Source of the DNA: an uncultured Hormoscilla sp.
Lineage (GTDB): Bacteria > Cyanobacteriota > Cyanobacteriia > Cyanobacteriales > Desertifilaceae
Assembly: GCA_963921275.4 (NCBI GenBank)
Contig: OZ001293.3
Span: forward strand, 6,528,001-6,592,000
Direction of reading: 5' to 3'
Length of the DNA stretch: 64,000 nucleotides
This document shows, one piece after another, positions 1-64,000 of the stretch. The notes under the pieces were generated by a model. It was not told where the DNA came from. It made no database searches and worked only from the letters and a program-made list of their open reading frames with translations. Position 1 is the first letter of the stretch. The number at the start of each line of letters is the position of its first letter. A program made the translations under genes and the position numbers.

Positions 1-81
1 AGTCGATCTTCGGGTATATGCTAGTCTTACTAAGACCAGTAGTAAAACATGAAAAATACAGTACCAGAACTAGAAGCATAG

Positions 82-366
82 TTGTTATCAGCGTCAGTTA
101 TGAGTTTACAAGCAGAAGCGTTGCGGGCCTCGCCTTGGGCTGATTTGTTTAAGCAAGAAGGTAAGCAAGAAGGCAAGCAAGAAGAAGCGTTGCGGATGCT
201 AACGATCCTACTTCAGTGCCGTTTTGGCAATGTCTCAGAATCCCTACAGGCCGCCCTGGGTTTTTTGAGTGCCGACCAATTAGAGGAATTAGCGAAACGG
301 CTTTTACAGTCCAATTCTCTGGATGAGTTTATAGCTTATCTTACTCGGGTGAGAGATAACAATTAG
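82..366 (+). pseudogene. C-terminal fragment of an Rpn-family (DUF4351-like) protein fused to a foreign N-terminus
   Basis: KQEGKQEGKQEE repeat then LLQCRFG..LSADQLEELA..L...SLDEF. The leader at 49-97 is a stop-containing copy of the 593 ORF start. Confidence 0.6.
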
Positions 367-592
367 TGATTTAGTTTGGGAGAATTTAACTTGATTACGG
401 GTTGCGAGTCTCCAGACTCGCAACCCCAAAATGCGGCTCTGACGCTGCAATGCCTGCGATCGCCCTTTGATTAAACCCTGTCAAGGATTAGCGATGGTTT
501 GTCCAGGCGGGGACTGGAGCGATCGGCAGCAAGGCACGTATTACAGCGACGAACTAATTGAAACCTTAGCAGAAAATCACGGCAGGTAAAAC

Positions 593-843
593 ATGAAAAA
601 GACAGTACCTGAACCAGAAGCAGAGTTGTTGTCAGCGTCAGAAATTCATGATGACGTAATTTCGTTACAGTCAGCTTTAGAGCAGCGAAAAGCAGAACGA
701 CAAGCTTATAATATTAGCACGTCCCCAAATACGAGAAATGCTTTCCCAAGTAATAGCCAGCGGGATATGTGCCGACGAAGAAAAAGCGATCTTGCGAGCA
801 TTGAAGACCCTAGTAACAGCAGTAACCCGGTAGCAAGTTATGA
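593..843 (+). pseudogene. Small hypothetical protein, probably frameshifted
   Basis: MKKTVPEPEAELLSASEIHDDVISLQSALEQRKAERQAYNI; helical sequence continues in another frame after ~718. Confidence 0.45.
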
Positions 844-848
844 ACAAT

Positions 849-1001
849 GGGTGCATCTCATATTTGCAAAAATATCAATGTCGTAGGTTGGGTTGAGGCA
901 CGAAACCCAACAAATATATGCTGTTAGCGAAGCGTGTGTTGCGCTTGTTGGGTTTCCTAACGTCAACCCAACCTACGAATTTCATGCATTGAGATGCGCC
1001 C
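849..1001. mobile_element. 153-bp MITE carrying two inverted GTAG-type REP-like hairpins
   Basis: TIRs GGGTGCATCTCA / TGAGATGCGCCC; 8-bp direct repeat TGAACAAT at 841-848 and 1002-1009. Confidence 0.8.
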
Positions 1002-1399
1002 TGAACAATGCTTGTATTATAAGAATAATTTACTCCGATTTGAAAAATAAATGCGACCAAATTTACAAATTATTAGTCGGTTTTCAACTGACTTGGCGCC
1101 TCGAAACCTGGCTCCCGCCTGGTAACGCGGGGGTTTGAACAAGAGGCGGTCTGACTACTACAAGGGTTTTCTGCCTGTCAGCCAATAGGTGGTCATTTCA
1201 CCCTTGCCCTTGACCGCGATCGCCCTGGTGAATGGTTCGGTGGGTGCTATACTATGGTTACAGGCGGGGACCGGAGTCGGAGACCATTATCTGGGCCCAA
1301 AACTTGCTTACCCGACTATACTAGAGATAGGGGGTATGGGGCTATGTCCACCTCCCGAACCGATAATCTGCACATGTACTACAAATTACGGCAGGTCTT

Positions 1400-1669
1400 A
1401 TGACTACAGGAATAGATAGCATCGAGTCAAAGTCAAATCAGTCCATTAGTAATCTGACAGTAGCTGAGTTAGAAACAATAATTGTCGAAATCGTCAGGAA
1501 AACTATCCGAGAGGAAAGAAGCAACAGGGAAAGCGGAAGCGCGACAGAAGAGCCACCATCAGCATTGTTATCAACTTTTGGAAGTTGGGAAGACACGCGC
1601 ACTCCCGAAGAGATAATTGCGGAAATATATGCCAGTCGTACTATTAGCAGTGGTGAAAACAACCCGTGA
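1400..1669 (+). CDS. Putative antitoxin of a VapBC-type pair
   Basis: 89 aa with FGSWEDTRTPEEIIAEIYASR tail; stop overlaps a GTG-started MKYLLDT PIN start at 1666. Confidence 0.6.
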   Translation: MTTGIDSIESKSNQSISNLTVAELETIIVEIVRKTIREERSNRESGSATEEPPSALLSTFGSWEDTRTPEEIIAEIYASRTISSGENNP

Positions 1670-1686
1670 AATATTTACTCGATACC
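1666..1686 (+). pseudogene. PIN/VapC toxin stub of 7 codons
   Basis: GTG AAA TAT TTA CTC GAT ACC = MKYLLDT, then an abrupt switch to minus-strand cyclase DNA. Confidence 0.55.
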
Positions 1687-2470
1687 GCCGGGCCAGTGTT
1701 GATGCCAATTCTAATTTGGAACCTATCTCCCCTATCTGTTTGGAAGCTATTAATACAGTCTTGCATATCCAGAGCCATTTGGGCGATCGCCTCAGCATGG
1801 TCTGTTCTGGGGACAGGCAGTCCTGCTGCTACCATATAAGTATCGCCAAATAGTTTTAATCTTCTCCAAAACGTGCTTTTCAGTCAACTGGTCAAACTGA
1901 GAAAAAATTTGATTTAGTAAACTCACCAACTCCAAGGGAGAAACTCTAGCACTCAGTAAGGCCAACAAACAAACATAACCGTAGCTCCTTCAAAACCTTC
2001 GGCCAGACAACCTTCCGTGACCTTCAGGCGATCGGCGATCGGGGCTAGTAAAATATTCAGTAACAGGCGATCGGACTGTTCGTACTCGGCATCTTCCTTA
2101 GCTGTTTGCAGAGCTTTTGTCCGTTGTGCGACGCGCAGTTCTAACTCAGCGTTGGTCTTTTCCAGTGCTTCAAATGACTCTTGCAACTGCTGTGGATAGG
2201 ATTGGGGTTAAAAGAGGAAGCCAAAACCCCCAGTTCATCTACTGACCTCGACTTTTTCAAATAAATCCCCGCGAGCAAACTCCGGAATGCCGTGCTAAGG
2301 CTTTACTAGCAGTAGAAAGGCGCATAATCGGTTTAGTAATCCAGCGAGAGGTGACAAGACCCAACAAAGTAGCCACCACGAGACAAAGTAAAATAGTAGT
2401 GCGGGTATTGGCGTTTATCCGTTCCATAAAGTCCGCTTCAGTAACCACCACTACAATCTTCCCGAACGGC
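1687..2470 (-). pseudogene. Fragmented HAMP-linked class III adenylate/guanylate cyclase
   Basis: Pieces SRWITKPIMRLS, LLLNIL..PIADRLK..ATVMF and MVAAGLP..DHAEAIAQMALDM..RIGINTGP in different frames. Confidence 0.8.
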
Positions 2471-2475
2471 GGGTA

Positions 2476-2600
2476 TTGTTTCATAACATTAGCTGGCAAG
2501 TATCTGAGAAAATATTATCTGGTCTGGGAGATGATCCTTCTGCCAGATTAACATACGATCGAGGGACTTTGGAGATTGCTAGGCCGTCAGAAGCACGTGA
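2476..2600 (+). pseudogene. Uma2-family endonuclease N-terminal fragment
   Basis: FHNISWQ..EKIL..LGD...RLTYDRGTLEI motif, truncated. Confidence 0.6.
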
Positions 2601-2858
2601 AAGTGTAGTGTCAGTCTACAGTTACCAGTTACCAGTGCTTTTCCTCTCGTTCCCAGGTTCTACCTGGGAATGATTATCTGGAGGCAGAGCCTCTTATCTT
2701 GGCATTCGACCGATTTTTCCGGTGTGCTGAGTCAAGTCGGGAATATCTTTAATAAAATGGGATTATGATAGACCCTCGCCCGTTCCAGTGCAGCAGTTTT
2801 CTGTTAATATTTTCAAGATATACTCGAATTGGTAAAAAATCAAAGGAAAGGAATAGAA

Positions 2859-4523
2859 ATGACAAATGCTGGCGTGATTGGCACGGTAAAAGGACCTGGG
2901 GAGAATGGCAATCAATATGTTTTCATCACTACGAATAATCGTCAAGTTAAAATTGGCGAGTTCGTGTATTACTCGGTGTTGATATTACAGCAGGAACGGC
3001 AAATTCTGGGTAAAATATCGGCATTGCGTCTGATAGACCACCTGCCAGACCGGATTTTTGCCGACCCACAAATTAGTCCAGAGGCGATCGCGGCTCTAGT
3101 TGGTTTCACCCACGAGAACCCGGAACTTTATGAAGTTACGGTTGATGTCATTGGCTATTTTGACGAAGCTTTGGGCTTTGTCAACCCGCGACAAACGCCG
3201 GATCCGGGTGCTAAGGTAACCCTTGCTAGTGATGAAAATCTGCGGCAAGTTCTCAACCGCAAAAGCTTGGGCGAGATTGGTAGCGCTCATATTGGTTCGG
3301 TATTGCTACGGGAAGGAGATGCGGTGCCCGTGGTGCTGGATGTGAAGGAATTGGTCAGTACCCATCTGGCAATTCTAGCAGGTACGGGTTCTGGGAAATC
3401 TTACACGGCGGGGGTATTGATGGAGGAATTAATGTCCCCGCGCAACCGGGCGGCGGTGCTGATTTTTGACCCTCACGGGGAGTACGGTACTCTCGAAGAA
3501 ATGCGCGGTCATCCAGGGTTTGTGGGGTCCGATGGTTATGCACCGAGGGTGAAAGTTCTGATGCCGGATGACGTGCGCATCCGCATGTCTTCCCTGGATT
3601 ATTATGATATTTTGACTCTGTTGCCCACTATGAGCGATCGGCAGCAATCGATCCTGCATAAAGCCTATGGTATCCTGAATCTACACAAGAAATCCGAATA
3701 CCGCTGGGACATCCAAGATTTGATTGCTGCTGTCCATGAGGCCGATCGGCAATTTGATGACGAAGGTAATGAAAAAATGGGCTCTTCCGCACCGGCATTG
3801 GAGTGGAAGTTGGAAAAGTTGGAACGATCGTCCCATTTCCATGCCTACGAACACCTGGCACCCAAAGACTTGTTTCAACCAGGACAAATCACGGTCTTGC
3901 AAATGAATGAAATCTCTCAGGAAGAACAGCAGGTAATTTGTGCGGCGATTTTGCGTCAGGGGTATCAAGCGCGGATGAATACTCAGAAAGAAAAAATTAC
4001 CCCCGAATCAGAGAATTATCTGCCCTTTCCTGTCTTTATTCTCCTGGAAGAAGCACATAGATTTGCCCCCGCCCACGACCCTTCCCGTTGTAAAGCTGTC
4101 CTGCGGACTATTCTCAGCGAAGGTCGCAAATTTGGCTTGGGGGTTGGTCTGATTACTCAACGTCCTGGTAAATTAGATTCTGATGTACTTTCTCAATGCA
4201 TGAGTCAGTTCCTGATGCGCATAGTTAACCCTGTCGATCAGGAAAGTCTCAAGCATGGAGTGGAAGCAGCGGGACGGGACTTGCTGAAAGAATTACCTTC
4301 CCTGACTAAGGGTCAAGTTATTATTTCTGGTGCTTGCGTTAATACTCCTGTTTTATGTCGGGTCCGCCAACGTCTCACTCGTCATGGTGGCGAGACTTTG
4401 GATGCCCCGGGTATGTGGCAGACTTATTTTCAAGAGCATCTTGTTCGCGATCGGGCGGCAGCAGAAGCACCTTTAGCCAGTCGGCAGCGTCCTCAGAAGT
4501 TTCGTGGCGTTAGCATTGAGTAA
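2859..4523 (+). CDS. HerA/DUF87-family ATPase
   Basis: Walker A AGTGSGKS, IFDPHGEY, Walker B ILLEEAH, EGRKFG, TQRP; ATG at 2859 follows AGGAAAGG. Confidence 0.9.
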   Translation: MTNAGVIGTVKGPGENGNQYVFITTNNRQVKIGEFVYYSVLILQQERQILGKISALRLIDHLPDRIFADPQISPEAIAALVGFTHENPELYEVTVDVIGYFDEALGFVNPRQTPDPGAKVTLASDENLRQVLNRKSLGEIGSAHIGSVLLREGDAVPVVLDVKELVSTHLAILAGTGSGKSYTAGVLMEELMSPRNRAAVLIFDPHGEYGTLEEMRGHPGFVGSDGYAPRVKVLMPDDVRIRMSSLDYYDILTLLPTMSDRQQSILHKAYGILNLHKKSEYRWDIQDLIAAVHEADRQFDDEGNEKMGSSAPALEWKLEKLERSSHFHAYEHLAPKDLFQPGQITVLQMNEISQEEQQVICAAILRQGYQARMNTQKEKITPESENYLPFPVFILLEEAHRFAPAHDPSRCKAVLRTILSEGRKFGLGVGLITQRPGKLDSDVLSQCMSQFLMRIVNPVDQESLKHGVEAAGRDLLKELPSLTKGQVIISGACVNTPVLCRVRQRLTRHGGETLDAPGMWQTYFQEHLVRDRAAAEAPLASRQRPQKFRGVSIE

Positions 4524-4597
4524 AGTAGTCATGCTATACTTTTGATATCAGAATCGGACTACCGGTAGCGGATGGTGGGCACCGCCCACCCTACGGC
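4447..4597 (+). repeat. ~150-bp diverged direct repeat, copy 1 (herA 3' end plus downstream DNA)
   Basis: Aligns with 6271-6423; both start at GCGATCGG. Confidence 0.85.
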
Positions 4598-4717
4598 TTT
4601 GCGATCGCATGGTGATACCGGATGGTGGGCGATGCCCACTATTGCCGATCGACAGAATCTATGATATATTGAGAGAACAGGCATCGTACAACTTAACACT
4701 TTTTGGTATAGTTGATT

Positions 4718-4990
4718 ATGAACATCACCCTCCAACCAGAACAGGAAAAGTTTGTCCAGTCACAGCTCACAACAGGTAAGTATAAGACGGTAGATGACAT
4801 CATAGCTGAAGCCCTGAGATTGCTGGAAGCAAGAAATCATCAAACACAACTGCTGACAGAAATACATCCCGTGTCTCCTGGGAGCGCTAATCGCACTACC
4901 CAGGAGACACGGCAGCGGCATTGGAAGCCGCCCCATACAGTGCCTGATAGCGTCACATTGCTAAGGAAAATGAGAGGGTACGATGATTAA
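4718..4990 (+). CDS. ParD-like ribbon-helix-helix antitoxin
   Basis: MNITLQPEQEKFVQSQLTTGKYKTVDDIIAEALRLLE; overlaps the downstream PIN gene. Confidence 0.7.
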   Translation: MNITLQPEQEKFVQSQLTTGKYKTVDDIIAEALRLLEARNHQTQLLTEIHPVSPGSANRTTQETRQRHWKPPHTVPDSVTLLRKMRGYDD

Positions 4991-5441
4991 TATTCCTGTT
5001 TTTGAGTGCGTTTTGGATGCTAATGTTGCTATCAAGCTCTATATAAATTAGCCTTTGTCAGATAAGGCGATCGCATTAATATACCTGCTGCAAGCAGACA
5101 AACCTGCCAAATTTTACGTCCCATTATTATTCTATGCCGAATGCGCAAACGTTCTGTGGCAGTATGTTCGCCTGGCGTCATATACTGCTTCTGAAGCTAG
5201 ACAGAGCTTAGAAAACCTCAAGCAACTGGAATTGGAGGTTGTCGATACTTTCATTTTGACAACAGAGGCTTTGGAAATTGCCATGACACATGGAATAACG
5301 GTTTATGATGCTTGCTACGTGGAGCTAGCTAACCGTTTAAGCATACCTTTAGTCACTGCGGATAAAAAACTTGTGAATGCTCTAGCATCTACCTCCTATC
5401 CTATTCAGTCCCTAGAAACCCTCGTTATTCCAGCAAGTTAG
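4983..5441 (+). pseudogene. PIN-domain (VapC-like) toxin with nonsense codon
   Basis: VLDANVAIK..ECANVLW..TVYDACYVELA..LVTADKKL; in-frame TAG at 5049-5051. Confidence 0.8.
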
Positions 5442-5613
5442 TAGGCGATCGCTTGACTTCGTTTATCGTCCATCGTCTGCAGCACTAGCTACCAGAGTCA
5501 GGGAACAAGGTAAATTTCCCGAAACCGGTTTCTTGTTTGTGAGGAAAAATGGGGCGATCGCGCGTATCTGAAAAGGGGCGAGCGCATTTTTACCGATGCG
5601 CTCGCAGCATCTT

Positions 5614-5808
5614 TTAGGATACCTGTCTTAAACGTCGCAAACGTTGCAAACGCTGTTCGCGAATATTTCGTTCCAACTGGTCGATAACCTCTTGCAACTC
5701 CAAACCTGCCAACTCCATTTCCAGACAAGCGCGATGGGCCTTAGCGATCGTCTGTTTCACCTTTTCGGGGTCAGGCATTTGTTGTATTTCGCTCATAGTA
5801 AATTCCAA
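5614..5808 (-). CDS. Small helical hypothetical protein
   Basis: Overlaps the 5793-6137 stop; coiled-coil-like composition. Confidence 0.5.
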   Translation of the reverse strand: MEFTMSEIQQMPDPEKVKQTIAKAHRACLEMELAGLELQEVIDQLERNIREQRLQRLRRLRQVS

Positions 5809-6137
5809 TCAATTTTAATTTCTTCGATACTCCGTGCCAAGGCCGGTATCCGGTTAGCAATAGTATCAATCCTCTCATCCAACAATCTTAGCAGATCCCG
5901 ATTAGCAACCGGCTGAGATTCTGCAACCCTAATCAGCAGAGTAGATAGTTGGGAAAAACGCGCTGTCGCTTGCGCTGTAATCTCGGTGAGTTGATCCAAA
6001 GCTACGATCGTCCTATCCGTTTCTCCAAAACGCTCCAATAAATTGTACTCTGCTGCCTTGGCTTCGTCTACAATCTCTAACAATCTTTGTGTTAATTCCC
6101 AAATTATCGCCTGAATCTCAGGGGCTATTTTAGCCAT
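5793..6137 (-). CDS. Helical hypothetical protein
   Basis: 114-aa clean ORF with ATG start. Confidence 0.6.
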   Translation of the reverse strand: MAKIAPEIQAIIWELTQRLLEIVDEAKAAEYNLLERFGETDRTIVALDQLTEITAQATARFSQLSTLLIRVAESQPVANRDLLRLLDERIDTIANRIPALARSIEEIKIDWNLL

Positions 6138-6270
6138 GCTTTTTTATTTGAGATGTTACTTTACTCATTATATATCAATTTTCACAGTCCGTCAAATACT
6201 AGTGTAGATAGCAGCCAATAGAGAAATTTGCATTTAAATGGTAGTATAGTACGAGCGTGGGTATCCGAGG

Positions 6271-6423
6271 GCGATCGGGCCGCAGCAGAAGCACCTTTAG
6301 CTAGTCGGCAGCGTAGTTCGGAAGTTTCGTGGTGTTAGCATTGAGTAAAGCAGTCATGCTATACTTTTTATATCAGAATACTACTACCGGTAGTGGATGG
6401 TGGGCGCGGCCCACCCTAGGGCC
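6271..6423 (+). repeat. Direct repeat copy 2 of the herA 3' end
   Basis: Aligns with 4447-4597. Confidence 0.85.
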
Positions 6424-6440
6424 TTCTGACTGGTATAATA

Positions 6441-7859
6441 TTGATAGATGACCAATGGAAGTTGAAGCCAATGTCCCAAGCAAAAGTACCACCACTACCA
6501 TCTCATTACGTCTCACGCCCTTCTGTCATTAGCTCCCTCAAGGAAAGTCTATTTTCACCAAGCCAAACAGGTGTTTTGGTCGTCAGTACCATTTACGGTT
6601 TGGGGGGGATAGGTAAATCGACAGTTGCGGCGGCCCTAGCTCATGACCCGGAGGTTTTGTCCCATTTCCCCGATGGAGTTTTATGGGCAACTTTAGGTCA
6701 GCAGCCGGACTTGCTCTCGTTTCTGAGTAGTTGGATCCAGGCTTTGGGAGATTATGATTACAAGCCAACTACCCCATCTGCGGCTTCCATGCATTTGCGG
6801 ACTTTGCTTGCTGACAAGGCGGCTTTGCTGGTGGTAGATGATGTTTGGGATGCTTCTCATTTTGAGTTCTTTAGAGTCGGAAGTGCTGGGTGTAGAGTAT
6901 TAGTTACCACGAGATCCGCACCTATTCAGGCGGCGAGTCCCATAGACTTGGATGTGATGGAACCTCACCGTGTGAGTTGTTGAGGCGATCGCTTGGCGGG
7001 GTGTTGAAGGAGGCGGACGAACAGCTAGCCTTGACTTTGGCCGAAAAAGTTGGCTATTTACCTTTGGCCTTGTCCTTAGCAGCAGCGCATGTGGGCATCA
7101 GGAGTCTCTTGGAATCAGTTACTAGCCGATCTAACTCGGGAAGTTGCGGCTTTGGAGACATTAGATTTATCAACCGATACAAGGGAACGTGAAGAGGTTC
7201 GTAAAGGCTATAGTTTGCTAGCATCATTGAACCTCAGCTTGCGCCAACTTTTATCTGGCAGGACTTTAGCAGACGGGACGCCTACCTACCGCTTTCACGA
7301 TCTGCTACATGATATGGCGCGTCGCTTGTTGACTTCGACAGCGCCAGAGAGCAAAGATATGTTACCAGGTTTGGGTTTGACCCTGCCAGTCGCTCACGCT
7401 CAGTTGCTCGATCGCTATTGGGTCAAAACTGAAAATGGTTTGTGACATACGCTCCCCGATGATGGCTATATTCACGCTCATCTAAGTTGGCATTTAGTGC
7501 AGGTCGATCGGGTTGAAAAACTGCATCAACTTTTGCAAGAGGAAACGGAGACCGGACGAAATGCTTGGTATGAAGCGTGCGATCGCCTGGGGCAGTTAAC
7601 AGTTTTCGTATCGGACGTGGCGAGGGCTTGGCAGCAAGCAGATGCAGCTTTTGAGTCGAGTCCCAGTCGGGCGCTCGCTCTGCAATGTCGCTACGCACTG
7701 ATAATGAGTTCTCTCAATAGTTTGGCAGGCAATATTCCTGGCGAACTAATGGCGGCCTTGGTGGATAAAGGGGTGTGGACTCCAGCTCAGAGACTGGCTT
7801 ACGCGCGGCAAATTCAAGATCCCGAAGTCTCTTCCAGAAATAGCTCGTGCCATTATTGA
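6441..7859 (+). pseudogene. NB-ARC (STAND) NTPase, frameshifted and truncated
   Basis: GLGGIGKS, LLVVDDVW, VLVTTR, GYLPLAL, FHDLLHD spread over four ORF pieces. Confidence 0.85.
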
Positions 7860-8079
7860 TGTGGGGCGGCAGTGGCCCTGAAGGAAATGCCCCCTTGACA
7901 GTCGGCGCGATCGCGCCTGTGGGGATAGGTGCGATATCGGGGGGCTGACTCCTTGGGGCGGTGAAACCGGGTTTCAATGCTCTTATTCGGCGATCCTGCC
8001 AATATTGTCGTAGAAACCCGGTTTCTTTGTTGGGGAGCGAGGAGAAATGGGGCTCACGGGGAATGGGTGCGATCGCCTT

Positions 8080-8928
8080 TTAGAGGGACTGTGATGATTT
8101 TTCTAGTTCAGTTACCTGCCGAACCTGGTTCAACTCTAATTTCAAGAGTTCAGCTACCTCCTCGAAAGTAAAACCTCGGTCTAGCATCACTGGCACCACT
8201 TCTAACTTACCTTTTAAGCGGCCAAGTTGTTCCCCTTCTTGCCGGCCTTCTTGGCGACCTTCTTGGCGACCTTCTGCCAATAATTCTTTTCCCAACTTTG
8301 TCTCTTTGATGTCTTCTAATCCTAACATGGCTTGCAACTCCTCTCGACTTCGATCTGCAAACTTGTACACAACGATCGTTTCAATCAATTCTAGCATCTT
8401 TTCGATCTGTTCGTCATCCGTCGATTCTGATCGTGCTTGAGCAATTAGCTGTTTGGCAAGGGATACGGCATTTTTTTCCTTTTCGACGATGAGCTTGACT
8501 AGGCCAATACCCAGAGTCTGTGAAGCTGCTGGGTCGATTTCATCTAGGTAGATCCGCAGGACTTTACCGGAATTTAACAACCATTCATATGATTCCGCGT
8601 TCTCCGGTTCTAAACTGCGCCGTTCATATATTACTACTCCAAGCCAATTCTGTCCCGCATCATTTTGCTCTAGGTACGTGCTTACCTTCCTCAAAAGATT
8701 CGGGTAGATGTTGGTATTTTTGTAGCTTTGCACCTCAATGAAATAAATTGGTTCTTTGATATCTTTCGCTACCCGCAGCATGACTCCATCCAACCTCAAT
8801 GCCGTCTCTTTTAGCTCGATCGCCTTAAACTCATAGGCCCGAACATCTACCTGGCTTTTTCCGATCAGTCGAAAAAAGATGTCCGGAAACTCCTGAAATA
8901 CTTCATAATATAATTTATCCGTTTTCAT
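8080..8928 (-). CDS. Rpn-family PD-(D/E)XK nuclease (DUF2887-like)
   Basis: MKTDKLYY..F, ELKETALRLDG, IYFIEVQ, EGRQ repeats. Confidence 0.85.
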   Translation of the reverse strand: MKTDKLYYEVFQEFPDIFFRLIGKSQVDVRAYEFKAIELKETALRLDGVMLRVAKDIKEPIYFIEVQSYKNTNIYPNLLRKVSTYLEQNDAGQNWLGVVIYERRSLEPENAESYEWLLNSGKVLRIYLDEIDPAASQTLGIGLVKLIVEKEKNAVSLAKQLIAQARSESTDDEQIEKMLELIETIVVYKFADRSREELQAMLGLEDIKETKLGKELLAEGRQEGRQEGRQEGEQLGRLKGKLEVVPVMLDRGFTFEEVAELLKLELNQVRQVTELEKSSQSL

Positions 8929-9197
8929 ATCCCGACGGCAATCACAACTATTTTATTATAACAGATAATTCTCTAATCTGACAACCTTTTTAGTTTAATT
9001 TCTACCGGTTGATAGCAGACAATGGGTGCATCTCACTTGACAGTCGGCGCGATCGGGGGGCTGAGGAGTTGGGGCGGTGAAACCGGGCTTCCTCTGCAAT
9101 ATATCGGTTAGGATGCCAATATTGTCGCCCCAAACCCGGTTTCTTGTTGGCGGGGATAAATGGGGCGATCGGGCTTTTCGACCAAGGTGCGATCGCC

Positions 9198-9595
9198 TTA
9201 GAGGGACTGTGATGGTTTTTCTGGTTCAGTTACCTGCCGAACCTGGTCCAACTCTAATTTCAAGAGTTCAGCTACCTCCTCGAAAGTAAAACCTCGGCCT
9301 AGCATCACTGGCACCACTTCTAACTTACCTTTTAAGCGGCCAAGTTCTTCCCCTTCTTGCCGACCTTTTTGCCAACTTTCTGCCAACAATTCTCTTCCCA
9401 ACTTTGTCTCTTTTATGTCTTCTAGTCCTAACATGGCTTGCAACTCCTCTCGACTTTTATCTGCAAACTTGTACACAACGATCATTTCAATCAATTCTAG
9501 CATTTTTGATGTCTGTTTGTCATCCGTCGATTTTGACCGCGCTTGAGCGATTAGCTGTTTGGCAAGGGATACAGCATTTTTTCCTTTTCGACGAT
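9198..9595 (-). pseudogene. Duplicated 3' part of the Rpn gene; possible 78-aa protein from ATG 9434
   Basis: 9036-9595 aligns with 7894-8490; GAGGAG precedes ATG 9434. Confidence 0.75.
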
Positions 9596-9915
9596 TCCTA
9601 ATATTGGGGGCATAACTTTTCCTAATCAGGGTATCAAGCAGTCAGCAATTATATCTGGAGTAGTGGCGCCAACTGTGGGGTTGCTAGCTGGGGGAGTTGC
9701 GGGACTGTCGCGGGGATATTTTAGCAGTGGGAGTCATGGTTGGTTGGCGGGGTTAGTGGCGGGACTGGTAAGTTGGTTGGCGATCGCCTTTTATCCAGGT
9801 TTAGCTTGTATACAACATTTGATGCTGCGGTTATTGCTATATCGGAGTGGAGCAATACCCTGGAATTATGGGCGCTTTCTCAATTATGCTACAAGCAGAT
9901 TGCTGTTGCAACGAT
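9596..9915 (+). pseudogene. C-terminal membrane fragment of a NACHT-type NTPase
   Basis: IQHLMLRLLLYRSGAIPWNYGRFLNYATSRLLLQR after Gly/Leu-rich segments. Confidence 0.65.
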
Positions 9916-10329
9916 GGTATCTCCAGCATTACCACCCGTTCCACTGCTGCCGCCATCGCCACCAATGCCGCTATTATCCTGGAAAGTGCTATCGGTCACA
10001 GTGACCGTCCCGTCAAAGACAAACAGGGCACCACCCATGCCTGCTGCCCCGCCGCCGCCATCGCCTCCCTGGGCCCGGCCGTTGAGAAAGGTCAGTTCAT
10101 CGAAATTGACTGTACCGCTGAGGACAAAGAACAGCCAGTGTCGGTCGTTTCCACTAATGGTGTTGTTGTTCCCTGAAATCGTGAGTTAAACGTCTTCTTC
10201 AATAAGGGGTAGCAGCCCGGTCAGGGTAATATCTCCCGTGATGTTAATGGTGTCTGCCTGACCGTTACTCGCGGAAGTGGTAATGGCGTTGGATAGTTCT
10301 GCTGGTGTGTCCACGTCAAATGTCGCCAT
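9916..10329 (-). pseudogene. N-terminal fragment of a large glycine-rich secreted/surface protein
   Basis: Read manually: MATFDVDTPAELSNAITTSASNGQADTINITGDITL..*..AQGGDGGGGAAGMGGALFV; internal stop. Confidence 0.6.
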
Positions 10330-10521
10330 AATTTTTCCTGATGTAAGGGATGAACTTTTTTAGGGGTTGGTCACCGGCGATCTTGAGGGTGGTAGCCCTC
10401 TTCTGTACAAGAATAGCATTTTCTGCTTCGACTACAATCATTAAAACATATTTTACGGAAATTATCATAAATAATTTTTTTGCTACTATCTCATACCCCA
10501 GCAGGTTTTTGGAGATGCTGG

Positions 10522-10744
10522 AACTCTCAACCGAGAGGTTTCAAACCTCAACCGAGAGGTTTCAGACCCCAACCGAGAGGTTTCAGACCCCAACCGAGAG
10601 GTTTCAAACCTCAACCGAGAGGTTTCAAACCCCAACCGAGAGGTTTCAAACCCCAACCGAGAGGTTTTAAACCCCAACCGAGAGGTTTCAAACCCCAACC
10701 GAGAGGTTTCAAACCCCAACCGAGAGGTTTCAAACCCCAACCGA
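10522..10744. repeat. 21-bp tandem repeat (AAACCCCAACCGAGAGGTTTC), 10 full units plus a partial
   Basis: Contiguous units, no spacers. Confidence 0.95.
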
Positions 10745-10815
10745 TTGGCACCGGTTAGCAGCTAGTATGGTGCCGGTTGAGGTAAAAGTACCCTGCCTTT
10801 TGTACGTGGGATGGT

Positions 10816-11112
10816 TCAGACTGGTATTGCAAGCACAGCAAGATCGGCATCAATACTTTCATTATCAGCCCCGGTGGGATAACCAAGATCGATCGCACCA
10901 AAGTGACTTTCAAAGCGTTCTCTGGCTGCCTGTTTCTCGGCTTCAGTTCGCCCCAAATTTAAATTGAGGCGGTGTTGTTCGACTTGCCTCACAGCAAGTT
11001 GTGACACCCAAGTCACTGCTAGTTGTGAGGGGGAAAGGTTAGCTGCTTCTGCTTGCTGTTGAACGAGGGTATAGGCTTCATCGCTTAGATGAAGTACAAG
11101 GGTTTGGCTCAT
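10816..11112 (-). CDS. Orphan antitoxin-like protein
   Basis: MSQTLVLHLSDEAY RHH-like start and FGAIDLGYPTGADNESIDADLA tail; GAGGTG before ATG. Confidence 0.55.
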   Translation of the reverse strand: MSQTLVLHLSDEAYTLVQQQAEAANLSPSQLAVTWVSQLAVRQVEQHRLNLNLGRTEAEKQAARERFESHFGAIDLGYPTGADNESIDADLAVLAIPV

Positions 11113-11289
11113 TATCTCACCTCTGAGGGGGGCACTGTCGCAACAATCATTAAGATAGCATATGAGGGGCAGATATAGCAAGCTGTCCTCGGATGGGTGA
11201 AAAGCTTGACAGAAGCGATAAGTTTGACATATGATAGAGTGGTATAGTACAAGGACAAAAAGAAAGACAACAACTGCTGTGCGGGTAGA

Positions 11290-12255
11290 ATGATAGAAGT
11301 CGAGCATCTCAGTAAAGTCTATGGCTCAACCCCAGCCATTCAGGATGTAACCTTTTCGGTGAAACCGGGAGAAATTATGGGTTTCTTGGGTCCGAATGGG
11401 GCGGGGAAAACGACGACGATGCGGATCTTAGCCGGTTATCTGCCCGCATCGGGGGGGACGGCCCGGGTGGCGGGCTACGATGTCCATGAAAAATCTATGG
11501 AAGTGCGCCGCTGGATTGGTTATTTGCCGGAGGTGCCGCCTCTCTATCCAGAAATGACTGTGGAGGGTTTTCTGCATTTTGTGGCCCGGATAAAAGGAGT
11601 TCCCAGAAAGGACCGCCGCGTCAGGGTAAATCATTCCCTAGAACGCTGTCAGATCGCAGATAAGCGGAAACTGCTGATTCACAAGCTGTCTAAAGGATAT
11701 CGGCAGCGGGTGGGAATTGCTCAGGCGATCGTCCACGACCCGCCCGTGATTATTCTGGACGAACCGACGGTGGGTCTGGATCCTCGGCAAATCATTGAGG
11801 TGCGGAATTTAATTAAAAGTCTGGCGGGAGATCATACCATTATCCTCTCTACCCATATCTTGCCCGAAGTGAGCATGACTTGCAGCCGGGTGACCATTAT
11901 CAATGGCGGGCGGGTGGTGGCCACTGACTCGCCGGAAAATTTGATGGCGCAGTTAGCCTGTGGGTCGGGGTACGAACTGGAACTGGATAAAGATGTGACT
12001 GTGGTTCAGCAGTTGCTAGCAGTTGTCCCCGGAGTAGGTCGGGTATTATCCGTGCCTGCCGAAAATGTCGGGGCAAATCGTTACTTAATTCAGGTAATAT
12101 CGGAATCGGGAGCTGAACCGGGTCGGGATATAGCTGCTGCTTTGGTGCAAGCTGGAGTCGGTATCTACGAGATGCGGCGCAACCGGGTGAATTTGGAACG
12201 GGTATTCTTAGAATTGACTACAGTAGAGGATGCCGATCTAGGAGTTGCAGTTTGA
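11290..12255 (+). CDS. ABC transporter ATP-binding protein (GldA-like)
   Basis: GPNGAGKTT, LSKGYRQR, ILDEPT. Confidence 0.95.
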   Translation: MIEVEHLSKVYGSTPAIQDVTFSVKPGEIMGFLGPNGAGKTTTMRILAGYLPASGGTARVAGYDVHEKSMEVRRWIGYLPEVPPLYPEMTVEGFLHFVARIKGVPRKDRRVRVNHSLERCQIADKRKLLIHKLSKGYRQRVGIAQAIVHDPPVIILDEPTVGLDPRQIIEVRNLIKSLAGDHTIILSTHILPEVSMTCSRVTIINGGRVVATDSPENLMAQLACGSGYELELDKDVTVVQQLLAVVPGVGRVLSVPAENVGANRYLIQVISESGAEPGRDIAAALVQAGVGIYEMRRNRVNLERVFLELTTVEDADLGVAV

Positions 12256-13052
12256 TGTTTGCGATCTTCAGTAACGTTGTGGCAATCTATCGTAAGGAGT
12301 TACAGGGCTATTTTGCTTCCCCCTTGGCCTACGCGATCGCAGGTGTATTCTGGTTATTAGCAGGTTTCTTCTTTGCGGCAGTTTTGCTGGGACCGACGGG
12401 AATTATTGCCCAAGCTGCTTTTAACGACCAGATGGGAAATGCGATCGGGATCGATGTGCCGTACCAGTTCCAGCAATTTTTCTTAGGGGTGATGGGAAAT
12501 CTGGTATTATTCATCATGCCGATGCTGTCCATGGGACTGTACGCGGAGGAACGCAAGCGGGGTACTTTAGAACTGTTAGCGACTTCGCCCATTACTAACT
12601 GGGCGGTAGCAACGGGAAAATTATTAGGTTCCCTCACGTTTTTTATCACGATGGTGGTGCCTCTGCTATTATATGAAATCTATGCCATGAGTGCAGCGGA
12701 TACCCCAGTCCAACTAGGAGTGCCCTTGGTAGGACATCTGGGAGTAATCTTGCTAGCTGGCAGCGTGTTGTCTCTGGGAATGTTCATTTCTTCTCTGACG
12801 GATAGTACCTTGCTGGCAGCAGTATTCACCTTCGGGCTAATTTTGTTCCTCTGGGTGATAGACTCGATCGCGGAGGGGGTAGGCGGTAACGTAGGAGAGG
12901 CTTTGGGACATTTATCCTTGCTGAAAAATTATTCTAATCTGGTCAAAGGAGTGCTAGATAGCGGCAGTATCATTGCGTTTGCTAGTTACATCTTTGTCGG
13001 CATCTTCCTCACCGCCCAATCAATTGAAACTTTGCGCTTCCAACGTTCATAG
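12255..13052 (+). CDS. ABC-2 permease (GldF-like)
   Basis: KELQGYFASPLAY, YAEERKRGTLELLATSP, multiple TM helices. Confidence 0.92.
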   Translation: MFAIFSNVVAIYRKELQGYFASPLAYAIAGVFWLLAGFFFAAVLLGPTGIIAQAAFNDQMGNAIGIDVPYQFQQFFLGVMGNLVLFIMPMLSMGLYAEERKRGTLELLATSPITNWAVATGKLLGSLTFFITMVVPLLLYEIYAMSAADTPVQLGVPLVGHLGVILLAGSVLSLGMFISSLTDSTLLAAVFTFGLILFLWVIDSIAEGVGGNVGEALGHLSLLKNYSNLVKGVLDSGSIIAFASYIFVGIFLTAQSIETLRFQRS

Positions 13053-13244
13053 TTACCATAGTTACCATGCCATCATTTACGATATTGCACCATTCTCGAT
13101 GAGTCTCATGACCCGCCGGGTAGCCGGCTAATAGCTAAAGTCGGTTAAAACCGACTGAAAACCTTGTAAAGAAAGTAAGAAAGCCTGTAGGTTGGGTTTC
13201 GTGCCTCAACCTAACACCCACTCTTTGTAACGCGAGACTATGAG

Positions 13245-13440
13245 GCGATCGTCGGGAAAAATGCAAAATGTAATTGCCGCCGGGCTCCGGCATCAGCAGT
13301 CAAAGATGCGATCGCCTGGGGTCGGTGATGGTGATGGCGATCGCCCAATGCCTTGCTTGCATATCGGTATCGATAAACAAAACTTAACTTGCACAACTCA
13401 CAGTTTCCGTGTTACTATGCGATCGTAAGCCCTGGATAAT
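13245..13440 (+). repeat. HIP1-rich repeat ending in a putative promoter, copy 1
   Basis: Aligns with ~13900-14088; TTGCAC(13389)-N18-TACTAT(13413). Confidence 0.7.
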
Positions 13441-13457
13441 TGCCATTCGCAATTCCG

Positions 13458-13667
13458 ATGAAAAATAAATTAATCGAAAGTTCTCCTGATATCATGTCGG
13501 GGACACCGGTATTTGCAGGCACCCGCGTACCAGCACAGACGCTGATCGACTATCTGGCAGCGGGAGAAAGTCTGGATGAATTTCTATATGACTTTCCTAC
13601 TGTCAGTCGCGATCGGGCGATAGCTGTGCTTAATGAGCGCGATGAAATCTATTCTCCAAAACTATGA
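13458..13667 (+). CDS. DUF433 antitoxin
   Basis: PDIMSGTPVFAGTRVP..LIDYLAAGESLDEFLYDFP. Confidence 0.85.
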   Translation: MKNKLIESSPDIMSGTPVFAGTRVPAQTLIDYLAAGESLDEFLYDFPTVSRDRAIAVLNERDEIYSPKL

Positions 13668-13702
13668 AGCTGCTGCTTGACGAGTGCCTACCTAAAAGAT
13701 GA
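13664..13702 (+). pseudogene. DUF5615 PIN-like toxin stub
   Basis: MKLLLDECLPKR* overlapping the DUF433 stop. Confidence 0.7.
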
Positions 13703-13721
13703 AAACAAGAGTTAGTGGAGT

Positions 13722-14088
13722 GCGATCGGGATATGGCCCGGGGCACGGCAATAGAAGATTTCGGTTAATACTTGATATTATTGATGCCGTGCCCCTACCA
13801 TTGTTGTTCTATATTGGCTGAAATTGGCGCGATCGCAGGGACGGATGGGCGATCGCCCGCCGGGGAAAATGCGATCGCAGTAGGTGTACGGCATCAGCAA
13901 ATGATCGGAAAAAATGCAAAATGGAACTACCGCCGTGCCCCGGCTGCCAGTGCCCAGACGCGATCTCCTGGGGTAGGTGATGGTGAGGGCGATCGCCCTC
14001 AGCCTTGCTTGCAGATCGGTATCGATACACAAAACTTAACTTGCATAACTGAGAGAGACTGCGTTATTATGTTCTCGTAAAGCCTTGA
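13722..14088 (+). repeat. HIP1-rich repeat, copy 2; partial copy 3 at ~16909-17135
   Basis: Shared GGGGCACGGCAATAG..GATGCCGTGCCCCTAC..GGCATCAGCAAATGATCGG; TTGCAT(14041)-N18-TATTAT(14065). Confidence 0.75.
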
Positions 14089-15477
14089 TGGTGGGGCGAT
14101 CGGATCAATCAGGAGATTGCTTTGATGGATTTTTTACTTGTCACTAGCCAGTTCAGCGACGAAGTGCTGCGCTACGACGCAACAACAGGAGTTTTTATTG
14201 ATGAATTTATCCCTGCTGGCAGTGGAGGACTGGATGGTCCCCAGAGTTTAACCTTCGGACCGGATGGCAACCTCTATGTCAGCGGTGCGGAAACTAGGCA
14301 GGTATTGCGCTACGACGGGATAACGGGAGTCTTTCTCGACGTTTTCGCATCCGTTGTGAATAAACCGATAGGTCTAACCTTCGGACCGGATGGCAACCTC
14401 TACGTCAGCAGCCTTGACAGTGACCAGGTGCTACGCTACGACGGGACAACGGGAGTCTTTCTCGACGTTTTCGCATCCGGTGGAGGACTAAATGCTCCTA
14501 GAGAATTAATCTTCGGACCCGATGGCAACCTCTATGTTGGCGGCGCATTAAGCGACGACGTGCTGCGCTACGACGGGACAACGGGAGTCTTTCTCGACGT
14601 TTTTGCCACTGGTGGAGGACTAGATTTTCCCGCAGGCATAACCTTCGGACCCGATGGCAACCTCTATGTCAGCAGCTCTTTAACTGGCCAAATACTGCGC
14701 TACGACGGGACAACGGGAGTCTTTCTCGATGAATTTGTTTCGGCTGGGAGTGGAGGGCTGGGTGGGCCTACTGGATTAACCTTCGAACCCGATGGCAACC
14801 TCTATGTCAACAGCTTTTCCAGTGACCAAGTGCTGCGCTACGACGGCACAACAGGAGCCTTTCTCGACGTCTTCGCTTCTGGTGAAGGACTAGAGGGTCC
14901 GATCGGCTTAGTCTTTGTTGATGATTCACCATCTACTACCCTTGAGCAGATAGTCACTCCTTCATCTCTCACAGTCCCAGCAATACCAGGCACGAGCGTC
15001 AGTTTCGATCTCAGCTACTCCACAAACCCTGCCAACACACCCACCACAGGATTAGGGTTGCGGATGCACTGGGACTCCAGCGAGATATCTTTCACAAGCC
15101 TCACCAATATATTAAGCGCGGGGGTACAACCCACGGGAGTGCCACAGCCAGATATTGAAGATTTCGATAACGATCCCGATACCGACTTTTTCATACTCAC
15201 AGCATGGAGTGACTTGGCAGGAAACTGGCCTTCCGCAAATCCAACTCTCCCAGAAAGCCTGTTCACCGCCAACTTTGTCGCCCAACCAGATTTTTCCGAG
15301 ACCACAGTCAACTTCACTCCCACATCTGTAGCTAATGAAGCTAGCTTTGACTCCAGCTCAGTGGAAATAGTCCGGTCTGAGGTTAATCTAGACATAGACA
15401 GCAATGGGATCGCAGATGCCTTAACTGACGGTTTGATAGCTCTGCGTTATCTATTGAACTTTACAGATAATGATCTA

Positions 15478-16489
15478 ACCTAAGTTGCGACCTATTAAAA
15501 AAAATATGAATTACCCACTTAGACTTTACAGATATTTGGGATATTTCGTAGCTTTTGATACAAAATTATATTTTTTTTGTGCTAGACGGCGGGTTGGCTG
15601 TTTATAGGTTATAATGTACTAAAATAATAGTTAATTGCTGGGGGATGTAGATGATGGAAGATATGATTACAACAATTTTTGTTCTTTGTGACGAGCTACT
15701 AAAAGCGTTAAATATAAAAGAAGATCCACAAGTAAAAATGAACAATGCCGAAGTGATGACAGTCGGATTAGTTGCTGCATATTTTTTCGGAGGACACCAC
15801 GATCGCTCTTGTCAATTTATGGTCGAACACAAGTATATAAAAAATCTGTTAAGTAAAAGTAGGTTCAATCGTCGATTACACAATATTGAGGAACCAATTT
15901 GGATGTTTTTCTTCCAAGTTATAGCTCAAACATTTAAAGAGCTCAATCCGGGTCAAGAATATATTCTTGATAGTTTCCCGGTGCCAGTATGTGATAATAT
16001 TAGGATTGATAGATGCCAAATTTATAACAAGGAAGAATATCGAGGGTATATTGCCAGTAAAAAACGTTATTTTTATGGATTAAGAGTTCATATGTTGGTA
16101 AACAAAAATGGAAAGCCAATAGAATTTTATCTAGATCCTGGTAGTTATAATGATGTTAAAGTTTTGCAATCTTTTGGCTTTGACTTACCATCAAATTCAA
16201 TAGTTTATGGAGATAAAGCTTATAATGATTATCAATTAGAGGATTTACTAAAAGAGTCGTCAAGTATAATGTTAAAACCTTTGCGAAAAAAGAACTCAAA
16301 AAGAAAAGAATATTCTTGTTTTGAATATATACAAAAAGTAACAAGAAAACAAGTTGAAACCTGTTTTAGTCGAATCACAAATTTGTTTCCCAAGTCAATT
16401 CATGCTGTTACATCTAAGGGATTAGAGTTGAAAATAATTCTCTTTATCATAGCTTTTTGTATCCAATTTTTATAGGTCGCAACTTGAGT
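15478..16489 (+). mobile_element. IS982-family insertion sequence, copy 1 (1012 bp)
   Basis: TIRs ACCTAAGTTGCGACCTAT / ATAGGTCGCAACTTGAGT; direct repeat TAATGATCTA at 15468-15477 and 16490-16499. Confidence 0.92.
15651..16475 (+). CDS. IS982-family DDE transposase
   Basis: ILDSFPVPVC, YFYGLRVH, YGDKAY, RKQVETCFS. Confidence 0.9.
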   Translation: MMEDMITTIFVLCDELLKALNIKEDPQVKMNNAEVMTVGLVAAYFFGGHHDRSCQFMVEHKYIKNLLSKSRFNRRLHNIEEPIWMFFFQVIAQTFKELNPGQEYILDSFPVPVCDNIRIDRCQIYNKEEYRGYIASKKRYFYGLRVHMLVNKNGKPIEFYLDPGSYNDVKVLQSFGFDLPSNSIVYGDKAYNDYQLEDLLKESSSIMLKPLRKKNSKRKEYSCFEYIQKVTRKQVETCFSRITNLFPKSIHAVTSKGLELKIILFIIAFCIQFL

Positions 16490-17145
16490 TAATGATCTAA
16501 TTGACGGAGTTATCGGTGCAGGATCCACCCGGGATACAGCCGATGAAATTACTTCTTATCTGGACGGGGCCCGCGATACCATGCTGGACGTAGATGGCAA
16601 TGGCACAGCAGACGCCATGACAGATGGGATATTGATCGTCCGTTATCTATTCGGGTTTAGAGGCGATATTCTGATTGACGGCGCAGTAGCCCCCGATGCT
16701 ATTCGTGACACGGCCCCTGAAATTGAAGCCTTCCTGGGTTCCTTCGACCTGCCTGGTGCCAGTGGAGCACAAGGATTTGAAGTGCAGGGAATGTTTGGTT
16801 TCTAATAGTCATGGCCCGCCGTGGGTTAAAACCCACGGCTAATAACTCAAGTCGGTTGAAACAGACTAAAAACATTGTAATTTGAGTGACATAAATGTAG
16901 GGAAGGTGCGATCGCCCGCTGGGGAAAATGCGATCGGCGCCGGGGCACGGCAATAGATAGATTTCGGTTGATACCCTGATGTTATAGATGCCGTGCCCCT
17001 ACCATTGTTATTCTATATTGGCTGGAACTGGCGCGATCGCCCGCCGGGGAAAATGCGATCGCAGTAAGTGTACGGCATCAGCAAATGATCGGAAAAAATG
17101 AAAAATGTAACTACCGCCGTGCCCCGGGATCAGCAGACGAACCCT

Positions 17146-17319
17146 GGGAAACACTAAAGTGTTTACTACGAACGGTTTCTTAATTGAGGGAAACACTAAA
17201 GTGTTTACTACGAACCCTGGGAAACACTAAAGTGTTTACTACGAACGGTTTCTTAATTGAGGGAAACACTAAAGTGTTTACTACGAACCCTGGGAAACAC
17301 TAAAGTGTTTACTACGAAC
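17146..17319. repeat. Five copies of hairpin GGGAAACACTAAAGTGTTTACTACGAAC (GTAG-type REP-like)
   Basis: Alternating linkers GGTTTCTTAATTGA and CCT; relatives near 46155, 46384, 48014 and 54760-54820. Confidence 0.85.
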
Positions 17320-17347
17320 GGAAAACAGAACCTAGATTATTTATAAG

Positions 17348-18976
17348 ATGAAGAATATTTGGAACTATCTGAAATATATATTTGGGTTGGCCCCAGTTCT
17401 GATTGTGGCCGGGATCGCCGCTGGCGTTCTCGAAACAGGCGGTTTATCTCCCGCTACCTGGGGCCCTCTTCCCCTAGGTTTACTCATAGCTGGTATGGCA
17501 GTCCTCGGGTTCTGGCTATTATTGAAAATTGCCTCGGCAGAAAGTTTTTGGAACAGTCGATCGACCTCTGCAGGCGCGAATGCTATAATCTCTACTATAG
17601 CTGTCCTGCTGATTGTGGCCATGATTAATTTATTGGCTGTCCGCTATCGGGTAGAAATAGATTTAACAGAAGACCAGCGGTTTACAGTGGCCCTTGAGAC
17701 TAAACAGCTATTGCAAAATTTGTCCCAACCTGTTAAACTGTGGATATTCAGCCCCCAAGCAAATCCTCAAGATGAAGAATTACTCAAAAATTACCAGGAC
17801 ATGGGAGGCGATCGCTTTTTATTTGAGTATGTTGACCCCTATTCTAGACCGGGACTGGCCTCGGAGTTTGGGGTAACAGAGGTTGGAGATGTTTACCTGG
17901 AATTATTGTCGCCAAACTCTCAACGGCGGGAGTTCGTCGGCAATGTGACCCGCAAACCTCTTTCTGAAAGCCAGTTGACTAATAGTATTGTACTGATTAA
18001 ACGCGATCGCACGACTTTGGTCTACTTCCTGCAAGGTCACGGGGAACGGCCTTTGGAGGGGCGGGGCGGCCTATCGGAAGCGGTTAGAAGCTTGAAACAG
18101 AAAAATTTTATCTCTCAACCTCTCAACTTAGCACAGCGCCAAGCAGTTCCCGAAGATGCCGATGTAGTCGCGATCGCGGGACCGGAACGAGAACTTTTAC
18201 CCGAGGAAGTGGCAGCGTTAGAGGATTATCTGGATGGCGGCGGGAGTCTGCTGCTGGCGATCGACCCCTTTAACAATCCCGGACTAGACTCTCTGTTGAG
18301 AAAGTGGGGGGTGAAGTTCGACGAGCGGGTGGCGGTTGACATCAACCGACGGTTGCCAACTGTACTCGCCATCGCTGACTATGGCGACCATCCCATTACT
18401 CAAAACTTTGGAAATGGTTTCTCTTTCTATCCCTTGGCGAGATCCATAGAAATAACTAAGGTGCCCGGCGTGCAGGAAGCGCCTTTACTGATAACCTCAG
18501 CAGAGGGAATATGGGCCGAAAGTGACACTAAGTCTCAGCAGTTGGAGTTCGACCCCAAAAGCGATCGCCAAGGTCCGCTAATATTAGGAGTCGCCCTAAC
18601 TCGCAGTCTCAATAACCCAGAGGTAACAGCACCAGAAACTGATGCTTCCGAGGATGTTACACCCAGTCCAGAAGCTGATGCTTCCGCAGAACAGGAACCG
18701 CCAATTTCCATTGCGCGGATGATTGCCATCGGAGATTCGGAATTTGCGATCGATGGTAATTTCGGGCAGCAGTTAAACGGATATCTGTTCCTGAATGCGA
18801 TCGGTTGGTTAGCAGATAGGGATGAAGAAACTTTTTCTATTCGCCCCAAGGAATTTACTAACCGACGCATCATCCTGACCGAAAATCAAGCTATAATCTT
18901 ATTCTTGACATCCGTAGCGATCGTGCCCTTGTTGGGCTTCTTGACCGCAGGTACTCTCTGGTTACTCCGTCGATAA
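17348..18976 (+). CDS. GldG-like ABC auxiliary protein
   Basis: IDLTEDQRFT, YFLQGHGE, IGDSEFA, NAIGWL, C-terminal TM. Confidence 0.9.
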   Translation: MKNIWNYLKYIFGLAPVLIVAGIAAGVLETGGLSPATWGPLPLGLLIAGMAVLGFWLLLKIASAESFWNSRSTSAGANAIISTIAVLLIVAMINLLAVRYRVEIDLTEDQRFTVALETKQLLQNLSQPVKLWIFSPQANPQDEELLKNYQDMGGDRFLFEYVDPYSRPGLASEFGVTEVGDVYLELLSPNSQRREFVGNVTRKPLSESQLTNSIVLIKRDRTTLVYFLQGHGERPLEGRGGLSEAVRSLKQKNFISQPLNLAQRQAVPEDADVVAIAGPERELLPEEVAALEDYLDGGGSLLLAIDPFNNPGLDSLLRKWGVKFDERVAVDINRRLPTVLAIADYGDHPITQNFGNGFSFYPLARSIEITKVPGVQEAPLLITSAEGIWAESDTKSQQLEFDPKSDRQGPLILGVALTRSLNNPEVTAPETDASEDVTPSPEADASAEQEPPISIARMIAIGDSEFAIDGNFGQQLNGYLFLNAIGWLADRDEETFSIRPKEFTNRRIILTENQAIILFLTSVAIVPLLGFLTAGTLWLLRR

Positions 18977-18998
18977 TGGGGGATAATTAGCAATTCGC

Positions 18999-19655
18999 AT
19001 GAAAATACAGAGAACAACGATAATTTGGGTATTGCTGGCCTTGGGGTTAGGGGGATTTGTTTATTACTTTGAGTTTAACAGACCCGAACGAGAAGAAGTT
19101 GTCCGGCAAAAGCAACAGCAACTGTTTGATTTTGAAGAGAATCAGGTGCAGTCCGTGCAGGTGCAGATTAAAGATCGGACATTGCTATTTGAACGTCAAG
19201 CAGAAACGGGTTCGTCTAAGTGGATGATGCGATCGCCCGAGTCCGCCCCCGCCAGCGAGGCCGCTGTGGTATTCTTGTTAAGTAAGCTGGTCAATGCTAA
19301 AAGCGATCGGGCCTTTACGGTATCAGCGGCGCAGCTGTCAGAATACGGACTGGACGAACCGATGGCAACAGTAGAAATTACTATTGACAATGGGAAAACC
19401 CATCAGCTAAGATTGGGGAATAAGGACTTTACTAATAGTCAGTTGTATGGTTTAGTTGACGTAAAAATCAATATAGATAATTCAGGCCCAGAGGAAGTAG
19501 GATCCGATGAGTTAAATGTTGAAGAAAAACTAAAGGTGGTGTTGGTGCCAGCAGATTTTGAATATGCGGTCGATCGACCGCTGTCAGAATGGAAACCAGA
19601 GGAAAATGATGAAGCATCCCCTGAAGAAGAGGAGAGTAGTGAAGTCAGAAACTGA
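18999..19655 (+). CDS. DUF4340-like protein
   Basis: N-terminal TM, LSEYGLDEP motif, position after gldG-like gene. Confidence 0.75.
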   Translation: MKIQRTTIIWVLLALGLGGFVYYFEFNRPEREEVVRQKQQQLFDFEENQVQSVQVQIKDRTLLFERQAETGSSKWMMRSPESAPASEAAVVFLLSKLVNAKSDRAFTVSAAQLSEYGLDEPMATVEITIDNGKTHQLRLGNKDFTNSQLYGLVDVKINIDNSGPEEVGSDELNVEEKLKVVLVPADFEYAVDRPLSEWKPEENDEASPEEEESSEVRN

Positions 19656-19725
19656 TGAACCTGATGATTAGTGAACGGGGGGCGATCGCATTTGTCGGGA
19701 CGCCCACCCGATCGCGTAACAATTG

Positions 19726-20115
19726 TCAATTCACAATTGACAATACTGGACAAAACTCTTCTAACTTCACCTGAAGGTCTGACACTAGCATCAGGGGATA
19801 CTTCTGAGAAGCTTTCAGCTTTTGGAAGACAAGACGCGCAAATTCATCACGCCAATGTTGTCGATTTGTTTCCGTCTCGATCTTAACTGCTCTCACTGAT
19901 ATATGATATCGGTGTGCTGCAAAATACATGTCTCTGTCATTTTCAAATTCATGTTCTCCCAGAGTCATAATAATGCGATAATTGCGATACTCATACCAGG
20001 TTTCATCCAAGTCAATGATGAGTTGCAACTTGATAGATAATAGGGATTCTATTTCCTCTACCAAGGTTTTAATCCCCACTTGTGAGTCTACAAAAATATC
20101 TACTGTCCTAGACAT
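19726..20115 (-). CDS. Putative immunity protein
   Basis: GGAGG RBS; 12 bp downstream of a toxin-like ORF. Confidence 0.55.
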   Translation of the reverse strand: MSRTVDIFVDSQVGIKTLVEEIESLLSIKLQLIIDLDETWYEYRNYRIIMTLGEHEFENDRDMYFAAHRYHISVRAVKIETETNRQHWRDEFARLVFQKLKASQKYPLMLVSDLQVKLEEFCPVLSIVN

Positions 20116-20127
20116 GAAAACAACCTC

Positions 20128-20553
20128 CTAGAGAAAGTCAGTAGCGGTGATGTCATAGCGATCGCCGATAATGCGGATGCTATCGATTTTTCCCCGCGTG
20201 ATGTTTTTTGCGCGTTGTAAGCCAGTCCTTGCCTCTGTCTCTGTTAACCCAGAACCCCTGGAATCTATAATTATATCTCTGGCTTGTCCTCCTCGTCTAA
20301 TCGAGTTATTGATCGCATTTTTGACAGTGGGGTTTGTAGCGCCTAGAACAAGACTCTTGAATTCAGTGCTCACTCCATCTACCTCAGCATCGGCATTTCT
20401 GCCTTCATCTGGTTTTTCTGACAAAGCCTTGACTGTCTTGCCCTCTATTGCAAGCAATTGGGCGATCGCTTTTTCTGGTTGCGAAAATTCCCTTTCTGAT
20501 TCATCAATACTGCCACTAGCAGGCGGCGTTGGCTGGTTAGTATGGTCAGTCAC
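20128..20553 (-). CDS. Stand-alone CdiA-CT-like PD-(D/E)XK nuclease toxin
   Basis: EKAIAQLL..G..V..L, NADAEVDGVSTEFK, GQARDIIIDSRGSGLT, IRIIG. Confidence 0.65.
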   Translation of the reverse strand: MTDHTNQPTPPASGSIDESEREFSQPEKAIAQLLAIEGKTVKALSEKPDEGRNADAEVDGVSTEFKSLVLGATNPTVKNAINNSIRRGGQARDIIIDSRGSGLTETEARTGLQRAKNITRGKIDSIRIIGDRYDITATDFL

Positions 20554-20830
20554 GGATTTCTGTTCCTTCTTTGTCAGAATGGCAATAAGCTCAAGAGAAG
20601 ACTTCTAAGCCTAGTGCTAGATCGCAGAACACTCCAGAAGCAGGTGCCAGTCCACAACCTCCTCGTGATCCTATACTGATTATAGCAACAAGGATAGTTT
20701 TGAGTCAAGGGCACCTACTGCTGGTATTGCTGAAAATATTCACGATTTTTTACTAATTGCATAACTTTAGCAAATGTTGGTATAGTTAAACATGTATATT
20801 GATGTAAGATCGGGATAAAAGGAGGTTATC

Positions 20831-20942
20831 ATGCCTAACTCATCACCTGGGCCTATTGCCAAGGGGACAATTAGAGAAAACCGTTATCAAGTTGTGCGTA
20901 AGTTGGGACGCGGTGGTTTTGGACGCACCTACCTAGTTGAAG
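20831..20942 (+). pseudogene. Duplicated 5' end of the Ser/Thr kinase gene at 22409
   Basis: Near-identical to 22409-22520; preceded by AGGAGG. Confidence 0.85.
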
Positions 20943-21270
20943 AGCTGTCAGAATATGGACTGGACTGATGAACCTGATGATTCACGATCGCAAAGAAGAG
21001 CCCCCTGGTTGCTAGTTTCTAGCTAGCAACGATTCCCATCTGCCTCGGGTCCTGACAAATGCGCAATCAATGGAGCGTCAAAAAACTGTATCAGGAACTA
21101 CGGAAACCTGAGGAAGATAAAATTGTTTTTGAATAACACTTGACAAGAAGCACAAAAATGCTTTAGGATAACAAAAGACTGGGTAATTGACACCGAAACC
21201 AGGCGTAAAAGCGTAAGGGAGACACGTCAGCTTCCCCGTTGGCAGTTACGATCGCAAGAGATAAAAATCA

Positions 21271-21990
21271 ATGAAGACTCTGTTTTTAGACATGGAATGG
21301 GGGCAGATATATGGTTCTTACAGGAGAGATTTTATACTAACAGAGATTGATGCGATCGTATATAATTCAGAAAACGATGTGCCTATTCTGGAGAGCAAGA
21401 AGCTTTCTTATGACATTGATATTGTGATAATAAAAAACATCATTAATCAAGTGGGCAAAACAGTTGGGGTATCAGTTGCAAACACTGGACGCGGAGAATA
21501 CCAAAAACGCTTCGATGATAGTTACAGACTTACAAAAAATGATCGGGTAGCAGCAAGAAAAATATCTGATATATCTCTGCATGAACTACGTAAATATCTT
21601 CAGACTTTATTTAAAAAGCATCAGGTAGATCGAATTATATTGTTTGGAGGTAATGAAGATATTAATATAATGAGAAAAGCGAGGGTAAATCTATCAAAGC
21701 TAAAAATAATAGATTTACAGCAGATCGTAAAAAAAGAAACTCGCCACAGGTTTTCTCTTGATAAATTGTCAATAATTATTAAGTTTTATGTCAACAAGAA
21801 TTTATTTGGCTCCAAAAACTTCCGATATCCACTGCCAGAACGTTATAAATATCTGATCAAACCGCATAAAGCAATTGGAAATGCCTGTAGAATATTCATC
21901 GTGTATAAAGAGTTTTATGGGGTCAAGCATGAGTTCGTGCAACAGTGCAGAAACTATATTCATGCCAACAATGTTGTTGATGAGTCTTGA
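21271..21990 (+). CDS. AT-rich DEDD-like 3'-5' exonuclease-fold protein
   Basis: LFLDMEW..LTEI, IIDLQ, FSLDKL, PHKAIGNA. Confidence 0.55.
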   Translation: MKTLFLDMEWGQIYGSYRRDFILTEIDAIVYNSENDVPILESKKLSYDIDIVIIKNIINQVGKTVGVSVANTGRGEYQKRFDDSYRLTKNDRVAARKISDISLHELRKYLQTLFKKHQVDRIILFGGNEDINIMRKARVNLSKLKIIDLQQIVKKETRHRFSLDKLSIIIKFYVNKNLFGSKNFRYPLPERYKYLIKPHKAIGNACRIFIVYKEFYGVKHEFVQQCRNYIHANNVVDES

Positions 21991-22408
21991 TGAGCGCCGT
22001 GCCTAACACCTCAAGGGAGCGGACGCGCAAGGGATTATATTTACTCTACGAAAGTTTTAATCCCCACTTGTGAATCTACAAAAATATCTGCTGTCCTAGA
22101 CATGAAAATAACCTCTTAGTAAATTGGTCAAGTCTGAGGTATAAACAGAGTTTATAGTGCAGTTAAGCATGAAATATAGATACTAGGATAACAGAAACAT
22201 AGTTTCTTGACAGACTAGGCGATCGCCGATAATAATGGACACGCTAGAGCAGAGCCTCAAATCAGCGTTCCCAGGCGGAGCCAGGGAACGAGATAACGAG
22301 ATAAAACAATGCTATAATTAGTTTAACTCGTATTAGTCGGTTTTAACCGACTTTAGCTATTAGCCTCTGGTTTGAACCAGAGGCGGTCTAACAGCGAAGG
22401 AGACGATC

Positions 22409-23779
22409 ATGCCTAATTCATCACCTGGGCCTATTGCCAAGGGGACAATTATAGAAAACCGTTATAAAGTTTTGCGTAAATTGGGACGCGGTGGATTTGG
22501 ACGCACCTACCTAGTTGAAGATATGAATCGTTACAAAGAGCGTTGCGTCATCAAGGAATTGGCTCCTCAACTGAAAAGCAGCACGGAGCTGCAAAAAGCC
22601 GAGAGTTTATTTAAGCGGGAAGCAAGTATGCTCTACAAACTGGAACATCCCCAGATTCCCCGCTTTCGAGAACTGTTTCAAACTAAAATTGATGACCAAA
22701 ACTTTCTCTTCTTGGTGCAGGACTACGTCAAAGGAAAAACCTACGCGCAACTCTTAAAGGGAAGTAAAGCTAAACCTTTGAGCGAAGAGGAAGTCACGCA
22801 ATTGCTGCTGGATATATTACCTGTCCTGTCCTACATTCACTCTCAAAAAGTGCTGCATAGAGATATCTCCCCAGATAACCTGATCCTGCGGACTGCAGAT
22901 CGACTGCCAGTTCTAATTGACTTTGGTTGCGTCAAGCATGTAGCAGCAAAAGCCGTATCCCAGTCAAATGGACTTGCTGGTACTCTGGTGGGTAAACCGG
23001 GTTATTGCCCAGAGGAACAATTGAGGGATGGAATGGTGTTTCCTAGTAGTGACCTCTATGCTTTGGCGGTGACAGTGTTGGTGCTGCTCACGGGCAAGCA
23101 ACCCCAAGAGTTGTACGATAGTACGAATGCGACTTGGAACTGGGAGCAAATGGTGACTGTTGGCCCGACTCTCAAAAAGCTGCTCAATAAAATGCTGGCT
23201 CATCGACCGCGCGATCGCTACCAGTCAGCGAAAACAGTGCATCGGATTCTGGAAAACGCCAACCCCTCGGGAGTGGGGAACATGATTTCCAGGATGAATA
23301 CCATAGTTGTCGGTCACCTAAGAGCGGTAAATCATCAAATATCGGGTTTGAAAAAGAGCAGCATGCAGCTAGCTATGTGGCAGATACTAGCCATTAGTGT
23401 TAGTATATCATTAGTGGGAGGAATAGGAGCGACTTTGGCCTTCTCGGCTTTCTGGAAACCCCAAAAGTATCCAGCATCGGCGATGCATTCAGCATCTCCA
23501 GCATCTTTTTCTGCCCCAGCATCTTTTGCATCTTCGGGCTTTTTGAGTAAAACGGAGAAAAAAGAGCAGTTGTCAATTCATCAGCGCTGCCAAAATCTGA
23601 AAATTGATCCAAGTCTATTTTATCAGCAAGTGGATAACTTATTCTATGGCCAATACCCCGAAGTTAAAGGCCGTCAACTGACAGAAAAGCCAGCAGATGC
23701 CCAGTTGCGATCGCAATGGTATCAGTTAGCGGACGAATTGCTCGATCGCCTGGAGAAGGGCGAGAGTCTCTGGGAATGA
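22409..23779 (+). CDS. Ser/Thr protein kinase with TM segment
   Basis: LGRGGFGRTY, CVIKE, HRDISPDN, LIDFG, SDLYAL. Confidence 0.95.
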   Translation: MPNSSPGPIAKGTIIENRYKVLRKLGRGGFGRTYLVEDMNRYKERCVIKELAPQLKSSTELQKAESLFKREASMLYKLEHPQIPRFRELFQTKIDDQNFLFLVQDYVKGKTYAQLLKGSKAKPLSEEEVTQLLLDILPVLSYIHSQKVLHRDISPDNLILRTADRLPVLIDFGCVKHVAAKAVSQSNGLAGTLVGKPGYCPEEQLRDGMVFPSSDLYALAVTVLVLLTGKQPQELYDSTNATWNWEQMVTVGPTLKKLLNKMLAHRPRDRYQSAKTVHRILENANPSGVGNMISRMNTIVVGHLRAVNHQISGLKKSSMQLAMWQILAISVSISLVGGIGATLAFSAFWKPQKYPASAMHSASPASFSAPASFASSGFLSKTEKKEQLSIHQRCQNLKIDPSLFYQQVDNLFYGQYPEVKGRQLTEKPADAQLRSQWYQLADELLDRLEKGESLWE

Positions 23780-23904
23780 CTCCGGACCGGCGGATCGCCA
23801 GTCCGATCGCCTGTGGCAGAACGGGCCGATCGGCCTGGGCGAGGTTAGTTAGAATATAATTAAACAGAAGGTTACCAAATTGTATTAGATCAAATCGGGA
23901 GGTT

Positions 23905-25208
23905 ATGATGCACACTTCACCGATTCCCAGTGGGACAATTGTAGAAAAACAATATCGAATTAGGAAGGAATTGGGGCGCGGTGGTTTTGGGCGCACTTAC
24001 CTAGCGGAAGATACCAATCGATATAATGAGCTGTGCGTACTCAAGGAATTTGCACCCCCCAAGCGGAAAATCTTTATCAATTGCGAAAAGCGGAAGAATT
24101 GTTTCAGCGGGAAGCAGGTATGCTATACAAGCTGGAACACCCTCAGATACCGCGCTTTCGAGAACTACTGCGGGCAAATATTGGGGGTAGAGAATTACTA
24201 TTCTTGGTGCAAGACTATGTGGAAGGTCCGACCTATTGGCAACTGTTCGAGCAGGGTAGGCGGTTGAGCGAGGCCCAAGCAACTCAACTGCTAGAACAAC
24301 TGCTACCCGTGTTGGAGTACGTCCATTCAAAAAACGTGATTCATCGAGATATCTCCCTAGATAATTTGATTCAGCGGAGAGGAGACGGACTGCCAGTTTT
24401 AATCGATTTTGGAAGCGTCAAGCAGATAGCAGCAACCGCCCTATACGAGTCCGGCGGACAACCCGGGACTAGGGTAGGGAAACCGGGTTTCGGCCCCTCC
24501 GAACAGATGCAAGAGGGGAAGGTTTCTCCTAGCAGCGACTTGTATGCTTTGGGGATGACGGTTTTGGTGCTGCTAACGGGGAACGAACCCCAGCATTTGC
24601 AAGACTGGGAACAACAGGTAAATGTTAGCCCCAACCTGAAAAAAATGTTAAAGAAAATGCTGGCTCAACGAGCGCGCGATCGCTACCCATCAGCGGCAGC
24701 AGTGAGTCGGGCGATGGAAAACTCCAACACCTCCAACCGCTCTAACTCCTCTAACTCCCCTAGGGGTAATAACATCATCTCCCAGATGAGTACGAGAGTT
24801 GTTGGTCACCTCAGGACTCGCCTCACTAACCTCCATACTCAAATGTCTGGCAGTAACAACCGCAGAGGAATGAATCTTTCCAAGGTGGTGGCGATCGCCC
24901 TGGGCATATCTTTACTAAGTGGAGTGGGTGCTTTTGCTTTGGTACAATCAGGCATATGGAAGCCTCCCACCTTGCTGGGGCGATCGGAGATCGATGGGCA
25001 GAAGCAAATTTATCAGCGCATCCAAGAACTGGAAATTGACGAAGCAGCTTTTTATCAGAAAGTCGATCAGTTATTCTATGCCCAATACCCAGTAGCAAAG
25101 GATCGTCCCCTGACAGAAAAGCATGAAGATGCTGTGCTGCGATCGCAATGGTATCGCATTGCCGAGGAGTTGCTAAATAAGATCGAGCAGGGTTCCGTGA
25201 CTTTATAG
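23905..25208 (+). pseudogene. Paralogous Ser/Thr kinase frameshifted at a C6 run
   Basis: LGRGGFG..CVLKEFAP then frame change at 24055-24060; HRDISLDN and DFG downstream. Confidence 0.85.
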
Positions 25209-25355
25209 TAGAGTGGGTTGCACATCTGGCATGAGGGACGATCTATTAGGATTTAATAGCGATCGCCCTCTGATTTGGGTAAGGGCGATCGCCATGCATC
25301 AGAGGAAATTGATTGGAATTGGGATGCTAAGTTTGGTGGTGATCGCCTCTATAAT

Positions 25356-25583
25356 TTATGTGTCTATCTCGAAGAGAAAACGAGGTAATCCTGACTGGCG
25401 AATAATAGACTGCAAGGTGCCAATCCTTAATTCCTTATAGTTAGGAACCGGAACGGTAACAGTAGATTCTTCGGTTCGTAACTGCATGATAATATGGCTA
25501 CCATGCATCCTTACTTCTACAAAGCCATATTCCGACAAAATTAGACAAACTTCCTTTGCCGATAACACCCTTAACTTACCCAA
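25356..25583 (-). CDS. hicA: HicA-family toxin
   Basis: GF.EVR..GSHIIM..TVPVP..ELRIGTLQSIIRQSGL. Confidence 0.88.
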   Translation of the reverse strand: MGKLRVLSAKEVCLILSEYGFVEVRMHGSHIIMQLRTEESTVTVPVPNYKELRIGTLQSIIRQSGLPRFLFEIDT

Positions 25584-25803
25584 CTTTTACCTCTACTTGC
25601 CCTACAAAAACTTCATTATTTAATCGACGCTGAATTTCGGAAGCATCGGCAGTCTCAAAAAAAAGTTCTAAGGCTTCAATCAAATTAGACCTGGCTTCGT
25701 CAGCCGTATCTCCTTGACTGGCGATGTCTAATTCTGGGCATAAGGATACATATCCAGAACCCTCTCGTTCAATAATTGCTGTTAGCTGTTTTGTTGGTTT
25801 CAT
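25576..25803 (-). CDS. hicB: HicB-family antitoxin (short form)
   Basis: AIIEREGSGYVSLCPELDIASQGDTADEARSNLIEALELF. Confidence 0.88.
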   Translation of the reverse strand: MKPTKQLTAIIEREGSGYVSLCPELDIASQGDTADEARSNLIEALELFFETADASEIQRRLNNEVFVGQVEVKVG

Positions 25804-26003
25804 TGTAGCATCGCTCGATTAATCTTTATTACTCTAGTATAGCAGGTAGCATATAAATTGGGAATTAAGAATCCATTTTTTTCCCAAAAACCTGGTTGAT
25901 GGGCTACGTTATCCTCCCAAAGTTATGGCTACCAAGTTCGAGTGGAGAGAGATCGCCCTCTGATTTGGATAAGGGCGATCGGCATTCATCTTCCGAAGAA
26001 CGG

Positions 26004-26891
26004 TTAGTTGTACTGCTGGCCACTACTATCTTCTGCCGGAGTCAGTTGCTCGAGAACGGCAGAGAAGTCTGATAGGGATGCGATCGTCACCGAACGCTGG
26101 TGAAGCTCCCGCAGCAGAGAAGCATCCTCCAGTTTATTGATGCGATCAGATATTTGCTCGGGCACCGAGTCAAACTTCATAACGAGCATATCGATTAGAT
26201 ACTCTCGACCGGTTTGTAGGGCTCCCCTGTTCACTCCCTCCAACAGCCCTTTGGTTACCCGAGTTTTCCATTCCAAGCGTTTCCGGGCATCCTGGCGTGT
26301 CGCCATTGTCTTCAGATGGGCCATCACCATCACCGCAAATGGATTGGTGCTACGCTCCAACTCTGACCATTTGTTTTGATAGTCCAGCCGTTTTACTGCT
26401 CGATAGGACCTGTATGTTCGACTTTCCCAGATTTGAGACTCAAACTCTTGCGGTCGCCAGGAAGGTCTGTCATCTCCTAATATTACCAAACTGGCCACTG
26501 GCGCATCGTAGCGCAACTCGATCGCGCTATTGTAAACATGTATCCGTTTGGGAAATTGTACTTCGTACTCACTTTGAATTTCTACATGCACCAGCACATT
26601 GATCGGAGAACCTTCCTTTCGCCAGACTTTGACCAAGATATCTACTACACGCTTGCCTACTTTCGCCTCGGGAAATGTTTTTTGTAGTTCCGTATTCAGG
26701 ATTTTATAACCGCGCTCCCAGTCTATGTCTCCATGGGCTGCTGGATAGAAAAATTCCATACAAGCCGGAAAATAGTCAATTACTGCCTGTTTCCATGACC
26801 CGTCATAATCTGCTGGTATATTCTCCATTTTTTCTTCTGCACTCTGATTATCAAACTCCTCTACCTTAGGATTCGCTGCTACAACTAGCAT
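26004..26891 (-). CDS. Rpn-like PD-(D/E)XK protein, possibly internally deleted
   Basis: DYDGSWKQA, VDILVKV, VLVHVEIQS, NPFAVMVMAHL. Confidence 0.75.
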   Translation of the reverse strand: MLVVAANPKVEEFDNQSAEEKMENIPADYDGSWKQAVIDYFPACMEFFYPAAHGDIDWERGYKILNTELQKTFPEAKVGKRVVDILVKVWRKEGSPINVLVHVEIQSEYEVQFPKRIHVYNSAIELRYDAPVASLVILGDDRPSWRPQEFESQIWESRTYRSYRAVKRLDYQNKWSELERSTNPFAVMVMAHLKTMATRQDARKRLEWKTRVTKGLLEGVNRGALQTGREYLIDMLVMKFDSVPEQISDRINKLEDASLLRELHQRSVTIASLSDFSAVLEQLTPAEDSSGQQYN

Positions 26892-27282
26892 GAATTATTG
26901 CCACTATAGTCAAACCCTATAACCATTATTGTAACTGTTACGATCTTCCTTTGTCAATAATTTATGATAAATTTAATATTGACTTCGTATAAACAGTTTA
27001 CAAACCTGGTTTATGGGCAGCTTTTATTTGAACTAATGCGGACAGCAATATTTGCCATATTCTGTCATGCAGGTAGGGCAAGTTTCGTTTTTATCCTCGG
27101 ATTTTATTTCTATTACTGTTACATACATCGTGCTATATTCTTTAGGTCTGGCGATCGCCCTCCACGAACGCAGACTGCCGCTAAACTGATTGTTAAGGCT
27201 GGAAAAAGTGCGACCCATGGCGTTGTCGTACAGTAGAATGCATTACCATTACCTCCTGAATCTGGGATTATGCAAACAGCAG

Positions 27283-27621
27283 CTATTGGCTGAGTAGCAC
27301 AACACTGACGATCGCTAAACCCAGGCCCAGGTAACCGGAAGGGGACAAAGTTTTCTGGTGCAGGAGAAAAGTCCCCAGCAGATTACTCAGAGTAATACCC
27401 AGACAGCTCATGAGAGCAGAAACGCGACCGAGTTCAGTAGCAGACCACAAGTAAAATTGCCCGGAGATGCCGATCAAGCGGGTGATCGTGAAAAGCCAAA
27501 ACCAAGAGTGATAGACGCTATCCGCAGTAAATCCCACAGTTTTGAGATAGCCAGCAGCAGGGAGTTCGCCAATTAAGAACGTGGCTTGAGTTAAGATCGT
27601 CACCAGTAAAACTTTAGACAT
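27283..27621 (-). CDS. Small 4-TM membrane protein (SMR/DMT-like)
   Basis: 112 aa, hydrophobic, GLGLAIVSVVLL C-terminus. Confidence 0.5.
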   Translation of the reverse strand: MSKVLLVTILTQATFLIGELPAAGYLKTVGFTADSVYHSWFWLFTITRLIGISGQFYLWSATELGRVSALMSCLGITLSNLLGTFLLHQKTLSPSGYLGLGLAIVSVVLLSQ

Positions 27622-28062
27622 GATATATTGTTTAACTTGATAATATTGAGGATATTCATGAGTAACCCTGAAACCGGGTTTCTTAATAGAGTTGATACGC
27701 GAGACGCACCGATAACCACAAAAGAGATGTCGCATGTAATGATACCTTGCGAGCAAGATGCAATGAACAGGGATATCCTGTCTCCTAGAGTTCCTCAATA
27801 AACCTGTTTTCTTTTGGGGAAAATGTCGAGATTCAGTCGATCGATCGCCTGATAAGAAACCCGGTTTCTGATAAGACTTGACGGATGTCATTACATCGGT
27901 GCCCACCCTACTACTTTTTTAGACGCTTAAGTAGGCTTCGCTATCGTAGTAACACCACAAGCGACTATCAAAGCAAAAGCTGCCCTTTAACTGCATCTGC
28001 AATTTATCTCGCGCTAACCGGACTGAGGCGTAGTTGTCAATCTGAATGAGAGCACATTAATT

Positions 28063-28938
28063 TCAGCCATGACCGAGAAAACCAAATTCCAAAACTGCAC
28101 GAGCAGCGGCGGAGGCAATTCCTTTCTTTCTGAATTTGGGATGGACGACGTAACCCAATTGTACTTTTTCGTTCAGATAAAATTTGTACGGTGTCCGATC
28201 CTTATGAAGCGGGAATAATTCAATCTCTTGCGGACTTTTGGAGATTCTTAAACCAGTACTATGACATTTCCTGTTATTGCATCTCGAATTGCCATCGGAC
28301 CGAATGAACGCATTCTCCAATGTTCTCGATAATTATTAAGAATATTTTCTGTTTAGGATAATGTCAATATTACTCCCAGATATCGCAGTTTCTGGGTCGC
28401 TATAAAGGGAATACAAACTCTCTTTATCTTCTGATGTAAAGGGAGTCACGAGCATTGGCAACCTGTTATTGATCCGAATTACTGGTAAATTATGTTCTCG
28501 TGGATTCTCGCCTTTATATAGATAATTTTTCATGCCTTTGCCGATGTTTTTTTGAGCAACCATCTCAATCACGACTTTCGCGAGTAAGTCTACCGGTCCG
28601 GGACCTGTAACTAAAGATTGAGCCAAATAGATCGTGTCTTGTTCGCTATCATAAGCGCCCTGAGCTCCCTTCATCGCCTCATCAGATAAAATTTTAATTC
28701 GAGAAAACAAGCTAGAAACTCCCTGGGACATGTCAGACAAGAGGTTTTGGATAACCACAGGATTGCGAACCCCATAAATCTGCTCCAGGTCAGATTGAGC
28801 GGAGCCAGAACCTGCAAATTTGTTGAGCTGATTTTGGACTTCTCCTAACACAGAATGCAAAACGACATCATCGACTAAGGAATCACTGGCAGAATCCAAG
28901 GAACTGTTGGATGCGATCGAACTATTGTCGTCAAACAT
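28063..28938 (-). pseudogene. Truncated secreted-protein N-terminus fused to a broken GNAT acetyltransferase
   Basis: GAQGAYDSEQDTIYL, then PFTSEDKESLYSLYSDPE and QLGYVVHPKFRKKGIASAAARAVLEFGF in different frames. Confidence 0.55.
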
Positions 28939-29263
28939 GAGGTCACCTCATTGAAGCTAGATGTCTTTGAGTGCAAATCTCGGATGTGATTTGCGCTCAG
29001 ATCTCAATACTGACAAATGCTTCCTGATTTCGGCGGTGCATTTTCAATGAAAAAATAGCTATTTTTGGTTATTTTCGGTTCATAATTAAAATAGCTCATA
29101 AATCAGCGCTTTCGTAGTTCTTTTTAGTTCAATATTTTAAAATAGCTCATAAATCAGCGCTTTCGTGGTTCTTTTTCGCAGAAAAGGTCTGTAACAGGTT
29201 GAAGTTAGTGCTACAGTAGAATCATGAACGATTTAAGCCAGGGTTTAGCAAGGGAGAAGAACG

Positions 29264-29809
29264 ATGTCAGTCCAAATTACTCAAGAATTTCGCTGTCAGC
29301 TCAAGAAGGCTGCTAAACTTTAAGGGTTGAGCCAACAACAATGGGCGGACGAAGCCCATTATGACCTTGGGACTCTTAAACGTATTTTCGGTACTGGTGG
29401 GCCAGGCTCTTACAGTCAAGAAGCCTTAGAAGCGGTGTGTCGGGTTGTCAAGATGAACTGGCAAGACGGGATAGTTGATTGCGCCGACCTGCTGGCAGAG
29501 GTACAGGAGAAGCACCGGCCATACTTGACGGAGAAGCACGGCAAGATACGAGTTTTGGACATGGAACAGCCCATCGGCCTAGATGATGTCTTTATTGAAG
29601 TCAAGGTGCTCGAAAAGCTGACCGCAGGCTTGCCTCTCAGCCGGAAACAACTGATCGACCAAGCTAACCATCCTGACCATGACTTTGAACGTTGGGGTTT
29701 CGGTCGCGTTCTGGAAGAAGGCTTGTCAGGTCGGGATGCTTTGGAAAAATTTCAGAAAATGGAGGTATTGGGTAAGCCGGGTTCGGGGAAAACCACGTTT
29801 TTACGGTAA
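29264..29809 (+). pseudogene. NACHT NTPase N-terminus, cut at Walker A
   Basis: GKIRVLDMEQPIGLDDVFI..VLGKPGSGKTTFLR; early stop near 29321. Confidence 0.8.
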
Positions 29810-29998
29810 ATTGTTAACCGATACAGTTGTCCGATGGTAAGCTAGAAGAACAGCTATATGTTGAGTTGTTTCTACGACCCCAATTTTTAGCCAATATAAA
29901 GCTTGCACTCGGCATTTTTTATCACCGGTGGTTCGCGCTATCAATTTCTTAAGGTATTCTTCAGATTCGGCAATTTCTATTTTAACTACGCCAGCCAT
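29801..29998 (-). mobile_element. IS630-like transposase HTH fragment
   Basis: MAGVVKIEIAESEEYLKKL..VQALYWLK..HRTTVS. Confidence 0.7.
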
Positions 29999-30429
29999 AT
30001 TTCCTTTTATCTAGGTCTTTTACTAATTGTAGCATTGTTTTTTCAAAATGGTATTACATATCTGCCTTTATGGCGCGATCGCGATCCGAAGAGAGTAGTA
30101 CCGTCCTGCATTGCAGTTCGCAGGTTGGGTTGTTGGGTTTCGTTCCTCAACCCAACCTACGACATTACTTGCGCGATCGCCCTAAAAAACTTTGTCACTT
30201 TATCAATCTTTCAAGTCTGCAATTGGAGAATTGGTTAGCTTCCGATAATACAATTTTGTCAAACTAATGCTAAAATTAGTTTAATATTATATTATTAGTC
30301 TGTTTTAACCGACTTTAGCTTTTATGGGTTTTAACCCCCGGCGGGCTGACAGCGAAGTGAGAGGACTTTCGTGCATAAGTGCTATCATAGAGATAAGGCG
30401 AGATAAAATAAGTGAAACTGGGAGGAGAG

Positions 30430-30684
30430 ATGATGAGAATCAAAGGCATAAAGCGCGGGCAAACCATTGAACTCAAGGAGGAACTGAAGATTCCTGATGG
30501 TCAAGAAATAATAATATAAGTTAAGGAAGTAAAGCAAATGAGTGACGAAGAAATGCTGCAAAAGATGAAGAATTTTTTGGAAAATCCTCGCAAAGGGAGA
30601 AAAGAGCTTGTTGCCACATTGAATCAGCTAGACAGAGAGCGCCATGCTCATTGGGACAAACAGATGGAAAATCATGAAGATTAA
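30430..30684 (+). pseudogene. VapB-like antitoxin with internal stop
   Basis: MMRIKGIKRGQTIELKEELKIPDGQEIII*; TAA at 30517-30519; frame stays open to 30684. Confidence 0.7.
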
Positions 30685-30696
30685 GGTGAGAGGCTT

Positions 30697-31092
30697 GTGT
30701 ATTTGTTAGATACCAACATTTGTAGTGCAATCATCGACCAAAACAGACTAGCAATGGTTGAATTTTACCGCAAATACAGCCAGTGTTACCTGGTGATGGT
30801 TGTGATAGCAGAACTATATAAAGGGGCTTACTGTTCTAGACAACTTGAAGAAAACCTTGAGGATATCAATGACTTCATTAGCATGATCCCAACTATTGTC
30901 GATTTGGACCAGGATGCAGCTGAAGAGTTTGACAAGATTCAAGGTGAGTTAAAACTCATGGGCAGACCGACTGGGGATTTAGACGCGCTTATTGCCGCTG
31001 TGGCCCGATCGCGTGGTGACATATTGGTAACTAACAACACTCGCCACTTTATCAATATTCTCAATCTGCAATTGGATAATTGGTTAAGATAA
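30697..31092 (+). CDS. vapC: VapC PIN-domain toxin
   Basis: YLLDTNIC, AELYKGA, DALIAAVA, LVTNNTRHF, LDNW. Confidence 0.9.
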   Translation: MYLLDTNICSAIIDQNRLAMVEFYRKYSQCYLVMVVIAELYKGAYCSRQLEENLEDINDFISMIPTIVDLDQDAAEEFDKIQGELKLMGRPTGDLDALIAAVARSRGDILVTNNTRHFINILNLQLDNWLR

Positions 31093-31199
31093 ACTGAAAA
31101 TTAAAGCAGTTTATAAGGCCCATGTTTTAACTTGAAAATGCCCAGATAGCCAATCAAATTATGCTTTACACCTCACAAATATACCATCAGCAATCGCCA

Positions 31200-31670
31200 T
31201 TAAGATATCACTTGAGCGACGATCTTGCCCCGGACGTGACGTTGAGACAGGCGTACCAGTGCATCAGGAATTTCTTCCATACTTATGAGTTCTTGCAGCA
31301 TCGGGTTAATTTTATTGTCACTGACTAGACTGCCAAGATCTCTGCCCATACAAGTCAGCAATAGCAATTTGGTCTCCAGACAAATAAGCACCTCCCAAAG
31401 CTACTTCATGAATGGAAATACCTTTGCTAAAAGGTTTAATCTTGCTAAAATTAGGTAATCCAGCAACGCAGGCAATTGCCCCGTTAAAAGCTACCATCTC
31501 TAACCCCGCCGTCGCACTATCAGAACTAACTGTATCGACGATCGCGTCCACCCCTCGCCCATCAGTAATCTGGAGCACTCTTGACAAATCTCTTCGGTGC
31601 GATAATCTACAACATGTGCTGCGCCTAACTGACGCACGTAATCAAAATTAGCCGCAGAACAGGTATAAAT
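31200..31670 (-). pseudogene. C-terminal half of an MDR/quinone oxidoreductase-family gene
   Basis: IYTCSAANFDYVRQLGAAHVVDY, GRGVDAIVDTV, RHVRGKIV; frameshifts; N-half at 58312-58603. Confidence 0.85.
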
Positions 31671-32597
31671 GGTCGGGGTCGAGCTGGGAATCACTCCCCA
31701 ACCCTCCAAGAGCGAAACCTGAAGAGCGACTGGAACCGCACACGGCTACTGGTTGGTAAGCTGTTGTCATCAGTAGGATTACTGGGGGTTACCCCCGTTG
31801 TCCCTTACCCTTTGAAATTTTACCCCTTATGGTCAATCCTATTGGACCGTTTAAGTACTGAGCTGCGGAAGGTTCGCGGAGGATAGTTCAGCAAACCATA
31901 CTCGCCGCTCTTTACTAACATCTTCCCCATTCTGCTTTCCGCTTTTCGTAAGGGCTCTGAACTTTACCTGGCTAAGATTTGAATCCAAAATTCGTACTTT
32001 CGGAATTTCTCCCTAGTTCTGTGACATTAAGGTTACTTTTCCCAAGGGTGTCTTACCATATCCGTCCTACGTCTGCATATCCACAGGCATTACCCTGGGC
32101 GTTAGCTTCTTAGGACATCCTTCTTCTTCGTGGCTTGCGCTTTACATCTAACTTGTCCAAATGGGGACAGCTCACGAGAGGTTACTTCGTTCCCTAGTAT
32201 CATTTCACGATGCTTTTAGGTTCCTACTATACCCCGGGAGTTCTTTGAGTACGTTATTAGCCAGAGGCAAGAGCTAATACTAACTACCATTTCCCTTTTT
32301 GGGCAAGCGCATAAGCCTTCTTCCGCTGGTTCTGGTTAACGAGGTTTACATAGGTTCGCTTGTTCTAACCATTAGCATCTTTCCTAGCGGCGTCACCGGC
32401 TTAGGCTGCCAGTTATCCTACATTTAAGTCCTCGGGAGGCACCACGGCGATGTGGCTCCGTAGCACCTCCGACCGGTAGTACCCTCGACCCCCGTACCTG
32501 GGGAAAGGGAATTTAACCCCCATGATAACCAGAGTTATCTGGCTGATAGAGCCAGACCCGACTTTCACCTACTGGCTTATGCCGGAACGAATCGCAC
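31671..32597 (-). mobile_element. ORF-less group II intron, copy B (927 nt)
   Basis: 5' GTGCGATTCG, 3' CTCGACCCCGACC, DV/DVI-like region; reverse complement of 58604-59530. Confidence 0.92.
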
Positions 32598-33180
32598 CAT
32601 CTCCCACCAGTCTATCGTTAGCGTCTGTTCCTTGACGAACATGTGCCAGGTATTTTAAATCTTCTTTGGTTGGCAAAATTGTTTCCAATAGGCTTTTGGG
32701 GACATCAATAACCGTCACTTTATCGTCATCGTGTTGTCCTGGTTCTAAGTTGAAGCTGGGAAACTTAGCCCCATAACTACTTGTATTTTTGAGTTGCCCG
32801 AGGGTAACAATCTGAGGCGTCGGCTTTTCGTCCTCGTCGAAGAGAAGCAAAGCCAACCAAGGAATGTCCCTGTCCTCGCTAGAACTGTCGATCGCTCTTT
32901 CCCAAGGTAAGGTACTGCGGTTGAAAATAACATGGGGAAAGACGTTAGAGTGTTCCCCCAAACTCCCTGGCGGTGGGAAAACCCCATGGATGTCTTGGGG
33001 ATTTAGAGCGAAACGTTCTCCGGCGACATGAAATGTTTTCTCTCCCGTTGTAAAGGGAGCTTGACCTTGTATCTTGCTACTTTCAATAGTTTGAGTAACG
33101 GTAATCTTATATTCCCCATCTCTCAGTGCCGGTTGATGGTACTGGATGAATTCAACCTTAATAGGAGCTTGAGTAGTCAT
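32598..33180 (-). pseudogene. N-terminal half of a large uncharacterised protein
   Basis: MTTQAPIKVEFIQYHQPALRDGEY..TLPWER..PWLALLLF..LAHVR; continues at 59531. Confidence 0.8.
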
Positions 33181-33268
33181 TGTAATTTTTGTCCTCGTTG
33201 CCAAAAAATTATCAAGCGATGCCCGAGGGGTTTTCGCCATGCGTCCCGAGGGCATCGTTGATTTTTGA

Positions 33269-34985
33269 TTATGCCTTTACTTGCGGGGCGACTAAAAAAT
33301 CAGCCGCTACCTCCCTATTCAGATCCACATCTTTGCTGGGTTCAAATCCTAAACTTTGCAATAAACTATCTCGACTGGAGTTCTGCACCAACGTATTGCG
33401 AATGCGATTTCTCAGTCCCTCCTCGTCGAGAGTGCTGGCTTGAAAAGGGGTTTGATTTTCCCAGCCATAACCAGTGGGAGCCGATTCCGGTTCGTATTGC
33501 AAATTGCGGCGGTTAACGGCATGAGTTTGACCCGGCGCTGGCGGTCTTCCGGGTTTTATTTCAAATCCCGATAGGGCATTTTCTATAAATTTCGTTCCGT
33601 TCAGATCGGGACTCAGGGATTTGCCCCACAGCCCTGCTGGCACCTTCTTCAAGATGGGGATATACTTAAAGTCGTCATCTTTAACAGGCGGCCCATCTTT
33701 TTTAGTTATCTTAATCCGGTGCTTGGTTGTTAAGTCTCCATCACTGACTTCCATTGAGCCAATGCCGAAGGCGGTGTTAGCTTGAACATGGCTGCCATCT
33801 GTCTTTGTTATCAAGATTGGGGATTCTCCAGTAGAGACTACCTTGTAAGCCTGTTTCGAGGGCACGATCGCATTCGTCACCAGGGATAAGTGCTTGGGAT
33901 TGATGACTCCCAGATCCGATTCGTTGTCGCCAATTTTCCGCACCAAGCCATCTTTAAAGGCAATAGTACATACCTTGTCGTCTTCCGGCAAGAAGGAATT
34001 TTTGAAGGTGCCCCAAGAAATTGGTTGGGGCTTTCGGGACGAACTGTCTCCGAAACTGACGTGAACTGAAACAATCCAGATATGGATGGTCGCCGTACCG
34101 CCAAATTCCGGTCCCCAGATATGTAGGTCTGCCCCCAACTCCACCGTAATGTGATGGGTGCCAAAGAAGTGAAAGGTGTAAGATGCGCCGATGTCGATAT
34201 AGATCCGGGCGTCGTAGTGATAGGGCTTCCAGGCAATTAAAAAGTCTGCCCCCACCTTGAACCATGCCTTGAGGGCACCGCTGTGATAGGTGGCGTCTAA
34301 ATGTCCTCCGGCCATGAAGGCATGAGAACATAGAGCAAAATAGGCATCTCCTTTGATGGTAATGTGACTGTCAACTCTCCAGTTAAATCCCAGCCTGGGA
34401 ACTTGGGGATAGTGGCTGGGTACCTGGAAACTGGGATGGTAGCCTCCCAGGGTGGTGACGAAATCTCCTCCGTGTTCTCCAGAGAACCAACAATAAAAGG
34501 CAAACCCTCCCGTGAGGTGACAGTTTCTCGACAAGAGATAGGAGGCGGAGGTCAGTTGGGCCCGCACTCCCAAAAAGCCTTCATCGGGAATAAAGCTGAC
34601 CTTCAAGACCATCTGGACTTCCGCGATAGGGGTAACGGTTTCTCCTTCCTCTGGCGTGGGCAAGATCGCCGTAGATAAACCGAGAATATCTAACTCAAAG
34701 CGGTTGCCGAAGGAAGCGGTCAGCAGGACGAAGGAGTCAACTAGCTTGAAGGAGTTGAACTTGATGCCGACGGCCAGGAAATATTCTCCCACTGCCGGAG
34801 AGATGTATTTGGCGATTTTGTCCAGTTCGGCAGCCAGGTTGCCAGTATCGCCCGTATTGTTGACTGCTTCTTCCACGAGGGGAAACTGAGCGACTTTCTC
34901 AATGGGCGGGACTCGCAAGTTGCGGTTGTAGCCGAAGCCCCCCGCCAAGCCGGTGATGAAGAAGAAGGAGGGGCCCTTCGGTGAT
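33269..34985 (-). pseudogene. 5'-truncated DUF6603-like large protein
   Basis: GPSFFITGLAGGFGYNR, TLGGYHP, VPRLGFNW; no natural start; family name from recall. Confidence 0.6.
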
Positions 34986-35007
34986 GCCCAAGATGAAAGT
35001 AAAATTT

Positions 35008-35433
35008 GGGTGTGGTCAAAACCCGTTGGTGAGGGATCCCCCCCAGCCCCCGGATCCCCCCTAACCCCCCGCTACATTGGGGGGGACCGCTTAAAAAAGG
35101 GGGACATTCACTCCCCCTCCCTTTCAGAAGCTATACTTTACTCACATATTTCTTAACATTCTGTGGCCACTATGGGGGGTGAAACCCTGATTACTTCGTA
35201 AGTCATTCTCAATAAATTCAATAATTTATCAAGAAAGAGGTCGGGATTTTTGTCAACCCCGTTGAGGATACTAAGTCTCAGAATCTTTGTACCATAAGGG
35301 TTTTAAGGTTGTCAAGAATTATGCGAGTAATGGTAAGCTTTCGGAAGGGGGCTGGGCGGGGATCCCAAGTGTGCAATTACCCACCCCTGGAGATAAAATT
35401 GCTCTAGTTTATCAACTACTTTTGACCACACCC
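35008..35433. mobile_element. MITE-like element with a nested inverted-repeat element at ~35128-35341
   Basis: 14-bp perfect TIR GGGTGTGGTCAAAA / TTTTGACCACACCC; no TSD. Confidence 0.65.
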
Positions 35434-35830
35434 GCTCGAAGGTGACATTACCAGACAGAGCGAGCCGCTAAGCAACTGGCGAAGCTAAAGCCTGAGCGGG
35501 TTCTGGTTTGAGTAGTTCTGTTAACAATGAGGCGGGCCGATCGCCATAGGGCCAGGCAAAGGCATGGCGGAAAGACGCTTCCTGACAGGCTTCCAACTGC
35601 TCGAAATCTATCACGTCCAGGGTTAATAGGTTTTCGTACTCAAAGGGCAAACGGACGTTGTGTAACCCGGCGTTATCGGTGCAAATGGCAATGTCTACGC
35701 CAGCGTCAAACAGCGATCGAAGACGATCTTGAGTTGATGCAAATCTTCGAGAGTGCCAGTTTTCAGGTAAGTGGTGGGACAGACTTCCAGACATTGACCC
35801 CGTCTAGCTACTTGAGTTAATAATTCTGGA

Positions 35831-37584
<1,754 letters not shown>

Positions 37585-38566
37585 TATCGCAGGGGAATTT
37601 GAATCCCGTGACCGATGCGCATATGTAATGGTAATAGTTCCCGATAGCAGCCATCGGCAGTCTCGTATATATGTCCGGTGGTGTTGAGACCGAGCGCTCG
37701 GGCATACTCGTACAACCGGACAAACTCATCCAGGCGATCGGCATAGCGAGCATCTCCGCCGGCCAGGTCGATGGCGCAGACATACCCTGGCTTTTGGGCC
37801 GCCAGATCCACGATCGCCCGGTTCACCTCATAAGGCAACCGGGAGTGCATGCAGAGAATTTGACTGGCGATCGTCGGACAATCTCTAACCTGAGTGGCAA
37901 TACCGACAATTTCCACTATCTCTGCCATTAAGTCCAGTCTCTGCTCGGTGCTTAAATGGGCAGACGTCCGCCAGTAGGGAGTGTAGCGCAGCTCCAAATA
38001 GGCCAAATTTTCAAAGACGTAGGCACCGCGTGTCGGCCGGTAGATAAAATACGGTAATGTTTCGGCAGTTTGAACGCTTTCTACTAGGGTATGCGGTTGC
38101 AGATACTCATCCAGGGTATTGCGAGGGCGGGTGTAAAATTCTTCGAATGCTGGATGTTCCGGGAACTGCTGGGCCAGAGGGGAACTGGCGCGATGAAAAT
38201 ATCGCGCGTTGGATGCGGGGGAACGACCGAAACCCCCCAGATGGCGGTGCGGTTCAGCATATAAAGCCATGACTAAATCCTCTCGAGTCGGGAGTCTCCA
38301 GGTTGGGACTGGGAACGGTGATGGGAAGGACGCTTCAGGGGAAGCGATGTTTAATCTAGGATGTCATTAATCTCCTCTGCTGTATCTTGATCGCCGATGC
38401 GGTTGCTGTCTCGGTAGAGGTTGCAGAAAAAGGGGAACTCATAATGTTATACTTTCGGAGATCCCACTCTGCCTCTTGTGGGTGAGAAAGGGGAGTGAGG
38501 CCAGGAGGCTTCGCCGGAGGTGACCAGGGAGAATGGTGTAAATGCTATTGAGATCATTGTTGTGTG

Positions 38567-39563
38567 GTGCGACTCGTTTCGGCCTAACCTGTACAAACAC
38601 GGAAAAGCCGAGCCAAAATTGGACTGAATGTTTAGAACCAAAACTAATCATAATCAGGCTCAATATGGTAACTCTGGTCATCATGGGGGTTAAATTCCCT
38701 CTCCCCAGGTGTGGGGGTGACACCGGTCCTTAGTGCTGCGGAGTGACATCACCGTGGTGCGGAGCAAGGACTTAAATGTAGGATAGCTGACAGCCCAAAG
38801 TCGGCAACTCCGCTAGGAAAGATGCTCATGGTTAGGAAAACGAATCTGTGAAAGCCTCGTTATGTGTAACCAGCGGAAGAAGGCTTACACGCTGGCCTAA
38901 AAAGGAAATGGTAGCTAGTATTGGCTGTTGCATATGGCCAACATCACACTCAAAGTAGCTCCCGGGGTAAAGCAGGGACCTAAAAACATCGTGAAATGAT
39001 ACCAGGGAACGAAGTAACTCCACGTGTGCTGTCCATAACTACTCGACTATCGACCGGTGGTCAGGAGATAGGGACCAGTTAGATGATAAGCGTAAGCCAT
39101 GTGGAGAGAGATGGCCCAAGAAGCAAAGGACAGGGGTAACTCCTTGTATAAGTGGTGCAGGAATGTACCGGCAGACGTGGGTCGGATATAGTTGGAAATC
39201 TTGGGTGGAAGTATCCCTAATACGTACCAAAAATCAGGAGAAATCCTAGATTGTAATATGGACTAAAACTCTAGCCGGGTAAAACTTGAAAAGTCCCCTA
39301 ATGACGAGACAGGGGCAATGTTAGCAAAGAGCGGTATAAGTGGTTTCCTGGATACCCCCCGCGAACCTTCCGGAGCTAGATACGAAACAGTCCTATCGAC
39401 TACCATAAAGGGGAAAAACTGCATAAGAAGAGGGACAAAGGGAGCAATCCCCAGTAATCCTGCCAATGACAAGGTCCAACTAACCAGTAGCCGTGTGCGA
39501 TGAAAACCGCATGCACGGTTCGAAAGGGAGGGTTGGGAAGCGATTCCCAGCTCGACCCCTAAT
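38567..39563 (+). mobile_element. ORF-less group II intron E (997 nt)
   Basis: GTGCGACTCG; DV AGCCGTGTGCGATGAAAACCGCATGCACGGTT; ends CGACCCCTAAT; empty site TGTGTG|TAGAGAT near 39730. Confidence 0.93.
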
Positions 39564-39789
39564 TAGAGATTTATATCATTTTTGTGGCGGCAGGTTTGAA
39601 CCTGCCGATTTTCCCAGAAAGTTGACGCAGGGGGGGCTCGGGGGCTATGATGGTAGGTTGTGTGGCTGGTGAGGCGAGTGACTCTTGGCTAGGGAGATTG
39701 GTGTAAATGCTATCGAGATCGTTGTTGTGTGTAGAGATTCACATTATTCTTGTGGCGGCAGATTTGAACCTGCCGATTTTCCCAGAAGG

Positions 39790-39818
39790 TTGACACAGGG
39801 GCGCTCGGGGGCTATGAT
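39790..39818 (+). promoter_or_regulatory. Sigma70-type promoter for purA; diverged duplicate at 39622-39651
   Basis: TTGACA-N17-TATGAT, 33 nt upstream of the TTG start. Confidence 0.75.
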
Positions 39819-39848
39819 GGTAGGTTGTGTGGCTGGTGAGGCGAGTGA

Positions 39849-41189
<1,341 letters not shown>

Positions 41190-41213
41190 GAGGTGAAAAG
41201 ATAGCAGCGGAAG

Positions 41214-41807
41214 ATGGAAATAAAAGTTGAATGTCAAAAACGAGAAGCGGGAAGCAAACCAAGGGCGATGCGTCGCGCTGGGTTAATTCCGGCTAATCTA
41301 TATGGTCACGATGGTGCGAAAGCTATTTCTCTAACTGTGCCAGGGAAAATGGTGGAACACTTGATGAAAGAAGCTACCGTTAACAATACTTTGATCGATC
41401 TAGAAATAACGGATATCCCCTGGAGGGGCAAGACATTACTGCGGGAAGTGCAAACTCATCCCTGGAAGGGCTTTCCATACCACCTCAGCTTTTTCTCGAT
41501 CGCATCTCAAGCGTCTATAAAGGTGGTGATGCCACTGAAATTTGTGGGAGAGGCGATCGGGGTGAAGGAAGAAGGGGGTATATTAGAAACGCGCTCGACG
41601 GAAATAGAGGTGGAGTGCGCTCCAGATAACATCCCAGAGGCGATCGAGGTGGATGTGTCCGAACTGCGGGTAGGAAAGGCTCTGCTAGTCAAGGAACTGG
41701 TGATGTCAGCAGGGGTGAGTGCTGTTAGCGAACCGGAACAAATTCTGGCAACGGTGCTGGCAAGCAGGTTGACCAAAACACAAAAAGATACAGAGGAAAA
41801 GAAATGA
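41214..41807 (+). CDS. rplY: 50S ribosomal protein L25/Ctc
   Basis: RRAGLIPANLYG, REVQTHPWK, GVKEEGG, IPEAIEVDVS. Confidence 0.95.
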   Translation: MEIKVECQKREAGSKPRAMRRAGLIPANLYGHDGAKAISLTVPGKMVEHLMKEATVNNTLIDLEITDIPWRGKTLLREVQTHPWKGFPYHLSFFSIASQASIKVVMPLKFVGEAIGVKEEGGILETRSTEIEVECAPDNIPEAIEVDVSELRVGKALLVKELVMSAGVSAVSEPEQILATVLASRLTKTQKDTEEKK

Positions 41808-41905
41808 TGGAGAATGGAGAATGTAAAATGGAGAATGTAAAATGGAAAATGGGGCAATTATCAATTAACAATTGCTCAAAATTCTCAATTAGCGGTAAAA
41901 AGTAA

Positions 41906-42919
41906 ATGACGGAAAGCAGTAAAGAGTCGGAAGCAGTGGATGTATTTGGAGTGGGCAACGCCCTGGTGGACATTCTGGCATTAGTGAAGGATGTAAGAAT
42001 TGTATCCCACGAGTTGAATCGCGGGGCGATGACTCTGGTGGACGCTCCCAAGCAGGGGGTACTTTTGCAGGACCTGGAAGGGACTGATCTGCAACTGCGC
42101 TCGGGTGGCTCGGCGGCGAATACGATGATTGCGATTGCCCAGAGTGGTGGTAGCGGTTTCTATTCGGGTAAGGTTTCCAGGGACAGCAACGGTGAATTAT
42201 ACCGTCAGGATATGCTCAAAGCAGGGATTCAGTTTGATGTAGCTCCAGCCGACAGCGGCCCGACAGGAACATGCGTGGTGCTGACGACTCCGGATGGGGA
42301 ACGCACGATGTGCACTAATCTGGGAGTTTCTATCACCTTGTCGGCTACGGATATCGATGTGGACAAGCTCAAAGGCTGCAAATATAGCTATGTGGAGGGC
42401 TATCTTTGGGATGGGCCAGCGCAGCGCCAAGCGAGTGTGGAGACGATGTCCCAGTCTCGGCGCCACGGAGTGCGGGTCGCCTATACTTTTTCAGATGCGT
42501 TGCTGGTCGAGCGCTTTGCTGATGATTTTCGCCAGATAGTACCAGAATACTGCGATGTGCTCTTCTGCAATGGGGATGAGGCGCGCCGTTTCTGCGAGGT
42601 CTTCTCTATAGAAGACTGCGCTGCTAAAATTGGTGAGTTGGTGGATCTGGCGTTTATTACCGATGGTGGGAAGGGCTGTCTGGTGGTAGAAAATAAACAG
42701 ATTAGTACCGTGCCAGGATTTCCAGCGCAGGCGATCGATACGGTGGGGGCTGGAGATGCTTTTGCTGGTGGAGTGCTGTTCGGACTCACCCACGGCTATA
42801 GTGCGATCAAATCAGCCCGCTGGGGAAACTATCTAGGTTCCCAGGTGGTGCAGCGGTACGGCCCCCGTCTGGAGGGCTCCCAGGCCAATAAGTTGGCGGA
42901 AATAATGGGTGGAAAATGA
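41906..42919 (+). CDS. PfkB-family (adenosine) kinase
   Basis: GNALVD, SGGSAANT, DTVGAGDAFAGG. Confidence 0.93.
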   Translation: MTESSKESEAVDVFGVGNALVDILALVKDVRIVSHELNRGAMTLVDAPKQGVLLQDLEGTDLQLRSGGSAANTMIAIAQSGGSGFYSGKVSRDSNGELYRQDMLKAGIQFDVAPADSGPTGTCVVLTTPDGERTMCTNLGVSITLSATDIDVDKLKGCKYSYVEGYLWDGPAQRQASVETMSQSRRHGVRVAYTFSDALLVERFADDFRQIVPEYCDVLFCNGDEARRFCEVFSIEDCAAKIGELVDLAFITDGGKGCLVVENKQISTVPGFPAQAIDTVGAGDAFAGGVLFGLTHGYSAIKSARWGNYLGSQVVQRYGPRLEGSQANKLAEIMGGK

Positions 42920-43230
42920 AGAAAGATAAATTGGCGGCAGGGAAAATAGGCTTATTTTTCCTGATCGGTTTTATACTGCTGCAATATCCCTCGAGCATGA
43001 GTATCAGTATGGCGCTCGTATCGACAATCGCTGCTCACTGGGTAATGCAAGCTTGGACAGATGAAACAACATCGTCGGAGTCAGTGGAGTTACCATTTAC
43101 TAAGACTAGCGAGCAAAATCCTTTTGACAAGAGCAAGGCTGGTGCGGAAGTCTGGAACAAGTCGGCACAAGCAGGCTCTTTATTTGGTGGCGCTCCTTAT
43201 CGTCTGAAGCTCTTCAAGAAGCAGCAATAG
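42916..43230 (+). CDS. Hypothetical membrane protein
   Basis: Overlaps the pfkB stop; hydrophobic N-terminus. Confidence 0.55.
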   Translation: MKKDKLAAGKIGLFFLIGFILLQYPSSMSISMALVSTIAAHWVMQAWTDETTSSESVELPFTKTSEQNPFDKSKAGAEVWNKSAQAGSLFGGAPYRLKLFKKQQ

Positions 43231-43338
43231 GAACTGTGATGTACATGGAAATTAAAATTTGTCAAGGCAAACCATTCCGATTTTTCCGGAACGGTAAAAA
43301 TCGGACTAGAACCCCCGCAGCAATCTCACCTATGATAG

Positions 43339-43570
43339 GGGTGTGGTCTTGCACCAGTTGGGTTTTGATGAGTTCGGGGGCCGGAGATGTCTCTGGGGTA
43401 GTGCGATTGTAGCGCGTCCCCTTTGGGGGATATCGAAGCCTGCCCGCAGCGCATAGACCGGGTTTCTTAAATCTTATATCGCGGGGAGTTGCGCCGTCGA
43501 GGCCACAGAAACCCGGTTATGAGTCTGTCTGACTATTCTCTACTCTATCAACCAATGCATGACCACACCC
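43339..43570. mobile_element. MITE-like element of the GGGTGTGGTC family
   Basis: Imperfect ~22-bp TIR GGGTGTGGTCTTGCA / TGCATGACCACACCC. Confidence 0.6.
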
Positions 43571-43755
43571 TTTGGGAGGGCTATGATTGCGTTTTTGGGA
43601 AATTGTCATTGCGAGGGGGGAACACCTAACCGTCATTAAAAAAGATTGCACAACTCTCTTCTCGGCTTGCTATAATAATTGACAACTAACAACTGACAAC
43701 TAACAACCTCCGGGCAGGCGATCCGCCCGCCTTACGCAACTAACCACTTGATATT

Positions 43756-44050
43756 ATGGCCTCAGAGCTTCAACGGATCGTGCCTGCGCCTCAACCGGAA
43801 ATGATGGAAATTATAGAGGCGCATCAGGTAACTAGGGAGTTTTACCAGGAATTGCAATATCGTAACGGAGTTCCCGAGCGGCAACTGCGATTAGTATTAT
43901 CTCACGTCGATGTCTCATGGGTAGTACGAATAGTGCTCCCAGGAGACATCGAAGCAGCAAAATCAGCAAGATAAGAAGCAAATGCGCACCGTTCCGGAAA
44001 AATCGGAATTGAATATTTTGGGTTTGTTTTTAGGGAAACGCCGAACTAAA
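43756..44050 (+). pseudogene. Small hypothetical protein, probably frameshifted
   Basis: MASELQRIVPAPQP..EAHQVTREFYQELQYR, then frame disruption. Confidence 0.4.
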
Positions 44051-44150
44051 GGTTGAGTGAAAGGGCGATCGGATACCTGAATGGAGATCGCCCCTAATTT
44101 CCTGTTGACAAAACCTAGGGTTATGTTATGATAATAGCAAAGGAGTTGAG

Positions 44151-44977
44151 ATGATGACTGTAACAAAGGAAATACCAACTAAGAGCATTGACCAGGGGAG
44201 CGCGTCAAACTTCACGACCACTTTGAAAAGGATTCTGGAACTCTTAGACTTAGAAGCAGAGGATGATTACTGGATTTTGAAACCAACTGAATATGCAAGA
44301 CTTTCAGCAATACAGTTGGTTGTCGATGCCTATGAGATAATGGGAAGCGACTTCCCAAAAGGTTCTAATTTCTAAGATGAGCAAGGCGGTATTTTCCTAA
44401 CTTGGAAAAAGCGAGATACTCAGGATCAAATTATGCTATTATGCCCGGCCAAGCCTGAGAAGCAAGCTTTCATTTATCGCCAGAAAAACAAAGAAGCTGC
44501 TGTTGATTATCAAGTATCGGCTGTAAGATTAGTTTATTGGCTAGAGTGGTTGAAAAAAGCATGACAGAAAAATCTTTTACGTCGGAGTTTGAATCATTGT
44601 CTGGATAGCGCCATTGTCTACCGGGCATTACTGCTCAGGTCAATAGTCAGAATTGCTAGTGCTTGTTGTTCTCTGGCAGAATGTGCTGCCCGCTTCCGAA
44701 AATGCTATGGTATAGCTAATCTGGAGGTGGATCGCATTCGCGAGTTAGGTTTAGATGTAGTGCCAGACTCTCCATCCCATGCTCAGATTATAGCATTTCT
44801 CGAAATTATGAGGTACAGCCGCCAGTGATGAAAACCAGTGATGGCAATGCTTTCACTGTACCTCACCTTATTGAAAAATGCTATATCGGCTTGCCAAATC
44901 TTGAGGATGATGCCCGAAGGGCTCTGGAACTTGCAGATTTGTTGGCGCAGCAGTCTCTCCTAGTTTGGTAACCATGA
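44151..44977 (+). pseudogene. Two-gene module, copy 1 (both genes broken)
   Basis: Aligns with 45061-45862; TTGACA-N16-TATGAT at 44105-44132; AAGGAG RBS. Confidence 0.75.
44791..44883. mobile_element. 93-bp MITE with TA duplication
   Basis: Imperfect 28-bp TIR TAGCATTT..TGAGGTACAG; removal restores CAG ATT ATC GGC. Confidence 0.85.
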
Positions 44978-45060
44978 CCTTTATCCACAGAAGGCAGATC
45001 GCCCTAATCTCCTGTTGAAAAAAGCTAGAGTTATGTTATGATAATAGTAAAGGAGTTGAG

Positions 45061-45474
45061 ATGATGAAAGAAACAAAGAAAGTACAAACTAAGACCATAG
45101 ACACGGGTGGTGCGTCAAACTTCACGACCACCTTGAAAAGTATTCTGAAACTTTTAGACTTGGAAGCATCCGATGATTACAGGATTCTGAAACCAACTGA
45201 ATATGCTTTCAAGACAGCAATGCAGTTGGTTGTCGATGCCTATGAGGTAATGGAAAGCGACTTCCCAAAAGGTTCAGCTTCTACAGAAGATCGAGGGGGT
45301 ATTAAAATAACTTGGAAAAACCGAGAAACAAGACGATTAGTCCGCCTGTTTTGTCCATGTAATTCTGAGCAACCAGTTGATATTTATCACGATAGTAGTG
45401 ATGAGTATAATGTAGAGGATGTCTATTCAGTGTCAACATTAGTTCATCGGTTAGAGTGGTTTAATGCTTCATGA
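45061..45474 (+). CDS. Hypothetical protein, first gene of module copy 2
   Basis: 137 aa intact; stop overlaps the next ATG. Confidence 0.7.
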   Translation: MMKETKKVQTKTIDTGGASNFTTTLKSILKLLDLEASDDYRILKPTEYAFKTAMQLVVDAYEVMESDFPKGSASTEDRGGIKITWKNRETRRLVRLFCPCNSEQPVDIYHDSSDEYNVEDVYSVSTLVHRLEWFNAS

Positions 45475-45862
45475 CAGAACACTATTATAATAGTGGGTCA
45501 GAGTTGGAACCATTACCTGATAGCGCCATTGTCTACACTTCGTAAGTGGTGGATAGATTCGGAGACATATGAAGTCACAGATGATGCCTACTTTTTGCGT
45601 AAAAATAAAAACGAATCAGGTCTTTCTGTCAGGATTGCTAGCGCTTGCTCTCCATCAGAATGTGCTGCCAGATTCAGAAATTGTTATGGAGTTGCTAGTC
45701 TCCAGGTAGGTTTCATTCGTGAATTGGGTTTAGATGTAGTGCCTGACTCCCCATCTCATGTTCAGATTATTAGGTCTACCTTATCGTGAAGATGACCGTA
45801 ATAATGCCGATCGGCTTGCCCGTTTGTTGGCAGAACAGTCTCGCCTCGTTTGACAACCATGA
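45471..45862 (+). pseudogene. Second gene of module copy 2, frameshifted
   Basis: AYFLRK..ESGLSV..GVASLQVGFIRELGLDVVPDSPSHVQI. Confidence 0.65.
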
Positions 45863-46170
45863 CTTTTATTTACAGAAGGCCGATCGCCCGTAATCTCCTG
45901 TTGAAAAAAAATAGAGCTGTGTGATGATAATAATTTAGCTGACGCAATGCAACCCAGAACCTCGCGACAAGAGTTGATGCATTCATTTTCTAGGTTCAAC
46001 CCCGAAACTTCTCCCGAAACCACGTTGACAGGTTCAACCTGCTAACGTTGCTTTTGAGCGATCTCGACTGTGGCTCGATAATGAGGCAGAACCTCCGAAG
46101 TCGTTTCCAGTCTCTGGCTGGAAACGAGGGTAACCTGCGCGATCGCACGGCTAAAGCGCTTTAGCGCTTA

Positions 46171-46332
46171 TATCATGTCTGATTAAATGCCAAAAGATAA
46201 AAATTGCATCACCCGACCGTTGGGTTGACCCACGTTACCCAACAGTAGTAAGCCCTGTTGGGTTTCCCGCTTAGCTCTACCCAACAAACGCAAGAGATCT
46301 TTTTTATTACGGTTAATCATCCAGACATGATA
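46171..46332. mobile_element. 162-bp MITE with TTA duplication, inserted in a REP-like repeat
   Basis: TIR TATCATGTCTG / CAGACATGATA; empty version GCGCTTACTACAAA near 46393. Confidence 0.8.
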
Positions 46333-46681
46333 TTACTACAAATGGAAACGAGGGTAACCTGCGCGATCGCACGTAGCCGTGTAAGCGCTTTAGCGCTTAC
46401 TACAAACGGCGGTAAATCTACCTGTAGAGGTGAGCGCTGCGAGTAGCGTTAGCGTGTGTCGCTCCCTGATTATCAATTATCAATTTTCAATTCTCAACAA
46501 GCAGCAGGGCGATGGCTCGCATAAAAACCACCTCTGCCACCGAAATAAATATTAAGGAGGCATCACAATCACGGCCTTATAGAACTGCTCAAACCATTAT
46601 ACCTGGGGTGCATCAGCTGATTTTGTGGACTATTAACCGCAAATGAATTCAACTGTCAACAAATGACTGCTGGAGGTATTT

Positions 46682-46912
46682 ATGTATAAGTTTCCCGACT
46701 ATCAACCGGAAATCTTCTCAACACCCCTCAAGGGAACCGTCACAAAAGCGATCGCCCCCAACGCACCCGGAAGAGTCAAGTGCATGACCAGCTATTGACC
46801 TGGGAAAATCTACCAAGTCGATCGGCCCGTCACCTTAAAGCCAGACCAACTCGTCAGTGTTATTGGTAGACAGGGACTAACGTTGTTGGTACGTCCATTA
46901 TATAGCAACTAA
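46682..46912 (+). pseudogene. NfeD-like C-terminal-domain protein with TGA stop
   Basis: GTVTKAIAPNAPGRVK..Y*..VSVIGRQGLTLLV. Confidence 0.65.
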
Positions 46913-47009
46913 ATGTCAGGTGGGCGATACCCAGCCTACATTTGGAGCATAAAAACTACCTCCCCTACCGAAATAAATATTAAGGAGGTATCATTAAGGA
47001 GGTATCACA

Positions 47010-47649
47010 ATGTCAACTATCCAGACAAAGCCATCATACTATCTGAGACAGCCCTCTACAACCTTCCAAACAGAACGGCTGTTATTAAGACCCTTTCTGT
47101 TCGAGGATTTTTCTGAACTGCATAGGGTTTATGGTAATCCTCAAGTGATGCGCTATATCGGCAAAGGGGCAAGAACTCCCGCAGAAACTTTCACCGAATT
47201 AAAGAGCTTCATCACCCATTGGCAAGAACACGGCTTTTGTCCAATGGCCGTCGTTCATAAAGCATCAGGAGAGGTAATCGGTCGTTCTGGTTACTATCTC
47301 AGTCCCCGCTCATTATACCCGCAAATGGGTTACATCATCTCTGCCCATTACCAAGGTCAAAAGCTGGGAACTGAATTGGCTCTCGGTTGCTTGCAGCTTG
47401 GTTTTGAGCAATTTAATTAACTTCCGGCAAGTGGATGCATTTGCCATCCCAGAAAACAATATTTCTCAATACATTCTCTCTCACAAACTCGGCATGCGCC
47501 GAGAACCAGATATCCAATACTGCGATCGCCTTTATTTCCGCTTCACCCTCACCCAAGCCGAGTATTGCCAACCCGCTACCAGTCTTTTTGCCCTAACAAT
47601 CCCCACCAGAAATGTAGAGACGCGATCGCTTGCATCTCTACAGAAATAG
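47010..47649 (+). pseudogene. RimJ/RimL-type GNAT acetyltransferase, frameshifted near 47415
   Basis: TERLLLRPF, VMRYIG, YQGQKLGTE, then PENNISQYIL..KLGMR in another frame. Confidence 0.8.
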
Positions 47650-48040
47650 ACTTGGGATACAGCCGATGACTGAGAGGTATGTCCCCTTTTGTGCGATTAG
47701 CGCTCTGTGTCTCCTGGGTAGTGCGATTATGATGTCCCCCGGGTTTCGCCGTGCGTCCGGGGGACATCAAGCTCCCAGGAGAACGCTCGCCCTGTCAGGA
47801 CATACCTCCAAGGTGGTGGTATAATCAAGTGCGCGATCGCATCGGATCTCAATGTAAGCAGCGGCCATCTGAACCAGGAGCCCAGAAACCTGGTTTCTTA
47901 ATTCAATCTAGATTAGTCAATTAACCTGTGAATAAAGAAATCCTGTTTTTCGTCAAAACAGGGTTTCTGGGGATGGGTGATTGCTAGCACCGAGAGCATT
48001 CTGCGGCATAATAAAGCGCTAAAGCGCTGACTACAAACGA

Positions 48041-48283
48041 TTACCCATTAGCAATAACCTCTAGCTCACGTTCCCGTAAGTGAACCTTTAATTTTTTCCC
48101 AAACTCGAATTTGACTAGAATCGGCAGATTAGCACTGATCGGTTTCCCATCCCGCTCCAAAATGATATCGATCACTTCCCCTTCCTGTCCCTGGAGTTCA
48201 AAAGGTTGATTGCGATGTTGAGGGTGATGGTAAACTACCACAGATTTTGCGACCCGAACCCGATCGCCTACTTTAATTTCCAT
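48041..48283 (-). CDS. ftrV: Ferredoxin-thioredoxin reductase variable subunit
   Basis: KVGDRVRV..VVVYHHPQHRNQPFELQG..ISANLP..HLRERELE. Confidence 0.92.
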   Translation of the reverse strand: MEIKVGDRVRVAKSVVVYHHPQHRNQPFELQGQEGEVIDIILERDGKPISANLPILVKFEFGKKLKVHLRERELEVIANG

Positions 48284-48379
48284 GTGTATTCTCTCTCCTA
48301 CAGCAGCACGAGCGTCTTGGCGCTAGATCAGATAATCCTTCAAAATACCATAAAACCAGTCGGAAAAATAGACGAGCCC

Positions 48380-50254
48380 CTACTGCGATAAATTAGAAGA
48401 GGAATTATCCCCCGGTAGTGGTAGACTCTCGCGCAGCCGCTTAAACCCTTTAGGGTCCATCTGCGACCAGGACAGCAACCCCACAGCAGTCACTATCAAA
48501 AATATTGCCAGCAACCCACAGACCACCATTACCCTTTTCTTCATCCCCTGTCGAGATGGAGGGCCCAGGGGACCCACCGGTGATTCGGGATCGGCGATCA
48601 CAGCTTGCTGAGGGGAAAAGTCCGGATCCTGATCGCTCGTTAAACCAGCATTGACAGTCCCGATAGTGACTGACTGCTGGGAGAGGTCTGACGAGACGCG
48701 GCAGCGGACCAGTACCACGGAAGTATTATCATGACCATTCTTGCGATTAGCCAAATTAATCCAAGCCTGGACCGCCTCGTCCAGAGATCTATTCTCATCA
48801 AACATCATGCCGACGCAATCAGTCCAAGATTGCTCAATACAGTCCCGATCGCTCAAACCATCAGAACAGAGCAACAGCACCCCATCTTTTGCAAAGATCA
48901 ACCGCTGCACGTTGGGTTCGATGGATTCGCCGTCTCGCGTCCCCAAAGCTTGGGTTAACGATCCTCCATCCGGCTCCCGTAGCGCTTGCCAGTAAGTCGC
49001 ACGTCCTCCGGACACTTCCCTGACAGAAACATCATCATCCACCGTCAATAGCTGACAATAGTCCTGAGTAATCCAATAGGCGCGACTATCTCCCACATGG
49101 GCTAGGTAAAGTTCGTGACTATTACCGAAGTCAGAGCCATCAGCAGTCGATACCTTCTGGGGGATCTGGAGAGCCATCACCAAAGTAGTAGCCATGCGCT
49201 GTCGAGATTCTCGCCCTTGCTCGTCATTCTGGGCCGCAATCAAGTTATTCACCACCCGGATCGCAGATGATAAATGCTCCATGCAGACGTAAGGCATTAC
49301 CAGTTCCGTTTGTTGGGCCAACTTCTGTAGCAACCCTTGCACCTGTAAACATAGGGCTCGCACCGCCATCTGGCTAGCTACCTCTCCCCCTTCATGACCG
49401 CCCACCCCATCGCAGACGATCGCCAGTCCGGGAATTATATCGTCATCAGACACGGTGCTGTTCGGTGGAAACACCGTCTGGGGAAAGCAACTGTCCTCGT
49501 TGTGGAGCCGCCTGGGACCTGTCTCCGAACCTCCAGCAAACTCTAACTGCAAAGGCTGCTGGGCCGCCACCTCCAGTAATAGCTGATTCAGCGCTGGGTC
49601 GATCGCCTCTGTCGTCGCCTCCGCAGCATACATCTGCTGACAGATATCTTGCAATTCATTGCTCACAGAGTTGCTTTGAGTAATCCAACTCCACCAGCAA
49701 CTGGCCAAATCCCCCAAAGATGGGATCTTTGGTATCTCTTGGCTCCCTGACACCCGATCTGCATGCAGTTCCAGCAGCCAAACCCGCCCACCTTGAACCC
49801 GGATATTCTCTGGTACCAGGAGACTTGATGCCACCCCCTCTGCCGATAAAGGATTCCACAGCTGAGTCATTTGCCAGAGCCAATAAACCTGAAGCACAGT
49901 CCTTGCTCCCAACCAAGCCTCTGCTATTCCAGGGTACAAACCTGCAGATGCTGTTACCGGCACATTCTCCAGCAACAGGATATTAGTCACTTCCCGACGG
50001 TTTTCCAGTCGAGCATATCCATACACCTCTGGCACATGCCGTCGGTAGGGAAATAAACGTAAATAAGGTATAATTTCCCCAAGGCTGTCCAACTCCACTG
50101 GTAGATCGGGCTTGGATTCCGGTAAGGTATCCAGCCAGATTTGCGGAGCCTCCACCCGGTATCTGGAAGCCACCAACTTACCTACTCTCACTTGGGCCGC
50201 CGTTCCACCCACTGCCCAGAGATAGCGCCCAATCAGCCGCTCTTGACTGCTCAT
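48380..50254 (-). CDS. PP2C-family protein phosphatase
   Basis: HNED, VCDGVGGH, AHVGDSRAY, LCSDGLSD, GHDNTS. Confidence 0.93.
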   Translation of the reverse strand: MSSQERLIGRYLWAVGGTAAQVRVGKLVASRYRVEAPQIWLDTLPESKPDLPVELDSLGEIIPYLRLFPYRRHVPEVYGYARLENRREVTNILLLENVPVTASAGLYPGIAEAWLGARTVLQVYWLWQMTQLWNPLSAEGVASSLLVPENIRVQGGRVWLLELHADRVSGSQEIPKIPSLGDLASCWWSWITQSNSVSNELQDICQQMYAAEATTEAIDPALNQLLLEVAAQQPLQLEFAGGSETGPRRLHNEDSCFPQTVFPPNSTVSDDDIIPGLAIVCDGVGGHEGGEVASQMAVRALCLQVQGLLQKLAQQTELVMPYVCMEHLSSAIRVVNNLIAAQNDEQGRESRQRMATTLVMALQIPQKVSTADGSDFGNSHELYLAHVGDSRAYWITQDYCQLLTVDDDVSVREVSGGRATYWQALREPDGGSLTQALGTRDGESIEPNVQRLIFAKDGVLLLCSDGLSDRDCIEQSWTDCVGMMFDENRSLDEAVQAWINLANRKNGHDNTSVVLVRCRVSSDLSQQSVTIGTVNAGLTSDQDPDFSPQQAVIADPESPVGPLGPPSRQGMKKRVMVVCGLLAIFLIVTAVGLLSWSQMDPKGFKRLRESLPLPGDNSSSNLSQ

Positions 50255-50381
50255 GAATTAAAACGATTTTTCCGACTATCTTAAAGATAGGTTAATCATT
50301 CCACACTCAATCGGAACCTTAGATTAAACTATTAATTGTACTACCCCTCAACACAGTCAATGCTCAGCTAGAAGGTGCTCT

Positions 50382-50816
50382 ATGGCTCTTACTCCTACTA
50401 TATTTTGGTTACTGGCATTTATTGTCCTGTGCGTGATGGAAGTGGTCACCCCAACCGCCTTTGTGGAATTGATGATGGGACTCAGCGCTTTGATGGTGGC
50501 GGGAGTTGCGGTGATTTTTCCCCAACTGGCCGTTGGCCTGCAGATTGCCCTGTGGATGGGATTGTCACTTAGTCTGGTATTTGGCTCCCGTCGCTTCCTG
50601 CCCACCCGCAAAGTTTACGCCCTTGCCGACGCCACCGAGGCCGAAACCTTGACCGAGATCTTGCCCGGTCAGGCGGGCCGCGTCCTCTATGAAGGCAATT
50701 CCTGGCGAGCTAAGTGTGATGATAGCATCAGTGCGATCGCTTCCGACCAGAAGGTTTACGTCCTCCGCCGGGAAGGCAATACCCTGATTGTCATGCCCGA
50801 AAATCTCTGGCATTGA
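50382..50816 (+). CDS. NfeD-family membrane protein
   Basis: TM N-terminus, GRVLYEGNSWRA, REGNTLIV; upstream of an SPFH gene. Confidence 0.9.
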   Translation: MALTPTIFWLLAFIVLCVMEVVTPTAFVELMMGLSALMVAGVAVIFPQLAVGLQIALWMGLSLSLVFGSRRFLPTRKVYALADATEAETLTEILPGQAGRVLYEGNSWRAKCDDSISAIASDQKVYVLRREGNTLIVMPENLWH

Positions 50817-50850
50817 AAATTGAAAATTGAAAATTGAAAATTGAAAATTG
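50812..50850. repeat. Heptamer tandem repeat (ATTGAAA)x5+
   Basis: Direct reading; similar heptamer runs near 41806 and 43680. Confidence 0.9.
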
Positions 50851-51056
50851 GGAATATTCAGATAGGATCGCGAAAATTTTGAGTTTTGCCCAGATAACAG
50901 AATAAGGGCGATCGCCCAAAATAGGGCCAGTTCTCATTATACCAACTGATTGTCAAGTTTTGTAACTTTCAGTTGTGGATGGTAACAAAAGGCGGGGTGG
51001 GGCTTGAGGAATAAATAGAAGCAGATAAGAAATTAATCGAAAAGGAGATTCACGCT

Positions 51057-52064
51057 ATGCCACCAGAATTAATAGCACTGCTTGCGGCTCTCGGAGTGGG
51101 CGGGTATGTCTTAAAAAGCACTGTCAAGATTATCAATCAAGGGGACCAAGCTTTAGTGGAAGCCTTGGGGAAATACAACGGCAAAAAACTCGAACCGGGA
51201 CTTAATTTCCTGGTGCCAGTGTACCATAACGTGGTTTATCGAGATACCATCCGGGAAAAAGTTCTAGACGTGCCGCCCCAACAATGTATCACCCGCGACA
51301 ATGTCTCGATCAGCGTTGATGCGGTGGTCTACTGGCGGATTATGGACTTGGAGAAAGCCTACTACAAGGTGGAAAAACTCCGGGATGCGATGGTCAACTT
51401 GGTGCTGACTCAAATTCGGGCAGAAATGGGTAAACTGGAACTGGATCAAACCTTTACGGCCCGATCGGAAGTGAATGAAGTGCTGCTGCGGGAATTGGAT
51501 ATTGCTACTGATCCTTGGGGGGTGAAGGTGACGCGGGTGGAACTGCGGGACATCGTTCCTTCTAAAGCAGTGCAGGAGTCGATGGAATTGCAGATGTCAG
51601 CGGAACGGAAAAAACGGGCAGCAATTCTGACCTCGGAAGGGGAACGAGAAGCAGCAGTTAACAGTGCTAAAGGTAAAGCAGAGGCACAAGTTCTGGATGC
51701 GGAAGCACGTCAGAAAGCAGCAATTCTAGAGGCCGAGGCGCAACAGAAGGCAACGGTGCTCAAAGCACAAGCAGAACGTCAGCAGGCAGTCCTAAAGGCG
51801 GAAGGGACAGCGGAAGCGCTGAAAATTGTGGCTCAAACCCTTAAAGAAGACCCCAAGGCGAAGGAGTCGCTGCAATTTTTACTAGCGCAGAATTATCTGG
51901 AGATGGGGATGAAGATTGGCAGCAGCGACAGCAGTAAGGTGATGTTTATGGACCCCCGCAGCATTCCGGCTACCTTGGAAGGCATGCGATCGATCGTCGG
52001 AGAGGGCAGCAAATCTGGAGAAATTAGCGTTCCAGATTTTGCACCCGATCTGTTCAAGAGTTAA
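51057..52064 (+). CDS. SPFH/stomatin-family protein
   Basis: [32 protein letters not shown]. Confidence 0.95.
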
Positions 52065-52065
52065 G

Positions 52066-52473
52066 TTAATCGCCTCCTGCCAGCTGGCACTGGTTACAGA
52101 GTCCGAAAAACTCCAGGGTGTGATAGTAAACTTTGAAATTGTGAGATGCTTGTAACTCTGTTTCCAGCTGGTGGACGGGACATGAATCTAAGGGAATGGA
52201 TTCACCGCAGTGCAGACAGGTGATATGATGCTGGTCTTGATGGACCGAGCCATAAAGGGATTCGCCGTTAGCCAAAGTCCGCACTTGTAGGCAGCCTTCT
52301 TGTTTGAGAGCTTCCAGGGCGCGGTAAACTGTTGCTAAACCGATGTTCTGGTTGCGGTTCCGCAGTTCGACGTAAATGTCTTGGGCAGAGAGTGATCGCT
52401 GGTTTGTTTGCAGCAGTTGCAAAATCCGCTCTTGACCCCGGGTGCGTTTGGCTTTCATCGACCTGTCTGGCAA
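52066..52473 (-). CDS. Fur-family regulator (Zur-like)
   Basis: GLATVYRAL, HHITCLHCG, FFGLCNQC. Confidence 0.92.
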   Translation of the reverse strand: MPDRSMKAKRTRGQERILQLLQTNQRSLSAQDIYVELRNRNQNIGLATVYRALEALKQEGCLQVRTLANGESLYGSVHQDQHHITCLHCGESIPLDSCPVHQLETELQASHNFKVYYHTLEFFGLCNQCQLAGGD

Positions 52474-52485
52474 ATCCTAATGCGA

Positions 52486-53292
52486 TCATACATCGGGATC
52501 GATCCCTAACTCTTGTAACCGGGCAGCTAAACTTTCGGCCCGAGCGCGTTCCTGTTGGGCCCGAGCGCGTTCCTGTTGGGCCCGAGCGCGTTCCTGTTGG
52601 GCCCGAGCGCGTTCCTGTTGGGCTTGTGTAAGGGCTGCTTCTTCTGGTAGCGGGACAAGGTTGCTTTCGCGGTCATAAAAGCGCAACCATATTGCAGGCT
52701 CTCGCAGTATTATTCCAGACCAGGTTCCCAGCCACAACCCTAATGTCTCAGACCACAGCCAACCCCGTGCATCTGGGATCAAGGGCTGATATCGTCCATA
52801 ATCATCCAAATGCCACCCCTGTAAGGAATTGGGGTTAAAGGGGTCGAACACGAAGTAATCTGAGGTTCTCCATTGTTGCTCGTAAATATCCTTTTTAATT
52901 CCAGTATCTATGTGGGCCGTCGTTGGCGACATCAGTTCTATAATCACATCAGGCAAACGACCCCCTTCTTCCCAGGCTACCCAGGCTTTTCTGGATTTAT
53001 TAGTATCTACACCGAGCACGACAAAGAAATCTGGACCTCGGAAGTCTTCGTTGCGGATCTGACGGTTACTGTCATATATGAACATATTGCCGCCGACGAA
53101 GAAGTCATTGCGGTGAGCCCAAGCTTCATGCACTGACCGGATCAGAACGTTCATGGCAGTGCGGTGACGGTTAGTTTCCAATGGTTCTCCATCGTCAAAT
53201 ATCAGATCGCTAGTCGATAGGGGTACTTCCTCCCAGTCCGATGCCACTGCGAGGGTCTGGGATAATTTCTCTTGTTTTGTCTCCACTGACAT
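52486..53292 (-). CDS. Uma2-family endonuclease with QQERARA x4 tail
   Basis: FRGPDFFVV, PDVIIELMS, WLRFYD; 21-bp repeat at ~52537-52620. Confidence 0.9.
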   Translation of the reverse strand: MSVETKQEKLSQTLAVASDWEEVPLSTSDLIFDDGEPLETNRHRTAMNVLIRSVHEAWAHRNDFFVGGNMFIYDSNRQIRNEDFRGPDFFVVLGVDTNKSRKAWVAWEEGGRLPDVIIELMSPTTAHIDTGIKKDIYEQQWRTSDYFVFDPFNPNSLQGWHLDDYGRYQPLIPDARGWLWSETLGLWLGTWSGIILREPAIWLRFYDRESNLVPLPEEAALTQAQQERARAQQERARAQQERARAQQERARAESLAARLQELGIDPDV

Positions 53293-53418
53293 GGCATCAT
53301 CTCCCTAGTAGGGGTTATTCCCTCCTTAATTTGGTAATTCGTCAGACTTGTGTCTTGCCATAATATATGATATCATCAAACCGATAATCTGACAAGGAAT
53401 TGCTGACAAGGAATTGCT

Positions 53419-53700
53419 GTGACTGTAAAATATCACGCTCGGATCTATGTTACTATGCGACCTTCAGTGTTAGACCCGGCTGGGGTGGCCGTGTCCTCTG
53501 GGTTGAAGCAACTGGGCTATGATGGCGTCGAACAGGTGCGCATTGGTAAGTTTATCTCACTACAGTTGACTGCTGCCGATGAAGAGTCCGCTAAGGTACA
53601 GCTCTCTGAGATGTGCGATCGCCTCTTAGCAAACCCAGTAATTGAAGATTACTGCTTTGAGATGACCGAGTTATCCGCTACTGCTCATATGGCTGGATGA
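53419..53700 (+). CDS. purS: FGAM synthase subunit PurS
   Basis: RPSVLDPAG, VRIGK, LLANPVIE. Confidence 0.95.
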   Translation: MTVKYHARIYVTMRPSVLDPAGVAVSSGLKQLGYDGVEQVRIGKFISLQLTAADEESAKVQLSEMCDRLLANPVIEDYCFEMTELSATAHMAG

Positions 53701-53736
53701 TTTGTTTATTTTAACAAAAAATACTAACCTTAGGCT

Positions 53737-54462
53737 ATGAAATTTGGGATAGTGGTGTTTCCAGGGTCAAATTGCGATTGCGACGTCGAATACGTTACCC
53801 GCGACTTACTCAAGCAACCAACTCGCATGGTTTGGCATCAAGAAACGGATATTTCCGATCTCGATGTGGTAGTTATCCCTGGCGGTTTTAGCTATGGAGA
53901 TTATTTGCGCTGCGGCGCGATCGCCCGTTTCTCCTCGGTGATGGCCAAGGTTGTGGCACATGCAGAGCAAGGTAAACTGGTATTAGGCATCTGTAACGGC
54001 TTCCAGATCTTAACAGAAGTGGGATTGTTGCCCGGGGCTCTGGTCAGAAATCAGGACTTGCATTTTATCTGCGATCGGGTGTCTATGCGGGTCGAAAATA
54101 GCCACATTTCTTGGACTGGGGCCTACTCAGAAGGGGAAGTTATTACTTTACCCATTGCCCACGGCGAAGGTAGATACTATGCTGATGATGAGACGATCGC
54201 ATCATTAGAAAAAAACTCACAAGTGCTATTTCGCTACGAGGGAGAAAATCCCAATGGTTCCTTGAATAACATTGCTGGTATTTGTAACCAACAAGGGAAT
54301 GTTTTAGGAATGATGCCCCATCCAGAAAGAGCATCAGACCCCATGTTAGGCGCTACGGATGGGATAAAATTGTTTAAGGGATTGCTCAGTCGCGAACTAA
54401 TACAGAACTTAAACAGCAACTGTAGGTTGGGTGGTTGCAATACTTCTCGGTTAAGGATATAG
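53737..54462 (+). CDS. purQ: FGAM synthase glutaminase subunit
   Basis: FPGSNC, GGFSYGDYLR, GICNGFQ, MPHPER. Confidence 0.97.
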   Translation: MKFGIVVFPGSNCDCDVEYVTRDLLKQPTRMVWHQETDISDLDVVVIPGGFSYGDYLRCGAIARFSSVMAKVVAHAEQGKLVLGICNGFQILTEVGLLPGALVRNQDLHFICDRVSMRVENSHISWTGAYSEGEVITLPIAHGEGRYYADDETIASLEKNSQVLFRYEGENPNGSLNNIAGICNQQGNVLGMMPHPERASDPMLGATDGIKLFKGLLSRELIQNLNSNCRLGGCNTSRLRI

Positions 54463-54831
54463 GTTGTCATTGCGAGGGGGGAACACAGTACGTAGCGATT
54501 AACTTTTGCTTTATGAGTTAACCCCCCCCGAAGCAATCTCCTCGACGACCCATGAGATTGCTAGCCCTCCGGAGCTTGTTGCGAGGCACGAAGCAATCTA
54601 CCGCTGTGCTAAGGGGGGGATCCTGGTGGCGATCCCTAAATTATCGGTTTGGGTTTCCTCCCTCGCTCCGGACAAATTATTAACCGAGAAGTATTGTGGG
54701 TGGTTGGGTTTCGTGCCTCTACCCAACCTACGATGTTAATATCAATTGACGAGGAAGGTAAGCACTAAAGTGCTTACTACGAACGAGGAAGGTAAGCACT
54801 AAAGTGCTTACTACGAACGAGGAACGAACAA

Positions 54832-56922
54832 TTAAGAGTGAGGTTCGCCAAAGAGCACCATTGAGCAGGTGATTTCCTTAATTACTTGAACAGTTACGTC
54901 ACTAACGGCTAATCCCCCGGCAGTACGATAGCGTAGAGAACGCAAAATTACCATTTCAGAGGATTGAGAGAACTTGATAATTACCTGGGCCACATCGTCG
55001 TGGCGAACAATTTTAATTTGAGACTTAACCTGGGGCATGGCCTGAGAGAGGATTGCTTCTAACTGCGGCTTAAAGGCAAGGGTTTCCTCTTTGGGCGTGC
55101 GCCGATCGCACACGTGCAAAAATGTTATTTCCGCCTGGTTCGTATCGGCGAACAGTTGAGCAAACCGCACCGTTCGCACTGCCTGTGGGGTTAAGTTTTT
55201 GACAGGCACCAATATTTGATGGATATTTATCGGCTCGTCCAGCAGCCGCATCACGGCTACCGGACAGTGGGACGCGGAGAAGACACTATCAATCAGATTG
55301 CCTAGCAAGCGAGTCCGCAAGCCAAAGGTTTCGCCAGATCCCATGACAATTAAATTGGCATTTACTTCTCTGGCCGTGCGACAAATTCCTTGAGCTACAT
55401 TATGATCGATGCGAATTTTCGGGGACGCTTTGACCTTAAACTCTTGACTGACTGCGACTGCCCGATCAAGCAGCTTATTACTTTGCTTGATTGCCCCGCG
55501 CAACTTGGGGTCGTCCATGTGGAAGTGAGCTTTAGCAATAGATAGGGGTACGATCGCACCAGACTCGTGAAGAGCCAACAGGGCTGCCATCTCGATTAAA
55601 TACCTTTCTGTCAAGGGATTGTAGACTGGCACCACGACAGTAAACGGCTGTTCGGACTGGTCGGATGGTTTACTTTCCCACCAGATCGACCTGTTGCTAG
55701 TCTCGAGATCGGTTTCTTCTGAACTGTCACCAACAGGGTTTGGTAGGGGCAACCTACTGGCAAATTGTGCTGTAGTTACAGGACCCAGGATAGAAGTCAC
55801 CAGCATCAGGACAATGACAGCGTTAAACACTGGTTCGCTAATCAACCCGACCCGGAAAGCTGCTAAGGCCGCTGCTAAAGTAGCTGCTACCTGGGGCAAG
55901 GATAAGGACCACATGGTCAGCATCTCGTTCCAGCTGTAGCGAAACAGCAGCTTGGACACCAGGGCCGCCAGAAATTTACTTGCCAGCAACCCACCGACGA
56001 TCGCCAGGGTGAGGGGCAGACCGGAAGTGATGCTTTCCAGAAATGTCGGGATATCCAGCAGTAAACCCATACCTACGAAGAAGAAAGGGATAAACAGGGT
56101 ACTACCCACGAATTCCACTTTTTCTTCTACCGGACCATGACCGACCACGTCATTGACTGCTAGACCAGCTAGGAATGCGCCGACAATCTTATCTACATTA
56201 ATGATCTGTGCTCCCACTGAGGCCAGAAACACCGACAACAGCACGAACAAAAACTGGTTGCTTTCCTCATCCCCAGTGCGGCGGAAATATTCTTTCCCCG
56301 CCCAGCCAAGGCCAAACAAGACGATGGTCGAGTAGATAGCCAGGGCCCCTAACTGGATCGCTAGACTGGCGGGGGAGAACTCCCCTGCATGAATGGAAAC
56401 ACAAATCGCTAGTACCAGCAGGGCGGCGATATCTGTGAAAATGGTGGCTCCGATGGTGACGTTGACGGCTTCGTTGGCGGCCACGCCCAACCTAGTGACG
56501 ATCGGGTAACCTAAGAGGGTATGGGAAGCGATCAGGGAACCAATCAGGATCGAAGAATTCAAACCGAAGCCGAACATCTGCCCCACTACGGTGCCAAAAA
56601 TTAGGGGGATTAAGAACGTAGCAAGACCGAAGCCTAGGGAGCGATTTTTCTTTTTGCGGAACTCCTCCAGGTCAATTTCCAAGCCTGCGACGAACATCAG
56701 ATAAATCTTGCCTGCGTCCGATAGCAGCTTCATCATCTCTGATTTAGGTTCGAGAAACCCCAGGCCATCGGGACCGAGGACCACCCCTGCTACTAGCAGT
56801 CCCACTAATCCGGGCAGTCGCAGCTTCTCGAAGATCGGAGGTATGGTCAAGGTGACCAGCAGCAGGATGGTAAAGGCAACGATCGGGGTATCTGGGAGTA
56901 ATGCTAGTATCTGTTCCATCAA
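54832..56922 (-). CDS. Cation/H+ antiporter with C-terminal USP-like domains
   Basis: Multi-TM, FVAGLEID, GATIFTD, SHCPVAV. Confidence 0.92.
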   Translation of the reverse strand: MMEQILALLPDTPIVAFTILLLVTLTIPPIFEKLRLPGLVGLLVAGVVLGPDGLGFLEPKSEMMKLLSDAGKIYLMFVAGLEIDLEEFRKKKNRSLGFGLATFLIPLIFGTVVGQMFGFGLNSSILIGSLIASHTLLGYPIVTRLGVAANEAVNVTIGATIFTDIAALLVLAICVSIHAGEFSPASLAIQLGALAIYSTIVLFGLGWAGKEYFRRTGDEESNQFLFVLLSVFLASVGAQIINVDKIVGAFLAGLAVNDVVGHGPVEEKVEFVGSTLFIPFFFVGMGLLLDIPTFLESITSGLPLTLAIVGGLLASKFLAALVSKLLFRYSWNEMLTMWSLSLPQVAATLAAALAAFRVGLISEPVFNAVIVLMLVTSILGPVTTAQFASRLPLPNPVGDSSEETDLETSNRSIWWESKPSDQSEQPFTVVVPVYNPLTERYLIEMAALLALHESGAIVPLSIAKAHFHMDDPKLRGAIKQSNKLLDRAVAVSQEFKVKASPKIRIDHNVAQGICRTAREVNANLIVMGSGETFGLRTRLLGNLIDSVFSASHCPVAVMRLLDEPINIHQILVPVKNLTPQAVRTVRFAQLFADTNQAEITFLHVCDRRTPKEETLAFKPQLEAILSQAMPQVKSQIKIVRHDDVAQVIIKFSQSSEMVILRSLRYRTAGGLAVSDVTVQVIKEITCSMVLFGEPHS

Positions 56923-57029
56923 GGGTGAAAGGGCTAAGAATGCTTATCTGATGAACAGCTTAACGTCTTTAACTGACCCTTGCTGTGCTGAGTACCTCAA
57001 ATTATCAAACAAATCTTAAATCGAACCTA

Positions 57030-57141
57030 TAGCGAACCTAAATCATTTGTGTAAAAATTATGTGTGTATCAATGCTGAAACCTTTGCCTGGTAATGATTT
57101 AAGCAAAAACATCCTATTGCACAAGTCATTTATGCTTGCTA
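57030..57141. mobile_element. 112-bp TA-flanked MITE
   Basis: Imperfect TIR TAGCGAACCTAAATCATTTGTG / CACAAGTCATTTATGCTTGCTA. Confidence 0.65.
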
Positions 57142-57145
57142 TATA

Positions 57146-58157
57146 ACTCAAGTTGCGACCTATAAAAATTGGATACAAAAAGCTATGATAAAGAGAATTA
57201 TTTTCAACTCTAATCCCTTAGATGTAACAGCATGAATTGACTTGGGAAACAAATTTGTGATTCGACTAAAACAGGTTTCAACTTGTTTTCTTGTTACTTT
57301 TTGTATATATTCAAAACAAGAATATTCTTTTCTTTTTGAGTTCTTTTTTCGCAAAGGTTTTAACATTATACTTGACGACTCTTTTAGTAAATCCTCTAAT
57401 TGATAATCATTATAAGCTTTATCTCCATAAACTATTGAATTTGATGGTAAGTCAAAGCCAAAAGATTGCAAAACTTTAACATCATTATAACTACCAGGAT
57501 CTAGATAAAATTCTATTGGCTTTCCATTTTTGTTTACCAACATATGAACTCTTAATCCATAAAAATAACGTTTTTTACTGGCAATATACCCTCGATATTC
57601 TTCCTTGTTATAAATTTGGCATCTATCAATCCTAATATTATCACATACTGGCACCGGGAAACTATTAAGAATATATTCTTGACCCGGATTGAGCTCTTTA
57701 AATGTTTGAGCTATAACTTGGAAGAAAAACATCCAAATTGGTTCGTCAATATTGTGTAATCGACGATTGAACCTACTTTTACTTAACAGATTTTTTATAT
57801 ACTTGTGTTCGACCATAAATTGACAAGAGCGATCGTGGTGTTCTCCGAAAAAATATGCAGCAACTAATCCGACTGTCATCACTTCGGCATTGTTCATTTT
57901 TACTTGTGGATCTTCTTTTATATTTAACGCTTTTAGTAGCTCGTCACAAAGAACAAAAATTGTTGTAATCATATCTTCCATCATCTACATCCCCCAGCAA
58001 TTAACTATTATTTTAGTACATTATAACCTATAAACAGCCAACCCGCTGTATAGCACAAAAAAAATATAATTTTGTATCAAAAGCTACGAAATATCCCAAA
58101 TATCTGTAAAGTCTAAGTGGGTAATTCATATTTTTTTTAATAGGTCGCAACTTAGGT
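57146..58157 (-). mobile_element. IS982-family element, copy 2
   Basis: Same TIRs and length as copy 1; flanked by TATATA. Confidence 0.92.
57160..57984 (-). CDS. IS982 transposase with D-to-N at the first predicted catalytic Asp
   Basis: YILNSFP versus YILDSFP in copy 1. Confidence 0.85.
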   Translation of the reverse strand: MMEDMITTIFVLCDELLKALNIKEDPQVKMNNAEVMTVGLVAAYFFGEHHDRSCQFMVEHKYIKNLLSKSRFNRRLHNIDEPIWMFFFQVIAQTFKELNPGQEYILNSFPVPVCDNIRIDRCQIYNKEEYRGYIASKKRYFYGLRVHMLVNKNGKPIEFYLDPGSYNDVKVLQSFGFDLPSNSIVYGDKAYNDYQLEDLLKESSSIMLKPLRKKNSKRKEYSCFEYIQKVTRKQVETCFSRITNLFPKSIHAVTSKGLELKIILFIIAFCIQFL

Positions 58158-58311
58158 TATATAAGTAATTCTGGTCAGGGGATAAGTGAAGTCAGGCGAT
58201 CAATAGTTTGGGAGTTGATGTTATAGGAATGATTGCCTTCAATCTAGGGTTTTGTATAATTAGGAATTGTGTTGTGGTAGCCCGGAACTGAAATTAGAAG
58301 GAGAAGAACAG

Positions 58312-58603
58312 ATGAAAGCTTTGGTGCTCGATCGACCTGGAAGTCCGCAAACCTTGCGCTTGGCCCAAATGCCTGTGCCAGAAGCAGGGGCGGGAGAAGT
58401 ACGGGTGCAGGTGCATGCTGTAGGATTGAATCCAGTCGATTATAAGCTAGCAGCATCGGGTTCAGCCCGCTGGCAGTATCCGTTCATTCTGGGACTAGAT
58501 GTGGCAGGAGTTGTGAATGCTGTAGGTGCAGATGTCACCAAGGGGTGCTGGCGGTGTCGGCGGCTTTGCGGTTCAGCTAGCGTCACCGACTGGTTTAGAG
58601 GTG
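58312..58603 (+). pseudogene. N-terminal half of the MDR/quinone oxidoreductase gene, internally deleted
   Basis: MKALVL..GLNPVD..LGLDVAG jumps to GAGGVGGFAVQLA..GLEV in another frame. Confidence 0.88.
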
Positions 58604-59530
58604 GTGCGATTCGTTCCGGCATAAGCCAGTAGGTGAAAGTCGGGTCTGGCTCTATCAGCCAGATAACTCTGGTTATCATGGGGGTTAAATTCCCTTTCCC
58701 CAGGTACGGGGGTCGAGGGTACTACCGGTCGGAGGTGCTACGGAGCCACATCGCCGTGGTGCCTCCCGAGGACTTAAATGTAGGATAACTGGCAGCCTAA
58801 GCCGGTGACGCCGCTAGGAAAGATGCTAATGGTTAGAACAAGCGAACCTATGTAAACCTCGTTAACCAGAACCAGCGGAAGAAGGCTTATGCGCTTGCCC
58901 AAAAAGGGAAATGGTAGTTAGTATTAGCTCTTGCCTCTGGCTAATAACGTACTCAAAGAACTCCCGGGGTATAGTAGGAACCTAAAAGCATCGTGAAATG
59001 ATACTAGGGAACGAAGTAACCTCTCGTGAGCTGTCCCCATTTGGACAAGTTAGATGTAAAGCGCAAGCCACGAAGAAGAAGGATGTCCTAAGAAGCTAAC
59101 GCCCAGGGTAATGCCTGTGGATATGCAGACGTAGGACGGATATGGTAAGACACCCTTGGGAAAAGTAACCTTAATGTCACAGAACTAGGGAGAAATTCCG
59201 AAAGTACGAATTTTGGATTCAAATCTTAGCCAGGTAAAGTTCAGAGCCCTTACGAAAAGCGGAAAGCAGAATGGGGAAGATGTTAGTAAAGAGCGGCGAG
59301 TATGGTTTGCTGAACTATCCTCCGCGAACCTTCCGCAGCTCAGTACTTAAACGGTCCAATAGGATTGACCATAAGGGGTAAAATTTCAAAGGGTAAGGGA
59401 CAACGGGGGTAACCCCCAGTAATCCTACTGATGACAACAGCTTACCAACCAGTAGCCGTGTGCGGTTCCAGTCGCTCTTCAGGTTTCGCTCTTGGAGGGT
59501 TGGGGAGTGATTCCCAGCTCGACCCCGACC
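58604..59530 (+). mobile_element. ORF-less group II intron, copy A (927 nt)
   Basis: GTGCGATTCG..CTCGACCCCGACC; EBS1 TGCCTC (58932) vs GAGGTG; EBS2 AACCAG (58864) vs CTGGTT. Confidence 0.92.
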
Positions 59531-60888
59531 AGTTAGCCGTGGTAATCGGCAACCGACTGCCCCAACTAACGGGAACGAGTACGGTGCATTTGGTTTCCCT
59601 AGAAGGGCGTTATAATGCCAGCGGTTTTGACTTCCAAGGAGCGGGAAGTAGCGATTCGATCCGCTTGGTTTCCCTGAAAAGCTGGAATTTTGCTTGCGTT
59701 AATCCACAACATACGTTTAAGGAAATTCTGAAACATCTCGACCAAAATCCCAGCACCTTGAGGTTGCCAAGCAGCACCAATAATCAAGTCGAGAGTTATT
59801 ATCAAATGGGTTACATCCCGCTTCCCCATTACTTGCGCCAGGGAGGCAAAACAATTTCCTGGTATCGCGGTCCTCTAAGCACTGGGCAAGACCAGACAGG
59901 AATAACCCTACCCGTTCGCGGTGCAGACCAATTAGTGCGCTACAACCCAGATAATGGAATGTTCGACGTATCCTACGCGGCGGCCTGGGAGTTGGGACGG
60001 TTGCTAGCCTTGCAAAATAAGGGATTTTCCGTCAGCTTATACCGCTGGAAGCGCAGCCACGCCCAACAACAGAAAATTGCCGAGAACCAACTGATTCATG
60101 CTCCCGGTTACTTACCCGTAACCAGTCAGTCAGCAAATTCTCTATCTATTCCCAGGGATATATCCACTTGGTTCCGAGACCTCAGCTTGCTAAAAGGCGT
60201 ACCCTTCGGCTACCTCGTTCCCGAGGAGAAGATGCTACCGATAGAATCAATTCGCTTTTTCTGGGTCGATCGCCTTTGGGTAGAGTGCTTGCTAGATGGT
60301 GCCTTTAGCATCGGTCGCGTGACGACCTCAGACCATCAACGAGATAGCCAGCATCCTACCAGTCCAGCAGAGAATCCACATCAAACGGTTACGGGTTTTT
60401 ACTGCGATCGGAGGTAGTTTCGGGATGGCCTGGTTTGCAGGTTGATGGATATAATGGGAGCGGTCAAAGCCGTCAACAACTCACCCTGCTGCGGATGGAT
60501 CGCTTATCGGCCAACGTATTAATCTGCTTGTTCGCGGGATAAATTACAGAGGTTGAGATTCATCAAAAGCCGGAAACAATCCACTTCGGCCTCGATCGTG
60601 ACAACAGCAACCCACCAGTCTTTTCTAAAGAGCTAAGGGACAGCGACGGCAGGCTTCACAGTGAATGGGTAGTGCGATCGATCCCCTGGAAGAACGATGA
60701 CGCGACAGCCAGGACGGTCGATATGCACGAATTCGCGCGATCGATCTACGATGCGCTACCGACTCAAGAGCAACGAACACTTGTATCTCCCAGCCCCAAG
60801 GAGTTCGAGTCATTTGTCTCCGCACACTTTGCTTTGGAGGCTATTGAAGGAGTCCAGGATGGTTAAGTTTAGAAAAGAGGGAAGCTAG
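59531..60888 (+). pseudogene. C-terminal half of the protein begun at 33180
   Basis: LAVVIGNRLP..HLVSLEG..WYRGPL..YAAAWELGRLLAL..ESIRFF; frameshift near 60400 and a TAA near 60540. Confidence 0.8.
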
Positions 60889-61110
60889 CGTTCCAAAGTA
60901 ATGGTCTAGGTACAGAACAAAAATTTTCAAATCCTATGAAAATCTGCTTTTTGGCTAATAGAGCGAATAAAATATTACGCAGAAAATCTCGACCATAGCG
61001 AAAAAACTTCGATCTTTATGCCTGTGTTTTTTGACCAGCAGAACCAGTAGGGTGGGCATTGCCCACCTTACATACTTAAACGCTGACCACTGATAGGCGA
61101 GATGTCCGCC

Positions 61111-61515
61111 TTACGCGCCCCGTTTGATAGATGCTTCTACCTGCCGGAATTCTTGTTCTAAGCGTTTTTTGAGCTTTTCAGGGACTGGACGGTTAGGATA
61201 GGAACTGTAATGTCCAGCTAGACCACTCAAGGCCGTGCGCATCGTGGTGAAGGACGGCAGGTTAGAGACCGCGCTATCCCGTCGGTAGCGAGAGGCAAAG
61301 TCATTAATCAGATCGCGAGCTTTTGCCTGAGCTGGTGCTTTTTCCGGGGAATCATCGGGGAGTGTAACCGCCGTTCTGAGACTGTCTACCACCATCAGGG
61401 TATCTTGGGAATAATTACCGGTAAGCAGACCAGATTTACCACCAGTCGAACAGCCTACCAAGGCGATCGCGACTACCAAAATCAGGGGGAGAATACGCGA
61501 GACCAAAGGCTTCAT
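61111..61515 (-). CDS. psb27: Photosystem II assembly lipoprotein Psb27
   Basis: LVGC lipobox, LTGNYSQDT, SFTTMRTAL..LAGHY..NRPVPEKLKKRL. Confidence 0.95.
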   Translation of the reverse strand: MKPLVSRILPLILVVAIALVGCSTGGKSGLLTGNYSQDTLMVVDSLRTAVTLPDDSPEKAPAQAKARDLINDFASRYRRDSAVSNLPSFTTMRTALSGLAGHYSSYPNRPVPEKLKKRLEQEFRQVEASIKRGA

Positions 61516-61586
61516 AAGCATTTTTTCACATCGTATAGCAATCAAATCACAATTATCCTACCCTGAATTAGTATCGTTAGCTAAAC

Positions 61587-62402
61587 TTATCCGAAACGTC
61601 CGCTCACATACTGTTGCGTGGCTTCCTCCTGGGGACATTGGAAGATGGTTTCCGTCTTGTCATACTCGACCAGATAACCAAACCGCTTGCCACATTCTGC
61701 TGCCTTGGCATTGAAAAATGCGGTCATATCTGCCACCCGCGAAGCTTGGTGCATGTTATGGGTAACGATGATGATTGTATAATTTTCTTTCAGCTCGTCG
61801 ATCAACTCTTCAATTGAGAGAGTAGAAATCGGATCCAGGGAAGCACAGGGTTCGTCCATCAGCACCACATCAGGATTAATAGCTACCGTCCGGGCAATAC
61901 ACAGACGCTGCTGTTGCCCCCCCGACAGAGAAAAACTACTTTGCTTGAGCTTGTCTTTTACCTCATCCCACAGCACTGCTTGCCGGAGCGATCGCTCTAC
62001 CAACTCATCCATTTCCTCCTTGGACTGAGCAATTCCGTTTACCCTGGCCCCATAGGCGATATTATCATAAATAGATTTCGGGAAAGGGTTAGGCTTCTGG
62101 AAGACCATGCCGATCTTCCGCCGCACATCTACTGGATCGATCTTGGCATCGTAGAGGTTCTGTCCTTGATAATATATTTTCCCCTCTAGCCGAAAGCCAT
62201 TCACCAAATCGTTGAGGCGATTTAAGCTCCGTATAATTGTACTTTTCCCACAACCAGAAGGTCCGATGAAGGCCGTAACGCGCTGCTTGGGAATGTTTAA
62301 TGAAACACCCCGGACTGCTTGGAAATCACCGTAATAGATATTGATGTTTTCTGCCTGGAGAACTGTCTCTGTTTGATTAGCCTCTTTGGTTTTGACTTCC
62401 AT
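61587..62402 (-). CDS. pstB: Phosphate ABC ATPase
   Basis: [36 protein letters not shown]. Confidence 0.97.
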
Positions 62403-62432
62403 AATTCCTGCTACTCCTGAGTCAAATTTCCA

Positions 62433-63317
62433 TCAATACATTTTATTACGAGTTGCCCAGCGGGAGAGGACGCTAGTGAGCAAGACTAAAAACACTAGCA
62501 CCAAGGAAGCTGCCCAGGCTAACTCCTGCAACTTGGTATCGAAACTCGTGGCAAAGTTATAGACCAAAACCGAAAGGGATGGAGTGGGAGCCATTAACCC
62601 TCGCGGCCAGAAGTTGGAATTGAGGGCTGTGAATATCAAAGGGGCTGTTTCCCCGGCAGCGCGGGCCACCGCTAGGGTCACTCCCGTGATAATAGCAGGT
62701 ACGGCAGCTGGCAGCACGATAAATAACACCGTTTGGTAGTTAGAAGCCCCCACTCCTACCGATGCCCATCTGATATCTTGGGGGATAATCTGTAGCGCTT
62801 CGTCGGTGGTACGGACGATCGTCGGTAACATCAGCAAGGACAGGGCAATTCCTCCTGCCAGGGCCGAGAATGTCCCCGTCGTCAGCACGATCAGACTATA
62901 GGCAAATACCCCGGCAATAATGGAGGGAACTCCACTTAGGACGTTAGTAGCAAAGCGAATCCAGCGGGCTGTCTTGCGATCGCTAAACTCTGAGAGATAT
63001 ACTGCTGCTAATACGCCAATGGGAACCGCGATCGCCGACGCTATTCCCACCACAACCAAAGTGCCGATAATTGCATTAGCAATCCCACCTCCGGTCTGAC
63101 CGGCAGCTGGGGGCAGCTTGGTAAATAAGTCCAAATTCAGGCGGGCAAACCCTTTCCCCAGTAAGTACAGCAGCACGGCAAACAAAGGCAGGATGGTAAT
63201 TGTTATACACGCACCTGCCAATGCAGTCATCACTATGCCAAATATTGCTCGCGGACTTGAGTTATTCCGAATCAGACTGCTACCGCCTAAATCAAAATAT
63301 TGTTGATTCTGGACCAT
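62433..63317 (-). CDS. pstA: Phosphate ABC permease
   Basis: LSGVPSI, ARAAGETAPL. Confidence 0.96.
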   Translation of the reverse strand: MVQNQQYFDLGGSSLIRNNSSPRAIFGIVMTALAGACITITILPLFAVLLYLLGKGFARLNLDLFTKLPPAAGQTGGGIANAIIGTLVVVGIASAIAVPIGVLAAVYLSEFSDRKTARWIRFATNVLSGVPSIIAGVFAYSLIVLTTGTFSALAGGIALSLLMLPTIVRTTDEALQIIPQDIRWASVGVGASNYQTVLFIVLPAAVPAIITGVTLAVARAAGETAPLIFTALNSNFWPRGLMAPTPSLSVLVYNFATSFDTKLQELAWAASLVLVFLVLLTSVLSRWATRNKMY

Positions 63318-63438
63318 GTCAATTGTTAGTTGTTAGTTGCTCCGGACAGGCGGAGCGCCTGTCCGGAGGGGGATGATAGTTTTGTTGTCAATTTATTCCC
63401 CCCCATTTTGAATGAGAGAATTTTGAATTTTGAATTGC

Positions 63439-64000
63439 TTAATATTTGGCTTTTACTTGGCTGACAATCCACTCGGCCAACATATTCACCACCAGGGTCA
63501 TGGCAAACATAACTAGGCCAGTATACATCAGCGCCGCCACTTGTAGACCCGAAGCTTCGGCAAATTGATTCGCCATCAAAGAGGCGATCGTATTTGCCGG
63601 GGCGTTGAGGGAGAGATCGATTTTATTAGCATTGCCGATTAACATAGTAGCGGCCATCGTTTCTCCCATCGCCCGACCCAGTCCTAGCATGATACCCCCG
63701 ACAATACCGGAAAATGCTGCTGGCAGGAGAACCCGGAAGATAGTTGTCCAGCGGGTGGCCCCCAAACCTAGGGATGCCTGCCGCAGATCGGGAGGCAGAC
63801 TGGCCAGAGAATCCCGGGAGATGGCTGTGATAATCGGCAAAATCATAATTGCCAATACCATGCCAGCGGGTAACATCCCTGGGCCCGCTGGTTCGCTGGC
63901 AAATAGTGGCAACCAGCCCAAGATACCGTGCAGAAAGCCCCCTAGGGGTCTGCTGATGAAGGGAATCAGGACAAAAATACCCCACAGACCATAGACTACA
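63439..64000 (-). CDS. pstC: Phosphate ABC permease (5' end outside window)
   Basis: LAIMILP, GRAMGETMA, ANQFAEA. Confidence 0.95.
   Translation of the reverse strand, partial: VVYGLWGIFVLIPFISRPLGGFLHGILGWLPLFASEPAGPGMLPAGMVLAIMILPIITAISRDSLASLPPDLRQASLGLGATRWTTIFRVLLPAAFSGIVGGIMLGLGRAMGETMAATMLIGNANKIDLSLNAPANTIASLMANQFAEASGLQVAALMYTGLVMFAMTLVVNMLAEWIVSQVKAKY

Follow-up and report, generated by a model that had tools for sequence, protein, structure and literature searches.

Exchange of exons between intron copies has been inferred for TeI4f and TeI4g of the cyanobacterium Thermosynechococcus elongatus, where one pseudogene is split in two, one half serving as 5′ exon of the first intron and the other half as 3′ exon of the second (Mohr, Ghanem and Lambowitz, 2010; PMC2882425). 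TeI4f and TeI4g themselves contain ORFs, and the paper describes a single split gene; the mechanism of exon swapping via intron recombination is already in print there. More generally, two homologous copies of a mobile element in opposite orientation lead to inversion of the intervening DNA, as set out in a paper that cites Leclercq et al. (2010) on group II introns of Wolbachia (PMC3004938). In a further source, the highest count is that of Arthrospira platensis with 101 group II introns (PMC8919778). For organelle introns with degenerated ribozymes, self-splicing is presumed to be lost and many of them are described as immobile (PMC4424553).

The locus described here lies in a window of 64,000 nucleotides (the whole stretch of DNA that was analyzed) from an uncultured Hormoscilla sp. 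and contains two intron copies, A and B. It shares with TeI4f/TeI4g (PMC2882425) the halves of one pseudogene as 5′ exon of one intron and 3′ exon of another, the reading as homologous recombination between two introns, and a cyanobacterial host with ORF-less IIB introns mobilized in trans. In contrast to TeI4f/TeI4g, copies A and B are ORF-less and identical, both reciprocal junctions are readable, relatives give the old gene order, and domain V is mispaired. The outcome is the same as for ectopic recombination between other inverted mobile elements (PMC3004938), but here a group II intron serves as the repeat and leaves no target duplication, so that the swap is visible as an exact exon exchange. 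Like A. platensis, the organism is a cyanobacterium with a high group II intron copy number, with approximately 390 ends consisting of domains V and VI (DV-DVI) and approximately 50 full-length reverse transcriptase (RT) cores compared to 101 introns in A. platensis (PMC8919778), the counting methods being different. The mispaired domain V resembles the degenerated organelle ribozymes, whereas, unlike the organelle introns (PMC4424553), 12 near-identical copies are found at different EBS-matched sites in a bacterial host. In the literature outside subscription journals, we found no paper on hundreds of intron copies in a cyanobacterial genome and no further direct case.

Exon exchange and gene order at the two intron copies

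Direct comparison of copies A and B, which are oppositely oriented, yielded 927 of 927 identical nucleotides (0 mismatches), and length, full-length match and flanks agree with the original prediction. The flanking exons belong to a Zn-dependent oxidoreductase and to gene X, for which no Pfam or NCBIfam family and no named Atlas cluster was found. That the halves of these two genes are swapped and, once rejoined, fit single homologues had been proposed and holds to the base: in the intact and intron-free gene X orthologue of G004 (minus strand) the N-flank ends at base 2400 and the C-flank starts at 2399, with neither gap nor overlap, and in the intact oxidoreductase homologues G054 and G050 the N-flank ends at 2007 and the C-flank starts at 2008. 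The oxidoreductase junction GLEV-IYTCS, predicted to be in frame, is so locally, but because of a frameshifting deletion of approximately 215 nt near 58540, GLEV is not read in the frame of the oxidoreductase start. The rejoined oxidoreductase ORF comprises 104 aa in comparison to 327–331 aa, the rejoined gene X ORF 489 instead of 633 aa. Both split genes carry extra frameshifts, so flipping the segment back would restore neither; judged by their sequences, they are pseudogenes whichever way the segment lies. Several lesions are present in the host genes but none in copies A and B; probably the genes decayed before the introns inserted, or the intron copies were homogenized. Since the oxidoreductase was not found at the corresponding place in three congeners, it is probably a lineage-specific arrival. 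In the present order, splicing out copy B is computed to leave an open frame of 392 aa that starts at the oxidoreductase ATG and runs into gene X, while the other chimera comprises 201 aa and stops 7 codons past the junction.

Apart from the N-halves of gene X and of the oxidoreductase, the segment between the copies contains a C-terminal DUF6603 fragment, a broken add, purA, rplY, pfkB, ftrV, fur, purS, purQ, a Na/H antiporter gene and an IS982 copy. The predicted cargo is thereby recovered, as purA, rplY, purQ and purS pass the NCBIfam equivalog cut-offs and ftrV was assigned by Pfam FeThRed_A. The breakpoints fall inside the two pseudogenes and leave purA, rplY, purS/Q and ftrV uncut. Relatives show the old gene order at both breakpoints, with at least one old adjacency kept in all four congeners. 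In G004, psb27, the gene X C-half, the gene X N-half and DUF6603 are contiguous without an intron, and in G002, G003 and G004 nhaP is directly followed by the PIN gene located at window position 31147. G001 was considered to share the present orientation, which was rejected as the full alignment shows psb27 adjoining purA in the old orientation together with a different rearrangement. In addition, a diverged, intron-free gene X spans the junction in run X6 from another study. The exact cross-joins and the old adjacencies in congeners confirm that 32598-58603 is inverted in this assembly, from which the orientation is taken.

The inverted IS982 pair 15473-16491/57144-58162 (99.4% identical) was also considered as the trace of a second inversion and rejected, since both copies are still flanked by target duplications of their own. 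The joints 58162-58600/58604 were discarded as spanning evidence; unknown letters lie between them and they were read as other IS-to-intron unitigs.

Table 1. Features at the inverted segment (window positions).
Feature	Position	Strand	Remarks
Oxidoreductase C-half, 3′ exon of copy A	31200..31670	-	Carries two frameshifts
Copy A, ORF-less group II-type intron, 927 nt	31671..32597	-	5′ GUGCG, ends ...GACC; belongs to a family with 16 copies genome-wide
Gene X N-half, 5′ exon of copy A	32598..33180	-	Hypothetical protein, 633 aa in G004
Inverted segment, 26,006 bp	32598..58603		Flanked by copies A and B
IS982 copy	57144..58162	-	Bystander upstream of the oxidoreductase; one of 82 full copies genome-wide, with its own target duplication
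Zn-dependent (MDR) oxidoreductase N-half, 5′ exon of copy B	58312..58603	+	Pfam ADH_N E=2e-11; frameshifting internal deletion near 58540
Copy B, as copy A	58604..59530	+	Compared pairwise with A
EBS2 (AACCAG)	58864..58869	+	Assigned from complementarity only
EBS1 (UGCCUC)	58932..58937	+	Predicted hairpin loop; identified through its complementarity to 13 target sites; ~32264-32269 in copy A
Domain V	59454..59487	+	AGC triad kept, middle helix mispaired, GNRA loop lost; 31714-31747 in copy A
Domain VI hairpin with unpaired A, plus 3′ end	59494..59530	+	RNA fold
Gene X C-half, 3′ exon of copy B	59531..60870	+	1-nt deletion near 60396

The intron family and its genomic context

The longest ORF inside copies A and B has 36–38 aa and the element contains no RT ORF, while RT-bearing introns occur in the same genome, as for ORF-less introns mobilized in trans (TeI3 type). 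The GTGCG start, the insertion without target duplication with exon joins exact in homologues, the EBS motifs and the folded domain VI hairpin with its bulged A are in line with group II (IIB-like) introns. Compared with a canonical domain V, which has an AGC triad, a paired helix, a 2-nt bulge and a GNRA loop, the triad is kept whereas the middle helix and the GNRA loop are lost, and the exact exon joins place the 3′ end at ...GACC instead of the IIB-like AY. Domain V of A/B folds with z=+0.19 compared to -3.56 in the neighbor intron at 37040-37126, and an Rfam search with it yielded no match at E<=5. Group II descent is clear because A and B are approximately 81–82% identical to the neighbor introns at 35831-37584, one of which is Rfam-positive.

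The family comprises 16 copies, 15 of them ending ACCCCGACC, at 13 distinct EBS-matched target sequences; one copy is mosaic, combining two subfamilies, which shows that family copies do recombine. As predicted, both 5′ exons fit one EBS1/EBS2 pair, with IBS1/IBS2 scores of 11/12 (B) and 9/12 (A), and all 13 distinct targets score 8.5–11 of 12 (random mean 4.0; P(random>=8.5)=0.003). A mispaired domain V is hard to square with self-catalyzed reverse splicing. The RNA may function in spite of it, the domain may be helped in trans, or gene conversion may have spread a damaged allele once the copies had inserted. No difference was evident between introns with mispaired domain V and canonical ones in their occurrence in intact sense ORFs (5/20 vs. 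39/123, one of the five being the chimera at copy B), and when over-represented oligomers were considered as the origin of the block changes in domain V, none of CGCTCTT, CTCCAG and TTCCAG stood out.

Genome-wide, the ~390 intron ends, counted with our own DV-DVI pattern and with a handful probably false, form one mostly ORF-less lineage; 93 RVT_1 matches were found, and the ~50 RT cores correspond to 53 full-length matches with a few double counts. A partial comparison covering 2.4 of ~6.4 Mb of one relative revealed two more inversions, of 35.5 kb and 1.9 Mb, bounded by inverted RT introns that are 99.4–99.7% identical. The same partial comparison suggests that introns may account for a minority of clean breakpoints (2/21 in G002). 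Synteny blocks end at 5 of 204 intron ends, a frequency higher than at random positions (0.5%) but no higher than at inner alignment ends (25/942), and therefore no enrichment is claimed. These five comprise one true swap, two simple insertions, one locally colinear site and C1:3729599. Swap candidate C1:2741627 proved false (a small repeat), and 13 others were dropped as their flanks are multi-copy.

Origin and meaning of the inversion

Most probably, the arrangement arose by two retrohoming insertions followed by one crossover. Two copies would have inserted separately, likely by reverse splicing at EBS-matched sites with an RT presumably borrowed in trans, and a single homologous crossover inside the 927-nt inverted repeat, with RecA as putative recombinase, would then have flipped the 26-kb segment. 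The exact reciprocal exon swap, the congener order at both breakpoints and an intact recA (open for 381 aa) support this originally predicted sequence of two independent insertions and recombination, and inverted homologous repeats at both breakpoints with reciprocally exchanged flanks are as in repeat-mediated inversions. The new order may have survived by drift, because each breakpoint sits in a gene that is defective whichever way the segment points, and the inversion is predicted to matter little to the cell. With a perfect 927-bp inverted repeat, reversion should in principle be physically possible, at a low unregulated rate.

The inversion could also have arisen in one step, if RNA or cDNA of a resident copy, while inserting 26 kb away, recombined with its donor. 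The identity and proximity of A and B and the likewise short 35.5-kb inversion would fit this, but six family copies across the chromosome are identical, so that identity does not mark A and B as donor and daughter, and the third intron-bounded inversion spans 1.9 Mb, which makes this origin unlikely. Slightly less likely still is an assembly artifact or minority haplotype, with the assembler crossing at the 927-nt repeat and most cells keeping the old order. Among the sequences checked, no read or contig spans either copy, all unitigs breaking in the repeat, and all four exon-intron junctions are identical in both orientations, hence the reliance on the assembly for orientation; moreover, the oxidoreductase N-half provides only ~440 unique bases between the 82-copy IS982 and copy B. 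On the other hand, the chromosome is one 6.88-Mb contig across all these intron ends, which implies a long-read assembly. Furthermore, 19 of 20 introns with single-copy flanks, both partners placed base-exactly in a relative, lie between their own exons, and 6 of these 19 have identical twins elsewhere, one matching A and B in full. In this assembly, misjoins between such identical copies are therefore not common, and misassembly is unlikely.

It appears highly improbable that the intron pair is a selected reversible switch that toggles or creates products such as the 392-codon oxidoreductase-X chimera. The open frame left upon removal of copy B and a sigma-70-like site at 58233-58260 would be compatible with a switch; however, the three such sites are not above chance (1.5±1.4 in shuffles), and the frame match depends on the frameshifting deletion, includes 21 out-of-frame residues and has a phase expected by chance in one of three cases. 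Neither orientation is predicted to give a functional product, be it the truncated old frames or the present chimeras, of which the second ends just beyond its junction. In addition, domain V is mispaired and a Pfam scan of 42 window proteins yielded no integrase, resolvase or invertase; nothing points to a regulated or programmed switch. Eukaryote-style exon shuffling, in which the oxidoreductase start is brought in frame with gene X and mispaired introns splice and retrohome using domain V of the hundreds of intact intron RNAs in trans, is improbable as well, though less so. If true, a new chimeric protein of 392 aa would arise upon splicing of copy B, in just one of the two orientations, and the system would be a natural model of the proto-spliceosomal division of labor.

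Two retrohoming insertions and one crossover, the preferred reading, would make this locus an exceptionally clear case of group II introns serving as substrates of recombination, in which each junction can be read to the base, and one of at least three intron-bounded inversions in this genome. More potential lies in the question of how 13 matched target sequences came to be occupied by a family with mispaired domain V. Destabilization of the chromosome by an intron swarm is a premise of models of early eukaryotic intron invasion. With an intron count approximately four times the highest published count found, albeit by different counting methods, this genome is a place to measure how far such a swarm destabilizes a bacterial chromosome.

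Exon exchange between two inverted intron copies

The genome of the uncultured Hormoscilla sp. comprises 7.03 Mb, of which 6.88 Mb lie on the main contig (C1), the window being C1:6528001-6592000. Strong over-representation of the word GCGATCG, together with psb27 and ftrV in the window, indicates a cyanobacterial source. The two intron copies of the original prediction (copies A and B) were found in place, both 927 nt long and, in opposite orientation, without any mismatch. The proposal that they had reciprocally swapped the halves of two genes was borne out, since the rejoined flanks meet base-exactly in intact homologs of a hypothetical protein gene (gene X) and a Zn-dependent oxidoreductase gene. 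For gene X, the congener G004 contains an intact 633-aa ortholog (81% identity), at whose locus the upstream flank of copy A runs down to base 2400 and the downstream flank of copy B begins at 2399, with neither gap nor overlap. In both intact oxidoreductase homologs (327 and 331 aa, genomes G054 and G050), the upstream flank of copy B extends to 2007, and the downstream flank of copy A begins at 2008. Thus, each copy is preceded by the 5′ exon of one site and followed by the 3′ exon of the other. A diverged gene X in run X6, from another study, also passes straight over the junction without an intron.

Synteny, proposed originally as a check, agrees: all four congeners (G001–G004) keep at least one old adjacency, which makes the present order the derived one. 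In G004, psb27, the C- and N-halves of gene X and the DUF6603 gene are contiguous without an intron. G002, G003, and G004 each have window 31147, read leftwards, some 80–120 bases beyond the end of the Na/H antiporter gene (window 57031), and in G001 psb27 (61112) adjoins purA (39786) in the pre-inversion orientation. As the oxidoreductase gene, like IS982, is absent from the corresponding place in G002–G004, and its best match per congener reaches 44–45%, it is probably a lineage-specific arrival. The truncation of the DUF6603 gene near 34976 is a separate, older breakpoint.

Features of the window and of contig C1
Feature	Position	Strand	Remark
Copy A	window 31671-32597	-
Copy B	window 58604-59530	+
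Inverted segment	window 32598-58603		26,006 bp
DUF6603 gene	window 33269-34976	-	C-terminal 559 aa only; 1202 aa in G004
Twintron	window 35831-37584	+	one intron within another, the inner one ORF-less and 835 nt long (about 36289-37123); antisense in adenosine deaminase gene
ORF-less group II intron	window 38567-39563	+	997 nt; canonical domain V; 8 copies in all
IS982 pair	window 15473-16491 / 57144-58162		inverted, 99.4% identical
Second inversion	C1:402444/437962		35.5 kb; RT introns 99.7% identical; both sides consistent
Third case	C1 836971-839390 / 2732012-2734433	- / +	RT introns 99.4% identical, 1.9 Mb apart
IS pair	C1 463383-464286 / 4652218-4653122		905 bp, 99.2%; clean breakpoint vs G002
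Four family copies	C1 529246, 1181511, 3483535, 4567748		one site of a repeated element
Three family copies	C1 2762286, 2764251, 5268738		5′ exons resemble CCAGAGACTG...

State of the split genes and origin of the inversion

The predicted in-frame rejoining held in part: the halves join exactly, but frameshifts in both genes leave neither rejoined gene intact. In the oxidoreductase gene, a deletion of about 215 nt near 58540 shifts the frame, and the C-half contains two further frameshifts (rejoined frame, 104 aa); gene X carries a 1-nt deletion near 60396 (489 of 633 aa). Both genes are dead whichever the orientation. Since the breakpoints lie inside pseudogenes, purA, rplY, purS, purQ, and ftrV travel as whole units, and the inversion is expected to be nearly neutral. 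With copy A taken out of the present order, the frame ends 7 codons past the junction; with copy B taken out, a 392-aa open frame results, made up of oxidoreductase residues 1–76, 21 out-of-frame residues, and gene X from about residue 195. As this chimeric frame depends on the frameshifting deletion, it is read as chance.

Very probably, two retrohoming events were followed by one homologous crossover: the two copies would have been inserted separately, and a single crossover between these oppositely oriented copies would have flipped the segment. It is unlikely that the inversion arose in one step during intron insertion. A selected switch is extremely improbable, as no signs of a programmed switch were found among the 42 window proteins scanned or in the reading frames of both orders. 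The apparent inversion might also be a misassembly. Unitigs of run X1 contain all four exon-intron junctions without differences, those of X3 both copy A junctions and those of X2 both copy B junctions; however, these junctions are identical in either orientation and no unitig spans an intron, so the reads are silent on orientation. An indirect control placed 339 paired introns by their flanks on 2.6 Mb of relative sequence, the 5′ exon being mapped in 81. Where the flanks were single-copy and the partner exact, there were 19 simple insertions (six with identical twins) and one swap, that of copies A/B, which makes a misassembly quite improbable; most introns mapped by a single flank proved locally colinear or gave no information.

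The intron family and its domain V

The family comprises 16 full-length copies at a minimum of 96% identity with 13 distinct 5′ exon sequences; six are identical and 12 lie within 0–3 differences of the consensus. The predicted fit to the exon-binding sites extends to all 13 targets, which pair with EBS1 UGCCUC and EBS2 AACCAG at 8.5–11 of 12 positions (random mean, 4.0), a signature of retrohoming. The 927-nt intron contains no ORF. Reverse transcriptase cores elsewhere in the genome (93 RVT_1 matches, about 50 full-length cores) could serve it in trans, an action demonstrated for TeI3 introns (PMC2882425). One mosaic of two subfamilies implies that family copies recombine, and recA is intact. 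The repeated element hosting four copies has a 319-codon frame once the intron is removed; three of these copies represent an older 96.4% subfamily and one the young type. The short motif CCAGAGACTG... is possibly a dispersed palindromic repeat serving as intron target.

Domain V of the 927-nt intron keeps the AGC triad and has lost the middle helix and GNRA loop. Its fold is no better than shuffles (z = +0.19 vs. -3.56 for a neighbor intron), an Rfam search of the domain gave no match, and the tests for a canonical domain V and a 3′ AY were negative. The unitig over 31698-31845, containing this domain, has about 14x single-copy depth without differences, which argues against a polishing artefact. 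This genome contains 49 instances of the mispairing block, in several domain V backgrounds; G004 has three, G003 a single one, and the remaining 58 genomes of the search none. The sequence indicates that the intron descends from group II introns and was targeted as one, its own splicing being putative; the mispaired domain may be a tolerated variant, be helped in trans, or have spread by gene conversion after insertion. Genome-wide, canonical letters of domain V and its 3′ linker have given way to the same short blocks (CGCTCTT, TCCAG, and GGACAAGCCCCAG) in several unrelated families of introns; inside copy B, 59289-59295 reads as the reverse complement of CGCTCTT. This genome strongly avoids palindromes known from canonical domain V regions, CGTACG and TTCGAA among them. 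The replacements might conceivably stem from template switching or from avoidance of restriction sites.

Introns and rearrangement across the chromosome

Our own pattern search, a handful of whose hits are false, found 390 domain V–domain VI ends and 367 intron 5′ ends, all on C1; the highest published intron count found is 101 (PMC8919778). The twintron-bearing adenosine deaminase gene likewise has a broken rejoined frame (stop at codon 273). The IS982 pair has not recombined; the genome contains 82 full copies of this element.

On 2.56 Mb of relative sequence, 149 abutting pairs of unique alignments comprised 126 colinear ones with an insertion in this genome and 22 discordant ones. Inverted intron pairs bound three of the 22, or an unbiased 2 of 21 when copies A/B, whose region was fetched deliberately, are left out; one more is bounded by an IS pair, an IS-mediated rearrangement, and one by a short repeat. 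For the third case, G002 has the 5′ exon of one RT intron continuous with the 3′ exon of its partner; with one testable junction and a base match not fully exact, it is likely a third intron-mediated inversion.

Inversions by recombination of inverted mobile-element copies are standard (PMC3004938), and for T. elongatus a pseudogene split by shuffling of exons between a pair of group II introns has been inferred (PMC2882425). The mechanism is already known; the present case contributes both reciprocal junctions, outgroup synteny, and the genome-scale setting. Introns rearrange this chromosome but account for a minority of its clean breakpoints.

Follow-up and report, generated by a model that had tools for sequence, protein, structure and literature searches.

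Genus-wide ORF-less group IIB introns with family-specific guides in an uncultured Hormoscilla sp., and their likely mobilisation in trans

The evidence supports the assignment of five introns (A–E) in the analysed window, the whole 64,000-nt stretch of contig OZ001293.3 from an uncultured Hormoscilla sp., to an ORF-less group IIB lineage that spans the genus and carries guides matching its own insertion sites. From the sequence, we infer splicing, mobility and a helper: these introns likely retrohome in trans on the reverse transcriptases (RTs) of distantly related resident introns, an explanation in which, taken as a whole, we have good confidence. The genome carries 351 ORF-less copies, 218 of them in two families; together with the 69 RT-type introns (counted by their 5' ends), they amount to about 420 and occupy 7.7% of the chromosome, a copy number at least 2.8 times the highest published count found. 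The long-standing question in the origin of spliceosomal introns is how group II introns multiply, lose their proteins and come to share one common splicing machine.

An earlier note on this DNA had claimed five ORF-less introns with four different sequences, which was borne out: all are of class IIB, 835–997 nt long, and start with GTGCG. Going beyond that note, D is nested in C, the flanks of A and B are swapped, and A, B and C have a mispaired domain V. Intron A (31671–32597, minus strand) and intron B (58604–59530, plus strand) have 927 nt each and align with zero differences. Intron C (plus strand) is the outer member of a twintron, whereby its 5' part (35831–36288, domains I–II and J2/3) and 3' part (37124–37584, domains III–VI), 919 nt in total, enclose intron D (36289–37123, plus strand, 835 nt) in the sense orientation. 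The genome contains nested introns disabling their own helpers. Intron E (38567–39563, plus strand, 997 nt), a member of a family of 8, sits in the first of the two copies of a duplicated 168-bp stretch that precedes an ORF at 39852. Its borders are fixed by the intron-free second copy of the target region (39691–39858, plus strand), which the flanks of E (38526–38566 and 39564–39691) match at 93%. An RT/maturase ORF in domain IV, the mark of an autonomous retroelement intron, is absent from all five, as the note had stated, and no internal ORF of at least 90 aa was found apart from flanking ORFs running in. Among A–E, the Rfam model RF00029 passes only D (46.6 bits) and E (42.1 bits), and the Rfam models of domains I–IV gave no match within 31000–40000; pipelines of this kind would therefore likely undercount the lineage.

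Folding into domains I–VI was confirmed with covariation in the consensus of 39 representatives, although relatedness was uncontrolled and domains II–III are predicted only roughly: 106 of the 218 consensus pairs show two-sided changes, and 94% of the cells are paired. The single-sequence fold of D was no better than that of its shuffles (z −0.4). The subgroup IIB pairings EBS1-IBS1, EBS2-IBS2, EBS3-IBS3 and delta-delta' are all present. In 38 of 40 groups delta is a U, whose A partner is found at position 114 of D; being near-invariant, this pair is a weak test of covariation. In all 306 copies with a parsable motif (of the 310 full-length uninterrupted ones, which form 41 clusters; 4 without the motif were dropped), the conserved bulged A of domain VI, the predicted branch point, is 9 nt away from the 3' end; in the RT-type introns of this genome it is one base closer. 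Long reading frames reappear in 69 of these 306 copies once the intron is taken out, compared with 4 and 5 when the 3' end is shifted by one base. This frame restoration fixes the 3' end, and the insertion is precise.

The guides of individual introns fit their own sites. The EBS1 sequences read as previously written and, counting G-U pairs and with at most one mismatch, form 5 of 6 pairs in A, C and D and 6 of 6 in B and E. For EBS2 the earlier fit held for A, C and D (5/6 each), as did the poor one for E (3/6), while B has 4/6 in the usual register and reaches 6/6 only after a 1-nt shift. The first base of the 3' exon pairs with EBS3 in all five. In D the guides are at 36542–36547 (EBS2), 36610–36615 (EBS1) and 36650 (EBS3); in B, EBS2 is at 58864–58869 and EBS1 at 58932–58937. 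The expected genome-wide covariation of EBS loops with flanks was found over 54 EBS groups: Watson-Crick pairs with the own site averaged 4.50 for EBS1 (1.70 in 2000 shuffles, maximum 2.22) and 3.84 for EBS2 (1.74 in 2000 shuffles, maximum 2.24), and EBS3 paired in 88% of 40 groups against the 45% expected. The idea of individually reprogrammed introns needed correction. Of the 58 guide sets, 37 do occur only once, including that of C (EBS1 TCCAAA), but guides are constant within families, with 143 and 75 copies representing just two sets, so that retargeting is per family and not per copy. Per-copy reprogramming and flank-templated guides were rejected on the same ground, the only departures from a family guide being five single-copy one-base variants and one deletion. 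The scaffolds of the copies are mosaic. With 54 EBS1 types among the ORF-less copies, these natural guide variants on one scaffold offer a ready-made map of how to retarget a compact IIB intron.

Related RT genes do exist elsewhere in the genome (93 RT matches), and 8 RT-type introns passed a strict test for full RT plus endonuclease; intact RTs lie, for example, at C1:3168096, 4097676, 5689045 and 6314083. For a helper candidate, the best match in the PDB was chain C of 6ME0 (E 3e-114), presumably the Thermosynechococcus elongatus protein. The earlier picture of a MITE-like, RNA-guided population served by an RT elsewhere thus stands as to non-autonomy, guiding and resident RT genes, but the helper is not a close parent. 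Domain I shares 60–61% identity with the one RT-bearing intron compared (46–47% when shuffled), and domain VI and the 3' end differ between the ORF-less scaffold and the RT-bearing introns. A helper in trans would have to recognise introns at about 60% domain I identity, against a likeness of 85–100% among the TeI3/TeI4 introns of T. elongatus, which counts against it. The motif AGGAG..ATG AGA TGA in D, once read as an ORF vestige, lost that status: it occurs in 8 of 31 families scored and falls on the predicted 3' strand of a domain IV stem. No RT protein match at E ≤ 10 was detected on the sense strand of 41 family representatives, and an ORF-bearing parent was not found in the loci checked. 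Outside the guides, RT-type and ORF-less introns appear to share a weak target signature at −15/−14: position −15 is a purine at 54 of the 67 sites of RT-type introns and in 50 of the 58 guide groups of ORF-less ones, and C is rare at −14 (6/67 and 3/58, respectively). CL-type proteins in general, among them one since lost, could produce such a −15 bias.

The proposed cycle would start with an intron carried by a host or read-through transcript. The CL-type RT/endonuclease of one of about 8 intact ORF-bearing introns would bind this RNA, probably via the long conserved domain IV, and aid splicing. The RNA would then reverse-splice into DNA at sites pairing with EBS1–3, while the protein would read position −15/−14. 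Guide mutation, together with recombination reassorting EBS1 and EBS2, would give rise to new families, and recombination of near-identical copies would have inverted the segment between A and B.

In its mechanism, this system appears to match the trans-mobilised ORF-less introns known as TeI3/TeI4, with three differences: scale, helper distance and domain V. As described by Mohr, Ghanem and Lambowitz (2010; PMC2882425), the IIB1 introns of T. elongatus (28 in 6 families) comprise ORF-less TeI3 and ORF-bearing TeI4, the former being 85–100% like their helpers, keeping ORF remnants and demonstrably mobilised in trans by driver RTs. Shared with that account are ORF-less families set by different EBS1–3, twintrons, recombinational exon shuffling, and a −15 purine bias recalling the A-14/A-15 selected by TeI3c/4c. 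As there, families with distinct EBS sit at matching sites next to resident RT introns; a deletion derivative of a close resident ORF-bearing intron with ORF remnants was not recognised, the likeness to the helper being about 60% with no remnant. Here about 420 introns with 54 EBS1 types make the scale roughly 15 times that of the T. elongatus model, and core genes are split and a rearrangement is likely. Moreover, the T. elongatus intron with domain V/VI mispairing is reported in that paper as hardly mobile, whereas mispaired families are multi-copy here. This genome allows a test of whether one RT can serve RNAs with only 60% likeness to its own, and of whether introns still move when their domain V is mispaired. 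Arthrospira platensis shows a similar CL-type expansion in a filamentous cyanobacterium, although its published counts (101 per genome, PMC8919778; at least 150, PMC4649490) are at least 2.8 times lower. Trichodesmium erythraeum has comparable core-gene ORF-less introns using the RT of another intron (dnaN; PMC12584367) and nested introns in a protein gene (Tery_4732; PMC4649490), in few copies; unlike there, the C/D twintron is antisense and both its members are ORF-less. Being ORF-less with a mispaired domain V is shared with degenerate organellar introns, described as immobile and host-spliced in the review of Zimmerly and Semper (2015; PMC4424553), where bacterial ORF-less introns are called rare.

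Domain V is canonical in D and E, and mispaired in A (31716–31747), B (59454–59485, with a UCCA loop) and C (about 37510–37540, 1 nt short), as well as in 49 full-length copies at 45 sites. In A, B and C the triad is kept and the lower stem mispaired; the GNRA is lost in A/B. Guide-site fit is 5.30 and 5.33 of 6 pairs in mispaired copies vs. 5.26 in canonical ones. A sequencing error was rejected as the source, the variant being unchanged in short-read contigs (from runs of one study, which may be the assembly's own source), and a host-wide motif bias creating the variants showed no enrichment. Most likely, A, B and C carry in their mispaired domain V a tolerated, protein-propped defect which lowers splicing but has not stopped spread.

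For the mispaired families only, it is possible, if rather doubtful, that they were inserted with a normal domain V and later became catalytically dead, with gene conversion spreading the defect. The domain V of B folds weakly (−7.3 kcal/mol, z 0.14, vs. −16.8 and z −3.2 in D) and forms a competing hairpin in its context, the mosaic scaffolds fit conversion, and of the 11 sense insertions whose domain V is mispaired, not one interrupts a recognised core gene. Yet all 16 full-length copies of the A/B family have the mispaired 3' strand, 12 of them differing from one another by 0–3 changes, 10 plus 5 EBS1 types are affected, and other mispairings recur in multi-copy families of three congeners. 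That the domain V of another intron RNA catalyses in trans in these families, a U6-like division of labour, is very improbable. Pairing was lost repeatedly and independently at the same domain V base pairs in multi-copy families, no compensating cis partner was found in 53 aligned sequences (where lineage confounds), and hundreds of canonical donors are present; against this, the retention of the triad, upper stem and domain VI is what a cis-working domain V would lead one to expect, and the homing particle would have to carry the partner along. Just as much a long shot is the wider reading of a SINE-like, genus-wide protein-less lineage on a non-cognate RT that is giving up its catalytic centre for a domain V in trans; if true, the broken-domain V families would model, in living bacteria, the passage from group II intron to U6 snRNA. 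Concerning the helper, a cognate ORF-bearing intron of the same scaffold, now lost, broken or unassembled, would leave the copies as recent relics. This is quite unlikely, even with the low likeness of the scaffold to the abundant RT introns, a completeness of 96.7%, and a broken divergent RT intron (C1:5172000-5175500) which may mark such a lineage, its domain VI and 3' end being similar at C1:5175413. Within the scaffold no RT was found, whether in this genome, at 30 RT loci of four congeners or at 29 scaffold loci of named genomes; four congeners carry both scaffold and RTs, and identical copies in the two largest families (61 of 139 and 20 of 72; the D family has 72–75 copies) imply very recent spread. 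Mobilisation in trans by resident RTs is preferred.

The 26 kb between A and B (32598–58603) were likely inverted by recombination between them, since they are identical inverted copies with swapped gene flanks. The gene of a conserved hypothetical protein (615–641 aa, next to DUF6603) has its 5' half beside A (32598–33255, minus strand, residues 1–195 of P0001–P0004) and its 3' half beside B (59531–60417, plus strand, residues 197–483 of P0001; frameshifted further on). Conversely, an alcohol-dehydrogenase-like oxidoreductase gene (ADH_N) has an internally deleted 5' piece beside B (58312–58603, plus strand) and, beside A, a frameshifted stretch (31240–31670, minus strand) which, from its motifs, we take to be the 3' piece. 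An assembly error at the 927-nt repeat would produce the same swap: short-read contigs from three runs stop 27–28 nt into the introns and give no orientation for the segment. Such an error is unlikely, as the chromosome is a single 6.88-Mb contig that has no N even though it contains hundreds of such repeats, which suggests long-read data, and copies of introns are known to shuffle exons in T. elongatus; the inversion remains the preferred reading. No joint of an intron-free allele was seen among the matches listed in short-read contigs. A genome-wide search for flank swaps gave 123 cross-joins with paralogue support, nearly all from repeated genes, and no count is claimed.

The C/D twintron splits, in antisense, the adenosine deaminase gene (35468–38270, minus strand), which alone in the genome matches PF00962. 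Members of the lineage also interrupt, in sense, the genome's single enolase match and its single G6PD match, which indirectly points to splicing in vivo. In all insertions into recognised core genes, whose labels are presumed, domain V is canonical.

All five ORF-less introns proposed in the earlier note are present in the window with exact borders: A on the minus strand (32597->31671), B (58604-59530), C (35831-36288 plus 37124-37584, interrupted by D), D (36289-37123) and E (38567-39563). A and B aligned with zero differences, and D is inserted in C in the sense orientation, directly 3' of a conserved AGATGTA junction. The 3' end is set independently by the continuity of C on either side of D, by an intron-free duplicate of the E site at 39691-39858 and, genome-wide, by frame restoration: intron removal gave at least 80 open codons on either side in 69 of 306 copies (4 of the 310 full-length copies, missing the end motif, were left out), while moving the end by one base did so in 4 and 5 copies only (random joins, 3.9%). 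The conserved adenosine of domain VI lies 9 nt before this end.

Among 351 copies with an intact 5' half, 54 EBS1 and 58 EBS1 + EBS2 types were distinguished. Watson-Crick pairs to the own site averaged 4.50 for EBS1 and 3.84 for EBS2 (54 groups with 6-nt guides), against 1.70 and 1.74 in 2000 shuffles (maximum at most 2.24); the EBS2 of E, already described as a poor fit, indeed forms three of six pairs. EBS3 (D position 362) pairs in 88% of 40 groups versus 45% expected, and in all five window introns. The guides are invariant inside families (two sets cover 143 and 75 copies, and 37 sets are single-copy), with EBS1 and EBS2 among the most variable domain I columns; in one group pair, 8 of 11 guide positions differ at a background divergence of 4%. 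Identical EBS2 recurs beside different EBS1, which suggests recombination.

A profile built from A-E gave 603 matches, every one on the chromosome contig (C1). The 310 full-length uninterrupted copies fell into 41 clusters at 97% (sizes 139, 72, 16, 12, 8, 7, 7, 5, 4, 3, then smaller), and the ORF-less scaffold occupies 4.9% of C1, all group II sequence 7.7%. In short-read contigs the introns were covered some 10- to 100-fold more deeply than their flanks (three public runs of one study, possibly the assembly source). The highest published intron counts found were 101 (PMC8919778) and at least 150 (PMC4649490), both in Arthrospira, and a review terms bacterial ORF-less introns rare (PMC4424553). 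The mechanism, with mobility here deduced from sequence, matches that of the T. elongatus introns TeI3/TeI4 (PMC2882425). One defining feature of that model, an origin from a closely related ORF-bearing intron in the same genome, was not found here. Searches of the literature outside subscription journals gave no publication on these introns or on introns in Hormoscilla. The ORF-less swarm is real.

Candidate helpers belong to a second, RT-bearing class with 69 5' ends, of which 8 were intact by a strict test; the genome holds 93 RVT_1 matches. RT frames of at least 250 aa numbered 62, in 29 clusters, 28 of them 60-89% alike and the remaining one about 48%. The full-length RTs of the 28-cluster group end in an endonuclease-like domain, assigned from motifs, and the best PDB match of a representative was 6ME0. 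The RT-type RNA differs from the ORF-less scaffold in domain VI and the 3' end, and domain I identity is 60-61% versus 46-47% shuffled (one RT intron compared); judged by sequence, it is a distant relative. An RT within the ORF-less scaffold was found at none of 30 RT loci in four congeners and none of 29 scaffold loci, and the ORF vestige suggested earlier was not supported. Both classes favor a purine at -15 (54 of 67 RT-type sites, 50 of 58 ORF-less guide groups) and avoid C at -14 (6/67 and 3/58). Since the intron bases 3' of EBS2 are AA, unable to pair with a purine, the -15 preference probably reflects protein recognition shared by both classes. The few divergent RTs of the genome are broken or carry YADG; one at G000:C1:1775380-1777200 (G000 being this genome) has 600 aa, YADG replacing YADD and its own RNA type.

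The 5' flank was itself intron sequence in 61 of 351 copies. RT-type introns have been entered near position 240 by eleven copies of the D family, and RT genes, at a single site, by 12 antisense copies of the largest family. Position 90 of the ORF-less scaffold is in turn the insertion site of 7 of the 9 copies of one family. In the RT-type family around G000:C1:2406679-2409916, most copies are interrupted near position 240 by an intron of the D family, and several also by the antisense largest-family intron in the RT gene; ORF-less introns have thus inserted repeatedly into their probable helpers. Multiply nested stacks occur at G000:C1:1540259-1542145, 6223364-6226211 and 4580568-4584451, including the family targeting position 90 of its own scaffold. 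The 69 frame-restoring insertions comprised 38 sense and 31 antisense, so that many are plain knock-outs; C/D, of the knock-out type, disrupts the only adenosine deaminase match of the genome. The only enolase and only G6PD matches are each split by a sense insertion, and at least some members therefore likely splice.

Domain V is canonical in D and E. In A/B it has lost three of eight lower-stem pairs and has a UCCA loop, and in C it is mispaired and one base short; Rfam left A and B undetected and gave C 23.7 bits. Genome-wide, the A/B-type 3' strand was counted 48 times. Classification of 301 full-length copies gave 252 canonical and 33 plus 16 mispaired ones; the latter represent 10 and 5 EBS1 types and occupy 30 and 15 sites, respectively, and their EBS1 fit is 5.30 and 5.33 versus 5.26 for the canonical copies. 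The domain V of B was unchanged in short-read contigs, where its depth in the public run X1 was about 15 times that of single-copy sequence. Other breaks at the same pairs were found in congeners G002, G003 and G004 (15, 25 and 58 copies; broader pattern, 40, 57 and 102 matches), with none in G000 and G001, and sit in multi-copy families with differing flanks. Several points count against function, however: the B hairpin is no stabler than shuffles and a competing hairpin forms, none of 11 sense insertions of mispaired copies lies within a recognised core gene, and TeI4f, with mispaired domain V/VI, is described in PMC2882425 as hardly mobile. Comparable multi-base changes occur singly in recent copies, so mutation is able to supply such variants. 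An A/B-specific domain I stretch (58705-58717 in B, 32484-32496 in A) is complementary to the domain VI 3' strand (GGGGGTCGAG vs CTCGACCCC) and could compete with the branch helix. In copies of the two largest families, C>T/G>A changes prevail; several are CC>TT/GG>AA tandems, and a few changes span three bases (GAA>TCC, GGA>TTC).

Domain I matches of the ORF-less scaffold were present in all four genomes of the same genus. In the other 56 relatives the matches were short only, mostly to domain V-VI, and a sample of 400 genomes from the phylum contained no match at 1e-12. A motif scan placed 29 of 31 loci, among the matches listed, in Hormoscilla records, possibly the same assemblies as the congeners, and a flanking protein had a 74% match to one labelled Hormoscilla; the host is therefore probably a member of this genus, which has a sponge-symbiont habit. 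One ORF-less insertion of about 755 nt has identical flanks in three congeners (loci L014, L016 and L077), which makes the lineage old; the insertion itself is best read as old and vertically kept.

A single protein of 615-641 aa (homologues P0001-P0004 and P0011) is matched over residues 1-195 by the ORF adjoining the 5' end of A and over residues 197-483 by the frame adjoining the 3' end of B; congener G004 has an undivided 647-codon frame for it. The reciprocal flanks appear to be the two parts of a decayed oxidoreductase, the 3' part beside A being presumably such by its motifs. The simplest reading is that 32598-58603 was flipped through recombination of the inverted copies A and B. Short-read contigs match the local A/B sequence and extend only 27-28 nt into either intron, so that the segment orientation is not resolvable from them. 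Inverted D-family copies at G000:C1:2333408 and 2476528, 143 kb apart, whose cross-join is 77% to a paralogue, are a candidate second inversion, found using uncorrected 3' ends.

The window also carries inverted 1-kb elements, 99.4% identical, at 15473-16491 and 57144-58162, with a transposase-like 274-aa ORF, which we take to be of IS982 type; judging by a contig depth some 70-150 times that of the flanks, the family may be very large. At 44079-45932, a small two-gene module is present in two tandem copies, about 76-83% alike, one of them decayed.
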